The notes beneath the pieces were generated by a model. The model searched no databases and was not told where the DNA came from. It was given only the letters and a program-made list of their open reading frames with translations. Positions 1 through 64,000 of a stretch of 64,000 bases of DNA are shown one piece after another (the stretch's first letter is position 1; each line of letters starts with the position of its first letter). The position numbers were made by a program, and so were the translations under genes. This DNA comes from Thermodesulfobacteriota bacterium (GTDB lineage: Bacteria; Desulfobacterota; Binatia; Bin18): NCBI GenBank assembly GCA_964291405.2, contig OZ219926.1, forward strand, positions 3,744,001 through 3,808,000, read 5' to 3'.

Positions 1-299
1 ATCAACTGCACCCCGACCTGGAAGTCTGCGCCTGTAGCCTGGACAATGGCATGCACAATCAATCCCATGGCGGTCGTACGTGCCGGGTCGGATTCGTCTT
101 TTACGCTGTAAATACGATCGACAGTCTGTACCAGACATCCGTCCGCCCCGCCGTGGTAGAGTGCCTGGGCCGATTTGACCGCCGTCTCAAGGGTTTGGTT
201 GAAACTGTCGTCCGCGTAAAACACGGCGCCGGGCAGCGGTTGCAGGTGAATCATGCCCAACACGGCTTTACGTTTGCCCAGGGTTGCGAAATCTCGCAT
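1..299 (-). CDS. BtpA/SgcQ family TIM-barrel protein, 5' part (runs off window start)
   Basis: Not in the ORF track. Hand translation of the minus strand from ATG 299 gives MRDFATLGKRKAVLGMIHLQPLPGAVFY..., containing the G-M-I-H-L-x-P-L-P-G N-terminal motif of BtpA/SgcQ. GGGAGG RBS upstream. Confidence 0.8.
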   Translation of the reverse strand, partial: MRDFATLGKRKAVLGMIHLQPLPGAVFYADDSFNQTLETAVKSAQALYHGGADGCLVQTVDRIYSVKDESDPARTTAMGLIVHAIVQATGADFQVGVQL

Positions 300-471
300 G
301 GTCAGCCCTCCCCACTCTCTGTTCCGAATACACGCCCCGCGGTGCGTAGCCCCAACTGTGGAATGCTTCTCATGCCGATGTCAAGCTACACAGGTGAACA
401 GGCAGTGCCGCCTCTAGACAAGCCTGCGTTGGGCGCTATGTATGGTCTTCAACTGTACAAAGGAGGTTTAT

Positions 472-873
472 ATGGGTTTCGAGGCGCTCAACGTCTGGCT
501 CGATGCCTACGGCAAGGCCTGGGAAAACCAGAACCCGGATGCCGCGTCCGCACTCTTCACCGAGGACGGGACCTATGCCTGGGGTCCGTTCGCCGAGCCG
601 ATTAAGGGTCGGCCGGCGATCCGACGCGCCTGGGAGACGGCTACCCAGGGGAACCAGGCCGGGATTACGTTCGGTTACGAACCCCTTACGATGACCGAAG
701 ACGGGCGCTACATCGCGCGCTGGTGGTCATCGATGGAATCCGTGCAGACGGGCCAATCCGTCAGAATGGAAGGGATCTTTCTGATCACGTTGACCGAGAG
801 TGGCCAGTGTCGTGTGTTTCGGGAGTGGTGGAACGAAGATCCGCCCGCAACTGGAGCCTCGGAGTTCGAGTAA
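472..873 (+). CDS. SnoaL-like / NTF2 family protein
   Basis: WLDAYGKAWE..D....LFTEDGTY and FREWW motifs; AGGAGG RBS before ATG 472. Confidence 0.85.
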   Translation: MGFEALNVWLDAYGKAWENQNPDAASALFTEDGTYAWGPFAEPIKGRPAIRRAWETATQGNQAGITFGYEPLTMTEDGRYIARWWSSMESVQTGQSVRMEGIFLITLTESGQCRVFREWWNEDPPATGASEFE

Positions 874-959
874 CTGCTGGCCGAGCGGCATAGAGAGTGC
901 GGGTAGGCGTGATAGAATGGAACATCCGATTTTTCTAAGACAGGCGAGGAGGTTTGCGC

Positions 960-1742
960 ATGAGCACCACGAGAACTTGGATTGATCTTAACAGCGATGT
1001 GGGTGAATCCTTTGGTAACTATGTGCTGGGACGGCCCGAGGAGGTTATGCAGGGGATTAGTCACGCCAACATCGCGTGTGGCTTTCACGCTGGTGATCCA
1101 AGCTGGGTCCGTCGCTCTGTCGAGAGTGCCAAGAAGTACGGTGTGACGGTCGGAGGCCATCCGGGCTTTCCCGACATGCTGGGTTTCGGCCGGAGACTCA
1201 TGCACATCACTCCCCAAGAGGGCAAGGATTATGTTGTGTATCAACTCGGAGCGCTGAAAGCCTTTGCCGAAGCAGCGGGATTGCGGCTTGAGGCGGCCAA
1301 GCCGCATAGTGCGTTTTACGTGTGGGCGCAGCTCAGCGAGGAGAATACCCGAGCTATGCTTGAGGGATTTCAAGCGGTGAACCCGGACATCGTGGCCTAT
1401 CTACCGGTGCTGCCGCACTACCCCGTACTGGAAGTCGCCGAGCAACTGGAGATGCGGGTCGTCAAAGAGTTCTACCCAGGGTTAGGATACAAGGATGACG
1501 GAGACCTGACGTATGGGCACGGCGAGGACAGTGTGGAAGAAGCGGTCCGACTCGTTATGAGAGTTGTCACCGAGGGGAAGGTCACGACCACGGGTGGCAA
1601 AGAGCTTGCGCTTGATGCAGAAAGCATTGCCATATCGGGCGAGTTGATGCAGGCTCCGAAGATACTGCAGGCACTTCGAGAGGCCCTGACCCGTGAGGGG
1701 GTAACAATCCGCAGTGCGCTTCATGCTGCGAACGGCCGGTAA
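960..1742 (+). CDS. pxpA: LamB/YcsF family protein (5-oxoprolinase subunit A-like, divergent)
   Basis: IDLNSDVGESFG, ANIACGFHAGDP and GHPGFPD..GFGRR motifs; several C-terminal motifs are altered (see findings). Confidence 0.8.
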   Translation: MSTTRTWIDLNSDVGESFGNYVLGRPEEVMQGISHANIACGFHAGDPSWVRRSVESAKKYGVTVGGHPGFPDMLGFGRRLMHITPQEGKDYVVYQLGALKAFAEAAGLRLEAAKPHSAFYVWAQLSEENTRAMLEGFQAVNPDIVAYLPVLPHYPVLEVAEQLEMRVVKEFYPGLGYKDDGDLTYGHGEDSVEEAVRLVMRVVTEGKVTTTGGKELALDAESIAISGELMQAPKILQALREALTREGVTIRSALHAANGR

Positions 1743-2010
1743 TAGGGCTGAGCTATTACGTCCTCCCCCGCTGGGTGGGGCGATGACTGGAAGGCCTTGT
1801 TTATCACTACATTTGGTGAGATGGGCAGGATGTGGGTGAAAATTCCGGGTATCCCGGTACCACGAGGAGAGGTGTAAGCGGGGAGTAAACAAAGTGGAGA
1901 GGCGGGATGGGGGAGAAACTCGCAAAGGAAAGCCCTTTCCCGTTCCATGCTAGATACAGAATCATTCAGAAAACTTTTCTGGACAGAATGGAAGATAGTA
2001 TGGAAGTAGG

Positions 2011-3147
2011 TTGCTGGAAATGCACGAACTAGACAAGCTCCAGAAGCAACGAGTCGACGTGATCGAAAAAGACTGGCACGACGGTCATGCGATTGAGATC
2101 AATGATATATTCGTAAGCAATCGGGTCCTCGAAAGCTTGGATGAGAGTAAGACCATTGTAGAAGGATTCCGTCTTCCAGAAGTGCTTCCTCTAATTCCAT
2201 TCACACCGACTGTCTACGTAATGGTCTGCCCATATTGCATTGACCATAACAACATCGAGCCGTTTCGTAAGTTGGTACAAACTGGACTAGTCATACCCAT
2301 TCTTCTTGCTCCTTACTATTCGTATCCTGAATCCGTGGTTGACGTACTTTCTGGGCATGACCATATATCCTTTTATGAGTTTTCCTTTTATAGACTTCTT
2401 GCCTTGATGAGTACAAGGGACGGTGTCCTTTGTCCTCATTGCGTCGATAATCGGGAGAATAAATTATGTTTCATCATTAAAGGGAGACGGGGTGCACCGA
2501 GACAACGAAGGGAACTCCACAGAATTGTAGGAAATATCCATCCTTATGTCTTTCCCGACTATGAATTACTTGACGAGGTCGAACGAGCGTTTCGGGACAG
2601 TGACTCGGAGTTAGCGCGGCAGTTATTGGATCTAAGTTTTATCATTCGTGCCACGCGTACCGCGCAAGTTTTTAGTGCCGCGTTATACATGCGGGAGAGT
2701 GATTTTACTCGTATCCCCGAGGGAATCGTGGAAGAGACTGACAAGATGCGCAGAACAGGTTTGGCTCTGCGGAAGATTGTTACTGATGGGCTTGGATTAA
2801 AAGTCCCCCTCGATTTACCAATCGAACAATATGCTGAACTCGTAAGTGACTATCGTCCGAAGATAAAAATCGGGCCTTTACTGTTTCAGCGCTCGTCGCA
2901 GGAGCGCTTGGGCTCGGCGGGAGCTTGGCAGGATGTGCTGGCTCCGTAGCTGCGGGGATAGGTACAGATATCGCTCGGAAAACTGGTAAACTCCGCGGAA
3001 GCAAAGCTGTGAATCGCTTGGGGAGGAAGATTTCGCGATCTGGATCCTTCGATGAACGCTCTGATAGCCAAGTACGTTGGTTCAAACGAATTAGCAGTTC
3101 ATGTATTGTCAGTTCGCCAACAGATAGGAAAGACGGACGAACCATAA
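2011..3147 (+). pseudogene. Lower-GC hypothetical gene, apparently frameshifted twice
   Basis: ORF 2011..2949 loses sense after YRPKIK (~2870). Another frame continues AFTVSALVAGALGLGGSLAGCAGSVAAGIG...KISR, and a further shift near 3035 gives DLDPSMNALIAKYVGSNELAVHVLSVRQQIGKTDEP* (TAA 3145-3147). Confidence 0.5.
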
Positions 3148-3189
3148 GATGCCGATCGGATGAGGGGTGCGTAATCCGACACCGTGCCT

Positions 3190-3352
3190 TCGCTGGCGTA
3201 CTCCCGGTGTTTCTACCGGCAAGCCACGGCCGCACCAAGCTAGGTAGAGCTCCAGATGCACGTGGTCGTCAGCCCCGTAGGCCAGGGGTTGGGCGCGAAT
3301 CGCGATATTACACCAGGCGAACATGCGGTGTGTCGATCCCAGAGTTTGCCAG
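3190..3352 (-). pseudogene. Diverged relic copy of the soxA 3' end
   Basis: Ungapped 163-bp alignment to 4098..4260 (offset 908), about 30 mismatches. Translates WQTLGSTHRMFAWCNIAIRAQPLAYGADDHVHLELYLAWCGRGLPVETPGVRQR. Confidence 0.92.
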
Positions 3353-3378
3353 TTCGGATAGTAACTATTTCCTTAGTA

Positions 3379-3405
3379 TAGCATAGACACCGTGCTACTA
3401 TGCTA
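3379..3405. promoter_or_regulatory. Inverted repeat directly upstream of higB, probable autoregulatory operator
   Basis: TAGCATAG (3379-3386) and CTATGCTA (3398-3405); HigA antitoxins typically bind palindromes in their own promoter. Confidence 0.45.
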
Positions 3406-3407
3406 CT

Positions 3408-3701
3408 ATGCTTCAGTCGTTCAAAAACGCTGGAACGGAAGATGTCTTCAACGGCAGACGAACGAAAAACGCAATGAAGTGTTGCCCCCTCTCACTTTGG
3501 AAGGTCGCAGGTCGTAAGCTTGATCAACTGGACTCAGCCGAAGCGCTCGAAGAAATGAAGGTCCCTCCAGGCAATCATTTAGAGGCGCTCTTGGGAGACC
3601 GGAGGGGACAGCATAGTATACGTATAAATGCGCAATACCGGATTTGTTTTACTTGGACACAGACAGGACCAGTACAGGTCGAGATAACTGACTACCATTA
3701 A
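3408..3701 (+). CDS. higB: HigB (RelE/ParE family) toxin
   Basis: PPGNHLEALLGDRRGQHSIRINAQYRICF..VEITDYH; toxin-first order. Confidence 0.93.
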   Translation: MLQSFKNAGTEDVFNGRRTKNAMKCCPLSLWKVAGRKLDQLDSAEALEEMKVPPGNHLEALLGDRRGQHSIRINAQYRICFTWTQTGPVQVEITDYH

Positions 3702-3722
3702 GACTATACAAGAGGAGAAAAC

Positions 3723-4064
3723 ATGGTTCGTATTCCAACCCATCGCTCGCCAACCCATCCGGGAGAAATGCTTCTGGAGGAATTCTTACGCCCTATGAGC
3801 TTAACCCAGCGTGAGCTTGCAGCAAAGCTTCATGTGCCATACCAGCGGATTAACGAGTTGGTGCGAGGGCGGCGCGGCGTAAGTCCGGGAACGGCCTTAC
3901 GCTTAGCGAAGTTCTTTGGTACTTCTGCCGCTTTCTGGCTTAACCTTCAGCTCCGCTGGGACCTGTACCATGCCCAGCGCTCAGAGGCCAAGGAACTGAA
4001 GAGAATTCGGCAATACCCGCTCACCCGGCGCCCTGCCGACTCCATGGAAGAGAGCGTTGCGTAG
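3723..4064 (+). CDS. higA: HigA antitoxin (HTH-XRE)
   Basis: PTHPGEMLLEEFL..LTQRELA..ALRLAKFFGTS..FWLNLQ. Confidence 0.93.
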   Translation: MVRIPTHRSPTHPGEMLLEEFLRPMSLTQRELAAKLHVPYQRINELVRGRRGVSPGTALRLAKFFGTSAAFWLNLQLRWDLYHAQRSEAKELKRIRQYPLTRRPADSMEESVA

Positions 4065-4097
4065 CAGGAAGGAGAAAACGCTTTCAATTCCTCCCCT

Positions 4098-5336
4098 TCA
4101 CCGGCGTACCCCCGGTATCTCTACAGGCAGGCCGCGGCCGCGCCAGGCTAGATACAATTCGAGATTCACGTAGTCGTCGGCCCCGTGGGCCAGGGGTTGG
4201 GCGCGGGTCGCGGTGTTGCACCAGGCAAACATGCGATGCGTTGACCCCAGCGTTTGCCAGCTTAGCCGATAGACGGGGAAGCCGTTGGTCTGTCCCTGGC
4301 TGATGACCTCACCCCGCAGGCGTTGCCCGGCATGCTCGTCGTGGCAATGGCTGCACGCCATGTCGAGTTGGCCGCGACGGCGCATGAAGAACGCTTTGCC
4401 CACCTCGAAAAACGGTGCGACCGGTCCCTCGATGTCCACACTCAGCGGCATCCCGCGTGACTGAAAACTCACAAACGCACTGAGTGCCAGCAAAGCTTCG
4501 GATTCATACGGGTAGGCTTCGACCTGAAGCTGTTCTGTCCGACAGCGATTAATCCGTTGCTCCAGATTGATGAGTTTCTCCGTGCGTGGATCGAATTGTG
4601 GGTAGCGGGTACGTACCCCGCGCATACTAGTTGCCGCGTCTCCATGACAACTGACACACGCCTGTTGGCTGTCGCCCTGGGTCTGGTCCCATAACTCACG
4701 GCCACGCTCGACCCATAACATCCCCGGATTGCCAAACGCGTCATTCTGTAGCTGTCGGTGTTCCTCCGACAGATAGGTATAACCGGAGCGACGACCTTCG
4801 ATACCGTACGGGGAAGTCTCGCGCTGCGGACTGCTCGGGATTTGGCCAGCCTCCGTCGCCTGTGGAGCTTCAGAGCGAAGCGTCAGGAGATACGCCACGA
4901 CATCTTCGATTTCCTGTGCGGTGAGGATCGGCTTGCCCCGGTAGGCTTCGAGTACGGAATGCAGACCCGCCACCGTATGATACGCCGGCATGATGGAGTG
5001 CGGGTTCAGCGCTTTGGGGTCTAGCAGTCGCAGGCGCAACTCAGCGGCGGTATAGCGATTCCCGACGTTATCCAAAGGTAACCCTACCGTGCCGTGGAAG
5101 CGGCGTTCGGGCAGCGGCAAGGCATGGCACACCACGCAATCGCCGCGCTCCCGATCGAGCACGATACGCTGTCCTCGCTCCGCGTCGCCGGGCTGTTCGG
5201 TCAAGGGGGTGGAAATCTCTTCATACCGGGTCTGCGGGCCGTCGAACTGCTGATTCTCCTGGGCGTAGAGAGTGCTCAGCACGAGAAGTCCGATCCACAT
5301 CTGGATAACAAAAGCTTTCCAATAGCTTCCGTACAT
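4098..5336 (-). CDS. soxXA: Fused SoxX-SoxA c-type cytochrome
   Basis: Signal peptide; SoxX domain (GDAERG, CVVCH, SIMPAY, LTAQEIEDVVAYL); SoxA domain (NPGMLWVERG, CVSCH, LEQRINRCR, RRGQLDMACSHCH, GFPVYR, catalytic-type Cys in FAWC, LELYL). Start moved to ATG 5336. Confidence 0.9.
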   Translation of the reverse strand: MYGSYWKAFVIQMWIGLLVLSTLYAQENQQFDGPQTRYEEISTPLTEQPGDAERGQRIVLDRERGDCVVCHALPLPERRFHGTVGLPLDNVGNRYTAAELRLRLLDPKALNPHSIMPAYHTVAGLHSVLEAYRGKPILTAQEIEDVVAYLLTLRSEAPQATEAGQIPSSPQRETSPYGIEGRRSGYTYLSEEHRQLQNDAFGNPGMLWVERGRELWDQTQGDSQQACVSCHGDAATSMRGVRTRYPQFDPRTEKLINLEQRINRCRTEQLQVEAYPYESEALLALSAFVSFQSRGMPLSVDIEGPVAPFFEVGKAFFMRRRGQLDMACSHCHDEHAGQRLRGEVISQGQTNGFPVYRLSWQTLGSTHRMFAWCNTATRAQPLAHGADDYVNLELYLAWRGRGLPVEIPGVRR

Positions 5337-5349
5337 CGTAGCGTCGCCT

Positions 5350-6624
5350 TTACCCAAACGTATCGGCTGTAATATTGGCGTACCATGAGCGGGCGTAGGC
5401 CGCTTCGAGGGCGCGGGTTGTCTCCGGCGCGTTAAGCGGACTCGTGCCGCTCGACCCTGGGACGACCTGAATCGTATCGTTTTCAACGGAATACACGGCA
5501 CTGATAGAGATACCGTAGTCAGGCGCAACCAGGCTGTAACAGGTATTCATCAATGCCGGCTGTGCAACCGGCTCACCCCGGAGCCGGGCGACAATGGCCG
5601 CGGCGCAGCCCTTGGCCTGATTATTGGCGCTAAAGGCGGATTTGGGCATGGGGCTGGCGATGGCTGCGTCGCCAATAATATGGATGTTGGCATGTACGCG
5701 GGATTCGAATGTGCTGCCGTGTACGGGGCACCAGCCCGTACCAGCGTCGAGCCCGTCCACTCGCGTAATCGCTGCCGCGCGCTGCGGAGCAACAATGTTA
5801 GCTACCGCGGGCTTATACTCGTCAAACTCCGTGCGGACGATGCCGGTGCGGGTATCGACCTGGGTGACCCGTCCGCCCTGGGCGCCCGGTACCCATTCGA
5901 GCAGGTTCGGATATAGCTGCTTCCACGCGTCGAGAAACAGCTTGTCCTTGGTGAAACTGTCCTTGGCATCCAACAATAAGACTTTTGATTTTGGCTTATG
6001 GGTTTTGAGATAGTGAGCAATCAAACTGGCTCGTTCATACGGTCCTGGCGGACAACGGTAGGGCGTCTCCGGTACGCTGATCACCACTAGCCCGCCGTCT
6101 TCCATGGCTTCCAGTTGGCGGCGCAGCAGCAGCGTTTGCGAACCGGCCTGCCAGGCGTGCGGGAACACCGTACTGGCTTCGGCATCATAACCTTCTATTA
6201 CGTCCCAGCGCAGTTCAACCCCAGGGGATAAAACAAGCCTGTCATAGGCTAAGGTGCTACCATCACTGAGGGTGAGAATCCGTACGGTGGGATCAATCCC
6301 CTGGGCTTGGGCTTGGACAATCTGCACGCCATAGCCTTCCCGGAGCCGTCGGTAGGTATGAGTCAATGAGGCGAGCGAGCGAAGACCAGCCAGGGCCGCG
6401 TTGCTGAACGGACAAGTGATAAACTGACGCTGTGGGGTCACCAGCGTAACTTCAAGGCTTGGGTCGGCCAAGCGTAGATACTTTGCGCAGGCCGCCCCGC
6501 CAAAACCACCACCAACAACGACGACCCTGGCCTGGGTGTTTGCCCGCGCTCTGCCGGTCAGCAGACGAGCGAAAGGGAGGCTTCCGGCCAGGCTGAAGAA
6601 TTGACGGCGGGTGAAAAAGGACAT
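5350..6624 (-). CDS. soxF: Flavocytochrome c sulfide dehydrogenase flavoprotein (SoxF/FccB)
   Basis: Tat motif TRRQFF; VVVVGGGFGG; CPFSN; YRCPPGPYER; MPKSAFSAN; NTCYSL. Confidence 0.9.
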   Translation of the reverse strand: MSFFTRRQFFSLAGSLPFARLLTGRARANTQARVVVVGGGFGGAACAKYLRLADPSLEVTLVTPQRQFITCPFSNAALAGLRSLASLTHTYRRLREGYGVQIVQAQAQGIDPTVRILTLSDGSTLAYDRLVLSPGVELRWDVIEGYDAEASTVFPHAWQAGSQTLLLRRQLEAMEDGGLVVISVPETPYRCPPGPYERASLIAHYLKTHKPKSKVLLLDAKDSFTKDKLFLDAWKQLYPNLLEWVPGAQGGRVTQVDTRTGIVRTEFDEYKPAVANIVAPQRAAAITRVDGLDAGTGWCPVHGSTFESRVHANIHIIGDAAIASPMPKSAFSANNQAKGCAAAIVARLRGEPVAQPALMNTCYSLVAPDYGISISAVYSVENDTIQVVPGSSGTSPLNAPETTRALEAAYARSWYANITADTFG

Positions 6625-6960
6625 CTAGTGCTGTCTGCGTGACCGTATAGCTGCGAAATAGGTTGTTACTGCCTCAATGTCCGCCTCACTCAGCCCTTTG
6701 GCAATCTGATTCATCACCGTCCCCTGACGCTCTTCGGTCCGAAACGCTTGTATGGCCGCTCTGAAATCCTCGGGTGACAGCCCGTCAAGCGCGGGAATGG
6801 CGCCCTGACTCTGCCCGTCAGGGCCGTGACAGGCCGCACAGGCCTGAGCCCAGGCCGCGCCGCGTGCCGGGATGGGGGCTGCGCTCACCAGGGTAGGGGA
6901 TGCCAGCAGGCCTGCCAGCAGGACAAAGAGCTGTTGTGTCAGGACAAGCGACCGTCTCAT
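6625..6960 (-). CDS. Monohaem cytochrome c (FccA/c4-like)
   Basis: Signal peptide, CAACHG, TVMNQIAKG; start overlaps the soxZ stop (ATGA). Confidence 0.85.
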   Translation of the reverse strand: MRRSLVLTQQLFVLLAGLLASPTLVSAAPIPARGAAWAQACAACHGPDGQSQGAIPALDGLSPEDFRAAIQAFRTEERQGTVMNQIAKGLSEADIEAVTTYFAAIRSRRQH

Positions 6961-7280
6961 TCGCTGACCGTGAGCGCTACGCGCTCGGATGTCGTGACTC
7001 CGGTATCGTCTGTCCACACGCACTCCAACTCGCCCGACCCTTCGGCTGTGGTAAAAAACGAGAAATACGGATTGGCGGCAATGCCGGGAAAGAGCTCCGC
7101 GTGGAAAACCTCTGCCCCGTTGTACATGCACCGAACGGTATGCACGATGTTTTTGGGAATCTTCTGGCCCACGTTGTTATATCGGAAGCCCGTTTCCATG
7201 GGGTGGCGGATGAGCAAACGCACCTCAAAGACCGCTCCGCGTTTGACACCCTCAGGGACTTTGATTCTCGCCTTGGTCAT
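6957..7280 (-). CDS. soxZ: SoxZ sulfur-carrier subunit
   Basis: EVRLLIRHPMETG, GIAANPYFSF and WTDD motifs. Confidence 0.88.
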   Translation of the reverse strand: MTKARIKVPEGVKRGAVFEVRLLIRHPMETGFRYNNVGQKIPKNIVHTVRCMYNGAEVFHAELFPGIAANPYFSFFTTAEGSGELECVWTDDTGVTTSERVALTVSE

Positions 7281-7296
7281 GCCGTATGTCGCCCGC

Positions 7297-7779
7297 TCAG
7301 CTTCCCTCAACACAGGCCGCGGCCGTGACAACGACTTCCGCGCTTGCCATCCAGGCTGTTCCGTCATTCATGACCGCAACCGCAACAACCTGCTGGGTGC
7401 CGGCCAGTCGAATCCGGGTGTGGACCTCGGCCCGTCCGGCTCGTGGTCCAAGTGAGAAGCGGGCAATAACCGGTCTGGGGTTTTTTTCAGAAAAAATATG
7501 AATCCGCTGCACATGGGCCTGCGATGTCATCGGACTCTCAACCTGAACCCGCAGCCGGACGGAGTGGCCACTTTCGGCCAGGGTTGGCAGGGTCAGTGAG
7601 ACGCGACCGACCTGGGGCATCACCCCTCCGGCTGCCTCACGAATGAGCGGCACGAGCTTCTCGGGAAGAGCGTCTGCCGAACGCGCCTTCCCGAGCGGCA
7701 CGAGCAGGTAGCCCAGGGAACCAAGCAGACCAACGAGCACATGTCGCCGTGACAGACGATTAGGCCGGGCGTAAATCAT
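7297..7779 (-). CDS. SoxY paralogue with AACxE-type arm
   Basis: Tat motif SRRHVL; AESGHSV, EKNPRP, TRIRLAGTQQV; C-terminus VVVTAAACVEGS instead of the canonical GGCGG. Confidence 0.88.
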   Translation of the reverse strand: MIYARPNRLSRRHVLVGLLGSLGYLLVPLGKARSADALPEKLVPLIREAAGGVMPQVGRVSLTLPTLAESGHSVRLRVQVESPMTSQAHVQRIHIFSEKNPRPVIARFSLGPRAGRAEVHTRIRLAGTQQVVAVAVMNDGTAWMASAEVVVTAAACVEGS

Positions 7780-9934
7780 GATTCTTTAACGGCAACGAAC
7801 GAATGCGCCTGCCAGTTGCCGCAAAGATGGCATTACACAGCGCCGGTGCAAGCGGGGCCATGCCCGGCTCGCCCACGCCACCCCAAAAACCGCCGGTCGG
7901 CTTGAGGATCACCTCAACCGTGGGCATCTCGGCTATCCGCATCATCCGGTAGTCATGAAAATTTGACTGTTCAACCCGGCCCTCCTTAATGGTGATCTCT
8001 CCGTACAGCGCGGCTGTCAGGCCGTAGACCACGCTACCTTCGAGTTGAGCCCGGACCGAGTCGGGATTGGCCACATAGCCGCAGTCAATACCGACAACCA
8101 CGCGATGGATGGTCAACTCACCTGAGACATTGACCGAGGCCTCAATGACCGCCGCAGTATAGCTTTCGTAGGAGTCCTGCACGGCAATCCCGCGGTGTAC
8201 GCCTTCCGGCAGAGGGCTATCCCATCCGGCGGCCTCAGCGACCGCGTCCAGAATGGCCAAGTCCTTCGACGCCTGAGGGGTCTGGAGGAGTACGCGTCGA
8301 AATTGGTACGGGTCCTGTCCGGCCGCATGGGCTAACTCATCAATAAAACTCTCCCGAAAGAACGGATTATGGGTGTGCGCCACCGCCCGCCACGGCCCTG
8401 GCGGCACGTGGGTGTTACGCATGGCGTATTCCATATGCATGTTCGGAAAGGCATACGGCGTGTCGGCAAAGGTCCGAACACCGACGATATCAACCCCGTC
8501 CCGAATCAGATGAGGGCGGACTGCACTGAAAATCGACTGCTCGGCCTGGCGCACGGTCCAGGCGGTTGGTTCTCCGGCCGCGTTGAGCGCGGCTCTCATG
8601 CGAACCAGGGCTACCGGCCGATAGCGACCGTGCTGGATATCCTCTTCTCTGGACCAGATCAATTGCACCGGGGTGCCGGACATGGTTTTGGCAATCCTGA
8701 CAGCCTGGCGAACAAACTCGATATACAGCCCGCGCCGCCCGAACCCTCCCCCGAGATGAACCTTGTGGACCTCGACCCGACTCACCGGAACGTCCGCGGT
8801 TTCAGCGGTCACGGCCGCGGTGGCCTCACTGTTCTGGGCCGGTGCCCAGACGTCAACCCGCTTGTCCGTATACAGCGCCGTGCAGTTCTGCGGTTCCATG
8901 GTGGCGTGCTCAAGATAGGGGGCATAATAGTCGGCTTCGATCGTTGTGGCCGCGTCGGAAAACGCGCTGTCGATATCGCCTTCCTGACGTGAGACCGGTG
9001 CCTTTTCGAGTTGTATGCCCTCGCGCAGAAACTCCAGGATGCTGTCGCTGCTAACCTGAGCGTGCTCCCCAAAATCCCACTCAATCGGCAGCGCACGGAG
9101 CGCCTGCTGCGCGTTCCACCAGCTCTCTTTGGCAACAACGACGACCGCGTCTTCCAGAGGAACGACCTTGACCACCCCGCGCATGTCGGCAATTTTTTTT
9201 GCGTCTACGCCTTTCAGGCTGCCGCCGAACACCGGACACTGGGCAATCGCGGCATAGACCATGCCGGGCAGCCGGGTATCAATCGCAAACGCGGTCTTGC
9301 CAGTGACCTTATCCGGGATGTCGAACCGGGCGGCCGGTTGGCCCAAAAGGGTCCAGTCTGCGGGGTCTTTGAGCAGTGGATTTTCCGGAATGTCGAGCGT
9401 GGCTGCCTCGGCCGCCACCGCCCCGAAGCTGAGTTGTTGCTGGGTTGGGATATGGGTGATGAGGCTGTTCTCGGCGACACATTCCGCGACCGGCACACCC
9501 CAGCGCTGCGCGGCCGCGGCGGTCAACATCAGCCGGGCCGCGGCTCCGGCGGTACGCAGATAGTCCTGGCTGTCCCGGATCGACCGGCTGCCGCCGGTGA
9601 GCATGGTGCGAAAAATCCGATTACGCCGCAGATGTTCGCTGGTTGACGCATATTCGGCCTGTACCTTACTCCAGTCACAGGCCAACTCTTCGGCAACCAG
9701 CATGGGCAGGCCGGTAAAATTACCCTGGCCCATTTCCACCCGTGCCACGCGAATGATGATGGTATCATCCGGTCGAATCAGGACCCAGGCGGTCACTTCG
9801 GGACTGGTCTCAACCTGAGCACTCGCCTGCTCCGCCTCTGCCGCAGAAGACTTGGGAAGTGTCACTTCCAGGAGCAGTCCACCCCCGACCGCGGCCGAGC
9901 GTAACAAAAACGAACGACGGGACATATGTTTCAT
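7760..9934 (-). CDS. iorB: Xanthine oxidase-family molybdoprotein, isoquinoline 1-oxidoreductase beta / periplasmic aldehyde oxidoreductase-like
   Basis: Tat motif SRRSFL; EMGQG, TGGSRS, HATMEP, LGGGFGRR, WRAV, GGVGEP, RIRSLP. Confidence 0.88.
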   Translation of the reverse strand: MKHMSRRSFLLRSAAVGGGLLLEVTLPKSSAAEAEQASAQVETSPEVTAWVLIRPDDTIIIRVARVEMGQGNFTGLPMLVAEELACDWSKVQAEYASTSEHLRRNRIFRTMLTGGSRSIRDSQDYLRTAGAAARLMLTAAAAQRWGVPVAECVAENSLITHIPTQQQLSFGAVAAEAATLDIPENPLLKDPADWTLLGQPAARFDIPDKVTGKTAFAIDTRLPGMVYAAIAQCPVFGGSLKGVDAKKIADMRGVVKVVPLEDAVVVVAKESWWNAQQALRALPIEWDFGEHAQVSSDSILEFLREGIQLEKAPVSRQEGDIDSAFSDAATTIEADYYAPYLEHATMEPQNCTALYTDKRVDVWAPAQNSEATAAVTAETADVPVSRVEVHKVHLGGGFGRRGLYIEFVRQAVRIAKTMSGTPVQLIWSREEDIQHGRYRPVALVRMRAALNAAGEPTAWTVRQAEQSIFSAVRPHLIRDGVDIVGVRTFADTPYAFPNMHMEYAMRNTHVPPGPWRAVAHTHNPFFRESFIDELAHAAGQDPYQFRRVLLQTPQASKDLAILDAVAEAAGWDSPLPEGVHRGIAVQDSYESYTAAVIEASVNVSGELTIHRVVVGIDCGYVANPDSVRAQLEGSVVYGLTAALYGEITIKEGRVEQSNFHDYRMMRIAEMPTVEVILKPTGGFWGGVGEPGMAPLAPALCNAIFAATGRRIRSLPLKNHDLRPA

Positions 9935-9944
9935 CGGCACGTCT

Positions 9945-10418
9945 TTATCCTTTCATTTCGTCGTTCGAGCCAGATTTTTTGGCGGCCGTATGAATGGCGG
10001 CCCGAATACGCGTATACGTTCCGCACCGACAGATATTCGTTACGGCTTCGTTGATATCAGCGTCGGTTGGCTGAGGCTTTTTCTTCAGCAGCGCCGCGGC
10101 TGACATGATCATACCGGTCTGACAATACCCGCACTGCGGCACTTGATGCGTAATCCATGCCTGTTGTAAGGGGTGGCTGCCATCTGTAGAGAGCCCTTCT
10201 ATGGTCGTAATCTTCTTGCCCGCGGCAATAGAGACTGGTATGACGCACGAGCGCACCGGTTCACCGTCCAGATGGACGGTACAGGCTCCACACAGGGACA
10301 TGCCACAGCCGAATTTCGCCCCGGTCAGTCCCAGGATATCGCGCAAAACCCACAGCAGCCGCATGTTCGAGCTGACATCAACGCTGTGTTCCGTTCCGTT
10401 CACGGTCAGTGAAATCAT
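9945..10418 (-). CDS. iorA: 2x[2Fe-2S] small subunit
   Basis: [30 protein letters not shown]. Confidence 0.9.
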
Positions 10419-10447
10419 GCTGACTCCTTATCACCTCAACGCTTGCC

Positions 10448-12397
10448 TCACTTACACACGTGTGGACTCGGCGGCACGTCTAAAGCAGGGCTGCGTTCAA
10501 AAAAGCCCACCGGCATCAGACTGAAGCCGGCATACTCGACCGGCATCACCGGCCAATCTTCGGGTCGCGGAATATGAGTGAGGCCAAAGGTATGCCAGAC
10601 AACGATATCGGTGTTCTCGATATTGCGTCCACGTGAATAGCGAAGCAGGCCCTCACCGCCGGGGCTCTGAAGCGTGATGTCGCCGGCCGCGCTGAGTTCG
10701 TCCGGCGTAAACGCGGTGACCCACAGATTATGCTGGGCAAACCCGGCCCGCTGCCCCACATAGGAGTCCGCCTGGGCAAACAGCGTCGGCGTCGCGCCAG
10801 CAAGCAGCTTATAGCCGACCGGCACCCCCAGCCGGTTTGTCCGTTGCGGGTTGACGATCTTCCAACTCCGGCTGGCCCGCGGGTCAATATCCCGCCGCGC
10901 CTCATCCTCGGATGCCAGGAGCGTCGTCTTGGCGCGGAACTGCGTCCCGTGCGGATTGTCCGGTCCGTGCGGCACGGGTTCGACATCGACCTCGTAGACC
11001 GAGTTGTGCTCACCGTCCACATCAAAATCGAGCCGAAAACAGAACAGATGCTGGTGAATTGGGGAGGCCAGGTTAGGCGCAATCAGCGGAGCGAACTCGG
11101 GCTGCTCGGCCCCGGTTTCAACCGCGCTGACACCGACGATACCGGTCAGTTTGACCTCCATCTGAATCGTACCGTCCAGATACAAATACCAGAAGAAGCC
11201 ATACTCATAATTCCCGACCGTAAAGAACGAGCTGACCACCAAACGTCGCGAGCGCCGAACTTCCGTGGTCGCGGACAGCAGGTCCCGGTGCTTCCACAGT
11301 ACGCCGTAATCTTCTTCGTGCATGCAGATGGCGTTTTCGATCGTATAGACAGAACCGTCGGCCAGCAGCGTGGGCATATCAAAGTAATAGATTTCGCCCA
11401 GACAATCGCAGCCCAGGGTGAGTGAATTGGCCAGATTGCCCACACTCGCTTCGCTGGCATCCAGCACGTGTTTCCAGGTGTGCATGGGGTCGCGGTCGCC
11501 ATAGGGCACCACCATGTCCGCCAGCGATGCCCGATACAGGATGGACCGCCGCTCCCCGGCATCGTCATAACTCAGGGTATGCAGGACCAGGCCGTGCTGG
11601 GGGTGCATACCGACCCGGAACGACCATTTCTGCCATTCCACCGCGTATCCATCGACGCGGAAACTCGGCCCCTCGGGTTGGGTAATGGAAAGAGGTTTCA
11701 GGTCGGCCCGCAGTGAAGGCTGATGGCCGGCCTCGTACCGCCCGCTCTCCGGCGGCAGGGCGACCGCGCCGTGGTCTTCCAGATGGACCACCCGGCCCGC
11801 GGTCAGGTCCACGTGGGCAATCAGACCCTGGAGCGGACGGGCATAGCCGTTGTCGGTTTTGTCCTCACGCACAAAGGCAATCGTCCGGGCCAGGCGATGG
11901 GTAGGGTCCACGCCGTTGGGGAGCGGGCCACTGCCCGGCCACATATCGATTTGCACCCGGCGCATATCCTCGATGCCGCGCCGTCTCACCGCGGCCTGCC
12001 AGGCGGGGTCGGCTTTGGTGAGCTTGATCGATAGCATGAGGTCCATTCCCCCAAACGGCACTTGGCCGCTGCTGAGACGCTGCACCTCAAGCAGTTCTCC
12101 CGTCGTGATATTAACCCGCGCCGCAAAACTGCCGGCCTGCCTGCCGTTGGCGTACTCGTCCACCCCCAGGAAGCGTAGCACCCGGGCAAAAGGCACGCCT
12201 GGGGTAAAGGCCTTGACCTCATCCTTGGGCGGCTCCACCAGACTGACGCTGGAGAAGGCGACCTGACCGCTCAGTTCGCCCGAGCCTTTGAGGATGGCCA
12301 CGCCGCGCTCAATCTCGCTCTGGCTCAGCGGCTCCAGGGGATGCGTGGGGGCGGTCTGCACGTGGTCTTCCTGTATATTCTGTATGGCGCTGGTCAT
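10448..12397 (-). CDS. Copper/TPQ primary-amine oxidase
   Basis: HPLEPL N-terminus, LGCDCLG, TVGNYEY topaquinone consensus, HQH and HIPRPEDWPVMP copper-ligand motifs; no signal peptide. Confidence 0.93.
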   Translation of the reverse strand: MTSAIQNIQEDHVQTAPTHPLEPLSQSEIERGVAILKGSGELSGQVAFSSVSLVEPPKDEVKAFTPGVPFARVLRFLGVDEYANGRQAGSFAARVNITTGELLEVQRLSSGQVPFGGMDLMLSIKLTKADPAWQAAVRRRGIEDMRRVQIDMWPGSGPLPNGVDPTHRLARTIAFVREDKTDNGYARPLQGLIAHVDLTAGRVVHLEDHGAVALPPESGRYEAGHQPSLRADLKPLSITQPEGPSFRVDGYAVEWQKWSFRVGMHPQHGLVLHTLSYDDAGERRSILYRASLADMVVPYGDRDPMHTWKHVLDASEASVGNLANSLTLGCDCLGEIYYFDMPTLLADGSVYTIENAICMHEEDYGVLWKHRDLLSATTEVRRSRRLVVSSFFTVGNYEYGFFWYLYLDGTIQMEVKLTGIVGVSAVETGAEQPEFAPLIAPNLASPIHQHLFCFRLDFDVDGEHNSVYEVDVEPVPHGPDNPHGTQFRAKTTLLASEDEARRDIDPRASRSWKIVNPQRTNRLGVPVGYKLLAGATPTLFAQADSYVGQRAGFAQHNLWVTAFTPDELSAAGDITLQSPGGEGLLRYSRGRNIENTDIVVWHTFGLTHIPRPEDWPVMPVEYAGFSLMPVGFFERSPALDVPPSPHVCK

Positions 12398-12438
12398 ACT
12401 GGTTTCTCCTTTAGTAACGTGCCATCAGGGCGACCCGT

Positions 12439-13185
12439 TCAGCGTCCGCCCGAAATATCGTAGATCGTGGTGGTGACGTACGAGGCCTCATCCGTGCAGA
12501 TCCACACCACCAGATTGGCCACCTCTTCGGGCTCGCAGATACGCCCCAGGACCGTCTGCGCTTTGGCAATGGCTTCGGCCCGCTCAATGCCGATACTCGC
12601 TTCAAAAATTTCCGTCCGGGTAATTCCGGGCCGCACGCAACAGACCCGGATCCCCTCGGGTCCGACTTCCCTGGACAGGCCCATGGTAAAGGAATCAAGC
12701 GCACCCTTGCTGGAGGCGTAGACCACATCACCCGGCAGCCCACCGTACCGCGAGGAAATGGAGCCGACGTTGACGATCACGCCTCCGGCGCCACCACGTT
12801 TGGTGGACATACGTTTAATGGCCTCGCGAGCGCTTACGAACACGCCAAAGATATTGAGATTATAAACTCCCCGGATACGCTCCAACTTGGCGTCGACGAC
12901 CGCCGTCTCATAGTCGATCGCGGCATTATTCACCAGGGCGGTGACCGGGCCGAGTTCGGCATCGGTCCGGCGAAACAACTCAACAACGCCCTCTTCCGTT
13001 CCCACATCAGCTTGCACGGCAATCGCCCGTTGCCCGGCCTGGGTCACGTCGTGGACCACCTCTTCGGCCCGGTCCTTGGCACGCGCATAATTGACGCATA
13101 CGTCAAACCCGGCCCGCGCCGCTCGCCGTGAAATAGCGGCTCCAATGCCGCGACTTCCTCCCGTCACGATCATGACACCCGACAT
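12439..13185 (-). CDS. SDR family oxidoreductase
   Basis: TGGSRGIG, LVNNA, YASSK. Confidence 0.9.
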   Translation of the reverse strand: MSGVMIVTGGSRGIGAAISRRAARAGFDVCVNYARAKDRAEEVVHDVTQAGQRAIAVQADVGTEEGVVELFRRTDAELGPVTALVNNAAIDYETAVVDAKLERIRGVYNLNIFGVFVSAREAIKRMSTKRGGAGGVIVNVGSISSRYGGLPGDVVYASSKGALDSFTMGLSREVGPEGIRVCCVRPGITRTEIFEASIGIERAEAIAKAQTVLGRICEPEEVANLVVWICTDEASYVTTTIYDISGGR

Positions 13186-13198
13186 CCTGTCTCCTTTT

Positions 13199-15265
13199 TT
13201 AGAGGGCAATCGTCAGCAGAGAACTGCCGTCGGCCTGGACGGTCAGCCGGTCAGCCGGGTTGACGACCACCGTGGTCGTGGCGAACTCAACGATAGCCGG
13301 GCCGGTGAGCTGGTCACCCGCCGCCAGCGCGTCGCCCTGATAAATGTCGGTTTCCACCTCGGCATTGACCCCGGCCATATAGGCCATGCGTCGGCTGGTC
13401 GGTTGTGGCCGGCCCGCGGCCTGTTTGGCCAGCCGCCCCTCGGGGGCGGGGCGGTTACCCGTGGCGGCGATCCGCCAGTGCAGGCACTCAATGGGCTGGT
13501 CGCGCATCGAATAGGTAAATCGCCGCTCGTGCTCGTCATGAAAGTCGGCTTCGAGTCGCCGCAAGAGGTCGGCGTCAATCGGTCCTTCTGGCAGCGGTAC
13601 CGTCAGGTTGTGAACCTGGCCCGGATAGCGTCCCTCCAGGTGCCGGGCGAACCGAACCTCTTCGGGCTGAAAGCCCTCCTCCTCAAGATGGGCGCCGCCC
13701 TCGGCGATCAAGTCGTCAAACACCCGGGCGATGTCCGTGGCAGCGCCTGACTGATTCGTATAGCAGTGGTGGAGGCGCACATAGTCATGCCGCACCGGCG
13801 TAACCGCCATACCGAACGCGCACAGCCCACCCGCGGAGCGCGGAATCAGCACCTCTCCGATCTCAAGCATGCGGGCCAACTCGGCCGCGTGCAGGCCACC
13901 CGCACCGCCGCCCGCAACCATGACATAGTCGCGAGGATCGATGCCGCGCTCAATCGAGACCGCTCGGATGGCCGAGGCCATATTCGAGTTCACGATGGTC
14001 AGGATGCCGGCCGCTGCCTCGCGGACGGACAGTCCCAACGGCGTGGCAATATGTTCGGCGATGGCCCGTTGTGCGAGGCTCTCGTCGAGGGAACGCCGTC
14101 CGCCCAGAAACGCACCGGGCGACATCCGCCCGACGGCCAGGTTGGCGTCGGTGACTGCGGGCGCACGGCCACCCCGGCCATAACAGGCCGGACCCGGCTG
14201 GGAACCTGCGCTCTGTGGTCCAACCCGCATCGCCTTGCCGCTGTCGAGCCAGGCAATGGAGCCGCCACCGGCGCCGATCGATAGCACTTCGACCCCATTC
14301 ACCCCGATAGGCTGGTGGGCAACCTTAATATCGGTTGACATGACCGGTTCGCTGTCGCGCAGCATGCAGACGTCGAAGCTGGTCCCGCCCATGTCGATAA
14401 TGATCAGCCGGTCGGGGGCTTTGGTATCCGAGGCGTAGTGCGCACCCGCGGCCGGTCCGGCCGCGGGACCCGAGGCCACCGCGTTGACAGGTCGGGCCAA
14501 AAGGTCCGGCACAGACGCACAGCCGCCGTTGACCTGCATGATCTGGGGCGGGTGGGGCAGGCCGCCGGCCACCATCTCTTTCTCAAAGGCGCGTAGATAG
14601 TCACCGATAATAGGCGCGATATAGGCCGACAGCACGGTTGCCGAGGTGCGTTCCCACTCGCGAATCTCCGGCAGGACATCGGAAGAGCACAGCACATCGA
14701 CGCCGGGCAGCTCCTCGCGCACGATCTCTGCGGTTCGTCTTTCGTGGCTCGGATCGACGATGGACCACAGATAGGCAACCGCCACCGCTTTGACGCCGTG
14801 GGCGCCGAGCCGCTGGGCCGCGACGCGAACCGCCTCTTCGTCGAGCGGCAGGACCTCGGAGCCGTCTGCGCCGGTACGCTCGGGAATGCCCAGACGCAAA
14901 TAGCGTGGAATAAAGTCCTCGGGCTTCTGGAGGTGGATGTTGAATCGCTCGGGCTTCCCGCCCCGGCCCAGATACATGATATCCCGGAGCCCCTGGGTAC
15001 ACAGCAGGCCAATGACCGGACCGTTGCGCTGTATCAGGGCGTTGGTCGCCATGGTCTGGCCGTGAACCAGAAATTCCGTCTCACGCAAAAGCTCTGCGAC
15101 CGTGGTCCCTGCTTCCCCGGCCATCCCGCTGAGCCCCCGCGTAATCGCGAGCAGCGGTTGGTCAGGAGTCGAGTCTTCTTTGTAGACGTGGAACCTGCCG
15201 TCGTCGCGCAGCAGGACCACATCGGTGAAGGTGCCGCCGATATCGATACCGACTCGATGCCCCAT
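13199..15265 (-). CDS. Hydantoinase A / oxoprolinase ATP-binding subunit
   Basis: GIDIGGTFTD, SGPAAG, DMGGTSFDV, GAGGGS, VGPQSAG..PGPACY. Confidence 0.93.
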   Translation of the reverse strand: MGHRVGIDIGGTFTDVVLLRDDGRFHVYKEDSTPDQPLLAITRGLSGMAGEAGTTVAELLRETEFLVHGQTMATNALIQRNGPVIGLLCTQGLRDIMYLGRGGKPERFNIHLQKPEDFIPRYLRLGIPERTGADGSEVLPLDEEAVRVAAQRLGAHGVKAVAVAYLWSIVDPSHERRTAEIVREELPGVDVLCSSDVLPEIREWERTSATVLSAYIAPIIGDYLRAFEKEMVAGGLPHPPQIMQVNGGCASVPDLLARPVNAVASGPAAGPAAGAHYASDTKAPDRLIIIDMGGTSFDVCMLRDSEPVMSTDIKVAHQPIGVNGVEVLSIGAGGGSIAWLDSGKAMRVGPQSAGSQPGPACYGRGGRAPAVTDANLAVGRMSPGAFLGGRRSLDESLAQRAIAEHIATPLGLSVREAAAGILTIVNSNMASAIRAVSIERGIDPRDYVMVAGGGAGGLHAAELARMLEIGEVLIPRSAGGLCAFGMAVTPVRHDYVRLHHCYTNQSGAATDIARVFDDLIAEGGAHLEEEGFQPEEVRFARHLEGRYPGQVHNLTVPLPEGPIDADLLRRLEADFHDEHERRFTYSMRDQPIECLHWRIAATGNRPAPEGRLAKQAAGRPQPTSRRMAYMAGVNAEVETDIYQGDALAAGDQLTGPAIVEFATTTVVVNPADRLTVQADGSSLLTIAL

Positions 15266-15267
15266 GT

Positions 15268-17193
15268 TTAGGTCTCCTGCGGCGGAGCGCTGAAGTTCCG
15301 GGCGATGGTCGGGGCTTCGAGATAGCGGTCGCCGGGGCGCATGTTCTGCTGCGTCCACGTGCCGGCAGCCGGGGTGGTGGGCTCGATCATCGGGCGTTCG
15401 TTCTTACGCATTTCGGCCCGGAGCTTTTCGGTCGCGGCAACGTCGAGGCTGCGCTCAAGATCGTCCTTGACCACCACGCCAAACACGTTGTAGGCCGTGT
15501 CTTCGCTGATCCACTCGTCCCGCAGATCGCGGCGCACCTGTTCCGGGTCGCGGTCAAGCGGGTTGCCCCAGCCGCCGCCGCCTGCGGACACCCCGTTCCA
15601 GGTTTCGCCTTCGCGAATCAGTAATTGCCCCGCGGAGGAGGTAAACGTCCGGCTGCCATCAGCGTGCTCAATATAGATGCCGCCGCCTGGGCTCATGGTA
15701 CCGCCGTTCACCCCGTGCGGCGGGTTCTTCAGGCCCTCACCAAAGCCGACACACTCCATGTCACCGGCAATCGGCCGATAGCGCGTGCGCAGCCCTGGCC
15801 CACCGATCCACTTTCCCATGCCTATGGCATCGGTCTCAATCTCGTTCTGCTCGACGCGGATCGGATAGAGCAACTCCAACTGCTCGATCGAGGCCGAGGT
15901 GAGCCCGCCCATGCCGGCGATGGTGCACAGGACTGGCCACCCATCGGCGTCCTTTGCCGCGCCCTGGCCCCCACCGCTGTTGAACAGCATACAGCCCCAC
16001 TCCTTGCCGGTTCGGGAATCAACCCCGTTAAAATTCGGAACATGAGCGGTGTGCGCCCCGCCCGCGGGCACACGCTCGGGGATGGCCTCAGCCATGGCGA
16101 TATTGATCACCTCGTGCATAGGGTCGGCCGGATTCTGGGTTGCCCCTGCCACCGCGGCCGGCCACTTGGCCAGGCAGATGGTGTTGTCGTCGGCGTTGGC
16201 GCTGATGTGTTGCAGCACACCGTGGTTATGAGGAATGTCGGAGTCAATATAGTACAGGAAGGGGATCGTCGAGGTTGCCATCATGACCGCATAGGTCGCG
16301 TTGAACGAGCCGGTGGACGGCGGCCCCCCGCTGTAGTGCACGTGGATATCCGCGCCCTTCTTGGTGATGGTGGCCCGGATCGGGATATCGGTGGCCCCAT
16401 TGCCGTCGGTATCGGTCCAGGTCTCGCCGTGGTAGATGCCGTCGGGAATCGCGCGGAACTCCTCCGACGCGCGCTGGTCGGCGTAATCCATGAGCCCGTC
16501 GCTATAGCGCACGACCTCGTCGCGGCCGTACTGCTCGCACAGCTCGATCAGTCCCTTGCGGGCCACGCCACAGGCCCCGAGCTGGGCGCGCAGGTCGCCG
16601 TGCAGGGCGTCCCGATAGCGCACGTTGGCGAGATACAGCTCGACAATATCGTGGCGTTCGATCCCGCGGTCGACCAGCTTGGTCGGCGGAATGACGATGC
16701 CCTCCTGGAAGATCGTCTTTGCCGCAGGCACGATGCTCGACGCTTCGATAGCACCGGTATCGAGCTGATGGCCACGCGCCACGGTCCAGAACACCTGCTT
16801 GCCGTCCACAAAGACCGGCTGGGCCGTCACCAGGTCCGGGATATGGGTGTTGCCCCGATAGGGGTCGTTCGACATATACACGTCGCCGTCGTGGATATCG
16901 TCCCCAAACACGGAGACAATTTCCATCAGCAGGGTCCGAATGCTGTTGCAGTGGATAGGCAGGCAATCGGCCATGGTGACCTGACGCGGCCCGCTAGAGT
17001 GGGCGTCGTAGATCATGCACGAGTAGTCGCGGGCCAGGGCGATAACCGAGGTCCAGGCCGTCTGCTCCATGGCCAGGGTCATCTCCTGACCGATGGCTTC
17101 AAAGCGGTTGCGGATCACACTAAAAGTGATGGGGTCGAACGCTGCCTCCGTGGGCGGCAGAGGGATGGCATCAATCTTACTGGCCGTTGCCAT
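15268..17193 (-). CDS. Hydantoinase B / oxoprolinase catalytic subunit
   Basis: DPITFSVI, ARDYSC, NDPYRGNTHIPD, GGGGWGNP. Confidence 0.92.
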   Translation of the reverse strand: MATASKIDAIPLPPTEAAFDPITFSVIRNRFEAIGQEMTLAMEQTAWTSVIALARDYSCMIYDAHSSGPRQVTMADCLPIHCNSIRTLLMEIVSVFGDDIHDGDVYMSNDPYRGNTHIPDLVTAQPVFVDGKQVFWTVARGHQLDTGAIEASSIVPAAKTIFQEGIVIPPTKLVDRGIERHDIVELYLANVRYRDALHGDLRAQLGACGVARKGLIELCEQYGRDEVVRYSDGLMDYADQRASEEFRAIPDGIYHGETWTDTDGNGATDIPIRATITKKGADIHVHYSGGPPSTGSFNATYAVMMATSTIPFLYYIDSDIPHNHGVLQHISANADDNTICLAKWPAAVAGATQNPADPMHEVINIAMAEAIPERVPAGGAHTAHVPNFNGVDSRTGKEWGCMLFNSGGGQGAAKDADGWPVLCTIAGMGGLTSASIEQLELLYPIRVEQNEIETDAIGMGKWIGGPGLRTRYRPIAGDMECVGFGEGLKNPPHGVNGGTMSPGGGIYIEHADGSRTFTSSAGQLLIREGETWNGVSAGGGGWGNPLDRDPEQVRRDLRDEWISEDTAYNVFGVVVKDDLERSLDVAATEKLRAEMRKNERPMIEPTTPAAGTWTQQNMRPGDRYLEAPTIARNFSAPPQET

Positions 17194-17535
17194 GGGTGCA
17201 CTCCTTTACAAAACGGTTCTACTCACAGACCGGGCTACCACAGGAAAACGTCTCCGAATCGTAAACGCTGAGGCGTGAAGAATCAATGCGTTCCGCTGGG
17301 TAAGCGTGGGCTGACTGGCAGCGCCTGGGAGTGAGGACCATATTGGCGTGGTAACAGAATAGTCAGAATTTTGTCATTGCGGATCTAGAGTGAGAGAGGT
17401 ACGGCGGCAGAGTGGGGACGGGTGGTGGGACCGCTTCCCAAATCGATCTCAGGCGGGCATACTCGACTTGGTCGGGCAAAAGGCGGTCCCGAACTCAACC
17501 TGGAAGGGCCATGCGTGCCTCAGGAGGGAAACCCC

Positions 17536-18399
17536 ATGCATACCCTCACCTTGTCTCCATTGCATCCCGTGTTTGTTGCCGAAGTCCAGGGGCTGGACCT
17601 GCGGCAGCCAATTGATGCAGATTTAGCAGCCGAGATTGAGGCGGCTCTGGATGAGTTCGCCATATTGGTCTTCCGCGACCAGGTTCTGGACGAATCCCAG
17701 CAGATGGCGTTTACCCGCGCACTCGGTCCCGTTGATATGGGGCTGCTCAAGGTGTTGCAGCGGCGGAGTCGATTCAAAGAGGCCGGGATGATCGACATCT
17801 CCAACGTTGATCTCGAAAGCCAGATTCTAGAGCGGGACGACCCGCGCCTGATTACCATGCTGGCCAACCAGCTCTGGCACAGCGACAGCTCGTTCAAGCA
17901 CCCGGCGGCCAAGTATTCCTTGCTGCTGGCCTGTATTGTGCCCGAGCAGGGAGGGGAAACCGAGTTCGCTGATATGCGTGCGGCCTATGACGCTCTGCCG
18001 GACGATGTCAGGGGGGAGATCGAAGGGCTGGTGGTCGAACACTCTGCCTTTCATTCGCGTATTCAGCTCGGCGATCAGCAATACACGCCGGAAGATTTGG
18101 CCAAGTATCCAACCGTGGAATGGCCTATCGTCCGTACTCATCCGGGCTCCCGGCGGAAGACACTCTTTATCGGGGCGCATGCCACGCGCATTGTGGAACG
18201 GCCCGTCCCGGAAGGACGGCTCTTGCTCGCCGAGCTCTTAGAGCATGCGACGCAACGTCGGTTTGTGTACCGCCATACCTGGCGTCCGGGTGATCTGGTG
18301 ATCTGGGACAATCGCGCTGTCCTGCATCGCGGCCGCCGCTACGATCTTTCCCAGCGGCGTGAGTTGCGCCGGAGTACGGTCGAAGACGTCCGGGTGTGA
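17536..18399 (+). CDS. TauD/TfdA family Fe(II)/2-oxoglutarate dioxygenase
   Basis: NQLWHSDSSF, GGETEFADMRAAYD, WDNRAVLHRG; AGGAGG RBS before ATG 17536. Confidence 0.92.
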   Translation: MHTLTLSPLHPVFVAEVQGLDLRQPIDADLAAEIEAALDEFAILVFRDQVLDESQQMAFTRALGPVDMGLLKVLQRRSRFKEAGMIDISNVDLESQILERDDPRLITMLANQLWHSDSSFKHPAAKYSLLLACIVPEQGGETEFADMRAAYDALPDDVRGEIEGLVVEHSAFHSRIQLGDQQYTPEDLAKYPTVEWPIVRTHPGSRRKTLFIGAHATRIVERPVPEGRLLLAELLEHATQRRFVYRHTWRPGDLVIWDNRAVLHRGRRYDLSQRRELRRSTVEDVRV

Positions 18400-18473
18400 G
18401 ACGTCTCTCCCCAGCCTCCCTTTGTCTCTTCGGCGTGTGAACGCTATAGTCCGAACCCACAGGAGGTAGTGCG

Positions 18474-19505
18474 ATGCGACTCGGATTAGTCACCGGATAC
18501 TCAGGCCCGAACATGCCGCACACCATGGAGGTGATTCTTGAAGCCGAGCGCCTCGGGTTTGACTCAGTCTGGACCGGTGAGGCCTGGGGGTCGGATGTTG
18601 TTTCTTTTCTGGCCTTTGTTGGGGCGCGTACGTCAAAAATCAAGCTGGGAGCGGGAATCTTGCAGATGCAGGCACGCACTCCGGCCATGACGGCCATGAC
18701 CGCTATGACACTTGATGGTTTGACCGACGGGCGTTTTCTGATCGGGCTCGGGCCGTCGAATCCACAGGTCATTGAGGGGTGGCACGGTGTGCCCTATGGC
18801 AAGCCGCTCCAACGCTATCGGGAGTATGTCGAAATTCTACGCAAAATTCTGGCCCGTGAGGAACGGCTTGAGTTTGCCGGTCAGGAATATCAGATTCCGT
18901 ACGCCGGGCCGGATGCCAGCGGGCTGGGCAAGCCGCTGAAGAGTATTCTTCATGGCCGGCCCGATATGAAAATCTACACCGCCTCAATTGGCCCCAAGGG
19001 CATTGCGCTGGCGGCTGAAATTGCCGATGGTCTGCTCCCGGTGTGGATGAGCCCGGATTGGGGCGAATCGTATTATCTCCCGCATCTCGAAGCCGGCTTT
19101 GCCACAGCTGGGAACGGCAAAAGCCGGCGGGATTTTGATCTCGCCCCGTATGTGACGTGTGTGCTGGGCGATGACCTGGACCAATGCCGTGCCCCGGTCA
19201 AAGCCAGCCTGGCCCTGTATATCGGTGGCATGGGGGCTCGCACCAAGAATTTCTATAACAGCTATGTCCGCAACTTCGGCTATGAGGGTCTGGCCACAAC
19301 ATTGCAGGATTTATATCTCTCGGGCCAGAAAGTGGCCGCCCAGGCGGCCGTGCCTGACGAGCTTGTCGATGCCGTCGCCCTGGTCGGTCCCAGGGAACAT
19401 ATCGCCGAACAGCTCACGCGCTGGAAAGCGTCATCCGTCACGACCATGATTATTGGCACGAATCAGGTCGAAGCCCTACGCGTCCTGGCTGAGCTGTGCC
19501 TGTAG
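18474..19505 (+). CDS. LLM-class, probably F420-dependent oxidoreductase (Rv3520c-like)
   Basis: [45 protein letters not shown]. Confidence 0.88.
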
Positions 19506-19557
19506 TACACGACATTGTGAAATTGGACGCAAGTCGCATTTATAGAAAGCCGACAGA

Positions 19558-20190
19558 ATGAAACTCTACATGGTTCCCGCTGCACCGAACCCTACGAAAG
19601 TGATGCTGTATATTGCCGAGAAAACGGCCGCCGGGACTGAGATGGGTATCGAACAGATCCTCGTCAATACGCTCAAAAATGAGCAAAAGAGTGAGGATCA
19701 TCTGGCGCGTAATCCGTTTGGGAGTCTACCCGTGCTGGAGGTTGCGGACAATGATTACATTGTCGAATCTCTGGCGATTATTGAGTATTTGGAAGAGAGC
19801 TTTCCCCAACCGGCGATGTGGGGGAATGGAACGCGCGGACGGATACGCGCACGTGAGCTGGAACGTATCGCCGATCTCCGTGTGCTGCTTCAAGTCGGGC
19901 GTTATGTCCATGCCACGAAATCGCCCATCGGACTTCCCCCTAATCCTGTGTCTGCGGCGCAGGCCAAGCAAGCACTGCCGGTTGCCTTCCAGTACTTTGA
20001 GAATATTTTAGCCGACGATCGCGCACTGCTATTAGGTGATCGCGTATCGGTTGCCGACTGCACCCTTCAGGCCGCCTTGCAGTTCATGCGCTTTGCCAAG
20101 TTTGATCTCATCGCAGACTATCCACATCTCACACGCTGGGACGCCGCGTACCGCCAACGCGCGGCGGCGGAAGCCGTATTGAAATTCTAA
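19558..20190 (+). CDS. Glutathione S-transferase family protein
   Basis: APNPTKV, NPFGSLPVLE, ESLAIIEYLE, SVADCT. Confidence 0.88.
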   Translation: MKLYMVPAAPNPTKVMLYIAEKTAAGTEMGIEQILVNTLKNEQKSEDHLARNPFGSLPVLEVADNDYIVESLAIIEYLEESFPQPAMWGNGTRGRIRARELERIADLRVLLQVGRYVHATKSPIGLPPNPVSAAQAKQALPVAFQYFENILADDRALLLGDRVSVADCTLQAALQFMRFAKFDLIADYPHLTRWDAAYRQRAAAEAVLKF

Positions 20191-20256
20191 GTACGACACG
20201 GCTTTCGCCGTCCTCTTCCACCTACGAAAAGGGATTGAATGAGTAGGAGAAAATTC

Positions 20257-21090
20257 ATGAGAATTGGGGTTTCACTGCCAGTGAGAGAGCTTCAGGGCGA
20301 TTTGGGAGCGATCCGGGCATTCGCCCAGACGGCCGACGAGTTGGGCTATACGCATTTGCGCGTCCCGGATCAGGTCCTCCGGCCCGATAGCGGCTATGTG
20401 CACGAGCCGCTGACGCTGCTGGCCTATGTGGCGGCACTCACGCAGAAGATAGAACTGGTGCCTTCGGTCATTGTCCTGCCCTCACGCCAGACTGTGCTGG
20501 TTGCCAAGCAGACCGCGGAGTTGGATGTACTGTCCGGCGGCCGCTTGCGTCTCGGCATCGGCGTTGGTCCCAGTGCTGAGGAATACCGCGCCCTGGGTGT
20601 GGACTTTCAGACGCGAGGGGATCGCTGCGAAGAACAGATGAGCCTCCTCAAACAGCTCTGGACACAGCCTACGGTTGAATTTGACGGACGTTGGGACAAG
20701 GTGTCAGGCGCCGGTCTGAATCCGCTGCCGGTCCAAAGGTCGATCCCGCTCTGGATTGGCGCCCAGAGTGTTCCCATCCCGCGCATTCGGCGCCGGATCG
20801 GACGCCTGGCCGACGGCTGGTTTGTGCTGTGTACGCCGGAAGAGTTCCCGGCCATACAGGCTGATATTCTACGTGCAGCCGAAACGGCCGGCCGGAGCCC
20901 ACAGGATATCGGTACCGAAGCCGGTGTAGCCGTGGTTGGTCCTCGCGAGGCGGAATGGCGCGACCGGGTGGCCGGCTGGCGGCGGGCCGGCCTCAGCCAC
21001 ATATGTTTACGCACGCTCGGGGGCGGGCTGGATGCGCAGGGTCATCTGGACACTATGCAGCGCGTGTATGCCGAGGTGCCCAGAGACTGA
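20257..21090 (+). CDS. LLM-class oxidoreductase (Rv2161c-like, possibly F420-dependent)
   Basis: HEPLTLLAYVAA, LVAKQTAELDVLSGGRLRLGIGVG. Confidence 0.87.
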   Translation: MRIGVSLPVRELQGDLGAIRAFAQTADELGYTHLRVPDQVLRPDSGYVHEPLTLLAYVAALTQKIELVPSVIVLPSRQTVLVAKQTAELDVLSGGRLRLGIGVGPSAEEYRALGVDFQTRGDRCEEQMSLLKQLWTQPTVEFDGRWDKVSGAGLNPLPVQRSIPLWIGAQSVPIPRIRRRIGRLADGWFVLCTPEEFPAIQADILRAAETAGRSPQDIGTEAGVAVVGPREAEWRDRVAGWRRAGLSHICLRTLGGGLDAQGHLDTMQRVYAEVPRD

Positions 21091-21103
21091 GCTGCCGATT
21101 TCG

Positions 21104-21541
21104 TTAGGCTTCGTCCTTGGGGCCAAAGGAATCGGTCGTGATTCGGCGCGATTTGAACTTCCACTCGCCGCCAACTTTGACGTACTCGTCATTATACCAG
21201 CCCTTCATCTCCCATTTTCTGCCCTCACGGTTCATATGGACTTCCACATAGCACGTCCCTGTGGCTTGGTCCGACTCGCTCAGCTCAATGACGTGATTAT
21301 GAATGAAGGGCCGGGGCTGCATCGCCAGGCCACCCTTGATCATGGTACGCAAGCCGTCGTGTCCCTGTGCACCCGGCAGGCTGGGGTCGTCGGTCGAGAA
21401 TGAGCCGTCTTCGGTAAAGAGGTTGACGTATCCGTCCAGGTCCTGTTGCCACACACAGTGACAATACTGCAAAGGCAGGTTGCGAATGGCTTCTCGGTCA
21501 ACCATTTCCTGCATCTGTGCTTCAAGACTCTTGTCTGCCAT
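21104..21541 (-). CDS. SnoaL/NTF2 family protein
   Basis: DREAI..L...YC, LFTEDG, GWYNDEYVK.GGEWKF. Confidence 0.85.
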   Translation of the reverse strand: MADKSLEAQMQEMVDREAIRNLPLQYCHCVWQQDLDGYVNLFTEDGSFSTDDPSLPGAQGHDGLRTMIKGGLAMQPRPFIHNHVIELSESDQATGTCYVEVHMNREGRKWEMKGWYNDEYVKVGGEWKFKSRRITTDSFGPKDEA

Positions 21542-21603
21542 GTTGTCCTCCTTTTTTGTTCCCCTGTTTCTTCCCTCTGAGAAATGGACAAGGTGTTGTT
21601 GTT

Positions 21604-22404
21604 TTACTCCGGCAGAAACGACGGGCTGCCCGTTTTGGCGGTTTGGCCACCGTCGGCAACAAACGCCGCGCCCGTCACAAACGAGGCCAGATCGGAGGCC
21701 AGAAACAGGATGACATTGGCCATCTCTTCCGGCCTACCCAGCCGTCCCATGGGGATGACCTCGTCGAACTTCTCGGCAAACCCCGGCTGCTCCAGGGCGG
21801 GTGCGATCAGCGGCGTATCGATGGCACCCGGACAGATGCAGTTGGCCCGGATGCCGGCGCGGGCATACTCAACGGCCACCACCCTGGTGAGATTGATCAC
21901 ACCGGCCTTGGCGGCGTTATACGCGGCAATGCCATAATCGGCCCGCAGCCCCGAAATGGAGGCGGTGTTGACGATAGTCCCACCGCCGTTCTGGCGCATG
22001 ACCGGAATGGCTTTTTTCATGGCGTGAAAGACCGATGACAAACCCAGGTCGATGGTATTGTCCCAGACTCTGTCCTCCAGATCGGCTGTACGGGCCATGA
22101 CCGTACTGTCAGGCCGAGCTGCGGGCAGCCCAAAGGCATTATTATGCAGAAAATCGAGCCGGCCAAAGGCATCCGTCGTGGTCGCAATCATGCGGTCGAG
22201 GGCGGACAGCTGGGTCACATCGGCAATCACCGCAATGGCCTTCCCGCCCGCTACCGTGATCTCGGCGACCACCGCGTTCGCGTTCTCTGCGTTAATATCC
22301 GCAACCGCAACCGCCCCGCCGCGCTGGGCAAATCCCAGTGCGGTGGCACGGCCAATGCCCGAGGCCGCACCCGTCACCAAGCCGACTTTACCGCTAAAAT
22401 CCAT
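21604..22404 (-). CDS. SDR family oxidoreductase
   Basis: TGAASGIG, HNNA, YNAAK, ICPG. Confidence 0.92.
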   Translation of the reverse strand: MDFSGKVGLVTGAASGIGRATALGFAQRGGAVAVADINAENANAVVAEITVAGGKAIAVIADVTQLSALDRMIATTTDAFGRLDFLHNNAFGLPAARPDSTVMARTADLEDRVWDNTIDLGLSSVFHAMKKAIPVMRQNGGGTIVNTASISGLRADYGIAAYNAAKAGVINLTRVVAVEYARAGIRANCICPGAIDTPLIAPALEQPGFAEKFDEVIPMGRLGRPEEMANVILFLASDLASFVTGAAFVADGGQTAKTGSPSFLPE

Positions 22405-22429
22405 AGGTGTGTCTCCTCAGCAACCGCGG

Positions 22430-23548
22430 CTACTCTAGACTGAAAATGCGGGCTCCATTATCCCAGAACAGCTTGCGTTTCGACTCTTCCGGAATGGGCT
22501 GGTCGAGCATGGCCTGCACACCCCACGGGTAGGTGCCGTCGGGGTGCGGATAGTCGGAGTCCCAGGTAAAATTCTCGTCGCCGACCAGTTCGACCGCCGC
22601 TTTCATGGTGGGCTCGTCGCCCCGGAAGCCCACGCACACATTGCTGCGAAAATACTCCGTCGGCGGCCGGGTGAGATATTCATGCTCGGCATTACCGCTG
22701 AACTTCCAGTGCTGTTCCATGCGTTGCAGCCAGTACGGGGTCCAGCCGCCGTCGCCCTCGACGTGGATGACCTTGAGTTGGGGGAATTTTTCAAAGATAC
22801 CGAACCAGATCAGGCCAGCCATGGCCGCCATGGCCTCAAACGGATGGGATAAAATATGACCGCTGGTATGCGTGTCCATGCGGTCGCCAAACGAGGGCAC
22901 CGAAGCCGAGGCCGAGTCATGGGTGGAGATGGGCTTCCCCAGCCTCTCAATGGTCGCCCACAGCGGATGATAGTCCTCATGCCACAGCGTCCGGCCGCCG
23001 ACCGGATTGGGCCGCATATAATAACTGACACAGCCGTTTGCCGCGGCGCGTTCGGCCTCTTTGATCGCCTCTTCCGGTTCCTGCATGGGCAGGGCTGCGG
23101 CCCAGCGGAGACGTTCGGGCGCTTCGGAGGTGTAGTCGGTGGCCCAGTTGTTATAGGCTCGGCAGCAGGCTGCCAGCAGTTTGGTGTCGCGGAACTCGCG
23201 GCCGAGCATCTGGCCGGTATAGGTCGGGTAGAGAATCTGGACATCCACGCCTTGCTCGTCCATGTCCATGAGTCGGCTTGTGGCACTAAAGCCGGTTTCT
23301 TTGGCCCGCTCAAAGCGGTCCATGGCCTTATACGCCGCCTTCAGAAACGCCTTGGCCGCCATCGGGTATTTACCCTTTTCTCGGGTAAACGACTCGCCTT
23401 CGACCAGAAAGGTGCGACGACCCGACCCCGGTGCCTCGCCCATCCGGGGCGCTTCGGCCTTATACGCGTCTTCCATATGCCGTTCCCACAGCCAGTCCGG
23501 CTCCATCATATGAGAATCGGTATCAACAATTTTGAATCCGTCACGCAT
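22430..23548 (-). CDS. Amidohydrolase family 2 protein
   Basis: DTDSH, RLMDMDEQGVD, AYNNW, SDYPHPD. Confidence 0.9.
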   Translation of the reverse strand: MRDGFKIVDTDSHMMEPDWLWERHMEDAYKAEAPRMGEAPGSGRRTFLVEGESFTREKGKYPMAAKAFLKAAYKAMDRFERAKETGFSATSRLMDMDEQGVDVQILYPTYTGQMLGREFRDTKLLAACCRAYNNWATDYTSEAPERLRWAAALPMQEPEEAIKEAERAAANGCVSYYMRPNPVGGRTLWHEDYHPLWATIERLGKPISTHDSASASVPSFGDRMDTHTSGHILSHPFEAMAAMAGLIWFGIFEKFPQLKVIHVEGDGGWTPYWLQRMEQHWKFSGNAEHEYLTRPPTEYFRSNVCVGFRGDEPTMKAAVELVGDENFTWDSDYPHPDGTYPWGVQAMLDQPIPEESKRKLFWDNGARIFSLE

Positions 23549-23656
23549 GGTCAGCTCCCTCCAGTATGTGCTGCTTTTTCATAGCCGTTCAGGCTGTTGT
23601 GTGGTATCCACCTCTGTCGTCACGGGACCTCTGTTATCACAAGAATAGAGGGCCGG

Positions 23657-24841
23657 TCAGCCCTTGGGCAGCCCGAGCACCCGCTCGCCGATGATGTTGT
23701 GCTGAATCTCGTTGGTCCCGGCCGCGATGGTACTGCGCCGTGCCGCCAGCATGCGATGTGACCATTTGCCGCGGTCAATTGCCCTGCTGGCTTGATACTC
23801 GAACTGGCTGTAGGGGCCCAACAACTCCATGGCAAAGTCCTGCATGCGCAGGTTCAGGCCGCTCGTGCCGAGCTTCATAATCGAGCCTTCCGGCCCAGGC
23901 GGGAGCCCTTTGAGTTGGCTGGTGAGCTGCCGGAAACTGGTGTATTTGAGCGCCGCGGCCTCGCAGGCGAAGCCGGCCAGGCTTTGCCGTACATAGCTGT
24001 CCTCCCAGGCCGGACGACCGCCCCGGTCCACTTTTTTTGCCAATTCGGTGAGCTGTCTGACCTCGACCATCATGTCGGTGCGCCCACCGTGAATCGTACG
24101 CTCGAACATCATATTGGTCATGGCGACCATCCAGCCCTGGTTCTTCTCCCCGACAAGGTTGGCCAGGGGGACCTGGACATCATCGAAAAACACTTGGTTG
24201 AACCCGCTCTCCCCGGTCATCTGGACTAGCGGCCGCACGGTGATGCCGGGGCTTTTCATATCGACCAGCAGATAGCTGAGGCCTTTATGCTTGGGCGCAT
24301 CGGGATCGGTCCGACACAGCAGGGTGGTGAAGTTGGCGCGGTGGGCGTTGGAGGTCCAGACCTTGGAGCCGTTGACCAGGAAGTGGTCGCCCCGGTCAAC
24401 CGCCCGCGTCTCAACAGCGGCGAGGTCGGAGCCGTGGTCGGGTTCTGACAGGCCCTGGCACCAGATCTCCTCGGCCGGTGGAATCTTGGGGATATAGCGC
24501 TGCTTCTGTTCCGGCGTGCCCCATTGCATCAGCGTCGGTCCCACCCGCGCGATGCCCTGAAAATTGACCGTGGGTGGGGCCTTGGCGCGGTCGAGTTCCT
24601 GCTGGTAGATGACCTGCTGGATCAGGCTTGCGCCGCGACCGCCATACTCCTGGGGCCAGTGGATGCACATCCAGCCTCCGTCGTACAACTGGCGATGCCA
24701 GGCGCGGCGCCGCTCGAACTCTTCCAGGGTGTCCGGGTCGCGCAGCTCGTCATCCCGCCAGTCGCGGGGAATGTTGTGTTCGAGCCAGCTTCTGAATTCC
24801 TGCCGAAAGGTTTCGTCTTCCGGGCTGAATTTGAAATCCAT
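23657..24841 (-). CDS. Acyl-CoA dehydrogenase
   Basis: WCQGLSEPDHGSDLA, NGSKVWTS, FNQVFFDDV, AGTNEIQHNIIGERVLGLP. Confidence 0.93.
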   Translation of the reverse strand: MDFKFSPEDETFRQEFRSWLEHNIPRDWRDDELRDPDTLEEFERRRAWHRQLYDGGWMCIHWPQEYGGRGASLIQQVIYQQELDRAKAPPTVNFQGIARVGPTLMQWGTPEQKQRYIPKIPPAEEIWCQGLSEPDHGSDLAAVETRAVDRGDHFLVNGSKVWTSNAHRANFTTLLCRTDPDAPKHKGLSYLLVDMKSPGITVRPLVQMTGESGFNQVFFDDVQVPLANLVGEKNQGWMVAMTNMMFERTIHGGRTDMMVEVRQLTELAKKVDRGGRPAWEDSYVRQSLAGFACEAAALKYTSFRQLTSQLKGLPPGPEGSIMKLGTSGLNLRMQDFAMELLGPYSQFEYQASRAIDRGKWSHRMLAARRSTIAAGTNEIQHNIIGERVLGLPKG

Positions 24842-24843
24842 AC

Positions 24844-25359
24844 TTAGGCTCTTTCTTCCAACTCGGCCAGTAACTCGTCCAGGTCCACCTTCCCGCGGCC
24901 GGCCTGAATATTACCCTGCGCGTCGCGGGACCATGTCTCGGGCGGCCGGTCCACCGAAAGTTCCACCCCGTTGCCGTCCGGGTCAGCTAGGTAGACGGAT
25001 TCGGACACGCCGTGGTCGGAGGTGCCCTGCAAAGGATAGTCCGCCTGCCGTAGCGCCTTTACCGCCCGGGCCAGTTCCCGACGGCTAGGGTAGAGAATGG
25101 CAAAGTGATATAGCCCTGTATGTCCGGGCGGGGGCGGACTCGCCTCTGGGCCTGCCCAGGTATTCAGCGCCAGGTGGTGATGGTAGCCGCCGGCGGACAG
25201 AAACACAGCCGAATCCTTGTAGCGCATGGTCTCCTCAAAGCCCAACAGGTCGCGGTAAAAGGCTAATGAGCGCTCCAGGTCGGTTACCGTCAGATGAATA
25301 TGGCCGATTTGGGTTTGAGGATGAATCGGCTCGGACGACGCTGTCGCTGCTTGTGCCAT
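24844..25359 (-). CDS. VOC/glyoxalase family protein (CatE-like domain)
   Basis: IGHIHLTV.DL, GGYHHHLALNTW, GLYHFAI, DHGVSESVYLADPDGNGVE. Confidence 0.9.
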   Translation of the reverse strand: MAQAATASSEPIHPQTQIGHIHLTVTDLERSLAFYRDLLGFEETMRYKDSAVFLSAGGYHHHLALNTWAGPEASPPPPGHTGLYHFAILYPSRRELARAVKALRQADYPLQGTSDHGVSESVYLADPDGNGVELSVDRPPETWSRDAQGNIQAGRGKVDLDELLAELEERA

Positions 25360-25376
25360 AAGAACTCTCTCCTTAG

Positions 25377-25769
25377 CTAGCCGTTGATAAAAGCGTCTTC
25401 GCTATCGAGTTGAGTGAGGATTTGCATCCATAAGCCCAAGGTGACCCCGCCGCCGGGAATAGCCGCGGATTGGCCGGCCTCGAACAGCTCGCGCTTTGTG
25501 GCTCCATGTTCGATTGCCCGTTTGAGATGGGCCACGGCTCCTTCCTTCCGGCCCGTAAACACCAGAATGGCGGTCATGACCATTTCACGGTATTTGACCG
25601 GAAGGGCCTGACCCTCCCCGGTGCCCTTCTCGCCGTAGGCTCGGAACGCCTCAGCGTAGTCGGGGTCTTGCTGCTCCATCCAATCAAGAAAGGCGTACAG
25701 TTGCGGATCGGCTTCGGCGTATGAACTCGTTGCTACCCGTGCCGGTGCTGCCGCGTCGGATGCGCTCAT
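25377..25769 (-). CDS. Carboxymuconolactone decarboxylase/AhpD-fold protein
   Basis: LPVKYREMV..HLKRAIEHGAT..EL.EA; AGGAGG RBS before ATG 25769. Confidence 0.75.
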   Translation of the reverse strand: MSASDAAAPARVATSSYAEADPQLYAFLDWMEQQDPDYAEAFRAYGEKGTGEGQALPVKYREMVMTAILVFTGRKEGAVAHLKRAIEHGATKRELFEAGQSAAIPGGGVTLGLWMQILTQLDSEDAFING

Positions 25770-25828
25770 AAGTGTCCTCCTTTTTCTTGGGCCATAGCAT
25801 CTTGGACCGTTGGGGCCAAGAGAGAAGC

Positions 25829-26908
25829 TTATTCTCGCCACTCCAGCCAACGCCCGTGGGCATGGGCAGCGGCTACGTGGCGTTTCGTATAGGCGCCGTT
25901 TTTGAAATCCCTGATGAGAAGCTGGGCCCAGCCTTCTGGGACGCCATCCAGGATGATGACGGAGACGGGTCGGGTTGCTGAGAATGCGGCTAACATCCCC
26001 CACAAGTCTTTGCGGGCTTCAGGCGAAAGTTGGTAGAGGACCATGGAGGCGTAGAGACACAGGTGTGAGTCCTGTGGGGCCTGGGCTAACAGGTCGGGCA
26101 AATGGGTAAGCGCGTCGCCTGTTACAATCGGAACCGTATGATCGCGGGCGATACGGGCGGCGGCTTCAGTTTCCTGGTGACGCTCCAGGTGTTCGGGAAA
26201 GATGAGCGCACGCAGCCAGCGCATGGCATCCGCGTCCGTCACGTCGATCGGGTTGATGTCGACCCCCGCGCGCCAGGCGATACGGAATTCTTCAGGCAGG
26301 GACGGGAGGGGGACGGTCCCTCTGACCTGGGTTGAAAGTTGAACGGCCGAGTTCTTGTCGCCCCACGTTCTGTTTGTCCCGGACGGATACTCATAGCGGT
26401 GGTAATAACGATCCCAATGGAGGTTCAGTCCGGCGCTGCTTCCGACCTCGATCATCGAGAGGGGCTGATTCCCGGACTCTCGTGCAAGCTGAGCAAAGAC
26501 TGGCAGAAGACAGGTCGTGCGGCGGACGACGTTGGTTTGGACCAAACGGGTTGTGATGAGCTGCCTGATTGTCTCGATGTGATGCCACACAAAGTCTTGA
26601 AACAGCGGATAAGTTTCCTTAGAGGGCGGACTCGGTGTTTTTTCTGAGGCAACCACGTCCGGGTAGAAGTCGCGCAAGGGATGGCGAACTCCGCCGAGAA
26701 GGAGATAATGCACCGCGCCGAACAGCAGGTTTGCCGACGGTTGCGAGGGCGGACAGCTGGCGGCGAAGCGCAGCATGTCGGGGTCGTCCAGTACGCCTAC
26801 CGATAAGGCATGGTACAGGGGCGAGCCGTTTTCTGGCGCCTGTTTCAGACCGAAGTTACGGAAGTAGGCGCGGACCTGATCGGGATTACTGCTTGGCTGG
26901 GAAGACAT
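25829..26908 (-). CDS. DUF2332 family protein
   Basis: SPLY, LLFGAVHYL, VQTNVVRR, IEVGSSAGLNL.WDRY, WLRALIFPE, AHAHGRWLEW. Confidence 0.85.
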   Translation of the reverse strand: MSSQPSSNPDQVRAYFRNFGLKQAPENGSPLYHALSVGVLDDPDMLRFAASCPPSQPSANLLFGAVHYLLLGGVRHPLRDFYPDVVASEKTPSPPSKETYPLFQDFVWHHIETIRQLITTRLVQTNVVRRTTCLLPVFAQLARESGNQPLSMIEVGSSAGLNLHWDRYYHRYEYPSGTNRTWGDKNSAVQLSTQVRGTVPLPSLPEEFRIAWRAGVDINPIDVTDADAMRWLRALIFPEHLERHQETEAAARIARDHTVPIVTGDALTHLPDLLAQAPQDSHLCLYASMVLYQLSPEARKDLWGMLAAFSATRPVSVIILDGVPEGWAQLLIRDFKNGAYTKRHVAAAHAHGRWLEWRE

Positions 26909-27022
26909 GGGTGAGCGCGTCTCCTGTCACAATAGGAACCGGGTTATCGCGAGTGATGCGGGCGGCGGCTTCTACTCATAGCGGGGATAATAACGATCCC
27001 AATGGAGGTTTAGTCCAGCACT
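26907..27022 (-). pseudogene. Two fused relic fragments of a diverged DUF2332 allele
   Basis: 26907-26972 matches 26102-26167 (EAAARITRDNPVPIVTGDALTH vs EAAARIARDHTVPIVTGDALTH). 26973-27022 matches 26388-26437 (SAGLNLHWDRYYPRYE vs SAGLNLHWDRYYHRYE). Confidence 0.9.
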
Positions 27023-27298
27023 TTCATACCTGGCCTCAGGCCAATGGCTTCGCCCGGAAAATATTGATGGCCGGCAATGGATTCCTCGAAGGATGCGCCG
27101 TCCTTCGTCGGTGCGAAGTGAAATGACCGACCCCATCCGAACTCCTATAAAGTCGGTAATCAGATCGTAAAACGCCTTTACCATGAGGGTGTACTTTTCA
27201 TTACCCTTCTCCTGGCTGTTACGGTACTTTGACAGGGTTTTGGCCGTGTCTTCCGGTCGAACCGCCTTGGAAATAGGATTATAAAAGTCAGTCGCCAT
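27010..27298 (-). pseudogene. Sterol C24-methyltransferase (ERG6/SMT1-like) N-terminal fragment, frameshifted and truncated
   Basis: YTLMVKAFYDLITDF, then after a +1 shift near 27146 EFGWGRSFHFAPTKDGASFEESIAGHQYFPGEAIGLRPGMKVLD*. This matches SMT region I (YE(Y/F)GWGxSFHFA) and the start of SAM motif I. Confidence 0.85.
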
Positions 27299-28343
27299 TA
27301 TTGTTGTTTTCAGACAAGTTAGTGACTAGGCCGTCAGGGTAGAATTGCCGGTACCACCGATGCATTTTGCCTCTAGGACCAGCGTCCCTAGTCCATAAGG
27401 GGCGTTGCCGGTAGATTTTTCTTTTCCATATCTCCACGTCCTGCCGCCATTGCGAGACCCAGTTCCCAACCACATAGGACACAAGTATTCGTGGCACCCG
27501 TCGGGGGGCGAACCACCGGAAGGTCACTCGTTGTTTCAACGCTTCTACGGGGGTGTGCGTCTGGAATATCGTGATGGTGCCAATGCGTGGAACCTCAAGA
27601 TCGAATTGCACGATGCTGCCAGGACCGAGAAAGGTAGCGCGCCCCCGAGCCCTGGTGCTTTCGTACACCCGGCCCGCTATCTCCAGCGTTGTCTCGTCTC
27701 CAAAATAGGAAACGTGCTCAAGTTTGTCGTCGAGCGACCACGAAGGCTCGTGCCGAATTCTTATCCAAGGCAGTTTTATGCTGGTCCAGGGGATGCGCAT
27801 GGTACCGTGGAGTTTTGAAAAGTGCTGAAAGTCAACGCTATTTTCAGCAAATTCGATAATGTGCATTGCGACCTCGCCCGCGTCGTACTGGCCGCGATAG
27901 ACAAGCTGCCGGTTGTCAATGTTCGGTTGCGGCGGAAGTCGATAGGGTGCCTGCGCGTCCCGGCGCGCCGACCAGTAGACCATGGCCATACCGTAGTAGT
28001 CGATTGCTTTCCAGTGCCGATGGACGGCAGGTCGATCTTTGGCGCAGGGGTGGTCGCGAATCCTGCCGTTTCCGTCTAGTTGCCAGCCGTGAAAAGGGCA
28101 TTCCAGCCGGTCCCCCTTGACCCGGCCGTGAGCTAGGTTCGCACCCTGGTGCGGGCAGAATGTATCTACGGCCGCAATCCCGCCATCTGTCTTGCTGCGA
28201 AATAGGGCGATCTGCTCCCCCGCGCACTGAACGTGCTTTACTTCTCCCGGCCTGATTCCCCCGGACGCCGCTACCCTGTACCAGCCGTCCGGAAAGGGTG
28301 GCGGGTAAGTGAGTTCTCTATAGCGTGTCAGGTTGACGGACAT
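27288..28343 (-). CDS. Rieske non-haem iron oxygenase, Neverland/DAF-36 cholesterol 7-desaturase or KshA-like
   Basis: PPPFPDGWY N-terminus, CPHQGANL and CPFHGW Rieske ligands, ENSVDFQHFSKLH mononuclear Fe motif, QDVEIW..K, RWYRQFY. Confidence 0.82.
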   Translation of the reverse strand: MSVNLTRYRELTYPPPFPDGWYRVAASGGIRPGEVKHVQCAGEQIALFRSKTDGGIAAVDTFCPHQGANLAHGRVKGDRLECPFHGWQLDGNGRIRDHPCAKDRPAVHRHWKAIDYYGMAMVYWSARRDAQAPYRLPPQPNIDNRQLVYRGQYDAGEVAMHIIEFAENSVDFQHFSKLHGTMRIPWTSIKLPWIRIRHEPSWSLDDKLEHVSYFGDETTLEIAGRVYESTRARGRATFLGPGSIVQFDLEVPRIGTITIFQTHTPVEALKQRVTFRWFAPRRVPRILVSYVVGNWVSQWRQDVEIWKRKIYRQRPLWTRDAGPRGKMHRWYRQFYPDGLVTNLSENNNNGD

Positions 28344-28436
28344 GAAACAGCAGCCTCTCCTGACACGGAATAAAGTGCGGGCTATTCAAGGCCGTTTCCC
28401 TAGTTCAAGGTCTTGACAATCCGCCCAGAGTAGGAC

Positions 28437-29408
28437 TTATCCGCCAAAATAGCTCTTGGGATTTTCGACCATCAAGGTGTGAATGGTTCCCTCGCCTACA
28501 CCGGCTTTAGCCAGGGTTGGAATGATGTTTTTCAGAATATGGGAGTAATTACTGTTCGGACAGGCTTCGACAAACTGCTCCCAGGCTTTGCTGGGCCGGC
28601 CCAGCAGACAATGGACGGCATCGTGCGAGAGCATAATCCGGTCATAGCCGACGGCCAGCAGGCCAATCAGCGAGGCCAGGCGCATTTTATCCGGAGCAAT
28701 GATGTCAATGCCGAAACGGTCAAACCCGATCCACGCACCTCGGTCTAAAACGTCAAAATAATAACGCATATCTCCCACACCACAGGCGTGGCCGATGAGC
28801 ACCCGATTGAAATCCACGCCTTCATCTTCAAACACGTCCAGGGTCTCGCGGCCAAACGGGCCCAACTCGTCATTGTGACACAGGATGGGAACACCTGTGG
28901 CCTTATGGGCGCGGGCCGCTGCGCGCAAACAGGTTTCTTCGTGCGTCCCGATCGTTTTGGCGGTCTCGGTCATGCCCGGAATCCCGCCGGTCGCGGTTTT
29001 GATGAGGCCGGCTTTGATGCCCGTTTTATCAATGCCGTCCGTAATCTCCCGCACATAGATTTCGGCGATATCGTCCGCGGGCAGACTCCGGAAGTGGGGC
29101 GGAATACCGAGCGCTTCGTTGTACAGACCCGTGGCGACCACGACGTTCAGGTCGGATTTGTCCGCGCATTCCGCGGCAAATTCCGGGTCGCGACCCAATT
29201 CCATCGGACAGGGGTCAACAAACGAGGTCACGCCGAGCTCTTTGATCTCTTTGAGCTTTTCAACGGCGCCGGCGATTTCCTTTTTGCGGTCAAAACTGGT
29301 GTTGTCCCATTCATAGCCAGGGAAACCGACGGTTAAATGCTCGTGGATCAGGGTGAATCCCAAATCGTCGGTGGAACGGTCGCCGAGTACTGTCTGGACA
29401 TTTGCCAT
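28437..29408 (-). CDS. Phosphotriesterase-related protein
   Basis: VQTVLG, TLIHEHL, GRDP, ATGLY, AAARAHKATG, FDRFG, LSHD, ENP. Confidence 0.9.
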   Translation of the reverse strand: MANVQTVLGDRSTDDLGFTLIHEHLTVGFPGYEWDNTSFDRKKEIAGAVEKLKEIKELGVTSFVDPCPMELGRDPEFAAECADKSDLNVVVATGLYNEALGIPPHFRSLPADDIAEIYVREITDGIDKTGIKAGLIKTATGGIPGMTETAKTIGTHEETCLRAAARAHKATGVPILCHNDELGPFGRETLDVFEDEGVDFNRVLIGHACGVGDMRYYFDVLDRGAWIGFDRFGIDIIAPDKMRLASLIGLLAVGYDRIMLSHDAVHCLLGRPSKAWEQFVEACPNSNYSHILKNIIPTLAKAGVGEGTIHTLMVENPKSYFGG

Positions 29409-29444
29409 GGGGGACTCTCCTTTCCTCTCTCCTTGCTTCCTGTC

Positions 29445-30338
29445 TTAATGAGGTGCCACGCCAGCCTGCTCGATACCGTACTCGACATCCAGCGAGGTCA
29501 CCCGTCGCAGTTCACGCCGGTATGTCGTGTCTGCGTATGACCGGGCTCGGTGCATGGTCGCCCGATTGTCGTAGATCACGAGGTCTCCGACTTGCCAGGG
29601 GTGACGATAGACACACTCCGGTCGGGTAGCATGCTCAATCAGTTCGAGCAGCAGCAGGCGTCCCTCGGGGGTCGGCCAGTCGATGATTTTGGAGGCGTGC
29701 GCCGCGATGTAGAGCGACTTGCGACCCGTGCGTGGCAGGGTGCGGATCAGGGGATGAATCGCGCCCTTGAGAATCTCCTGCTCCGTTTGGGAAAACTCGA
29801 AACCCAGGACGTGGCGCGAGTGAGCGATTGAGTGATGCACGCGCAGCCCTTCAAGCCGGGCTTTCATCTCGTCCGATAAGCGGTCATAGGCCGCTCGCAT
29901 ATCGGCATACTCCGTGTCCGCGCTGACGGGCGGGACGACCCTGGCAAAGAGCATGGAGTAGCGTCCGGGCGGGTCCTGGAAGGACGCATCCGTGTGCCAC
30001 AGCCGATTACCCAGGCCGTACATGCGCTTGCGGTCATCGGCCTGATAGACTTCACCGTCCGCGTTGAGGTTAGAGACATCGGCCAATGCCTCGTTGCCCA
30101 GCCGGCTCTTCTGGAGGGCGCTGATGCCGGTCTTGGTGTGTAACTGGCCGTCCAGGCGTTGGGCGAAGGCCAGGTGCTCCTCGTCCGTGAAACGCTGGTT
30201 ACGGAAGACGAGCAGGGCGTACTCGTCCATGCCGGCGCGAATCTCCAGCAGCGTTTCAGGGTCAGTCACCTGGCGGAGATCAATGGGGCTGACCTCGGCT
30301 GCGAAATGGGAATGGAGTTTGCGAAATGTCAGGGACAT
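29445..30338 (-). CDS. TauD/TfdA family dioxygenase (second paralogue)
   Basis: NRLWHTDASF, TEYADMRAAYD, YDNRATMHR. Confidence 0.92.
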   Translation of the reverse strand: MSLTFRKLHSHFAAEVSPIDLRQVTDPETLLEIRAGMDEYALLVFRNQRFTDEEHLAFAQRLDGQLHTKTGISALQKSRLGNEALADVSNLNADGEVYQADDRKRMYGLGNRLWHTDASFQDPPGRYSMLFARVVPPVSADTEYADMRAAYDRLSDEMKARLEGLRVHHSIAHSRHVLGFEFSQTEQEILKGAIHPLIRTLPRTGRKSLYIAAHASKIIDWPTPEGRLLLLELIEHATRPECVYRHPWQVGDLVIYDNRATMHRARSYADTTYRRELRRVTSLDVEYGIEQAGVAPH

Positions 30339-30499
30339 GGGAATCGGTCCTTTCTCGAAAGCTGCTATACCACATCCCCGCCTGTCTTGGCGAGGGAGCG
30401 CGGCCCTCAACCCTGGCCCAAGATTGACAGCCCAATAATGCGCGGCATATGGTGCGGGTTCGTCGCCAACGACGAGACTGCTGAATGAGGAGGTTTTCT

Positions 30500-31378
30500 A
30501 TGGATATCGGTAAAGTGGGTGTCTGGTTTTTTCTGGATGGAATGACGGCTCCTGAAAGTGCCCAGTTCGCCCGGACCGTTGAGAAATCTGGCTATAAAAC
30601 CTTGTGGATACCCGAGGCGGTCGGGCGTGAGCCGTTTGCCCATGCCGCTTATCTGCTGAGTAATACCGAGCAGTTGTCCATTGCAACCGGAATTGCCAAT
30701 ATCTGGGCGCGGGACGCCTATACCATGGCCACGGCAACCAACACGGTGGCCGAGCTGTCGGGCGGTCGCTTTGTGCTCGGCATTGGCGTCAGTCACAAGC
30801 CGATCGTGTCCAATCTGCGCGGGCACGACTACAACAAGCCGTACAGCTATATGAAGGAATATCTGCCGAAGCTGAAAGATGTCTTTTATCAAGCGCCCAA
30901 ACCCCAAGAGCCGGCTCCCATTGTGATCGCAGCCCTGCATCCCAAGATGCTGGCCCTCTCCGCCGAACAGGCCCAGGGCACGCATACCTATTTCGTGCCG
31001 CCGGAACATACGGCCAAGGTACGTGAGCAGATTGGTCCTGACGCCTGGATCTGCGCCGCCCAGGCAGTGATCCTTGAGAAGGATGCGACCAAGGCCCGTG
31101 CCGCCGCGCGGCAGTATATGAAGACCTATGTCCCCCGCCTGCCCAATTACACCAACAACCTGAAAAACCTGGGCTGGCAGGACGCGGACTTTGAAGACGG
31201 GTGCAGCGATGCCCTGGTGGATGCCATTGTTGCCTGGGGTAGCGAGGAGCAGATTCAGGATCGTATCGACGCTCATCTCAAAGCTGGGGCCACGCATGTC
31301 TGCTTTTTGCCGGTCAAGGTAGACGACGAATCCCTGCCCGATATGCGTGCAGTTGAGGCTTTCGCGCCTGGTGCGTAG
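30500..31378 (+). CDS. LLM-class F420-dependent oxidoreductase (MSMEG_4141-like)
   Basis: LWIPE, ATGIANIWARD, GRFVLGIGVSH, AALHPKML, LPNYTNN, SDALVDAIVAWG. Confidence 0.88.
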   Translation: MDIGKVGVWFFLDGMTAPESAQFARTVEKSGYKTLWIPEAVGREPFAHAAYLLSNTEQLSIATGIANIWARDAYTMATATNTVAELSGGRFVLGIGVSHKPIVSNLRGHDYNKPYSYMKEYLPKLKDVFYQAPKPQEPAPIVIAALHPKMLALSAEQAQGTHTYFVPPEHTAKVREQIGPDAWICAAQAVILEKDATKARAAARQYMKTYVPRLPNYTNNLKNLGWQDADFEDGCSDALVDAIVAWGSEEQIQDRIDAHLKAGATHVCFLPVKVDDESLPDMRAVEAFAPGA

Positions 31379-31399
31379 AGGACGATGAATTCACCCACG

Positions 31400-31425
31400 G
31401 CAGCGGCCACATCCCTGGCCGCTGC
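31400..31425. terminator. GC-rich hairpin between two LLM genes
   Basis: GCAGCGGCCA-N6-TGGCCGCTGC; no U-tract. Confidence 0.4.
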
Positions 31426-31439
31426 GTCATAAACTTGCG

Positions 31440-32453
31440 ATGCCCCGTTCAGTCAGCATTGCCTTTCAGACGGATAAGCCCGTTTCGGCTTATGGGCCGC
31501 TGGCGCAAATCGTTGAAGACTACGGCTTTGCCGGTGTGAGCGTCTACAATGACATGCTCTATCAGCCCGCCTGGCTGCCGTTGCTGGAAATCGCGCGACA
31601 CACGACCCACGTCCGTATCGGTCCCGCGGCGGTCAATCCGTTTACCTGTCACCCCATCAATATCGCCGGCGATATTGTGCTTCTTGATGAAGCCTCGCAC
31701 GGGCGGGCGTACTTGGGCTTGGTGCGCGGAGGCTGGCTGGATTTTGTCGGCCTGCACCCGCAGCGGCCCATCACCGCGCTCCGTGAGGCGTTTGGCTGCA
31801 TTCGACATCTGCTCAGCCAATCGACCGAACCCTATCGGGGAGAGGTGTTTTCCTTAGCGGGCGGTGCGGCCCTACGCTGGAAGATACACCGGCCAGCGCT
31901 ACCTTTCTTGTTGGGGACGTGGGGGCGACAGACGCTGGCGGCGTGTATTGAAGAGATCGCAGAGGTCAAACTCGGCGGGACAACGAACCCGACCGCAGTG
32001 TCTCATATGCGTGCTGCCATAGCCGAGAGCGCTATGCAGGCCCGAAGGCAGGCTGACGAAATTGGCCTCGTGGTTGGAGCGGTCACAGTGGTTGATACGG
32101 ACGGCAAAGCTGCTCGTGATCTGGCGCGGCGAGAAGCCGCGCTCTATCTACCGATTATCGCTACGCTGGACCACAGCCTGGCCATTGAGCCCGAGTTATT
32201 GGCGCGTCTCAAGGAGGCGACTGACGCCTACGATTTTGAGCGAGCCGGGAGCTATATCTCTGACGATTTACTCCAGCGGTTGGCTTTTGCCGGAACGCCA
32301 GACCAGGTAGCCAGTCAAGCTGCGGCGCTGTTCGAGGTAGGTGCCCGACGAGTCGAGTTCGGTACTCCCCACGGTCTCACAACCGCACAGGGCCTGCGCT
32401 TACTAGGCGAGCGGGTGCTGCCGGCGTTGCGGGCGTATATTGATGGGAGCTGA
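31440..32453 (+). CDS. LLM-class oxidoreductase (Mer-like)
   Basis: IGPAAVNPFTCHP, SHGRAYLGL, AFAGTP, RRVEFGTPHG. Confidence 0.87.
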   Translation: MPRSVSIAFQTDKPVSAYGPLAQIVEDYGFAGVSVYNDMLYQPAWLPLLEIARHTTHVRIGPAAVNPFTCHPINIAGDIVLLDEASHGRAYLGLVRGGWLDFVGLHPQRPITALREAFGCIRHLLSQSTEPYRGEVFSLAGGAALRWKIHRPALPFLLGTWGRQTLAACIEEIAEVKLGGTTNPTAVSHMRAAIAESAMQARRQADEIGLVVGAVTVVDTDGKAARDLARREAALYLPIIATLDHSLAIEPELLARLKEATDAYDFERAGSYISDDLLQRLAFAGTPDQVASQAAALFEVGARRVEFGTPHGLTTAQGLRLLGERVLPALRAYIDGS

Positions 32454-32463
32454 AAGGCTTAGC

Positions 32464-32545
32464 GACATTGTACCGTTCAAGATGTGGGAGGACAGACTTC
32501 CCCATTTTTCTTTCCTGATCAAAATTTTTCAAACCGAGACACTAC
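32464..32545. mobile_element. Short MITE-like remnant with an IS1-type terminal repeat
   Basis: AAAATTTTTCAAACCGAGACACTAC (32521-32545) is near-identical to the reverse complement of 63881-63903. Weak partner end GACATTGTACCG at 32464; no clear target duplication. Confidence 0.45.
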
Positions 32546-32637
32546 TGCTTCGGGAGTACGCTGGTCTCGAAGCCTGTGGGTTCTATAGGTGTCTCTTCGT
32601 TAGGTTAGGGAGGGGCTATACAAGGAGGAAGTGAATA

Positions 32638-34386
32638 ATGGCGGATCAGTCCACAGACACTCACCAGGATATTCGCTACGAGCCTGATGAACGCCCACCG
32701 CTCCCGCTCCTCCTCGGGCTTGGATTCCAGTATGCCGTGATTGCTATGGCGAGCATCATGGTGACTCCCGCCATGATGATCCAATTAGCGCAAGGTAGCG
32801 AGGCGTATCTGTCCTGGGCGGTCTTTTCGGCGCTGGTGATCGGCGGGATCACGACGCTCGTTCAAGTGATCCGGTTTGGGCGATTTGGCTCGGGCTATAT
32901 TCTGCTCATGGGCAGTACAACTGCCTTCCTTCCCGTCTGTGTCTCTGCACTGGAGCAGGGAGGGCCGGGTCTGTTGGCGAGTTTGATCATCATTTCCTCC
33001 TTCTTCCAGTTCATCATGGCCGGGAAGTTGTCGCTCCTACGGCAGATATTCACGCCCACAGTGGCCGGTACCGCGATGCTCCTGATTCCCATCATGATTG
33101 GGCCGCTTATTATGAAGAAGTTGGTGGACGTGCCAGAGTGGGCTTCTTCTGCGGCCGCACCGGCAACGGCGGCCGCAACCGTCATCGCGATGGTCGTTGT
33201 GGCGATTCGCGGTTCCGGAATGTTACGATTGTGGGCGCCCATCATCGGCTTAGGAGCCGGCAGTATCACGGGGGTCTTTTTCGGCATCTACGACACCGCC
33301 CGCATTCCTGAAGCCGACTGGATTGGGACGCCCTCCGTGGTATGGCCCGGATTCGATCTGAGCTTCGGTCCGCACTTCTGGGCACTGCTCCCGGCGTTCG
33401 TGATGATAACCTTTGTGGGGGCGCTCGATACGATTGGGGATACTATCGCAATGCAACGGGCCTCGTGGCGCAGACCACGGGCCGTGGACTTTCGCTCGAT
33501 TCAAGGCTCGCTCAATGCCGACGGTCTGGGCAACCTGCTCTCTGGGCTTGCTGGCACGGTGCCGAACACGACCTATGCGGCAAGTATTGCGATTGCCGAA
33601 ATCACCCGAGTGGCATCGCGGGCGGTTGGCGTGTGCGTGGGAGGGCTGTTCGTGGTGATTGCCTTCCTGCCCAAACTGATCGCGGTGGTCTTGGCCATCC
33701 CGAGTCCGGTCATGGCAGCGTACCTCATCGTAATCGTGTCCGTTCTCTTTGTGATGGGTATTCGAGTTCTTGTCCAGGACGGACTCGACTACCAAAAGGG
33801 GGTGATTGTCGGATTCTCGTTCTGGACCGGAATTGCCATGCAATTTGGCTGGATATTCCCTGATTATCTCCACGGAACGCTAGGGGAATTGTTAGAGAAC
33901 GGGGTAACGACCGGCTGCGGCATGGTGATCGTCCTGACCTTATTCCTTCGCCTGACGGGCTCACGACCGCAACGTTTCAAGACTACCGTCCATATAGAGG
34001 CACTTCCGAAACTAGACACTTTTTTGTCTGAATTTGCCACCCGCAAACGCTGTGGCCCGGAATGGGCAGCGCAACTCCGGGCGGTCGGAGAGGAAGCATT
34101 ACTGACGTTTATTCAACAGAAAGACGATGGAAAAGCAGGAGAAGAGCGCCAAATGCTCCTCATTGCACGAAAGAATGGCAGAGCAATTGATTTGGAGTTT
34201 ATTGTGTCTGCCAACAAGGCCAACTTAGAGGATCAAATGGCAGTCCTCAGTGAACAGGCCGCTGAGATACCCAATGAAGATGAGCTTTCCTTGCGCATGC
34301 TCCAACACCACGCTACGTCCGTACGCCATCAGCAATTCCACGACACCGACGTAGTCACGGTCCGTGTGGAGTCGGCTGTCTCTTGA
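32638..34386 (+). CDS. NCS2 xanthine/uracil permease family transporter with C-terminal soluble extension
   Basis: IRYEPDERPP, about 12 hydrophobic segments, ADGLGNLLSGLAGTVPNTTY, ITRVASR, FLPK; extra ~140-aa hydrophilic tail. Confidence 0.88.
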   Translation: MADQSTDTHQDIRYEPDERPPLPLLLGLGFQYAVIAMASIMVTPAMMIQLAQGSEAYLSWAVFSALVIGGITTLVQVIRFGRFGSGYILLMGSTTAFLPVCVSALEQGGPGLLASLIIISSFFQFIMAGKLSLLRQIFTPTVAGTAMLLIPIMIGPLIMKKLVDVPEWASSAAAPATAAATVIAMVVVAIRGSGMLRLWAPIIGLGAGSITGVFFGIYDTARIPEADWIGTPSVVWPGFDLSFGPHFWALLPAFVMITFVGALDTIGDTIAMQRASWRRPRAVDFRSIQGSLNADGLGNLLSGLAGTVPNTTYAASIAIAEITRVASRAVGVCVGGLFVVIAFLPKLIAVVLAIPSPVMAAYLIVIVSVLFVMGIRVLVQDGLDYQKGVIVGFSFWTGIAMQFGWIFPDYLHGTLGELLENGVTTGCGMVIVLTLFLRLTGSRPQRFKTTVHIEALPKLDTFLSEFATRKRCGPEWAAQLRAVGEEALLTFIQQKDDGKAGEERQMLLIARKNGRAIDLEFIVSANKANLEDQMAVLSEQAAEIPNEDELSLRMLQHHATSVRHQQFHDTDVVTVRVESAVS

Positions 34387-34411
34387 TGAGTGGACCGGGA
34401 GCTATATCTCT
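34387..34411 (+). repeat. Relic of an internal 3' segment of the 31440..32453 LLM gene
   Basis: TGAGTGGACCGGGAGCTATATCTCT vs TGAGCGAGCCGGGAGCTATATCTCT at 32237-32261 (22/25). Confidence 0.75.
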
Positions 34412-34447
34412 CTTGACGCACGACATTACGTTGAGTAAATGTCACGC

Positions 34448-34750
34448 ATGAAGACTATCGCCTCACGAATGTTAACCGCAGCGCCAGGCAAGGTGTGGGC
34501 AGAACTTGAACGGGAAGGGGCGCTGGTGGTCACCAAAGACGGGGTTCCCCGCAGCATCATGATTCCCACCAGTGACGCCACACTCTTTGAGGATATCGGC
34601 GAGATCGTGTTTGCCCGTGCCCGTCGGGCGGTGCGCGCGATGCGCACACAGGCTCACCAAAGTGGTGCGGAGGTTGTTACGTCTGCAGACGTAGAGCGAG
34701 AGATCAGAGCCGCACGGCGGGCGCGCAAGCAAAGAGCGCGGCGTGGCTGA
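34448..34750 (+). CDS. Phd/YefM-like antitoxin
   Basis: LVVTKDGVPRSIM Phd-like strand; overlaps the PIN gene; TTGACG upstream; alternative start 34439. Confidence 0.75.
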   Translation: MKTIASRMLTAAPGKVWAELEREGALVVTKDGVPRSIMIPTSDATLFEDIGEIVFARARRAVRAMRTQAHQSGAEVVTSADVEREIRAARRARKQRARRG

Positions 34751-35171
34751 GGCCCCTGTCTGGGTGCTGGACACCAACGTCCTCGTCTCAGGACTTCTCT
34801 CGCCTTTTGGACCACCGGGTCGACTCGTTGATGCGCTCCTGGCCCGTCGGTTGCGACTTGCGTTTGACGACCGCATTGAGTTGGAGTACCGGGAAGTCTT
34901 AGCACGCCCACGGTTTGGCATAGCACAAGCTTGGCAGGATGCCTTTTTCGCAATCCTGCAATTCCAGGAACATGTTACCGCGTTGCCATGGCCGCACCGA
35001 GCCCCGCCTGACGCGGATGACACGGTATTCCTGGAGGTTGCCAGCCAAATAAGCTCGCGAACGCTGGTGACCGGCAACCTGAAGCATTTCCCACCGAACT
35101 GCCGCGGTCCGGTGACTGTTCGATCACCACGTAGCGCCTGGGAGTATTTCCGGCGTCTGTCCTCCGTATAA
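34743..35171 (+). CDS. PIN-domain toxin (PIN_3-like)
   Basis: VLDTNVLVSGLL, EYREVL.RPRF, PDADDTVFLE, LVTGNLKHFP. Confidence 0.9.
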   Translation: MAEAPVWVLDTNVLVSGLLSPFGPPGRLVDALLARRLRLAFDDRIELEYREVLARPRFGIAQAWQDAFFAILQFQEHVTALPWPHRAPPDADDTVFLEVASQISSRTLVTGNLKHFPPNCRGPVTVRSPRSAWEYFRRLSSV

Positions 35172-35235
35172 CGAAGCAGCGCGACGGATCAGCCAGCGTG
35201 TTGAAACACCAGTTCCGGCACCACCACCCATTCCT

Positions 35236-35289
35236 CTATTGGGCGAGCGGGTGCTGCCGGCGCTACGCGGGTACGTTGATGAAGGCTGA
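35236..35289 (+). pseudogene. Diverged relic of the last 18 codons of the 31440..32453 LLM gene
   Basis: LLGERVLPALRGYVDEG* vs LLGERVLPALRAYIDGS* (32400-32453); about 42/54 nt identical. Confidence 0.88.
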
Positions 35290-35305
35290 GGGTCGCTTCT
35301 TCACA

Positions 35306-35941
35306 CTACCAAGTGCCAGAAAGGAGCCTTTCCACTAATCGGTAGAAATCTGTACTCGAATTTCGATCAGCAATATCGGACTTTTCCCTATGATCAATTT
35401 CGACAACCATTTTTGCGTTAGTTACCGCGACTTGAGTGTCTTTTGCTAACTTTTGATATAACCTAGTATCACTCTTGTTATAAGGCTGTCTGAAAGCTCT
35501 CCTCCATTCCTTATCCAACTCTATAATTACCGCATCGCAATCCCTGAATGACCGCGATGTTCTTCTGAAATGGGCCAAGAACCAAACTTCAAAAGCTGGA
35601 TTAGACAGATAGAGAGTGATATCGTTACGGGCCGCTTCTTGTCGAGCCGCTTCAAGGTCTTCTTTTACCTGAGTATTTTCCAGCGATTCGGTATCGAGCA
35701 CACAAAAGACGGCGTCCATTTCTTTGCGCTGCGCATCCTTCTTCTTGATTGCCCGTCTAATAATTTGGCTTCGTGATCCACCTTTTCCACCCTCTATGGT
35801 AATTGTGAATGCCTCACGGATAGTTTCCTCATGTTTAAGGCCGTCAAGGTAATATCTCTCGGTTTTTTCACCTTCACAGACGATCAAAATGGTCTTCTTA
35901 AGTTTTTTCTTTCGAGGCGTACGCTTTATTCTGTTCTGCAT
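35306..35941 (-). CDS. rloB: RloB family (TOPRIM-like) protein
   Basis: ILIVCEGEKTERYY, FCVLD, SNPAFEVWFLAHF, A..NA, NSST; low GC. Confidence 0.9.
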   Translation of the reverse strand: MQNRIKRTPRKKKLKKTILIVCEGEKTERYYLDGLKHEETIREAFTITIEGGKGGSRSQIIRRAIKKKDAQRKEMDAVFCVLDTESLENTQVKEDLEAARQEAARNDITLYLSNPAFEVWFLAHFRRTSRSFRDCDAVIIELDKEWRRAFRQPYNKSDTRLYQKLAKDTQVAVTNAKMVVEIDHREKSDIADRNSSTDFYRLVERLLSGTW

Positions 35942-35970
35942 CGTTTTGCATCGGACGCTGTTAATTCTGT

Positions 35971-37278
35971 TTAGAGATCTTCAAAGAAGGGACCAAAGCT
36001 CGGAACAGCTCCATATCTCCCTGCTAAATAATTCTTTTCGAAAGCCGTGTTTTTTCGTGGTCGAGAGTCTGCACCAAAATCGTATAAGGAAAACAACTCA
36101 GTAGCTCCATTTGCTCGTTTTTCTGTCAACCAAATTTGGTCCCTCCGCAATAGTGTCTGGTCCATGACAGAACTATCATGAGTGGCAAAAACCAGTTGTG
36201 CACCCTTCGTATTTTCTTCTGGACTTTGAAATAATTCGATAACTTTCCGTGTCAGTAGTGGGTGCATACTACAGTCGAGTTCATCAATCACAAGGAGGTC
36301 CCCATCTGACAACGCTGATAAAATGGGCTCTGCTAAGGCAAAGAAACGTTGGGTTCCCTGAGACTCATCTTCCTCAAGACTGAATGATATTGGAGCCTTC
36401 TCACCATTTATCAAATGTTCCATAGTAACCGAGAAATATGTAAACTTTTCGTTACCTGCCAGTTTCTGTAAATTTACGATTACCTCTTGCAGTTCTTTCG
36501 GAGCATCGTCGGGAATGCTTGGCAGCGGCTCTTCCCCTACCGATAGACTGTTTATTCCGAAGTCGGCCTCTCTCATGAATCGAACGACCCGGCTTCGGAA
36601 CTCCTCATCTTCACTTATTTTCTTCGCGGTAGACTGCCCAAGAACCCGTGGTGTCTCTGAAAGATCAAAAACCCAAAACGTTTTGCGAAACCAGAGATAT
36701 AGAGGTTTCACAGCCTCAATGTTCAGCTCCGCTGCTCGTGACAGTACAAGACCGTTGTCCCGTGTTTTCTCTTTAAGCAGACCTGCGTCCCTTTTAAGTG
36801 GTCCCCGAAAAGCCCATGATGTGGCTCCACTAGCCTTATCACGTGACCTTTGTAACCATTTTGAGATTCGTTTCCCTTGCGGCTGAACAAAGAGCCATTC
36901 ATCATGCACTTGTTCCTTTGTCACGGAAAATCCGTAGATAAAAATGTCGCCTTCTATGAGTAAGGTAATCTCGAATCGGGAGGGCTCCTGGGTGGTTGAG
37001 GTGTCTAGCCGGAACGGAGAAGCGCATTTAATCCTATCGCCCAGGTTCATCTCAGTGGCCGAAAATAGGACAAAGCGTTCCATCGCTTTCATTGCCTTCA
37101 CAAGGTTACTTTTTCCAGAAGCATTTGCCCCGTAGATTGATGCGACTTTGGACAATCGGAATTTCTCCCCGCAGTTAATGAGTGAATCGGGGTGAGCAGC
37201 GTCCTTGCCTGCTACGAGGGAGAGTGTTTGTTCCTCATGGAATGATCGATAATTCTGAACACTGAATTGAATTAGCAT
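35971..37278 (-). CDS. rloA: RloA / AAA_21 ABC-type ATPase
   Basis: VQNYRSF, YGANASGKSN, ESQGT signature, LLVIDELDCSMHP, ATHD, RRDQIW, YLAGRYGAVP; low GC. Confidence 0.9.
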   Translation of the reverse strand: MLIQFSVQNYRSFHEEQTLSLVAGKDAAHPDSLINCGEKFRLSKVASIYGANASGKSNLVKAMKAMERFVLFSATEMNLGDRIKCASPFRLDTSTTQEPSRFEITLLIEGDIFIYGFSVTKEQVHDEWLFVQPQGKRISKWLQRSRDKASGATSWAFRGPLKRDAGLLKEKTRDNGLVLSRAAELNIEAVKPLYLWFRKTFWVFDLSETPRVLGQSTAKKISEDEEFRSRVVRFMREADFGINSLSVGEEPLPSIPDDAPKELQEVIVNLQKLAGNEKFTYFSVTMEHLINGEKAPISFSLEEDESQGTQRFFALAEPILSALSDGDLLVIDELDCSMHPLLTRKVIELFQSPEENTKGAQLVFATHDSSVMDQTLLRRDQIWLTEKRANGATELFSLYDFGADSRPRKNTAFEKNYLAGRYGAVPSFGPFFEDL

Positions 37279-37459
37279 TTTAGGCCACTCCTTAATTTAT
37301 GCAGGATTAAGCGAACTGTACGATTTGCTATAATGGCAATTCCTACAGTTTTTCTGCACTAAATACTATACTATCGCATTTTAAAGCTAGTGAAAGGATA
37401 CTTAATGCAATATTATGGATAAGAAGTGTGCTTTGAAGTGCGGCTGGAGGGGGTTACCT

Positions 37460-38011
37460 TTAGAAGCCGGCGACACCGTTGTCCAGTTGCACCCCGAAGG
37501 AGTTGAGTGCCATGGACACCATATTGTACTGGCCGACGGTGAAGACCACGTCCATGAGTTGCTGGGTCGTATAGCGCTCGCTCAGGGCCGCCCAGGTGCC
37601 GTCACTGATAAACGCGTCCGCGTGCAGTTCGTCTGCGGCGCGTAGCAGACTGGCATCAAACGGGTCCCAGCCGTCCGCGTTTGGGCCCTCTTTGATTCGC
37701 GCGATTTCTTCGTCCGTCAGTCCGGCTTCTCTGCCGAAAATCACATGCTGGCCCCATTCGTATTCGGCCTGACACAGCCAGCCGATACGCAATATCAATA
37801 GCTCGCGCTCTCTGGGGACCAGGGTCGAGGTCTCACCCATGATGTGGTAGGCCCAGACCTGGAATTTCTTTGCGGCCTCCCAATGTCGCGCCAGGGTACC
37901 AACCACATTATACACCCGGCCCTCACGGGAGCGGGCCTCAAGAGAAGCGCGTTGTTCGTCCGTCCATTCGTCTGCTGTGAGTGGGGTGATGCGGGGCTGC
38001 GAGAGTTTCAT
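37460..38011 (-). CDS. Carboxymuconolactone decarboxylase family protein
   Basis: RERELLILRIG..CQAEYEWGQH, LRAADEL, TVGQY. Confidence 0.88.
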   Translation of the reverse strand: MKLSQPRITPLTADEWTDEQRASLEARSREGRVYNVVGTLARHWEAAKKFQVWAYHIMGETSTLVPRERELLILRIGWLCQAEYEWGQHVIFGREAGLTDEEIARIKEGPNADGWDPFDASLLRAADELHADAFISDGTWAALSERYTTQQLMDVVFTVGQYNMVSMALNSFGVQLDNGVAGF

Positions 38012-38091
38012 ATCATTCTCTTTCTATAGCAAGGCCGAGAGCGTGCCCTCGGCCTTGTCTATCTATGGCAGGGATCAATAGCGGTGCTGTT

Positions 38092-39204
38092 TTACTCCAG
38101 GCCGTACACGCGAGCGGCGGTATCGTGAACGATCTTGCGCAGTTCCTCGTCGGGCAGCATGCCCAGCCGCTTGTTGACGATCTCCCGTGAACGCGGAAAG
38201 GTCGCCGCGGTATGCGGATAGTCGGACGACCACATGGTGTTGTCCGGACCGTAGCGATGGAGCGAGTCCACAAACACCGGGTCGGCGATAAAGGTCGCAT
38301 ACACCTGACGTTTGACATAGTCGCTGGCGCGCTTCGGCAGGTCCATATTACCGAGTGCACCCAAGCGACGCTGCACGATGTCGAGCCGGTACATGAGATA
38401 GGCCATCCAGCCGACGTCGTTTTCCGCAGAGACGATTTTCAGGCCGGGAAACTTCTCAAGTACGCCGCCATAGACCATCTCGGAAATCGAGCGCTCAATC
38501 TGGTGGTGGAGGGTCGCCAGGGACAGCAGAAAACCCTTGCCGCTGGCCTGGTTTGCGCCCGTGCCACTCCGAGCAGTGAGAATGTGGAGGGAGAGCGGCA
38601 TATTCAGGTCCTGGGCCGCGGCCCAAAACGGCTCATAGTCGGGATGACTATAGGGACGGTCGTCTGGCGGTTCGGCCCAGATCATGGCACCCCGCATGCC
38701 CTGTTTGGCGATGCGTTGCAGTTCGTCCACGGCCAGCGGAATGTCTTCCAGCGTGATCAGACCCAACGGGACGAGCCGCTTCGAGTCGTAACTGCAATAT
38801 TCAGTGGCCCAGTCGTTAAAGGCGCGAAAGCAGGAATAGCGCAATTCCGCGTCGTCCAAGCCGAACAGCGGCATCCCCATGGAGGTATAAATAACCTCTG
38901 CCCGGACGCCGTCACGATCCTGGTCCGCGATCCGATAGGCGGGGTCCCAGACGCTCTTGGGCGCTTCATCAAAGCCCTTTTTGTTGTGCTCGGGAAGTTC
39001 CGGCGACGGCACACCAGCCCCAAAGAAGCCGGCGACGGACATGGGGGTGATATTCTCACACACGAACCACTCCCCGGCACGACCGTTCAGCCCCTTGACG
39101 GTGCGAGGGGCACGGTCACGAAATTTCTTATCTATCCGCTCGGCCCACATATTAGGCGGCTCAACAAAATGCGAGTCTGCTGAAATGAGTGTATACTCCG
39201 ACAT
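38092..39204 (-). CDS. Amidohydrolase family 2 protein
   Basis: ISADSHFVEPP, DQDRDGV, AFNDW, WSSDYPH. Confidence 0.9.
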   Translation of the reverse strand: MSEYTLISADSHFVEPPNMWAERIDKKFRDRAPRTVKGLNGRAGEWFVCENITPMSVAGFFGAGVPSPELPEHNKKGFDEAPKSVWDPAYRIADQDRDGVRAEVIYTSMGMPLFGLDDAELRYSCFRAFNDWATEYCSYDSKRLVPLGLITLEDIPLAVDELQRIAKQGMRGAMIWAEPPDDRPYSHPDYEPFWAAAQDLNMPLSLHILTARSGTGANQASGKGFLLSLATLHHQIERSISEMVYGGVLEKFPGLKIVSAENDVGWMAYLMYRLDIVQRRLGALGNMDLPKRASDYVKRQVYATFIADPVFVDSLHRYGPDNTMWSSDYPHTAATFPRSREIVNKRLGMLPDEELRKIVHDTAARVYGLE

Positions 39205-39311
39205 GAGCTCTCCCTCCTTACTGATGGCTCTTCGTTGTCCATACTCTACGTCAGATTCGACCATGTTGCTATGCCTTGCTTTCGCTCTCTCGCATCGTTT
39301 ATAGAGGGGGC

Positions 39312-41021
39312 ATGCAATACGATCTGATTCTGAAAAACGGTACGGTTATTGATGGTTCCGGGCTGCCCCGCTTCCAGGCTGACGTCGGTATCAGCCACGG
39401 AAAAATCGCGACCATCGGCAGAATCCGCGACGGTGCTCGGGAGGTGATTGATGCCGAGGGTCATGTAGTCGCCCCAGGGTTTATCGATGCGCACACCCAT
39501 ATGGACGCCCAGGTGTTCTGGGACCCGCTGGGGACGTGCTCCTGCTGGCATGGTATCACCAGTGTAGTGATGGGAAATTGCGGTTTTTCGCTCGCCCCGT
39601 GTGCCGAGCAGGATAAACTGCTGGTGATGCGCAATCTTGAACGGGCAGAAGATATTGCCCCGGAAGCAATGGAAGCCGGGATTCCGTGGAGTTGGACTAC
39701 CTACCCGGAATACCTGGATGCGGTCGATGCGCTTCCGAAGGGTATTAACTATGCCGCCTATATCGGGCACTCCGCGCTGCGGACCCACGTCATGGGGGAG
39801 CGTGCATTTACGCAAGAAGCAAGCCCGGCGGACCTGGAAGCCATGCAGCGCGAAGTGCGGGCTGCGATTCAGGCGGGCGCTATTGGACTGAGCACCTCAC
39901 GCACCCACAACCATCAGACGCCGGACGGTCAACCGGTCGCCAGCCGGCTGGCGACCTGGGAGGAAGTGCGCCAACTGGTTGGCACCATGGGCGAGCTGAA
40001 TGCCGGTGTATTTGAAATTGCCAACGAAGATGCCCGGTTCGATCCTGAACGGATTGATGAGTATCTTGGCCGCCTTAAGGCGCTCGCCGTTGACACCGGC
40101 GTGCCGATCACGTTTGGCATGTTCAGCAGCCGCCAAGCGCCAAATATGTGGCAGCCGTTCTTTACCTTGGCCGATGAAACCGCCGAGGCGGGCGGACGGA
40201 TATTCATTCAGGTACATAGTCGCCCGCTGAACGTGGTGCTGTCATTCGAGACGGCGACGCCGTTCGATACATTACCCGTGTGGGAGGATATCAGAAAACG
40301 CCCATTAGCCGCCCAAGAGGCCGCGCTGCGTAACCCGGAAACACGTCAGAAGCTGGTTGAAGCCGTCCACCAACGGCCGCGCGGTCAGAACAAGGGTGTT
40401 GGTGCCGAGCCGCGCGCGGCGAATTTCAAGTGGTTGTTTGTCATGGACTCTGCCACTCCACCGTATCGTTCAATCGCCGAGATTGCCGATGAGCGCAATC
40501 AAGACCCGGTCGAAGTGTTTATTGATCTCGCTTTGGAGAAGGGCCTGAAACAGTTTTTCCTGCAACCGCTCGTCAACCACAATCAAGATCATGTGTTGGA
40601 AATGATGCGGCACCCACGTTCGGTTATCACCTTTTCGGACTCCGGTGCGCACGTCTCCCAGATCATGGACTCATCCCTCCAAACCCACGTCCTCGGTCAT
40701 TGGGTTCGGGAGAAGCAGGCGCTGACCCTGGAAGAGGCAGTGCGACAGTTGAGCTTCGTTCCTGCCTCTCACTGGGGCCTGAGCGGGCGAGGATTGCTGC
40801 GTGAGGGCTGGAACGCCGATATGGTGATCTTTGATCCCCAGACCGTTGCACCGCAGTTGCCGGAAGTCGTCTACGATCTGCCGGCTGGCGCGCGACGACT
40901 CAAGCAACAGGCGCATGGCTTTCTCGCCACAGTCGTGAACGGCGAGACGGTCTTGCGCCACAACGAACACACGGGCGCACTGCCCGGTCGGTTGCTGCGG
41001 GGGCCACGGGCTTCTGGTTAA
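39312..41021 (+). CDS. N-acyl-D-amino-acid deacylase family amidohydrolase
   Basis: IDGSG, APGFIDAHTHMD, HGITSVVMGNCG, SDSGAH, DLPAGARRL. Confidence 0.9.
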   Translation: MQYDLILKNGTVIDGSGLPRFQADVGISHGKIATIGRIRDGAREVIDAEGHVVAPGFIDAHTHMDAQVFWDPLGTCSCWHGITSVVMGNCGFSLAPCAEQDKLLVMRNLERAEDIAPEAMEAGIPWSWTTYPEYLDAVDALPKGINYAAYIGHSALRTHVMGERAFTQEASPADLEAMQREVRAAIQAGAIGLSTSRTHNHQTPDGQPVASRLATWEEVRQLVGTMGELNAGVFEIANEDARFDPERIDEYLGRLKALAVDTGVPITFGMFSSRQAPNMWQPFFTLADETAEAGGRIFIQVHSRPLNVVLSFETATPFDTLPVWEDIRKRPLAAQEAALRNPETRQKLVEAVHQRPRGQNKGVGAEPRAANFKWLFVMDSATPPYRSIAEIADERNQDPVEVFIDLALEKGLKQFFLQPLVNHNQDHVLEMMRHPRSVITFSDSGAHVSQIMDSSLQTHVLGHWVREKQALTLEEAVRQLSFVPASHWGLSGRGLLREGWNADMVIFDPQTVAPQLPEVVYDLPAGARRLKQQAHGFLATVVNGETVLRHNEHTGALPGRLLRGPRASG

Positions 41022-41059
41022 AACCTGACAGGACTGGGAGGCCGTCTTGTGAGGCGAGT

Positions 41060-41497
41060 ATGGAAATTCTAGAAATTATCGCCATCCTTGCATGCTCGAT
41101 TTTTGCTGGTGCGGCGATTTACGGTACTGTGGTGGAGCATCCGGCCCGCCTCGCCTGTGGAACGGAACTGGCCGCCACTGTTTTTGGACCGAGCTACAAA
41201 CGTGCCGCAGTTATGCAAGCTTCTCTCGCGCTTCTCGCCACACTGGCAGGCGTTGCGGTAGCGATTAACGGGGGTGTGGGGCTATGGTTCGTGGGAGCTT
41301 GCCTCATCTTCAGCGTCGTGCCGTTCACTTTCTTAGGCATCATGCCGACGAACAAGCGACTGCTTGACCCAGAGCGCGACCGCACCTCAGAAGAAACCCA
41401 AGTGCTGCTTGAGAAGTGGGGCAGACTTCATGCTGTCCGCAGCGTTTCAAGCTTTGCCGCGTCAATCCTGTACGTGTATCTTGGTGTTACAACCTAA
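41060..41497 (+). CDS. DUF1772 / anthrone oxygenase-like membrane protein
   Basis: FAGAAIY..VVEHPAR, PFT...MPTNKRL, WGRLHAVRS. Confidence 0.85.
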   Translation: MEILEIIAILACSIFAGAAIYGTVVEHPARLACGTELAATVFGPSYKRAAVMQASLALLATLAGVAVAINGGVGLWFVGACLIFSVVPFTFLGIMPTNKRLLDPERDRTSEETQVLLEKWGRLHAVRSVSSFAASILYVYLGVTT

Positions 41498-41603
41498 CCG
41501 GAAGTTCTGCTTTTGGACCCTATCCCTCCCCCTACCACGTCAACATACAAGGGCTAGGGTGAGGGCGCCTCTTGTCTGGAGCCCTGCACGACCGCAAACC
41601 GGT

Positions 41604-42905
41604 CTACACCGCCTGTGGTTCCGGCGCTACGACCGCGGCCCCTGCACCCGCCAAAAATGCGCCGACGCAAGATAGGAATGCCCAGTCATAATTGCCGGTG
41701 TTATCGTACAACACGCCGGCAATGACCGGCCCCAGCGCGCCGCCAATACTCAGTCCCAACGTCCCCAGTACACCGGCAATGGCCCCAAAAGCCTGCCGGC
41801 CGAAATCATGTCCGACGATCAAGGGCCACAGCACAATCATACCGCCATAGCCGAGTCCAAAGAGCGATACAAAGAGCGTGAGCGCCCAAAACCCGAGACT
41901 CTCCAAAAAGAGTAACACTCCGATGCCGACCGCCTGCATGCACAGACATCCGGCCAGGATGGCGTGGGGGTGGCGGATGTGTTCGCTGACCCAGCCTGCC
42001 AGAAACCGCCCGGCCATACTCATACCTAAAGAGATACCGGTAATCGTTGAAGCTAACTCGAGGCTATACCCGGCATCCTGAAAAAAGGCGACCTGGTGGG
42101 CATGCACAGCCCCTCCCGCCATCAGCCCCAGGCAGAATGCGGCCCCTAAACGCCAAAATGTTGACGTGGACAGCGCTTGTCTGAGGGTCCAGTCCCGCAC
42201 GTCCTGCTCTGGCTCGGGTCCCAGCAGGGTGTGACGTACTTTCGAATAATCCTGTCCCAAGGGCTTGAGGCCCTTTTCCTGCGGGGAGTTAACGACAAAG
42301 AACCAGACCAGGGGCAGCATGCCGAAGAGGGACAGGCCGGCCAAGACCTGATAGCCCACCCGCCAACTGAACTCGGCGATCAAAAAACCGCACAGCGGGA
42401 CGAGCACCAGCCCCCCGCCACTCGCGCCAACCAGGGCGATACCCATCGCCAGACCCCGTTTGTCCACAAACCACTGGGTAATGACCTTCCCCACGGGCAT
42501 GGGTCCGATGCCCGCCAGCCCGACGCCCAAAAACAGGTAGAGGGCGTAGAAGCCGGGCAGGCTGCTGACGGCGCTGAGCAGGAGCAGAGCGACGCCGTCA
42601 ATCAGGGCACTCAGCAGAAAGACCCAGCGGGCACCAACATGGTCAATGAGCCAGCCCCAGGCGGGTAGAACCAGGCCGGCAACCAGCAAATACAGAGAGA
42701 ACGCCGTGGCGGTCTCGGCTCGTGACCAGCCGAATTCCTGGGTGAGTGGTTTCAGAAACGTCGAGAAGGTATAGGTGAATCCTCCATCGATGATGGAGAT
42801 AAAGAACAGGACGCCGACAATCAGCCAGCCATAGAAGATGCCTTCGCTACGGTCTGCGCTCCCGTCCTCGCTCTTGAGGTCGTCCAAGGAATCTGGCTCT
42901 CTCAT
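41604..42905 (-). CDS. MFS transporter
   Basis: FYGW, EFGWSR, GWLIDHVGAR motif A, WF..KRGLAMG; about 12 TM segments. Confidence 0.92.
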   Translation of the reverse strand: MREPDSLDDLKSEDGSADRSEGIFYGWLIVGVLFFISIIDGGFTYTFSTFLKPLTQEFGWSRAETATAFSLYLLVAGLVLPAWGWLIDHVGARWVFLLSALIDGVALLLLSAVSSLPGFYALYLFLGVGLAGIGPMPVGKVITQWFVDKRGLAMGIALVGASGGGLVLVPLCGFLIAEFSWRVGYQVLAGLSLFGMLPLVWFFVVNSPQEKGLKPLGQDYSKVRHTLLGPEPEQDVRDWTLRQALSTSTFWRLGAAFCLGLMAGGAVHAHQVAFFQDAGYSLELASTITGISLGMSMAGRFLAGWVSEHIRHPHAILAGCLCMQAVGIGVLLFLESLGFWALTLFVSLFGLGYGGMIVLWPLIVGHDFGRQAFGAIAGVLGTLGLSIGGALGPVIAGVLYDNTGNYDWAFLSCVGAFLAGAGAAVVAPEPQAV

Positions 42906-43022
42906 CAGCCGCGATTAGATAGAGGATGTCCTGGTCTGTCAATCTGAAACGATGTGATATGGATATGGAGTGAAAGTGAATGCGCCGGGTACACTATAGG
43001 GCTTAAAAAGGAGGAGAATCGC

Positions 43023-43646
43023 ATGAGTGATCTCACATTGCCAAAAGATAAAACCGCCATTCTGGTAATGGACTGCCAGAACGACATCGTGCATGAAGAC
43101 GGGAAATTTGGCGGGCACCTGACTGGCGGGGCCATGCCCAGGCTTATTAAGGAAAAGAACATCCTGGGTAATATCAGCGCCCTGACTGCCGCGGGCAGGA
43201 CGGCCAAGGTGCCGATCATCCATGTGCGACATGCCTACCGGCCGGATTACTCCGACTTGCTGGAGCACGTGAAGGTCTTTCAGGTGATCAAGCAAATGGA
43301 AGCCCTGCAGGACGGGACGTGGGGAGCTGAGATCCATGCTGACCTCACCCCCGAGCCGGAAGACCTGGTGATTACCAAAACGCGGGTGAGTTCCTTTTAC
43401 GCCAGTCCTTTGGAAGCCATTCTCAATTCCCAGGGGCGCACCCATTTGGTGCTGACCGGTATCGCGACAGACGGCGTTGTCGAAGGCACGGCACGGGACG
43501 GTACTGACCGTGGCTATCATATCTTCATTCCTGAAGATTGCTGCGCGGCCACGACCGAAGAGGCCCATGGGGTCATTCTAGGTGCAGCACTAGGAGGACT
43601 CACTGCCGTGTGTACGTCGGATGAGGTGATCCGGGCGTTGGCGTAG
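43023..43646 (+). CDS. Isochorismatase family cysteine hydrolase
   Basis: TAILVMDCQND, KTRVSSF, GIATDGVVEGTAR (G in place of the usual catalytic Cys). Confidence 0.85.
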   Translation: MSDLTLPKDKTAILVMDCQNDIVHEDGKFGGHLTGGAMPRLIKEKNILGNISALTAAGRTAKVPIIHVRHAYRPDYSDLLEHVKVFQVIKQMEALQDGTWGAEIHADLTPEPEDLVITKTRVSSFYASPLEAILNSQGRTHLVLTGIATDGVVEGTARDGTDRGYHIFIPEDCCAATTEEAHGVILGAALGGLTAVCTSDEVIRALA

Positions 43647-43670
43647 GGACGCAGCCTGCTGCGCCCCTGC
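43643..43670. repeat. GTAG-type REP-like palindrome overlapping a stop codon
   Basis: GTAGGGACGCAGC-CT-GCTGCGCCCCTGC imperfect hairpin between convergent genes. Confidence 0.5.
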
Positions 43671-43711
43671 ATTGGCATTGTCGAAGAGGCCGTCTGAACT
43701 GGGACGTGTTG

Positions 43712-44134
43712 CTACAGTTCGGGCGGTGCCAGGATCGTAAAGCCAAAGAATGATTCGTTTCCGGTCCGAAGCGTATGTGGCGCGCCGGCCGGAATCATCA
43801 GTACATCGCCGGCCTTGATGTCCTGCTCTTTGCCGGACACTCTGGCGGTGGCACAGCCTTCGACGACATAAATGATCTGGTCGCCCTTGTGGGTATTCTC
43901 TTCGTCGTTGCTATAGCCGGCCGGCAGGGTGAAGGCGACCGTCTGGCTCAAATCGGTCTCCTGGAGCTTGGCAACCTCACTCCCCCGGTGGTCAAAGACG
44001 TTGGCAACGTCAAGCCCGCCGGATGCGCCGTTCCCTCCGATTTCCTGCATCTGTTCGGCAAAGAGTTCGTCCGAGATCAGCCCCTGCCGATATGCCTTGA
44101 GGATTTGTTTGACCTCAAAATCTTTGTTCGCCAT
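43712..44134 (-). CDS. Cupin domain protein with short N-terminal helical domain
   Basis: NTHKGDQIIYVVEG and AGDVLMIPAGAPH cupin motifs; AGGAGG RBS. Confidence 0.85.
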   Translation of the reverse strand: MANKDFEVKQILKAYRQGLISDELFAEQMQEIGGNGASGGLDVANVFDHRGSEVAKLQETDLSQTVAFTLPAGYSNDEENTHKGDQIIYVVEGCATARVSGKEQDIKAGDVLMIPAGAPHTLRTGNESFFGFTILAPPEL

Positions 44135-44325
44135 GGTGTGTTCCCTCCTTTGGTGTGTATGACTAATCGTCCTCCTGCCCATAGCGCCGGACCGCCCGAA
44201 AAGCAAGATGCTCTTTTCCCGCTACCAAACGTCTGGATTGAATAGCTTGCAGAAAAGAGGGGAAGGGGCATATGGTTTGATGATTCTGGATCTCAGGCCA
44301 TATGGCCTCACTGCGCGGGGAATAT

Positions 44326-45267
44326 ATGCAATACACGACCCTCGGACGGACCGGCCTCAAGGTCAGCGTGGCCGGCCTCGGGTGTGGCGGCCACAGCCGG
44401 CTGGGGCAGAAAACGGGCAAAACCGAGCAGGAGTCCGTTGGCGTTGTCCGGCAGGCGTTAGACCTGGGCATCAACCTCATCGATACCGCCGAGGCGTATG
44501 GGACAGAGCGCATTGTCGGTAAGGCGATACAGGACGTTGGCCGCGACCAGATCGTGATTTCCACCAAAAAGCTGTGTCCGGACCCTGAGGGTGACGACCC
44601 AAGCGGAGAGCTGCGGCGTGGCGTGGAACAGAGTCTCAAACGCCTCCAGACCGACTATGTGGACGTGTTCTATCTCCACGGGGTGCGGCCCAAGCAGTAC
44701 CAGTACGCGTACGACACGCTTGCTCCCGTGCTGGCCCGACTACGCGAGGAGGGCAAGGTTCGCTTTCTCGGTGTGACCGAGGCGTTCATTCCCGACCCGC
44801 AGCACGCTATGCTCAAACGGGCTCTGGAAGACGACTGCTGGGACGTGATGATGGTTGGCTTCAATCTGCTCAACCAGTCCGCCCGCCAACGGGTGTTTCC
44901 GCACACCCAGGCCAGGAACATTGGAACCATGGGCATGTTCGCCGTGCGGAACGCGCTCAGCCGCCCGGCCCGTCTGAAAAAAATTCTGGCTGAACTCAGA
45001 GATAAGAACCAAATCGATCCCGCCCTGTGTGAGATACCGGATGTGCTCGGCTTTCTGACTGACACGGGGAAAGCCGAGACCCTTCCCGAGGCGGCCTATC
45101 GCTACTGCCGGTATGAGCCCGGAATGGACAGCGTCCTGACTGGCACCGGTAGTGTCGAGCATCTCAAAGAGAATATTGCCGCGCTGCTCAAAGAACCGCT
45201 GCCGTTGGCGGATTGTGAGCGGCTGGCCGCACTGTTCGGGCAGGTCGATTGCGTGTCGGGAAATTAA
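44326..45267 (+). CDS. Aldo/keto reductase
   Basis: LGRTGLKVS, GINLIDTAEAYG, SLKRLQTDYVD, EGKVRFLG. Confidence 0.92.
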   Translation: MQYTTLGRTGLKVSVAGLGCGGHSRLGQKTGKTEQESVGVVRQALDLGINLIDTAEAYGTERIVGKAIQDVGRDQIVISTKKLCPDPEGDDPSGELRRGVEQSLKRLQTDYVDVFYLHGVRPKQYQYAYDTLAPVLARLREEGKVRFLGVTEAFIPDPQHAMLKRALEDDCWDVMMVGFNLLNQSARQRVFPHTQARNIGTMGMFAVRNALSRPARLKKILAELRDKNQIDPALCEIPDVLGFLTDTGKAETLPEAAYRYCRYEPGMDSVLTGTGSVEHLKENIAALLKEPLPLADCERLAALFGQVDCVSGN

Positions 45268-45277
45268 GGAGGCCCCT

Positions 45278-47029
45278 ATGAGCGAGACCACGAGCGAGTC
45301 CACCCTGACGGTTGAACGAGATGTGGCCATCCCCATGCGGGACGGCACACTGCTGCGCGCCGATGTCTATCGTCCGGCAACGGGCAGGCATCCGGTTATC
45401 TTACAACGGACCCCATACGACAAGGGGCTGACGACAATTTCCATGCTCATGCTTGATATTATCCGAACCGCCAGTGAGGGCTATGCCGTTGTCGTCCAGG
45501 ACTCGCGTGGCCGCTACGCCTCGGACGGAGAGTTTTACACCTTTCGCGACGATATGGCCGACGGCTATGACACGGTTGAATGGTGTGGCGTGCAGCCGTG
45601 GTCGGACGGCAACGTGGGCATGTATGGCGCGTCCTACGTTGGGGCCACCCAGTGGCTGGCCGCGCTGAGCCGGCCGCCACATCTGAAAGCGATCTTCCCG
45701 CTGATTACGGCGTCCGATTACCACGAGGGCTGGACGTATCAGGGCGGAGCCTTTGCGCTGGGCTTTAATGCAAGCTGGACCATGACCGGCCTGGCGCCCG
45801 ATACCGCCATGCGGCTGGCGAAAGACCGGCCCGAACTACGGGATGAGGTCGGACAGCTCCTGTCCGGGATCGACGATATGTGTGAGGCGTTTCGTCACCT
45901 GCCGCTCAAGGATTTTCCGTTCTTTCATCAGTCTGCGTCCTATTTTTACGACTGGCTGGCACATCCTGACGACGACGACTACTGGGCGCAGCTCAATATC
46001 GAAAATCGGCATGACACGATCCCCGTTCCGGCCTGTAATGTCGGCGGCTGGTACGACATCTTCCTGGGTGGCACGATTCGCAATTATCTGGGTATGCGCG
46101 AGCGCGGTGCTACGCCGGAGGCCCGCGACGGCCAAAAACTCGTTATCGGTCCGTGGCACCATGCGCTGCCGCTGAACAACGTTGTTGGTGAGGCGAATTT
46201 TGGACTCTCAACGACGCAACTGGCTGCGGGCCTGGACGGGTTGCACCTGCGCTGGTTTGACTACTGGCTTAAAGGTAAAGCGAACGGCCTGTTGGAAGAG
46301 CCGCCGGTGCGTATTTTCGTCATGGGCGAGAATACGTGGCGGGATGAGAACGAATGGCCGCTGGCTCGGACACGGTACACGCCATACTACTTGCACAGCG
46401 CCGGTAAAGCGAACGGCCTGAACGGTGACGGTAGCCTGAGCCCCGAGGCTCCACGTAGCGAACCGGCGGACGTCTTCGTCTCCGACCCGCGTCACCCCGT
46501 TCCGACCAAAGGCGGCGGGTTATGCTGCTGGCCGGCGGCCGTTCCCGGCGGGGCGTTCGACCAACGTTCCGTGGAAGAGCGGGAAGATGTTCTGGTGTAT
46601 ACCACCCCCGTCCTTGAGCAGGACGTCGAGGTCACCGGACCTGTCACGGTGACCCTGTATGCGGCCACGAGCGCGGTTGATACGGATTTTACGGCCAAGT
46701 TGGTGGACGTGCACCCCGAAGGATACGCCCAGAACCTGACAGACGGTATCATTCGGGGCCGCTATCGGACCTCGAAAGCCCAGGCTACGCTCCTCCAGCC
46801 CGGCGAGGTCTACGAGTTTACGATAGACGTGTGGGCAACCAGCAATGTCTTCAAGGCCGGACACTGCATTCGGCTCGAAATTGCCAGCTCAAACTTTCCG
46901 CGTTTTGACCGCAATCCGCAAACCGGCGAGGCCAGCGGTGAGGCCAGTCGCTTGGAGCCGGCCCTCCAGCGCGTCTTTCATGATGAGGCCCATCCCTCAC
47001 ATGTGGTGCTGCCGATCATTCCCCGCTGA
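45278..47029 (+). CDS. CocE/NonD family hydrolase
   Basis: IPMRDG..L.ADVYRP, RTPYDK, QDSRGRY.SDG, GMYGASY, GGWYD, GPW.H, SSNFPRFDRNP. Confidence 0.93.
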   Translation: MSETTSESTLTVERDVAIPMRDGTLLRADVYRPATGRHPVILQRTPYDKGLTTISMLMLDIIRTASEGYAVVVQDSRGRYASDGEFYTFRDDMADGYDTVEWCGVQPWSDGNVGMYGASYVGATQWLAALSRPPHLKAIFPLITASDYHEGWTYQGGAFALGFNASWTMTGLAPDTAMRLAKDRPELRDEVGQLLSGIDDMCEAFRHLPLKDFPFFHQSASYFYDWLAHPDDDDYWAQLNIENRHDTIPVPACNVGGWYDIFLGGTIRNYLGMRERGATPEARDGQKLVIGPWHHALPLNNVVGEANFGLSTTQLAAGLDGLHLRWFDYWLKGKANGLLEEPPVRIFVMGENTWRDENEWPLARTRYTPYYLHSAGKANGLNGDGSLSPEAPRSEPADVFVSDPRHPVPTKGGGLCCWPAAVPGGAFDQRSVEEREDVLVYTTPVLEQDVEVTGPVTVTLYAATSAVDTDFTAKLVDVHPEGYAQNLTDGIIRGRYRTSKAQATLLQPGEVYEFTIDVWATSNVFKAGHCIRLEIASSNFPRFDRNPQTGEASGEASRLEPALQRVFHDEAHPSHVVLPIIPR

Positions 47030-47058
47030 GGGGTGTACTGGTTAAAGGAAGGCGGACA

Positions 47059-47100
47059 GTGAAGAGGCAGATTATAGAAACGGTTTGACTGCCTCTTCAC
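47059..47100. terminator. Inverted repeat between convergent genes
   Basis: GTGAAGAGGCAG-N18-CTGCCTCTTCAC, perfect 12-bp arms. Confidence 0.55.
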
Positions 47101-47110
47101 GTCAGATGTT

Positions 47111-47356
47111 TCACTCGCTCCCGCCGGCCACTGGCGGAAAGATGCTGATTTGGTCCCCGTCCGTAAGCGTCTGATCGAACTCCCGGGTCTGCTCGCCGTT
47201 GACCAGGACCATCTGGGCCAGGTCGAGAGGAATGTCGAGATGATGAATCAGATCGTTGATGGTTGCCTGATCCGTGAGATCAAGCGTGGCTTTCCCGAGA
47301 GAGCCTTTGGGTAGTTTTTTCCGAAGATTGGCAAAGAGTTTGATACTGACCTGCAT
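47111..47356 (-). CDS. MoaD/ThiS sulfur carrier
   Basis: IKLFANLR, VLVNG, LTDGD.ISIFPPVAGG followed by SE. Confidence 0.88.
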   Translation of the reverse strand: MQVSIKLFANLRKKLPKGSLGKATLDLTDQATINDLIHHLDIPLDLAQMVLVNGEQTREFDQTLTDGDQISIFPPVAGGSE

Positions 47357-47359
47357 CGA

Positions 47360-48790
47360 TTATTCACCCTTCTCAATACCTGGTGTCGGTGTCCGTGGAA
47401 GCGTATCCAGCGCGTCCGGGCGAGAACCGATAAGCGGGCCGTGCGAGCCTTTTTGCCAGGCCGGGGGTGTCTTCCCGTCCACCCGGTAGGCGCGCGCCGT
47501 GGCGGGTGCACCTAAGAGGGTTTGCCCGACCAGTTTCTGCGCGGTCCCGGTGGCAACATAGGCGCGCCGCACATCGGTCGGGTTCTCTTTGACGTAGTCT
47601 GCCCAGTTTCCCAGGGCCTGTTGTGTCTGGATGAGTCCTTTGACCATACCAACGTCGTTCAGCATGGTGACGTCATTGATCGGTCCGACGAACAGTGCCC
47701 CGACCATGCGATCGCCGTCCCAGACGTATTTACGATAAATCGGGCGCGTCGGGTTCCAGACGGTGGTGATCGACTCCTTCGCATCTGTCCGCCACTGGCC
47801 AAAGCTGGCGCAGTGCAGATTGATGACATCCAACACGTTAAGCAGCAGGCTGCCCGGATAGTGTGTCTCTTGGCCGGCCATATTCGTGCCGGCAATCCGA
47901 CCGTGGTCAACGGCTGTTGGTTGAATCGCATGCACCGCGGGCGAGCCATTCAGCAGGTCCGGTCCGGCGGCAACATCACCGGCCGCATAGATGCCGGAAA
48001 TATTGGTCTGCATGCGGTCGTCAACCACAATGCCGCCGTCAACGTGGATACCGGAGCCGTTGAGAAAGCTCAGGTTGGGCTGAATGCCCGTGGCCAAAAT
48101 GACAATATCCGCGCTCAGGCTGGCACCGTTGCTCAGCGACAGGTTGAGTGCCTCACCTTCACGGCTGATGCTTTGGACCTGCGCGCCGGTATGAACAGCT
48201 ACATTCTGGCTGGTCAGCCAGCCTTCGACCGCCTGCGCGCCGGTGGCATCGAGCATACGCGGCAAGACCTGGGCTTCGGTTTCAACTACCGAGAGGTTCC
48301 AGTCCAGCTTGGCCATGGCATTCAAGACGATAAAACCGATAAAGCCGGCACCAATGAGCACTGCCCTGGGCGTTCCCTGTGCCTTCGCCATGACCTGTTT
48401 TGCGTCTTCGAGCGTCCAGAAGGTGTACACGCCTTCCTGGTCAATGCCGGCAATAGGAGGACGCTGGGCCGAAGAGCCGGTTGCGATGAGGAGAGTGTCA
48501 AACGTGTGGTTTGAGCCGTCACCGAGTGTAACCGTACGCGCCTGGGCATCGACTTTTTCGACTTGGCCCAACACGGACGTAATACCGTGCTGTTCAAAAT
48601 AGGCCGCGTCTCCGGTCAGTACGTGCCGCTCCGGAATATCGTTCGCCAGATAGTAGGGCAGGACCATGCGCGAGTAGGCGGACTCGTTGGAGATGAGAGT
48701 GATCTGCGCTTCGGAGCCTGCTGTCGCCCGGATCGTTTCCGCCGCGGCCACCCCGGCCGGTCCCCCTCCAATAATGATGTGTTGTGCCAT
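47360..48790 (-). CDS. aorC: FAD/NAD(P)-dependent oxidoreductase (AorC-like)
   Basis: IIGGGPAG, LIATGS, IGAGFIG, IYAAGDVA; position in the aor operon. Confidence 0.8.
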   Translation of the reverse strand: MAQHIIIGGGPAGVAAAETIRATAGSEAQITLISNESAYSRMVLPYYLANDIPERHVLTGDAAYFEQHGITSVLGQVEKVDAQARTVTLGDGSNHTFDTLLIATGSSAQRPPIAGIDQEGVYTFWTLEDAKQVMAKAQGTPRAVLIGAGFIGFIVLNAMAKLDWNLSVVETEAQVLPRMLDATGAQAVEGWLTSQNVAVHTGAQVQSISREGEALNLSLSNGASLSADIVILATGIQPNLSFLNGSGIHVDGGIVVDDRMQTNISGIYAAGDVAAGPDLLNGSPAVHAIQPTAVDHGRIAGTNMAGQETHYPGSLLLNVLDVINLHCASFGQWRTDAKESITTVWNPTRPIYRKYVWDGDRMVGALFVGPINDVTMLNDVGMVKGLIQTQQALGNWADYVKENPTDVRRAYVATGTAQKLVGQTLLGAPATARAYRVDGKTPPAWQKGSHGPLIGSRPDALDTLPRTPTPGIEKGE

Positions 48791-48808
48791 GACGTGTGTT
48801 CCTTGTAG

Positions 48809-48878
48809 GTTCGTTGAGTCCGCTGAGTCTTTGGAGTCAAGATTCAACAGACCCAATGACTCAATAGACCAAACAGAC
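48809..48878. repeat. Degenerate 9-bp tandem units arranged as an inverted array
   Basis: GTCCGCTGA/GTCTTTGGA facing GATTCAACA/GACTCAATA/GACCAAACA inside the operon spacer. Confidence 0.45.
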
Positions 48879-48883
48879 CTCCT

Positions 48884-50743
48884 TTACTCCAGCCCTAGCT
48901 CTTTCTTCTTTGCCTCGGAGATTTTGCCGTCCTTATCCCAGCCCCGCAGTTCATAATACTCGGGCAGCATCTCTCCCAGTCGGTTGACCTCGCCCTTGGC
49001 TGGGCCGGATGGGATGGGCTCTTCCAGAATCCGCTTGGGCAGGGTGTCGTCCTTGCCGGTGAAGCCTGCCCGTTCGTTCCACAGCCGCTCCAGATTCCAG
49101 ATACGCTCCCCAATGTGGACCAGTTCTTCCTGCGTATACGTTACGCCTGTGGCTGCCGACAGTTGGGGTAACATCTCCTCCAGACCTACGCCGAAAGTAA
49201 GGAATTGACACAGGCCGGTGGCGTCAACGGTTGAGGTCGCGTCCTGGAAGATCTTGGTAATCTCTGCTTTCTCTTCTGTGGCACGCGGATCCATCTGACG
49301 CGGCAAGCCCAGAATTTCGGCCGCAACCGTATAGGCTTTCAAGTGACACGCACCGCGGTTGGAGGTCGCATAGCCCAGGCCCATGCCCTGAATGGCACGA
49401 GCTTCATATGCGGCAAACTCCTGACCGCGGACGCCCATGAAGAACTCTGGACGACCGAAATTTTCGGTCATGCGTTTGGAGCCTTCGGCCACGGCATCAC
49501 CAAAGCCCTGCCGGTAGGCGGTCTTCTCAGCCATGGCAATGAGAGCTTCGGCACTACCGAACTCTAGCGGAATCTCGGTCTGGTCCTGGCTGACCGTGCC
49601 CTTCTCGAACAATTCCATAGCCGCGGCTACGCTGGCCCCAAAGCTGATGGAATCCATACCCAGGTCATTGCACAGCCAGTTAGCCTTGATTAGCGCGTCC
49701 AGGTCGCCCACGCCGCACTCCGAGCCCATGGCCCACGCCGCTTCGTACTCGGGACCCTCGCCGGCGATTTTCCAGTTCTGCGGATTGGTGGTGACCGAGT
49801 ATTTCGAGGAGGCTTCGCCCGGCAGGGTGCTGACCCGCCCACAGGCAATGGTGCAGGAAAAACAGGCTTTATTGGCGACCAAACGGGTTTCAGTCAGGGT
49901 TTCACCGCTAATGTTTTCAGCCTCATCAAAGACGGTCTGCTGATGGTTTCGGGTCGGCAGGGCGCCGTGCTCGTTAATCACGTTGACCAGCACTTCCGTA
50001 CCGTACATGGGCAGGCCCTCGGCGGTCACGGGCGACTGCCGCAGCTTTTCCTTCATGGCCCATTGGCCTTCCATATATGCCTGCGGGTCGGCCAGAGAGA
50101 CGCCGCCGGTACCGCGCAGAGCAATCGCCTTGAGATTTTTGGAGCCCATCACCGCACCTACGCCGGACCGACCCGCGGCCCGGTGCAGATCGTTCATGAT
50201 GCAGGCAAAGCGCACCAGGTTTTCTCCGGCCGGGCCGATGCTGGCAATGATGGTGTCCGGCACGCCGAGCTCGGTGCGGAGGGCTTCTTCGGTTTGCCAA
50301 ACCGTCTTGCCCCACAGGTGGGTCGCGTCGCGCAGTTCCACCCGATCGTCATAAATCCACAGGTAGGACGGCTGCGCGGCCTTGCCCTCCAGGATGATCA
50401 TGTCATAGCCGGCGAATTTCATCTCCGGTCCCCAGAAGCCACCCGAATTCGAGGTGGTAATAGCGTTGGTCAGCGCGCCCTTGGTAACGACCATATAGCG
50501 TGAGCCACAGGATACGTTGGTGCCGGTCAGCGGCCCGGTGGCAAAGATCATTTTGTTCTCTGGACTAAGCGGATCGACGCTGGGGTCCATCTCTTCGTAG
50601 AGATATTTGACGCCGAGCCCGCGGCCGCCGACATAGTCTCTGGCCCATTCGGCGTTCAGCGGCTCCTTGGTGATACTGCCGCTGGTCAGATTGACGCGCA
50701 GGACAGTACCGGTCCAGCCATGCATTGTGTTCGTCGCGCTCAT
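48884..50743 (-). CDS. aorB: Tungsten aldehyde:ferredoxin oxidoreductase
   Basis: LRVNL, GGRGLG, SNSGG, AAGRSGVGAVMGSKNLKAI, CFSCTIACGR, GPEYE, NDLGMDSIS, RGACH, YYELRGW. Confidence 0.93.
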   Translation of the reverse strand: MSATNTMHGWTGTVLRVNLTSGSITKEPLNAEWARDYVGGRGLGVKYLYEEMDPSVDPLSPENKMIFATGPLTGTNVSCGSRYMVVTKGALTNAITTSNSGGFWGPEMKFAGYDMIILEGKAAQPSYLWIYDDRVELRDATHLWGKTVWQTEEALRTELGVPDTIIASIGPAGENLVRFACIMNDLHRAAGRSGVGAVMGSKNLKAIALRGTGGVSLADPQAYMEGQWAMKEKLRQSPVTAEGLPMYGTEVLVNVINEHGALPTRNHQQTVFDEAENISGETLTETRLVANKACFSCTIACGRVSTLPGEASSKYSVTTNPQNWKIAGEGPEYEAAWAMGSECGVGDLDALIKANWLCNDLGMDSISFGASVAAAMELFEKGTVSQDQTEIPLEFGSAEALIAMAEKTAYRQGFGDAVAEGSKRMTENFGRPEFFMGVRGQEFAAYEARAIQGMGLGYATSNRGACHLKAYTVAAEILGLPRQMDPRATEEKAEITKIFQDATSTVDATGLCQFLTFGVGLEEMLPQLSAATGVTYTQEELVHIGERIWNLERLWNERAGFTGKDDTLPKRILEEPIPSGPAKGEVNRLGEMLPEYYELRGWDKDGKISEAKKKELGLE

Positions 50744-51231
50744 GCGTTGCCTCCTTCTTCGTCCTGCATATGTTGAAAGCCCTGGTTGACTTTGTCCGCC
50801 CAACTGGCCAGCCAGTCCGGCTGATCCATATCTACATATTCGAGCGCGCCGGTCGGGCAGGACTTGACGCAAGCCGGGTCACCACCACACAGGTCACACT
50901 TGAAGGCTTTGTGACTATCCGGGTTATAGAACATGGTGCCGTAGGGGCAGGCCACCGTGCAGACCGCACAGCCGACACATACGTCGTCCATCACCACCTT
51001 GGCGTTCGTGTCCGGGTCAATGCCGATCGCATTCACCGGACAGGCCGTCAGGCACCAGGCTTCATCGCACTGAAAGCAGGTATAGGGCGCGTAGACGGCT
51101 TGCTCGTCAAAGATGTGGACACGAATAACGGAACGCGACGGCTGAAAGGTCCCGGTTTGAACAAAGGCACAAGCCAACTCGCACTGAATGCAGCTTGTGC
51201 ATTTCTCGGTAATCACGCGGAGTTGTTTCAT
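50740..51231 (-). CDS. aorA: 4x[4Fe-4S] ferredoxin-like subunit
   Basis: CTSCIQCELAC, CFQCDEAWCLTACP, CVGCAVCTVACP, KCDLCGGDPACVKSCP. Confidence 0.9.
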   Translation of the reverse strand: MKQLRVITEKCTSCIQCELACAFVQTGTFQPSRSVIRVHIFDEQAVYAPYTCFQCDEAWCLTACPVNAIGIDPDTNAKVVMDDVCVGCAVCTVACPYGTMFYNPDSHKAFKCDLCGGDPACVKSCPTGALEYVDMDQPDWLASWADKVNQGFQHMQDEEGGNA

Positions 51232-51451
51232 ACGGTGTTGACCCTCCTGCCTTTCCTCTAACAGATTCGTCCGAAGAATGCCACAAAAGTCAGGCAGTCC
51301 AGAGCGACAACCGGCCTCAGTAGACCAACCGTTGTTATCCGCTCCTGCGGCGAGAGGTGACTCAAGCATCCTGCCGCTGTAAAGCCGCCTTGCCGACCAC
51401 CTAGGGAAAGCGCTAGGCTACGAAAACCAACACCATACGGGAGGGCGTAGT

Positions 51452-51634
51452 ATGAAAGTGAACTGGGACGAGGAAGTCTGCACGCATTCGGCAAATTGTG
51501 TGAAGAGCCTGCCGCAAGTCTTTAAGGTTGAAGGCGGAGAATTCGTGATTGACCCCAGCGCGGCGTCAGAGGACGAGGTCCGGGCCGTCGTTGCCAAATG
51601 CCCGTCAGGGGCACTGTCCGTGCAGGAAGATTAA
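51452..51634 (+). CDS. Small divergent 4Fe-4S mono-cluster protein (YjdI-like)
   Basis: CTHSANCVKSLPQVF and CPSGAL; GGAGG RBS. Confidence 0.85.
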   Translation: MKVNWDEEVCTHSANCVKSLPQVFKVEGGEFVIDPSAASEDEVRAVVAKCPSGALSVQED

Positions 51635-51668
51635 ATCGGGATAGGGCCGTTTTTCTGTGGCTGCTCGT

Positions 51669-52235
51669 ATGTCACAGACCTCGACGCAGCATACATTTCT
51701 CAACGGCCGCGTTTCCGTCCTGGTGGGTGACATTACCCAACAGCGGGTCGCTGCGGTGGTGAATGCGGCCAACGCAGGCCTGCTGGGTGGCGGGGGTGTG
51801 GATGGTGCCATTCATCGGGCCGGCGGGCCGGATATTCTCGCGGCCTGTCAGGAACTGCGGCGGACTCGTTATCCTGACGGGCTGCCCACGGGCGAAGCCG
51901 TCCTCACCACAGCCGGACGCCTACCGGCCCGGCATGTGATTCATACGGTCGGGCCGGTCTATAGTGCTGCCGGAGAGCAAGCGGACGATCTTCTCTCCGC
52001 CTGTTACCGCAACTCTCTCTCGCTTGCCGTACAGCATAAGCTGACGACGCTTGCCTTCCCGGCCATCTCCACCGGCGTGTACGGCTATCCGCGTGAGGAA
52101 GCCGCGGCAGTTGCCTCGCGGGCAATTGCCGACTTCTTCGCTACCGACGCGACTATCACGGAAGTCCGTCTGGTGTTTTTTGCCCAGCAGGACGCTGACG
52201 TTTTCATGACGCACCACACATTTCCGGCTGCATAA
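51669..52235 (+). CDS. ymdB: Macro domain O-acetyl-ADP-ribose deacetylase
   Basis: GDIT, VNAAN..LLGGGGVDGAIHRAGG, HTVGP, AFPAISTGVYGYP. Confidence 0.92.
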   Translation: MSQTSTQHTFLNGRVSVLVGDITQQRVAAVVNAANAGLLGGGGVDGAIHRAGGPDILAACQELRRTRYPDGLPTGEAVLTTAGRLPARHVIHTVGPVYSAAGEQADDLLSACYRNSLSLAVQHKLTTLAFPAISTGVYGYPREEAAAVASRAIADFFATDATITEVRLVFFAQQDADVFMTHHTFPAA

Positions 52236-52319
52236 GAATCAGCCTACCCCGTTCTCCGCGACCTCTCCCTTTCTTGTTCCGGGTATGGTAAGGCTGGCTG
52301 CTCTGAAAGGGAGGGACGT

Positions 52320-53666
52320 ATGTCGAGAGGGCAGACTACTGCGAGTTTCATGCGCCGGCTCTGGGGAATACTCGTCTTGGCTTGCTGGCTGGGAGGGACA
52401 CCGGTCTCGGCCGAGGACAACAAGAGCCGGACCTGGCGCACACTAGACGAACTTTCCGAAGAAGAACTCGCCCGCTTCGACTTTTCAACCGACACGCCCC
52501 GCCACGCAGACATCCCGTATATGCCGGCGGAAGCCTATCCGTTCGAGCCGCCCTACACGCCCGAAGAGGTCGGCTATCGGATCATGGAGTTCCCGCATAT
52601 GCCCCGCTGGAACTGTGTTCAGATTGAAGACACGGGAACACTCACCCCGACCGGCTATCTCTTTGTCCAGCAGATTATCGCCCTGGTGCATTATCGCGAC
52701 CCGGAAGGGCTGATGGGTCAGATTCTGTCCAAGCCAGGAGAAGTCTACTCGCGCTGGCTCACTCAGGATGTCGCTCCCCCGGAAAACTATGGCAACCAGA
52801 TGCTCTTCAGTACGTTTCGGACCGATCAACACCTGACCAAGAAAGCGGACCTGTTTGGGTATTCCCTGAGCATGCGCCGGGTGCGCCGTTTTCCCCAGCC
52901 GCGGCGGCAGGAAAAATTTCCAAACGCGCCTATGGCCTATGACGATTTTTTGGGTCGCGACGCCTGGGAGTTCTCCTGGCGCGTTCTGGGCACCGATGTG
53001 CTCTACAAAACCGCGCGTTTCCCAAAGACGCGCCAGTCGATCACGCTTCAGACCGAGGACGGGACTTTTCAGGATGTCCCGGCCAGTACCATCAAACTGA
53101 TGGGCGATGACTATCCATTTTACACCGAGGATAACGGAGTCAAATGCTATCTGGTCGAGGCCGCAGCCAAGCAAGACTGGTTGCCCGATTACTACGCACC
53201 CCGGATTCTGTTCTGGGCGGATCAGCACTATTTCTATCCGTTGCGGACCGAAATCTATGGCAGGAATGGCGAGCCCATTATGATAGAGGAGCGCGTGGCC
53301 AAGCTCATGAACCCACGCCTCAAGGAGCGCGGCTATCATAACCTGATTACCCTATGGTGGGACCCACAGCAGGACTTTTACTCATACGGCATCCACGACG
53401 CCATGCAGCTCCGGGACTGGTCACAAGAGGATAAGGACGTGTTCTTTAATCCGGACTTCATGCGCCGCACCTGGTTCCCGGCACCGCTCAAGACGCAAGC
53501 CGGCATCAGTTTACCGGAGGAGTTTTTCCTCCGACCTCAACTCCATCGCGGCAAGTTTCCCAAAGAGCGCGACCTTGTCCTGCCGGCCTATCTGGAAGAG
53601 AGAATTCAGGCCCAGGAGGAAGCCGGCTATATCGTCTTTACCGGGGAGACGAACGGAGCGGAGTAG
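52320..53666 (+). CDS. Secreted DUF1329-like protein
   Basis: Signal peptide; PPENYG, MRRVRR, YDDF.GR, WEFSWRVLG. Resemblance to the DUF1329/LolA-like family judged by eye. Confidence 0.6.
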   Translation: MSRGQTTASFMRRLWGILVLACWLGGTPVSAEDNKSRTWRTLDELSEEELARFDFSTDTPRHADIPYMPAEAYPFEPPYTPEEVGYRIMEFPHMPRWNCVQIEDTGTLTPTGYLFVQQIIALVHYRDPEGLMGQILSKPGEVYSRWLTQDVAPPENYGNQMLFSTFRTDQHLTKKADLFGYSLSMRRVRRFPQPRRQEKFPNAPMAYDDFLGRDAWEFSWRVLGTDVLYKTARFPKTRQSITLQTEDGTFQDVPASTIKLMGDDYPFYTEDNGVKCYLVEAAAKQDWLPDYYAPRILFWADQHYFYPLRTEIYGRNGEPIMIEERVAKLMNPRLKERGYHNLITLWWDPQQDFYSYGIHDAMQLRDWSQEDKDVFFNPDFMRRTWFPAPLKTQAGISLPEEFFLRPQLHRGKFPKERDLVLPAYLEERIQAQEEAGYIVFTGETNGAE

Positions 53667-53670
53667 GATC

Positions 53671-53701
53671 GGAAGGACGATCCTCCTCGGACCGTCCTTC
53701 C
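53671..53701. terminator. Hairpin between convergent genes
   Basis: GGAAGGACG-N13-CGTCCTTCC. Confidence 0.45.
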
Positions 53702-53721
53702 TAAAGAAATCCTGCGGCCTT

Positions 53722-56022
53722 CTACGCCTCACCTGACCCGTTGGCCCCGTTTGACCCGTTGGCTCCATTGCTACGCGTGGCCCAGAAAATCCGCTCGGGA
53801 TTCATGGGCAGCTCGTACAGCCGGGTGCCGGTGGCGCGGTAGAGCGCATTGGCCAGGGCTGCGCCCGGCGGCACGATGGGCACTTCGCCGACACCGCGCA
53901 GACCGTAGGGGCCTTCGGAGGCCGGGACTTCGGTCAGGACGGTTTCGATCATGGGCAGGTCCAGCGCCACCGGACAGCGATAGTCCAGCAGGCTGGCGTT
54001 TTTCAGCTCGCCGTTATCAAAAATATATTCCTCATTCAGGGCCCAGCCGATGCCCTGCACGGCCCCTCCCTGGATCTGACCTTCAACCTGGGTTGGATTG
54101 ATAGCTTTGCCGACATCCTGGAAGCAGGTATAGCGCAGGATAGTCACTTTGCCCGTCTCCGGATCAATCTCAACATCCGCGACATGGGCGGCATAGGCGT
54201 GGGCCGGCTGCATCCGGGTGGTGCTGCCCTTGCCGATGATCGGTCCGCTGCCCCAGGCTACACTCTCGCGGGCCAACTCGGCCAGGCTGACTTCGTTCCG
54301 GGTATCACCCTTGGCCCAGAACCGTTTGGCCTGATACTCGATCTCAGCGACGGGCACCTTGAGCTTTTCCGCAGCCCGCTCTTTGAGTTGGGTCAACACA
54401 TCCTGACTGGCCTGATGGGCGGCGGCACTCATCGTGTAGGTAATCCGGCTGCCGCCGCTCAGGTCGGCAAAGGGGGCGCTGTCGGTATCACCCACTGTGA
54501 TGGTAATGTCTTGGGGGTCAAGCTGGAGTTCATCGGCCACCATTTGTGAAATCGTGGTACGGGTGCCGGTCAGGTCCACGGTGCCCACAAAAATTGAGGC
54601 GGTGGCATCCGGGTTGATCTTGACCTCGGCACTCGATGTGAAGGAGCCACCGATCCAGTAACCCAGGGCCAGTCCCCGACCGCGGTGGGGACCCTCCAGC
54701 GGCGTAGTCCAGCATGGATGCGTCTCGATCTGTTTCAGCATCTCGGTCAGGCCGATACGGTTGAGCGGCATGCCCAGGGGTAGGGTATCGCCTTCTTCGG
54801 CGGCGTTTTTCTGCCGAAACGCCAGCGGGTCGACGCCGACCTCGTCCGCCAGGGCATCCATCAGCGCTTCGACCGCAAAGGCTGCCGGCGTGCCGCCAGG
54901 GGCGCGATAGGCTTGAACGCGCGGCTTATTGGTCAGCACGTCGAACCCTTCGGCAACCATATTGTCCAGCTTATACGGAGCCAGACCCACCAGCAGGCCG
55001 CGGGCGACCGGCGAGCCGGGAAAGGCGCCGGCATCATAGCGCATGGTTGTTGTCAGTGCGGTAATCTTTCCGTCTTTTGTGGCGCCGGCTTTCACGGTGA
55101 TGACCGCGGGTGCCCCTGGGCCGGTTGCGCGCAGCACCTCTTCCCGGGAGACCACGAGTTTAACCGGCCGGCTGGTCTTTTGTGCCAGCACAATAGCGGT
55201 GGGTTCAAACAGTGCCAGGGCTTTGCCGCCAAATCCGCCTCCGATCTCCATGGGTACGACCTTGAGCTGGCTGGCGGGGAGACCGAGCAGGGTCACGAGT
55301 TGGGTGCGGACGGTGAAATGCCCCTGGGCCGAAGTCCACAACGTGACCCGGCCGTTGGGCTCGACTCGCGCCGCGCAGGCCTGGGGTTCCAGATAGCCCT
55401 GGTGGACCATCTGGGTCGTATACGTTTTCTCAATAACCGCGTCGGCCGCCGCGAACCCGGCCTCAACATCGCCCCGGGCGTAGACCATATGCGTGGAAAT
55501 ATTACTCGGCTGGTCGGACCTTTCCTGGGTCGCCTCTTCGAGCGTGTGCAGATCTTCGTGAACGAGCGGGGCGTCCGGCTGCATGGCCTGGAGTACGTCT
55601 TCCACGACCGACAGGGGTTCGTAGTCGACGTCAACCAGTCCAGCCGCTTCCTCGGCAATAAACGGGTCGGTGGCGGCCACCGCGGCTACGACCTGACCGT
55701 GATAGCGGACTTTGTCCGAGGCCATGACGATCTCGCGGATGGCGCTCATATCGATGCTGACTTCTCCCACCAGGGGGGCGGTGGCACCTTTTGGCAGGGA
55801 GGGCAGATCGTGCGCGGTAATGGCGGCTTTCACGCCGGGCAGCGCTTTGGCCCGGCTGGTATCAATATGTTTGATACGGGCGTGGGCATACGGGCTGCGG
55901 ACGAGTTTCGCCCACAGCATGCCGGGCAGATCGAGGTCGGCCCCATAGGTCGCCTTGCCCGTGACCCGCTCCGGGGCATCGACTTTGGCCAAAGACGTTC
56001 CGATTACATTATACTCAGCCAT
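53722..56022 (-). CDS. Xanthine dehydrogenase-family molybdopterin large subunit (CoxL-like, not CODH)
   Basis: RVTGKATY, RSPYAHARI, HQGYLEP, IGGGFGGK, active-site loop AYRAPG, VEGQIQGG, GVGE. Confidence 0.9.
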   Translation of the reverse strand: MAEYNVIGTSLAKVDAPERVTGKATYGADLDLPGMLWAKLVRSPYAHARIKHIDTSRAKALPGVKAAITAHDLPSLPKGATAPLVGEVSIDMSAIREIVMASDKVRYHGQVVAAVAATDPFIAEEAAGLVDVDYEPLSVVEDVLQAMQPDAPLVHEDLHTLEEATQERSDQPSNISTHMVYARGDVEAGFAAADAVIEKTYTTQMVHQGYLEPQACAARVEPNGRVTLWTSAQGHFTVRTQLVTLLGLPASQLKVVPMEIGGGFGGKALALFEPTAIVLAQKTSRPVKLVVSREEVLRATGPGAPAVITVKAGATKDGKITALTTTMRYDAGAFPGSPVARGLLVGLAPYKLDNMVAEGFDVLTNKPRVQAYRAPGGTPAAFAVEALMDALADEVGVDPLAFRQKNAAEEGDTLPLGMPLNRIGLTEMLKQIETHPCWTTPLEGPHRGRGLALGYWIGGSFTSSAEVKINPDATASIFVGTVDLTGTRTTISQMVADELQLDPQDITITVGDTDSAPFADLSGGSRITYTMSAAAHQASQDVLTQLKERAAEKLKVPVAEIEYQAKRFWAKGDTRNEVSLAELARESVAWGSGPIIGKGSTTRMQPAHAYAAHVADVEIDPETGKVTILRYTCFQDVGKAINPTQVEGQIQGGAVQGIGWALNEEYIFDNGELKNASLLDYRCPVALDLPMIETVLTEVPASEGPYGLRGVGEVPIVPPGAALANALYRATGTRLYELPMNPERIFWATRSNGANGSNGANGSGEA

Positions 56023-56033
56023 GCGGTCCCTCC

Positions 56034-56510
56034 TTAGGCGGTTTGTGAAAGCGCCTGCGACGCAGCCTGAATCGCCCGAACAATTTTGTCATAGCCCGTG
56101 CAGCGGCATAGATTGCCGGAAATCGCCAAACGAATCTCCACTTCGCTCGGGTTGGGGTTGCGTTCCAATAATGCCTTGGCCGACATGATAAAGCCCGGCG
56201 TACAAAACCCGCACTGCAAACCACCGTTTTCAATAAAAGCCTGCTGCACGGGGTGGAGGTTGCCCTCAGCCGCCACCCCCTCGACCGTAGTCACGTCCGC
56301 GCCTGCCGCTTCGACCGCGAATACGAGGCAGGCATTGACGACCGCACCGTTCAGGACGACCGTACAGGCCCCGCAGTTGCCATTGCCGCAGCCTTCCTTG
56401 GGCCCCATATGGCCCAGCTTGTAGCGCAGGGTGTCCAGCAGCGTTTCGCGGGTATCGACCAGCGCGGCGTGCGGCTCGCCGTTGACGTTCAGTTCAATTG
56501 CCTGTTTCAT
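56034..56510 (-). CDS. [2Fe-2S] small subunit (CoxS-like)
   Basis: GCGNGNCGACTV, QCGFCTPG, GNLCRCTGY. Confidence 0.92.
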   Translation of the reverse strand: MKQAIELNVNGEPHAALVDTRETLLDTLRYKLGHMGPKEGCGNGNCGACTVVLNGAVVNACLVFAVEAAGADVTTVEGVAAEGNLHPVQQAFIENGGLQCGFCTPGFIMSAKALLERNPNPSEVEIRLAISGNLCRCTGYDKIVRAIQAASQALSQTA

Positions 56511-57382
56511 GCTGCCTCCCCCCTGGCTCTCTCCAGCGCCTTGCCCAGCGTACGTCGCGTCAGCACCTTCACCAGTTCAATCCGATAGGCCGCCGAACCA
56601 CGCACGTCGGAGATCGGACTGGCGGCCCGGGACGCCAGCTCCCCAGCCTGGGAAACCGTTGTCTCATCCAAAGCCCGCCCCGTTAAAAACGCCTCGGCCT
56701 CTTTTGCACGGACGGGAATGGGCGCAACCGCGGCGAGCACGATACGGGCCTGCTCGCAGGTACGAGCGTCCGGGCTGAGCTGGACAAACGAGCCCACCCC
56801 AGCCACCGCAATGTCCATCTCTTCGCGCGGGATAAAACGCAGATAGGCCGCCCCGGAATGGGGTGGGGGAGGCGGCAGTACAATCTCGACCAGGACCTCG
56901 CCCTTTTCCAGTACGGTCTGGCCAGGCCCGACAAAAAAATCTTCTGATGGAATCTCCCGCTGTCCGCCTAGCCCGGCGATCACCAGCGTCGCGCCATACG
57001 ATACCGCCGGTGGAACGGCATCTGCGGAGGGGGCAGCGTTGCAAAAGTTGCCCCCTAACGCGGCGCGGTTCTGTATTTGATACGAGCCGATCAGGGCGCA
57101 GGCCTCGGCCAGGGCCGGGTAGTGGACACGCACCGGCTCGAACTCGGCGATCTGCGTACACGACACGGCCGCACCAATGTGGAGCCCGGCCTCGTAGGAG
57201 AGGACATTGAGCTCAGGGATTTTTTTAACGTCAACGACCAGAGCCGGGCTCCGGCGGTTCTCCTTCATTTGGGCAATAAGATCGGTTCCGCCCGCCAGGG
57301 GTCGTGCCTCACCACTTGCCTCGGCCAGCAATACCACGGCGTCTTGTAGATTCTGCGGAGCAGCGTACTCGAATGCATCCAC
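56507..57382 (-). CDS. FAD-binding medium subunit (CoxM-like)
   Basis: AGGTDL, QIQNRAALGGN.CNAAPSAD, PISDVRGSAAYR; GTG start after AAGGAGG. Confidence 0.92.
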   Translation of the reverse strand: MDAFEYAAPQNLQDAVVLLAEASGEARPLAGGTDLIAQMKENRRSPALVVDVKKIPELNVLSYEAGLHIGAAVSCTQIAEFEPVRVHYPALAEACALIGSYQIQNRAALGGNFCNAAPSADAVPPAVSYGATLVIAGLGGQREIPSEDFFVGPGQTVLEKGEVLVEIVLPPPPPHSGAAYLRFIPREEMDIAVAGVGSFVQLSPDARTCEQARIVLAAVAPIPVRAKEAEAFLTGRALDETTVSQAGELASRAASPISDVRGSAAYRIELVKVLTRRTLGKALERARGEAA

Positions 57383-57579
57383 ACTCAGACCCTCCTTCTC
57401 CTTGTTGGACACTAGTACTCCTATCCCTTGAAGTAGGAAAAGATCAAGAGAATTGTTCTGCTTCAAGTTTCCAGTAAAGAGGAACGTGTGGACAATTCGG
57501 GTCGGGCCTGATTAAGTAATCCGGCTGTGAGGGGGAGGGGCGTCTGAGTGCGAAAACCTTGCGTAAGGAGGAAAGATTC

Positions 57580-58365
57580 TTGGCAAACTGGACTGAACAG
57601 AAGGCTCATATAGCCGAAGCTGAATTAACGCTCATTAAGGGCGGATCAGGTAAACCCTTGTTAATGTTGCATGATGAGCTGGGATTCCCCGGATGGATGA
57701 AATGGAATGACGAGCTTGCGACAGAGCGCGCGTTCGTGATTCCGCTCCAGCCCGGTTTTGGCAAAACTCCGCGTCTGGGGTGGATTCGGGATTTTCGTGA
57801 CTTGGCCGGTCTGTATAGCATGGCGGTCAGAGAAATGGGGCTCGACCCGGTGGATGTCATTGCGTTCTCAGCCGGTGGATTCATTGCCGCTGAGATGGTC
57901 GCGGCCGACCCCAAGATTTTCGACCATTTGATTCTGGTAGGTCCGATGGGGCTCAAACCCGAGAAGGGCGAAATCTGGGACATCTTCCCGGTGACGATCC
58001 GGACCCATTTACGGGCAACCGTTGCCGACCCAGGGGCCGCCGAGTTCGGAAGTATTTACGGTGGCGAGATGACGCCGGAGCAATTCGAGGCGTTTGAAGA
58101 TGCCCGGGCGGAAAGCGCGCGTATCGGCTGGGAGCCGTATATGCATAATCCGAGCCTGCCCTATCTGTTGCGCGGCGTAAAAAACGTCCCCACCCTGCTG
58201 GTTCGCGGGTCCGAAGACCGGATCGTGCCAGCGGGTTGCATCGCCGCCTATATCAAAGCCATTGACGGGGCCAGGGCCGTGGAAATCGCCAATGTCGGCC
58301 ATCGTCCGGAAATCGAAAATTCGGCCGAATTTGTCAAAATCGTGCAAGACTTCCTGGCGTCGTAA
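57580..58365 (+). CDS. Alpha/beta hydrolase fold protein
   Basis: PLLMLH, PGFG, AFSAGG nucleophile elbow, GHRPEIE; TTG start after AAGGAGG. Confidence 0.85.
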   Translation: MANWTEQKAHIAEAELTLIKGGSGKPLLMLHDELGFPGWMKWNDELATERAFVIPLQPGFGKTPRLGWIRDFRDLAGLYSMAVREMGLDPVDVIAFSAGGFIAAEMVAADPKIFDHLILVGPMGLKPEKGEIWDIFPVTIRTHLRATVADPGAAEFGSIYGGEMTPEQFEAFEDARAESARIGWEPYMHNPSLPYLLRGVKNVPTLLVRGSEDRIVPAGCIAAYIKAIDGARAVEIANVGHRPEIENSAEFVKIVQDFLAS

Positions 58366-58401
58366 TTGCGTGGGACAAGTTCGTCCGAAGGAGAATGCCT
58401 T

Positions 58402-59736
58402 ATGCAAATCTCATATTTCACCGAACGGCCCTATCGCGGTCTGAACGAGGACGAGATACTCAAGAACAAAGCCTACTTCGCCGTGCCCAACGCCCTGTTC
58501 GACCGCGAGCAGGCGGCCAACGATTACAATTATTATCTGGACGAATACTGCTATGCCGAAGAGCTCGGTTTCGATGCTGTTGCGCTCAACGAGCACCACG
58601 GCAATCCCTTCTGCATGGGCAGCGTCATGAATGTCGAAGCTTCCATCCTGGCGCGGATTACCAATAAAGTCCGCATTGTTCTGATCGGCAATCCGTTGCC
58701 CGTGCTGAAGCACCCGCTACGCATGGCCGAAGAGCTGGCCGAGATTGATCTGATCTCGCGCGGTCGTCTCGTCACCGGCTGGGTACGCGGGGCGGGCAGC
58801 GAGCAGTTCTTTAATAATGCCAACCCGGCCTATAACCGGGAGATGTTCAACGAAGCTCACGACTTTATCGTGCAGGCCTGGACCAAGCCCGGTCCGTGGC
58901 GTTACGAGGGCAAGCATTTCCACTATCGACACGTCAATCCGTGGGCGCTTCCCTACCAAAAACCGCATCCGCCGATGTGGATTCCCGGTGTGTTGAGCCC
59001 GGAGACAGCCCGCTGGTGTGCGGAGCACCGCTATCCCTACCTGGGATTAGGCACGGCCTTGGGGCCAACCTGTGACCTGTGGGATTTCTACGCCGATGAA
59101 GCCGCCAAGCACGGCTATCAGGCCGGGCCGGAAAACTTTGGCTATCTGATTCCGACCTTTCTGGCCGAAACAGAAGAGAAGGCCCAGGAAATCGGCAAGA
59201 ACTTTGTGTTCGGCGGCGGCCAGAACGCCTTCTCCCGTCCCGAGCATACCCTGCCGCCGGGCTATAACTCCAAGGGCGCTATCCGTATGCTGGCCAAACA
59301 TCCAGGTGGAAGCTGGCTGGGTGTCAGCCCCGAGAAATTACGGGCTCAGTCGGACGATGGTCGGCCCGACACCACCGACTTTGATACCGTCCGTCAGAAA
59401 CTGCTCAAGGGCTACGGTAAGGCGCAGAGGAATCTCCAACTCCTCATCGGCACCCCGGAGTCCGTCCTGCCCAAAGCCAAGACTCTGTTGCGGGTGCTAC
59501 GTCCGAGCATCTTTGTCTTCTTCAATATCCAGGGGCCGGTCGGTGATGAGGAGCGTAAAACGAGCATGCGTCTGATCGCCCAGGAGTTGACTCCGCGATT
59601 GCGGGAATATGCCAAGGAAATCGATCTGGTCGATCCGTTTGAACGCACCCCAGGCTCGATGGCTTACCGCAACGGGGTGACGCGCGATCCGGTCGTGGAC
59701 CGCGAACCCCTGGCCGCGTTGGGCATGGCCGGCTAG
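58402..59736 (+). CDS. LLM-class flavin-dependent oxidoreductase
   Basis: AEELGFD...NEHH, PLRMAEELA.ID..SRGRL..G.VRG, PYQKPHPPMWIPG. Confidence 0.9.
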   Translation: MQISYFTERPYRGLNEDEILKNKAYFAVPNALFDREQAANDYNYYLDEYCYAEELGFDAVALNEHHGNPFCMGSVMNVEASILARITNKVRIVLIGNPLPVLKHPLRMAEELAEIDLISRGRLVTGWVRGAGSEQFFNNANPAYNREMFNEAHDFIVQAWTKPGPWRYEGKHFHYRHVNPWALPYQKPHPPMWIPGVLSPETARWCAEHRYPYLGLGTALGPTCDLWDFYADEAAKHGYQAGPENFGYLIPTFLAETEEKAQEIGKNFVFGGGQNAFSRPEHTLPPGYNSKGAIRMLAKHPGGSWLGVSPEKLRAQSDDGRPDTTDFDTVRQKLLKGYGKAQRNLQLLIGTPESVLPKAKTLLRVLRPSIFVFFNIQGPVGDEERKTSMRLIAQELTPRLREYAKEIDLVDPFERTPGSMAYRNGVTRDPVVDREPLAALGMAG

Positions 59737-59777
59737 ATCGCACATACGGGCTGGGTGTCATTTGTGTTTGCAGGTGG

Positions 59778-59805
59778 AAAGGGTGGTCGTGAAGCCACCC
59801 TTTTT
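59778..59805 (+). terminator. Rho-independent terminator
   Basis: AAAGGGTGG-N8-CCACCC followed by TTTTT. Confidence 0.7.
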
Positions 59806-59875
59806 GCTATGCGCAGAACGGCGGTAGGATGTCCGCAGGAGAAACGTCACTCCCAGACTGAGGAGGACGCGCACG

Positions 59876-60907
59876 ATGAGTGATGCTCACGAACATGATA
59901 CCGGCGTGGCCTTTCAGCAGCGCCTGCTGACGACCGACCAGAACCGTGAACGTGAGATTCGGGTCAAGGCGATCGAAGCCCTGTTGACTGAGAAAACTCT
60001 CATTTCCAACGCATTGCTCGATGCCGTTCTGGACTCGTACGAAAACGACATCGGGCCGTTGAACGGCTGCAGGGTTGTTGCCCAGGCCTGGACGGACCCC
60101 GTCTATAAGGCCCGTCTGCTTGAGAATGGCTCCGCTGCTATAGCCGAGTTGGGCTTTGGCGGCTTGCAGGGCGAGCATCTGGTCGTGGTGGAGAACACGC
60201 CACAGACGCATAACGTGATCGTCTGCGCCTTATGCTCGTGCTACCCCTGGCCGGTCCTGGGGCTGCCGCCATTCTGGTATAAGAGCCAGTCGTATCGCTC
60301 CAGAGTCACCGGCCGGCCTCGTGAGGTGCTCCAGGAGTTTGGGCTTGAGCTGGACGAGAGTATTCAGATTCAGGTCTGGAACAGTACCTTCCAGACCCGC
60401 TATATGGTCCTGCCGGAGCGACCGGCCGGGACGGAGCAGATGACGCTCGATGAGCTTACGGCCATTGTCACGCGAGATGCGATGATCGGGGTGGCGCGGG
60501 TCGAGCCTGAGAAACAGCAGCAGCCCGGTCTGTCCCAGAGACACGTCTCTGACATGCAGGGTCCTGCCTCTCTGCCCCGACGAAGCGGCGAACTCCAGTT
60601 CCAGGACCCGTGGGAAGGCATCGCGTTTGCCCTGGGGGTCGCCCTGTGCGAACGGAGCTACTATGCCTGGGCCGAGTTTCAAGAGCGATTGATTGCCGAG
60701 ATTGCCAGTGCGGACCGGCAGCCACCTGAGATGAGACCAACCTATTATGAAAGCTGGCTGGCCGCCTTTGAAAAACTGCTCGACACAAAGAATATACTGG
60801 CTCAGAGCATAATTAACCGCCGCGTCCGCCAGATTAAACAGGGTCTCTCTCTGCGCCGCACCCGTCTTCCGTTTGGCATCAGGCCGTGGCCGGACGAGGA
60901 AGGATAG
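59876..60907 (+). CDS. nthA: Nitrile hydratase alpha subunit fused to a nitrile hydratase accessory protein domain
   Basis: aa 25-210: RVKAIEALL.EK, GP.NG.RVVA.AW.DP, VCALCSCYPWPVLGLPPFWYKS, RYMVLPERPAGTE, VTRDAMIG. aa ~230-325: LPRRSGELQFQDPWEGIAFAL, W.EFQ..LIAEI, YYESWLAAFEKLL. Confidence 0.88.
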   Translation: MSDAHEHDTGVAFQQRLLTTDQNREREIRVKAIEALLTEKTLISNALLDAVLDSYENDIGPLNGCRVVAQAWTDPVYKARLLENGSAAIAELGFGGLQGEHLVVVENTPQTHNVIVCALCSCYPWPVLGLPPFWYKSQSYRSRVTGRPREVLQEFGLELDESIQIQVWNSTFQTRYMVLPERPAGTEQMTLDELTAIVTRDAMIGVARVEPEKQQQPGLSQRHVSDMQGPASLPRRSGELQFQDPWEGIAFALGVALCERSYYAWAEFQERLIAEIASADRQPPEMRPTYYESWLAAFEKLLDTKNILAQSIINRRVRQIKQGLSLRRTRLPFGIRPWPDEEG

Positions 60908-60936
60908 GCCACGGACCCTGGAGGCCCATCCCCCAC

Positions 60937-61042
60937 ATCCCCTCTTGGGAGGGGTGCCGCGCCAGCGGCGGGGTGGGTTTGTTCGGCCGGGCGTGCAGGG
61001 ACAACCCACCCCGGCCTTCGGCCACCCCTCCAGGGAGGGGAT
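60937..61042. repeat. REP doublet (REPIN-like) between convergent genes
   Basis: Left ATCCCCTCTTGGGAGGGGTGCCGCGCCAGCGGCGGGGTGGGT is the imperfect inverse of right ACCCACCCCGGCCTTCGGCCACCCCTCCAGGGAGGGGAT; each arm has internal hairpins. Confidence 0.7.
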
Positions 61043-61046
61043 AGGA

Positions 61047-62282
61047 CTAGCCCTCCGGTGGTGGACCGGCGATAATTTTTTGGCTTTCCAAGCCCGCCAG
61101 TTCCTCTGGAGCCAGTCCTAGAACTTCCTTGAGGACAAGGTGGGTATGCTCACCGGGATGGGGAGCGCTGGGCAGGTCGGAGGGTTCCAGGTCACGGGCT
61201 TCGATCACTGGGCCAGGCACCCAGATTGAACCGAGATCAGGGTCGTCAACGTGGTGGAAGCAGGGCAGGTCTCGGGCGTGCTGTTCCGCTTCGATACTGT
61301 CCCGACACGGCTCGACCACCAGCCCGGCCTGACTCAGGGTCTTGAGCACCTCTTCCTGTGGACGGGCGGCGACCCAATCGGCAATTTGCTGTTTAATCGT
61401 ATCGACCCGCTCATAGCGGGCGTGGTCGCCGTGAATCTCGTGGCCCTGCTCGTCGAGAGCGAGGTTGCGCAGACCAGTAGCTTCGCGCAGCCGACGTAGG
61501 ACCGAATCACCAATCAGATTCAGGGTGACGAACTTCCCGTCCCGGGCGCAGTAATGGCCGTGGACAGCATCCAGCAGATTGTCGCCGATCGGTTCCCGGC
61601 CCTCGCCCGTTGTCTCGGCCTGGGCGTACCAGCCCAACTCTGCCAGGGTTTGGAAGGCAACCTGTTCCAGAGCGATCTGATAGCAGTCGCCCCGCCCGGT
61701 TTCCGCCAGGCGGCGCAGGGCGACGTGGAAGGCGTTCAGGCCGTGCAGTCCGGTGAGCATATCGAAAAACGCCACCGGAATGGTGAGCGGTCTGCCGTGC
61801 GGCTCGCCCGTAGCGTGAGCTAAGCCGGTCGCCCCCTGCATGGAATAATCGTTGGCCGCCCGCCCGTCATGTCCGCCGTCGAACTGGATTTTAATGACGG
61901 ACGGCCCGCAGTGCTCGACCAGATGAGCGTAGTCGAGCCAGGGCGCCATGCGCGGGGGCCAGTTGCTGATCAGCACATGGGTTTCTCGAATGAGATCGAG
62001 GACGAGCTGTTTGCCTGCCTCCTGGCGAAAGTCGATGGCAACCGCCTGCATGCCGCGATGCAGCATCTGCCAGGGGATGCTGACCCCCGCCCGATTCAGG
62101 GGGCCACGATCCCGGTCGGGCAGGCCGCGGCCATGGTGCGCCCCCATAATGGGCTCGACCAGAATGACGCGCACGCCGAGCCGCATCAATTCGAGCAGCA
62201 TCTTGTTTGGGGCGACAAACAGCCCAATGGCAACAACGGTAATCTCTTCGCCGTCTATGCTGTAGCGTAATTGGAAGGACAC
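61047..62282 (-). CDS. Family III (CaiB/BaiF) CoA transferase, divergent
   Basis: LGVRVILVEP, HRGMQAVAIDF....G..LV.DLI...VLISN, NDYSMQ catalytic Asp, DMLTG, APHPGEHT..VLKEVLGL. Confidence 0.82.
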   Translation of the reverse strand: MSFQLRYSIDGEEITVVAIGLFVAPNKMLLELMRLGVRVILVEPIMGAHHGRGLPDRDRGPLNRAGVSIPWQMLHRGMQAVAIDFRQEAGKQLVLDLIRETHVLISNWPPRMAPWLDYAHLVEHCGPSVIKIQFDGGHDGRAANDYSMQGATGLAHATGEPHGRPLTIPVAFFDMLTGLHGLNAFHVALRRLAETGRGDCYQIALEQVAFQTLAELGWYAQAETTGEGREPIGDNLLDAVHGHYCARDGKFVTLNLIGDSVLRRLREATGLRNLALDEQGHEIHGDHARYERVDTIKQQIADWVAARPQEEVLKTLSQAGLVVEPCRDSIEAEQHARDLPCFHHVDDPDLGSIWVPGPVIEARDLEPSDLPSAPHPGEHTHLVLKEVLGLAPEELAGLESQKIIAGPPPEG

Positions 62283-62504
62283 GCTTCACCTCCTCTATAC
62301 GTCAATGATACCACAGCACCTGATGCTCATCCCACTCAACCCGCTTCCCCGCACTGGCAGGCGATTATTGTAGGGGGTCGTCTGAGTGTCAAGCATTCTC
62401 TCTCTTCGGGACGATTCGACCAAAATAAAATTGCACATCACTCTTGATTCTCAATTCTCGTTACGTACGTTTTACAGAATAATACATCCGGTGGAGCAAA
62501 AGCG

Positions 62505-62705
62505 ATGCAAAAGCTGGTCCGGAAGAATATCTTTCTCGATCCGCAGGCACTGAAACGCGCCCAGAAGATATTGGGGAAAAAGAGCGAGTCAGAGACTATC
62601 CGGGAAGTGCTCAACCTTGTGACCTTCCATAACGAGGTCATGCGTGGCTTTGATCGGGTGGCGGGGAAAGCACCGAACTTCAGGGATATCTGGGAAGAAG
62701 ATTGA
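62505..62705 (+). CDS. vapB: VapB-like ribbon-helix-helix antitoxin
   Basis: RKNIFLD...LKRAQKILG.KSESETI; TGATG coupling to the PIN gene. Confidence 0.78.
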   Translation: MQKLVRKNIFLDPQALKRAQKILGKKSESETIREVLNLVTFHNEVMRGFDRVAGKAPNFRDIWEED

Positions 62706-63137
62706 TGTCCGCCCTGCTATTTGACACGAGTGTGTATATTCCGATTCTGCGCGATGAAAATTTTGCGAGAGAATTTCGACCCCGTTATCTCCGGCGGGCT
62801 TCCGCTTACATACTGTAGCGCTGTCGTCATAGAAGAACTTCTCGCTGGAGTCCGAACGATCCGACATCGAAGACAGGCGGCTGCCCTGTATGAACCCTTC
62901 GAGCGGGTGCGACGAATTATTACCCCCAGTCAGCGCATATGGAAAGAAACCGGGACCATTGCCGCAACGATAGCGGACCAAGCTCCCCAGCTCCGTGATA
63001 AGCTCTCGCGTGAATTCCTGAACGATATTCTTATTGCTTTGAGTGGACGTTCTATCGGAGCAACGGTCGTCACTCGGAACGAGGGGGACTTTCGGCTCAT
63101 CCGGCAATTTCGAAAGTTCTCACTGGAGGTTATCTAA
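62705..63137 (+). pseudogene. vapC: VapC PIN toxin, frameshifted
   Basis: ATG 62705 frame gives MSALLFDTSVYIPILRD...YLRRASAYIL* (TAG 62816-62818). The rest (SAVVIEELLAG, NDILIA, VVTRN..DF) is in the +1 frame; shift near 62795-62798. Confidence 0.8.
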
Positions 63138-63141
63138 ACTC

Positions 63142-63576
63142 ATGGTACCGGCCTGGAGATTACCCGGAGTACTGGTCGTAGCAGGAGCGGTCCTAGTGTG
63201 GGCCGCTCTCATCCGCGCTCAGCCCAGCGACACGCCGGCCAGCCAGTCGATTGATGCCCTTTTGGCGGCAAAGGCCCAGCGGACGCCAGCCCAGCGGAAG
63301 CTGAGTTCGCACCTGCTCGACGCATGGCGGGCGGTGCAGGATCAGTCGGCCGTGGACGCCCTGGTCACAGTAGACATCCGGGCTGACGTGACGCCAGCGG
63401 TGCTGGAACGTATACAAACCTTGGGCGGTACGGTCCTGAACAGCGTCCCCAAATACCGGGCCATCCGGGCACGCCTGCCCCTCTCCGCCCTGGAGCCGCT
63501 TGCCACGCTCGACGCCGTGCAGTTGGTCCGCCCCGCCGACCAAGCCCAGACGCACGGTCCAAGCCTGACGGATTGA
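63142..63576 (+). CDS. Secreted protein resembling an isolated subtilase (S8) pro-region
   Basis: Signal-like N-terminus; IDALLAAKAQRTPAQRKLSSHLL, VTVDIRA, LGG.V, IRARLPL..LE.LA.LDAV..VRPA; stops where a catalytic domain would begin. Confidence 0.5.
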   Translation: MVPAWRLPGVLVVAGAVLVWAALIRAQPSDTPASQSIDALLAAKAQRTPAQRKLSSHLLDAWRAVQDQSAVDALVTVDIRADVTPAVLERIQTLGGTVLNSVPKYRAIRARLPLSALEPLATLDAVQLVRPADQAQTHGPSLTD

Positions 63577-63723
63577 AGGCGCCGCTGCACCGATAATATT
63601 TCCCTGCGCTGTTTCCTCCAAGGTCAGTACCTGTCGGGGTTGTCATCAGAGGCATTCATGCGGGGAGGGAGGTGGGGGCGCCTCAAGCCGCTCTTTCCCA
63701 GCGGCGGCCGTTGCCTCCATTAC

Positions 63724-63880
63724 TTAGTGTAGCACGGCTTCGAGCAGTTCGACGCGCGATGTCCTTGTCCGGCACTTCGTCGATGAGCTGCTCTGCTCGT
63801 AGCCGTAATTGGCAAACCAACTCGCCATTTTCAAAATACAGCATTTCCTAGGGTTCAACCTGCAAGCTATCCGCCAGCCG
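63724..63880 (-). pseudogene. Possible XRE-HTH regulator remnant cut by a MITE end
   Basis: Minus-strand RLADSLQVEP*EMLYFE.....LRLRAEQLIDEV resembles the C-terminal half of XRE proteins; internal stop. Confidence 0.3.
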
Positions 63881-64000
63881 GGTAGTGTCTCCCTTTGAAA
63901 TTTGTTCTTCTCGTCGTCTTTCCCCTCCCGGTGGTGACGGCTGATTGTTTGCGGCCCTCGCAGCCTTTTTTCTTCTGTCCGAACCGGTTTGCGCGGGACA
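63881..64000. mobile_element. MITE-like element with IS1-type terminal inverted repeat (right end cut by window edge)
   Basis: Begins GGTAGTGTCTCCCTTTGAAATTT; the window ends ...GCGCGGGACA, the expected start of a GACACTACC inverted end; related end at 32521-32545. Confidence 0.55.

What the first reader, a model, noticed from the sequence alone, without database searches (positions are those of the whole stretch)
4098..17193. 11-gene operon joining lactam/amine catabolism and a periplasmic molybdoenzyme to a non-canonical Sox module
Seen: hyuB, hyuA, SDR, Cu amine oxidase, iorA, iorB, soxY-like, soxZ, cyt c, soxF and soxXA are co-oriented with gaps of about 40 bp or less, or overlaps; the iorB stop overlaps the soxY start. 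IorB, SoxY and SoxF carry Tat motifs. No soxB or soxCD lies in the window. Known: hydantoinase/oxoprolinase pairs open cyclic amides with ATP, Cu amine oxidases make aldehydes, IorAB-type enzymes oxidise aldehydes or N-heterocycles, and classical Sox thiosulfate oxidation needs SoxB. Inference: this is not lithotrophic Sox. One option is a pathway for an S/N heterocycle (thiazolidinone, thiolactam) whose released sulfur is captured on SoxYZ. Another is a periplasmic relay that restores the Mo=S ligand of IorB or takes its electrons. A third is that IorAB replaces SoxCD/SoxB on the carrier-bound substrate. Best candidate for an undescribed system.
Basis: partly seen in the sequence, partly recalled or inferred. 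Interest (0 to 1): 0.82.

Follow-up and report, generated by a model that had tools for sequence, protein, structure and literature searches.

The report
Molybdoenzyme-linked SoxB-less Sox cassette
The eleven genes are real, but they are two neighbouring units: an ordinary cytoplasmic lactam/amine set, and a widely conserved, still uncharacterised periplasmic cassette that pairs a molybdenum hydroxylase with an unusual sulfur-carrier protein.

Summary
Eleven minus-strand genes (17193 to 4098) are packed with gaps of -20 to +41 nt. The iorB stop overlaps the soxY start, three Tat motifs are present, and no SoxB was found in the 97.5%-complete genome.

The "11-gene operon" is not one functional unit. 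hyuBA-SDR-CuAO encodes cytoplasmic proteins and lies beside the Sox genes only in this Candidatus Binatia genus. In 10 of 19 genus loci it is separated from them by 0.8-5.9 kb, with opposite-strand genes in the inserts examined. It also occurs in genomes that lack the Sox genes.

The second unit is a conserved cassette: iorA-iorB-soxY(AACVE arm)-soxZ-cyt c-soxF-soxXA.
- AAC-arm SoxY sits directly behind IorB in 19/19 genus loci and 22/24 informative copies elsewhere.
- It is clustered with IorAB in 12/12 Hyphomicrobiales loci, against 0/10 canonical GGCGG-SoxY loci.
- The linked IorBs form one clade.

The cassette has been seen before. Starkeya novella's "second sox cluster" carries a xanthine-oxidase-family enzyme (PMC3797975), and the carrier type has the model TIGR04487. 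Its function is unknown.

My leading, inferred mechanism is that IorAB oxidises a species bound to the carrier cysteine, independently of SoxB and SoxCD.

The parts
15268..17193 (-). HyuB (hydantoinase B/oxoprolinase family, 641 aa); neighbouring module, not part of the cassette
   Evidence: PF02538 449 bits. Caprolactamase beta NF050157 scores 395.9, below its cut-off of 1000. No signal peptide. The genome has 22 paralogues.
13199..15265 (-). HyuA (hydantoinase A/oxoprolinase family, 688 aa); neighbouring module
   Evidence: PF01968, PF05378 and PF19278. Caprolactamase alpha NF050156 scores 672, below its cut-off of 1000. The genome has 23 paralogues.
12439..13185 (-). Short-chain dehydrogenase/reductase (248 aa); neighbouring module
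   Evidence: PF00106 and PF13561.
10448..12397 (-). Copper primary-amine oxidase (649 aa), no signal peptide; last gene of the neighbouring module
   Evidence: PF01179 518 bits. NF008559 scores 829 bits, above its cut-off of 651. Single copy in the genome. Present in relatives that lack the cassette.
9945..10418 (-). IorA: [2Fe-2S] small subunit of the xanthine-oxidase-family enzyme (157 aa); first gene of the cassette
   Evidence: PF01799 and PF00111. It follows CuAO after 29 nt that hold an AAGGAG. Conserved directly upstream of IorB in 19/19 genus-like and 20/22 other informative loci.
7760..9940 (-). IorB: Tat-exported molybdopterin subunit (726 aa)
   Evidence: PF02738 and PF20256. SRRSFL motif. 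The closest solved chain is 8gy3_C, the large subunit of an aldehyde dehydrogenase, at E 9e-69 over residues 5-724. The GEPG glutamate (E691) aligns there and is invariant in 15 orthologues. It belongs to the SoxY-linked clade.
7297..7779 (-). SoxY paralogue with C-terminal ...VVVTAAACVEGS arm (160 aa, Tat signal)
   Evidence: PF13501 111 bits. TIGR04487 (AACIE arm) scores 161.6 against a cut-off of 172. TIGR04488 (true SoxY) scores 104 against a cut-off of 125. Cys156 aligns with the carrier cysteine of solved SoxY 2ox5_Y. The arm is conserved in homologues.
6957..7280 (-). SoxZ (107 aa)
   Evidence: PF08770 95.5 bits. TIGR04490 scores 85.1, above its cut-off of 76.
6625..6960 (-). Monohaem c-type cytochrome (111 aa, signal peptide), in the SoxE/FccA position
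   Evidence: PF00034. One CAACH motif. Directly precedes SoxF with a 0-nt gap.
5350..6624 (-). SoxF/FccB flavoprotein of flavocytochrome c sulfide dehydrogenase (424 aa, Tat signal)
   Evidence: PF21706 and PF09242. Matches 5n1t_A at E 1e-151 and 1fcd_A at 3.5e-129.
4098..5336 (-). SoxX-SoxA fusion cytochrome (412 aa, three CxxCH)
   Evidence: TIGR04484 SoxA scores 224.8 (cut-off 110) and TIGR04485 SoxX scores 73.8 (cut-off 61). Matches 1h31_A at 1e-55 and 1h31_B at 3e-22. A cysteine aligns at ...FAWC... opposite ...FRGC... of 1h31_A.

Best explanation
The 13-kb stretch holds two units that happen to abut in this genome.

Unit 1 (17193-10448) is hyuB-hyuA-SDR-Cu amine oxidase. It is an ordinary cytoplasmic set for opening a cyclic amide and oxidising the resulting amine. 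It is one of more than twenty hyuAB pairs in this Candidatus Binatia genome, which is associated with sponge and marine samples.

Unit 2 (10418-4098) is a self-contained periplasmic cassette of seven genes: iorA, iorB, soxY(AACVE arm), soxZ, cyt c, soxF and soxXA. It belongs to a conserved cassette that has been spread horizontally. The same gene set is the 'second sox cluster' of Starkeya novella.

Shown:
- The AAC-arm SoxY and a dedicated IorB clade travel together across Binatia, Methylomirabilota-labelled, Burkholderiales and Hyphomicrobiales genomes.
- Canonical GGCGG SoxY loci do not have IorAB.
- In Binatia the cassette is the only Sox system, with no SoxB.

Inferred mechanism:
1. SoxEF (sulfide dehydrogenase) and SoxXA (oxidative S-S coupling) load a sulfur species onto Cys156 of the SoxY arm.
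2. The Tat-exported Mo-hydroxylase IorAB then oxidises the carrier-bound species. It takes the place that SoxCD and SoxB hold in the classical pathway.
3. Electrons pass through its two [2Fe-2S] clusters to the c-type cytochromes and on to respiration.

The substrate is probably not thiosulfate.

My odds:
- Two separable units: about 0.9.
- IorAB and SoxYZ work in one pathway: about 0.8.
- IorAB acts directly on a species bound to SoxY: about 0.45.
- That species is inorganic sulfane sulfur: about 0.3.
For: Gene identities.

Separability of the two units:
- CuAO lies within 10 kb of the carrier gene in 19/19 genus-like loci but 0/17 informative loci outside the genus.
- The CuAO-iorA spacer is 33 nt or less in 9 of 19 genus loci and 0.78-5.9 kb in the other 10.
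- Inserts examined hold opposite-strand genes: MacB/FtsX, ABC ATPase and LolA-like genes in L046, a PIN gene in L053 and a MazF gene in L057.
- CuAO is present in G008, G014, G019 and G030, which lack the cassette. In G025 it lies on another contig.
- Unit 1 proteins lack signal peptides, while IorB, SoxY and SoxF have Tat motifs.

Linkage of IorAB with the AAC-arm SoxY:
- IorB lies directly upstream on the same strand in 19/19 genus-like and 22/24 other informative SoxY copies.
- In 41 relatives' genomes, IorB orthologues of at least 75% identity occur in exactly the 20 genomes that have the carrier. They are absent from the 6 genus genomes that lack it.
- In a 301-genome sample of the order of G432, 12/12 fetched AAC-arm loci have IorA-IorB in the cluster. 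None of 10 canonical GGCGG loci do.
- In 5 of 5 of those genomes the best match to the window's IorB (49-53% identity) is the cassette copy. Paralogues reach only 27-43%.
- All 29 SoxY-linked IorBs form one clade against 13 paralogues, with SH-aLRT 93, or 98 without the long Pelagibacterium branch.
- Sixteen positions are invariant or nearly so in that clade and rare in paralogues. They include F685 and W686 next to the catalytic-Glu loop, and N370 and E372.

Autonomy from classical Sox:
- SoxB scores over its cut-off in 0/41 relatives.
- It is also missing from G432, G435 and G436, but present on other contigs in two Burkholderiales MAGs.

Prior observation: in S. novella, soxX2Y2Z2A2F2 sits with a xanthine-oxidase-family enzyme in one operon without soxB or soxCD, and is barely expressed on thiosulfate (PMC3797975, passages).

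Contigs of RNA libraries cover parts of both units at high identity. This is weak evidence, because DNA carry-over is not excluded.
Against: - No xanthine-oxidase-family enzyme is known to act on a sulfur atom or on a protein-tethered substrate. This rests on established knowledge of the family, not on a test here.
- Without SoxB there is no evident way to release the oxidised sulfur.
- Two AAC-arm copies break the pattern. L082 (a 4.8-kb contig) has cyt c-SoxY-SoxZ-SoxA with no IorB in the 3.1 kb upstream. L086 has IorBA divergent rather than directly upstream.
- L084 and L085 have IorAB-SoxYZ but no SoxXA or SoxF. L085 has a DoxX gene instead. The loading enzymes I invoke are therefore not universal.
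- In S. novella the cluster's SoxAX and SoxYZ proteins were not detected, and the authors suggested it had no functional significance under the conditions tested.
- In this genome nothing argues against read-through from CuAO into iorA: the gap is 29 nt and no terminator-like site lies there. The eleven genes may therefore be co-transcribed here even though they are separable units.
Confidence: 0.6

Rival explanations
1. IorAB is an ordinary periplasmic aldehyde or N-heterocycle dehydrogenase. It merely shares c-type cytochrome electron acceptors with a truncated sulfide-oxidising Sox/FCSD set. SoxYZ serves only SoxXA and SoxEF, and IorB never touches the carrier.
For: - The closest solved relative of IorB is the large subunit of an aldehyde dehydrogenase (8gy3_C, 9e-69), with the catalytic glutamate conserved.
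- From my own recall, enzymes of this type use a cytochrome c subunit. The cassette offers four haems.
- In L081 two PQQ dehydrogenases lie just downstream.
Against: - The invariant core across lineages is IorA-IorB-SoxY-SoxZ, not IorAB plus cytochromes. L084 and L085 keep SoxYZ but lack SoxXA, SoxF and the small cytochrome.
- iorB and soxY overlap by 20 nt here.
- The linked IorBs form a dedicated clade with clade-specific residues beside the catalytic loop.
- Canonical SoxY loci never have IorAB: 0/10.
Confidence: 0.22
2. The AAC-arm SoxYZ tethers a carbon substrate rather than sulfur. An example would be an aldehyde held as a thiohemiacetal, which IorAB oxidises. This would be analogous to the SoxYZ-like carriers associated with periplasmic quinoprotein dehydrogenases.
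For: - NCBIfam holds a model for a 'quinoprotein dehydrogenase-associated SoxYZ-like carrier' (TIGR04557). Both SoxY and SoxZ here match it weakly.
- PQQ dehydrogenases lie next to the tandem cassettes in L081.
- IorB resembles an aldehyde dehydrogenase.
Against: - The cassette usually includes two sulfur-specific enzymes that pass curated thresholds: SoxA and SoxX and an FCSD flavoprotein at 1e-151 to 5n1t.
- Xanthine-oxidase-family aldehyde oxidation uses water and needs no thiol carrier (established knowledge).
Confidence: 0.08
3. One reading: all eleven genes form one pathway for an S/N heterocycle or thiolactam, and the released sulfur is captured on SoxYZ.
For: - Tight packing of the eleven genes in this genome and in 9 of 19 genus loci.
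- No terminator-like site at the junction.
- RNA-library contigs cover both halves.
Against: - The association is confined to one genus: 0/17 elsewhere.
- In the other 10 genus loci 0.78-5.9 kb lie between the halves, with opposite-strand genes in the inserts examined.
- Each half occurs without the other.
- The halves work in different compartments.
- HyuAB is a 22-23-member family in this genome.
Confidence: 0.04
4. SoxYZ, SoxXA and SoxEF form a periplasmic relay that re-sulfurates the Mo=S ligand of exported IorB.
For: - Strict IorB-SoxY co-occurrence.
- Xanthine-oxidase-family enzymes need a terminal sulfido ligand (established knowledge).
Against: - In L086 a MobA-like nucleotidyltransferase and an XdhC-family gene lie beside the cassette. 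From recalled knowledge of XdhC, this suggests the usual cytoplasmic maturation before Tat export.
- Five redox proteins are a heavy apparatus for repair.
- No other periplasmic IorAB paralogue in the same genomes has such a relay.
Confidence: 0.04
5. The cassette is a functionless duplicate of Sox components, as was suggested for S. novella under the conditions tested.
For: Very low expression, and no SoxAX2 or SoxYZ2 protein detected, in S. novella on glucose, methanol or thiosulfate (PMC3797975).
Against: - Intact reading frames and a conserved arm and catalytic residues across several lineages.
- It is the only Sox system in Binatia.
- Contigs from RNA libraries match it at 99-100%.
Confidence: 0.02

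Closest known systems
Second sox gene cluster of Starkeya novella (soxX2Y2Z2A2F2, Snov_1982-1977, plus xanthine-oxidase-family enzyme Snov_1975/1976; PMC3797975)
   Same: It has the same seven kinds of component: SoxX, SoxY, SoxZ, SoxA, the two flavocytochrome c subunits, and a two-subunit xanthine-oxidase-family Mo enzyme. They sit in one cluster without soxB or soxCD.
   Different: - I could not obtain the Snov sequences, so orthology to that particular cluster is inferred from composition only.
- Gene order differs. Here it is iorAB-soxYZ-cyt c-soxF-soxXA. In the Hyphomicrobiales loci it is iorAB-(cyt c)-soxF-(soxX)-soxYZ-soxA.
- SoxX and SoxA are fused here.
- In S. novella it is a second set beside a complete Sox system. 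In Binatia it is the only one.
Classical periplasmic Sox thiosulfate-oxidising system (SoxXA, SoxYZ, SoxB, SoxCD)
   Same: - SoxA, SoxX and SoxZ pass the NCBIfam equivalog cut-offs.
- The carrier cysteine aligns with that of solved SoxY.
- A SoxEF-type flavocytochrome is present.
   Different: - The arm is AAACVEGS, not GGCGG. The SoxY_true score is 104, below the cut-off of 125.
- There is no SoxB in the genome and no SoxCD.
- A xanthine-oxidase-family enzyme stands in their place.
SoxCD sulfane dehydrogenase (sulfite-oxidase-family Mo enzyme acting on SoxY-bound sulfane)
   Same: It is the proposed functional analogue: a periplasmic Mo enzyme genetically tied to SoxYZ that passes electrons to c-type cytochromes.
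   Different: The Mo-enzyme family is unrelated (xanthine oxidase family with two [2Fe-2S] clusters, against the sulfite oxidase fold with a dihaem SoxD). Activity on the carrier is not shown here.
Aldehyde dehydrogenase of PDB entry 8gy3 (a membrane-bound enzyme of acetic acid bacteria, by my recall) and IorAB-type two-subunit Mo hydroxylases
   Same: IorB aligns over its full length (E 9e-69). Both share the Tat signal, the GGGFGRR and GEPG motifs, a separate [2Fe-2S] subunit and the absence of an FAD subunit.
   Different: Identity is low. The cassette IorBs form their own clade with specific residues near the catalytic loop. Their gene partner is a SoxYZ carrier rather than the cytochrome c subunit I recall for that enzyme.
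TIGR04487 'SoxY-related AACIE arm protein' and TIGR04557 'quinoprotein dehydrogenase-associated SoxYZ-like carrier' (NCBIfam)
   Same: The window's SoxY is closest to TIGR04487 and carries the AAC[VI]E arm. TIGR04557 is a precedent for SoxYZ-like carriers tied to periplasmic dehydrogenases outside the Sox system.
   Different: The score of 161.6 is just under the TIGR04487 cut-off of 172. The G025 orthologue and 9 of 301 genomes in the order of G432 pass it. TIGR04557 proteins are SoxY-SoxZ fusions (per the model's description), and the genes here match that model only weakly.

Membership tests
Classical Sox thiosulfate-oxidising system | SoxY carrier with a C-terminal GGCGG arm | tested here: not met
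   The tail is ...VVVTAAACVEGS. TIGR04488 scores 104 against a cut-off of 125.
Classical Sox thiosulfate-oxidising system | SoxB sulfate thiohydrolase in the genome | tested here: not met
   TIGR04486 gave no match in G000, which is 97.5% complete. It scored over its cut-off in 0 of 41 relatives.
Classical Sox thiosulfate-oxidising system | SoxXA cytochrome complex and SoxZ | tested here: met
   TIGR04484 scores 224.8 (cut-off 110), TIGR04485 scores 73.8 (cut-off 61) and TIGR04490 scores 85.1 (cut-off 76).
Classical Sox thiosulfate-oxidising system | SoxCD sulfane dehydrogenase linked to the sox genes | tested here: not met
   Only a SorA-like/SorB-like pair was found, about 0.23 Mb away. SorA scores 270.6 against 600 and SoxC scores 203.8 against 420.
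TIGR04487 SoxY-related AACIE arm protein | Score over the curated cut-off | tested here: not met
   161.6 bits against 172. It is the best-scoring SoxY model for this protein. The orthologue in G025 scores 177.9.
TIGR04487 SoxY-related AACIE arm protein | AAC-[aliphatic]-[acidic] arm in place of GGCGG | tested here: met
   The window has AACVE. Related loci have AACVE, AACIE, AACID, AACTE, SACLD and similar.
SoxB/CD-less sox cluster with a xanthine-oxidase-family enzyme (Starkeya novella type) | SoxX, SoxY, SoxZ, SoxA, flavocytochrome c and a two-subunit xanthine-oxidase-family enzyme in one cluster, without soxB or soxCD | tested here: met
   All seven are present at 4098-10418. The same composition is described in PMC3797975.
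SoxB/CD-less sox cluster with a xanthine-oxidase-family enzyme (Starkeya novella type) | Sequence orthology to Snov_1975-1982 | not testable with these tools
   No Snov sequences were available.
IorAB-type two-subunit xanthine-oxidase-family Mo hydroxylase | [2Fe-2S] small subunit, MoCoBD_1/2 large subunit, catalytic glutamate, no FAD subunit | tested here: met
   PF01799 and PF00111; PF02738 and PF20256. E691 in GEPG aligns to 8gy3_C and is invariant in 15 orthologues. There is no FAD_binding_5 gene in the cluster.
IorAB-type two-subunit xanthine-oxidase-family Mo hydroxylase | Activity on isoquinoline or aldehydes | not testable with these tools
   Needs an enzyme assay. No NCBIfam equivalog cut-off is reached.
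Flavocytochrome c sulfide dehydrogenase (FccAB/SoxEF) | FCSD flavoprotein with a Tat signal and an adjacent c-type cytochrome | tested here: met
   PF21706 and PF09242. 5n1t_A at 1e-151. TRRQFF motif. The monohaem cytochrome lies directly upstream.
Caprolactamase CapAB | Score over the equivalog cut-offs | tested here: not met
   672 against 1000 (alpha) and 395.9 against 1000 (beta). These are generic hydantoinase/oxoprolinase family members.

The most novel reading that the evidence does not exclude
A xanthine-oxidase-family molybdenum hydroxylase (IorAB) works on a sulfur species covalently tethered to the cysteine of an AAC-arm SoxYZ carrier. This would be a third, unrelated kind of 'Sox' oxidoreductase beside SoxB and SoxCD. 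It would define a SoxB/SoxCD-independent periplasmic sulfur-oxidation pathway, spread by gene transfer among Binatia, Methylomirabilota-labelled, Burkholderiales and Hyphomicrobiales genomes. It would also be the first sulfur-centred, protein-bound substrate known for this enzyme family.
Probability: 0.3. Interest if true: 0.85.

Novelty: new member of a known kind. Interest (0 to 1): 0.58.

Why it matters
The classical Sox pathway is a textbook case of carrier-protein biochemistry, and SoxB is widely used as its marker gene. This cassette keeps the carrier, the loading cytochrome and the sulfide dehydrogenase. It replaces SoxB and SoxCD with an enzyme from a family known for hydroxylating carbon. 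Its carrier arm differs, and its molybdoenzyme forms a dedicated clade.

It was seen once in Starkeya novella and set aside as a silent duplicate. The comparisons here show three things: it is a coherent unit found in several lineages, it can be the only Sox system in a genome, and its two core parts do not occur apart in the genomes sampled.

SoxB-based surveys would miss any sulfur oxidation it performs, for instance in sponge-associated Binatia. Carriers that can be grown in the laboratory, such as S. novella and Pelagibacterium mangrovi, make its function directly testable.

The report also removes a tempting but unsupported link between lactam/amine catabolism and sulfur oxidation.

Tried and rejected
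1. Complex prediction of IorB (34-726) + IorA + SoxY (38-160), each with an alignment. The verdict was 'no answer' (score 0.02, mark 0.32). This is evidence neither for nor against binding.

2. Search for IorB-SoxY fusion proteins with the 'longer' option. It returned only four longer proteins, including SoxY-SoxZ and SoxY-SoxZ-SoxA forms, and no IorB fusion. The tool itself calls a blank weak evidence.

3. Co-transcription from public RNA libraries. Only Logan contigs were available. Short contigs of X1-X4 cover parts of both halves. One X1 contig (7225-7513, no mismatches) spans the soxY-soxZ junction. Contigs cannot show a single transcript, and DNA carry-over is not excluded. The piece list was cut, so I cannot say whether any contig bridges 10418-10448. 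Parts without cover mean nothing.

4. Promoter and terminator scan. There were no sigma-70-like sites, and terminator-like sites were fewer than in shuffles. It is uninformative for an organism whose promoters are unknown.

5. Phylum-wide search with the SoxY alignment. Only 2 of 401 evenly drawn genomes matched. This shows the cassette is rare and patchy in that sample, but it gave no new loci.

6. Conserved flanking genes beyond the seven. None is shared by more than a group of close relatives.

7. Methanethiol oxidase (PF05694) as a possible sulfide source: not found in G000.

8. ESM Atlas search. It only re-named the family as SoxY or 'SoxY-related AACIE arm protein'.

9. Literature.
- Searches for SoxYZ + isoquinoline 1-oxidoreductase, AACIE, SoxY + SoxZ + xanthine dehydrogenase family, Binatota + Sox, Binatota + sponge + sulfur and second sox + xanthine oxidase family gave no description of the cassette other than PMC3797975.
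- The term searches in PMC11237559 and PMC13500833 gave nothing relevant.
- The Binatota survey PMC8262859 has no occurrence of 'sox' in its main text.
- The library omits most subscription journals, and supplements were not opened.
- The molybdoproteome paper (Metallomics 2013), the SoxAX review and Masuda et al. 2010 could not be read. They may say more about Snov_1975/1976 and about soxY2 of Bradyrhizobium.
- PMC5748708 (passages) states that only soxY1 of B. diazoefficiens is essential for thiosulfate oxidation. I could not verify that its soxY2 lies in this cassette.

10. Rejected idea: that G027's weak SoxY hit (92 bits) belongs to the cassette. It has no IorAB beside it.

Full report
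**Observation.** The stretch 4098-17193 carries eleven co-oriented minus-strand genes (ORFs).

- HyuB and HyuA belong to the hydantoinase/oxoprolinase family. They are caprolactamase-like but well below the equivalog cut-offs.
- An SDR follows.
- The copper primary-amine oxidase scores 829 bits on NF008559 (cut-off 651).
- IorA is a [2Fe-2S] subunit and IorB a molybdopterin subunit.
- The SoxY-family protein is followed by SoxZ, a monohaem cytochrome c and an FCSD/SoxF flavoprotein.
- The last gene is a SoxX-SoxA fusion.

With the starts I chose, the gaps are 2, 13, 41, 29, 4, -20, 16, -4, 0 and 13 nt. IorB, SoxY and SoxF carry twin-arginine motifs. SoxXA has three CxxCH motifs. The simple scan found no intergenic terminator-like site on the coding strand.

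The SoxY tail is ...VVVTAAACVEGS. It scores best on TIGR04487, 'SoxY-related AACIE arm protein' (161.6 bits, cut-off 172). It fails the true-SoxY model (104 against 125).

The genome (4.95 Mb, 97.5% complete) has no SoxB match and only this one SoxY-family gene.

**Organism and setting.** Public records that hold close relatives of the locus are titled Candidatus Binatia MAGs. Sponge and marine metatranscriptome libraries hold near-identical contigs.

The genome has 22 HyuB and 23 HyuA paralogues. A hyuAB pair next to anything is therefore not remarkable here.

**Two units, not one.** I laid the window's proteins on 20-kb regions around the SoxY homologue of relatives and on 45 loci from public genomes.

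The seven genes iorA-iorB-soxY-soxZ-cyt c-soxF-soxXA stay together everywhere that sequence allows. The block hyuB-hyuA-SDR-CuAO behaves differently:
- It is adjacent only in the genus. CuAO lies within 10 kb in 19/19 genus-like loci and 0/17 informative loci outside it.
- Within the genus the CuAO-iorA spacer is 33 nt or less in 9 loci and 0.78-5.9 kb in 10.
- Inserts examined hold genes on the opposite strand. L046 has MacB/FtsX permease, ABC ATPase and LolA-like genes, L053 a PIN toxin and L057 a MazF-like toxin.
- The amine oxidase, with hyuBA-SDR where checked, is present in G008, G014, G019 and G030, which have neither the IorB orthologue nor the carrier. In G025 it lies on a different contig from the cassette.
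- The four proteins of this block lack signal peptides. The cassette is built of Tat- or Sec-exported proteins and their hitch-hiking partners.

In this particular genome the two units abut with a 29-nt spacer that holds only a ribosome-binding site. Read-through is therefore possible, but the units are separable in evolution and location.

**The cassette is a conserved entity.** Outside the genus, 22 of 24 informative AAC-arm SoxY copies have IorB directly upstream on the same strand. These come from records labelled Binatia, Methylomirabilota, 'Deltaproteobacteria' and Burkholderiales.

There are two exceptions:
- L082 is a 4.8-kb Burkholderiales contig with cyt c-soxY-soxZ-soxA.
- L086 is Pelagibacterium mangrovi, where iorBA and soxXA lie divergently within 2 kb.

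Other evidence for a conserved entity:
- Among 41 relatives' genomes, IorB orthologues of at least 75% identity occur in exactly the 20 genomes that have the carrier. They were not found in the six genus genomes that lack it.
- In a 301-genome sample of the order of G432, nine genomes pass the TIGR04487 cut-off.
- All 12 AAC-arm loci fetched (those nine plus three borderline) contain iorA-iorB in the cluster. Their tails are AACTEE, AACIED, AACIDG and the like.
- None of 10 canonical loci with GGCGG tails from the same sample does.
- In five of five of those genomes the best match to the window's IorB (49-53% identity) is the cassette copy, while other paralogues reach 27-43%.
- In a maximum-likelihood tree of 42 IorB-type proteins, the 29 SoxY-linked ones form one clade (SH-aLRT 93, or 98 without the long Pelagibacterium branch) against 13 unlinked paralogues. 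I left out split, partial and much longer fused paralogues.
- The clade's branching does not follow the taxon labels. The two tandem copies in L081 fall in its two main subclades. Both points suggest horizontal spread.
- No further flanking gene is conserved.

The invariant core is IorA-IorB-SoxY-SoxZ. SoxA or SoxXA is nearly always present. SoxF and the small cytochrome are present in most. L085 has a DoxX gene instead.

**Relation to classical Sox.** SoxB scores over its cut-off in 0 of 41 relatives. It is also missing from the Pelagibacterium, Methylomirabilota-labelled and one delta-labelled genome. It is present on other contigs in two Burkholderiales MAGs.

The cassette can therefore stand alone or coexist with a full Sox system. 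It is not a fragment that needs a soxB elsewhere. A SorAB-like sulfite dehydrogenase is encoded about 0.23 Mb away.

**Component checks.**
- IorB aligns over its full length with the large subunit of an aldehyde dehydrogenase (8gy3_C, 9e-69).
- The GGGFGRR motif and the GEPG glutamate (E691) are conserved and invariant in 15 orthologues.
- Sixteen positions are invariant or nearly so in the linked clade and rare in paralogues. They include F685-W686 directly before the catalytic loop, N370 and E372, and M507-R508-N509.
- That N370 and E372 sit near the molybdenum site is my inference from spacing to the GGGFGRR motif. It is not a structural result.
- SoxF matches solved FCSD flavoproteins at 1e-151 and 3.5e-129.
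- The SoxA part matches 1h31_A at 1e-55, with a cysteine aligned opposite its ...FRGC... That this is the haem-ligand cysteine is my recollection. The SoxX part matches 1h31_B at 3e-22.
- Cys156 of SoxY aligns with the carrier cysteine of solved SoxY.

**Prior knowledge.** A full-text search led to Kappler and Nouwens 2013 (PMC3797975; passages read).
[quoted passage not shown] - Its SoxAX and SoxYZ proteins were not detected, and transcripts were very low on glucose, methanol or thiosulfate.
- The authors suggested it had no functional significance under those conditions.

PMC5748708 (passages) states that B. diazoefficiens has two soxY genes, of which only soxY1 is essential for thiosulfate oxidation. 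Whether soxY2 belongs to this cassette I could not check.

The carrier type has an NCBIfam model and appears under that name in the ESM Atlas. My other searches found no description of the cassette or of its distribution. The library lacks most subscription journals, and I opened no supplements.

**Mechanism.**

Shown:
- The anatomy of the cassette.
- Export signals on its proteins.
- Conservation of catalytic and carrier residues.
- Strict co-inheritance of a dedicated IorB clade with an AAC-arm SoxYZ.
- Independence from SoxB.

Inferred:
1. SoxEF and SoxXA load a sulfur species on Cys156.
2. IorAB oxidises the bound species and hands electrons through its iron-sulfur clusters to the c-type cytochromes.
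3. The S. novella expression data hint that thiosulfate is not the substrate. The Bradyrhizobium result would add to that hint if soxY2 proves to be this cassette.

Against this reading:
- The xanthine oxidase family has no known sulfur-centred or protein-bound substrate.
- No release step is evident.
- Some variants lack SoxXA and SoxF.

Rival readings are an independent aldehyde or heterocycle dehydrogenase that shares cytochromes, a carbon substrate on the carrier, Mo=S repair, and a silent duplicate. They are weighed in their own section. In L086 a MobA-like gene and an XdhC-family gene lie beside the cassette. By my recollection of XdhC's role, this suggests ordinary cytoplasmic cofactor maturation and so counts against the repair idea.

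**Verdict.** What is really there is an ordinary cytoplasmic hyu/amine-oxidase unit beside a member of a conserved cassette. That cassette has been noticed before but never characterised. It lacks SoxB and SoxCD and is linked to a molybdoenzyme.

New here:
- The breadth of the cassette across lineages.
- The one-to-one tie between the arm type and an IorB clade.
- The canonical-SoxY control.
- The fact that in Binatia the cassette is the sole Sox system.

The function remains open and can be tested in cultivable carriers.

Noticed in passing
G000 whole genome (tblastn): The genome holds 22 HyuB-like and 23 HyuA-like genes covering more than half the query length. It also has 55 SDR and 31 luciferase-like monooxygenase matches. 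This is a large expansion of ATP-dependent hydantoinase/oxoprolinase-type enzymes.
   Followed up: partly
window 3408-4064 (+): A HigB-like toxin (PF05015) and a HigA antitoxin (TIGR02607) lie directly downstream of soxXA. The pair is kept at the same place in several genus relatives.
   Followed up: partly
CuAO-iorA junction in relatives: L044, L046, L047, L050-L053, L056, L057, L080: The spacer that is 29 nt here is a hot spot for insertions of 0.78-5.9 kb in 10 of 19 genus loci. Among the inserted genes annotated are PIN and MazF-like toxin genes and a MacB/FtsX-ABC-LolA-like transporter set.
   Followed up: partly
L081:3209-16973: A Burkholderiales MAG carries two tandem iorA-iorB-soxY-soxZ sets. 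Their IorBs fall in the two main subclades of the linked clade. The sets are followed by soxA and, further downstream, two PQQ-dependent dehydrogenases.
   Followed up: partly
L085:4369-4848: In another Burkholderiales MAG, iorAB-soxYZ is followed by a DoxX-family membrane protein. No SoxXA or SoxF lies in the 9.7 kb downstream.
   Followed up: no
L086:10816-12233: In Pelagibacterium mangrovi a MobA-like nucleotidyltransferase and an XdhC-family gene lie directly beside the cassette.
   Followed up: no
window 4098-5336 (-): SoxX and SoxA are fused into one 412-aa protein with three haem motifs. Fused forms of 420-486 aa occur in the non-genus Binatia-type loci. The genes are separate in the Hyphomicrobiales loci. 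A SoxY-SoxZ-SoxA fusion protein (P0123, 468 aa) also exists in the protein collection.
   Followed up: partly
G011:C1:3557444-3557887 (= L049): The SoxY orthologue of one genus relative has an in-frame TAG. Its correct-frame ORF did not appear in the tail listing. It may be a pseudogene or a sequencing error.
   Followed up: no
window 53722-57466 (-): This is a second xanthine-oxidase-family enzyme, of the three-subunit type. It has a large subunit with a hammerhead domain (53722-56022), a [2Fe-2S] subunit at about 56055-56498, and an FAD subunit (56507-57466). I take it to be cytoplasmic, but signal peptides were not checked.
   Followed up: no
window 48884-50872 (-) and 29445-30410 (-): An aldehyde:ferredoxin oxidoreductase (AFOR family) with an adjacent pyridine-nucleotide-disulfide oxidoreductase, and a second TauD-family dioxygenase. 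The first TauD (17422-18399) is divergent from hyuB.
   Followed up: no
L101:4540-6179 (G000:C3:3985539-3987178): A SorA-like Mo subunit (270.6 bits, below the cut-off of 600) and a SorB-like cytochrome. This is a probable periplasmic sulfite dehydrogenase, unlinked to the cassette.
   Followed up: partly
G025:C27:40336-41948: The amine oxidase of this relative matches in two pieces covering residues 112-403 and 432-648. The gene may be disrupted.
   Followed up: no
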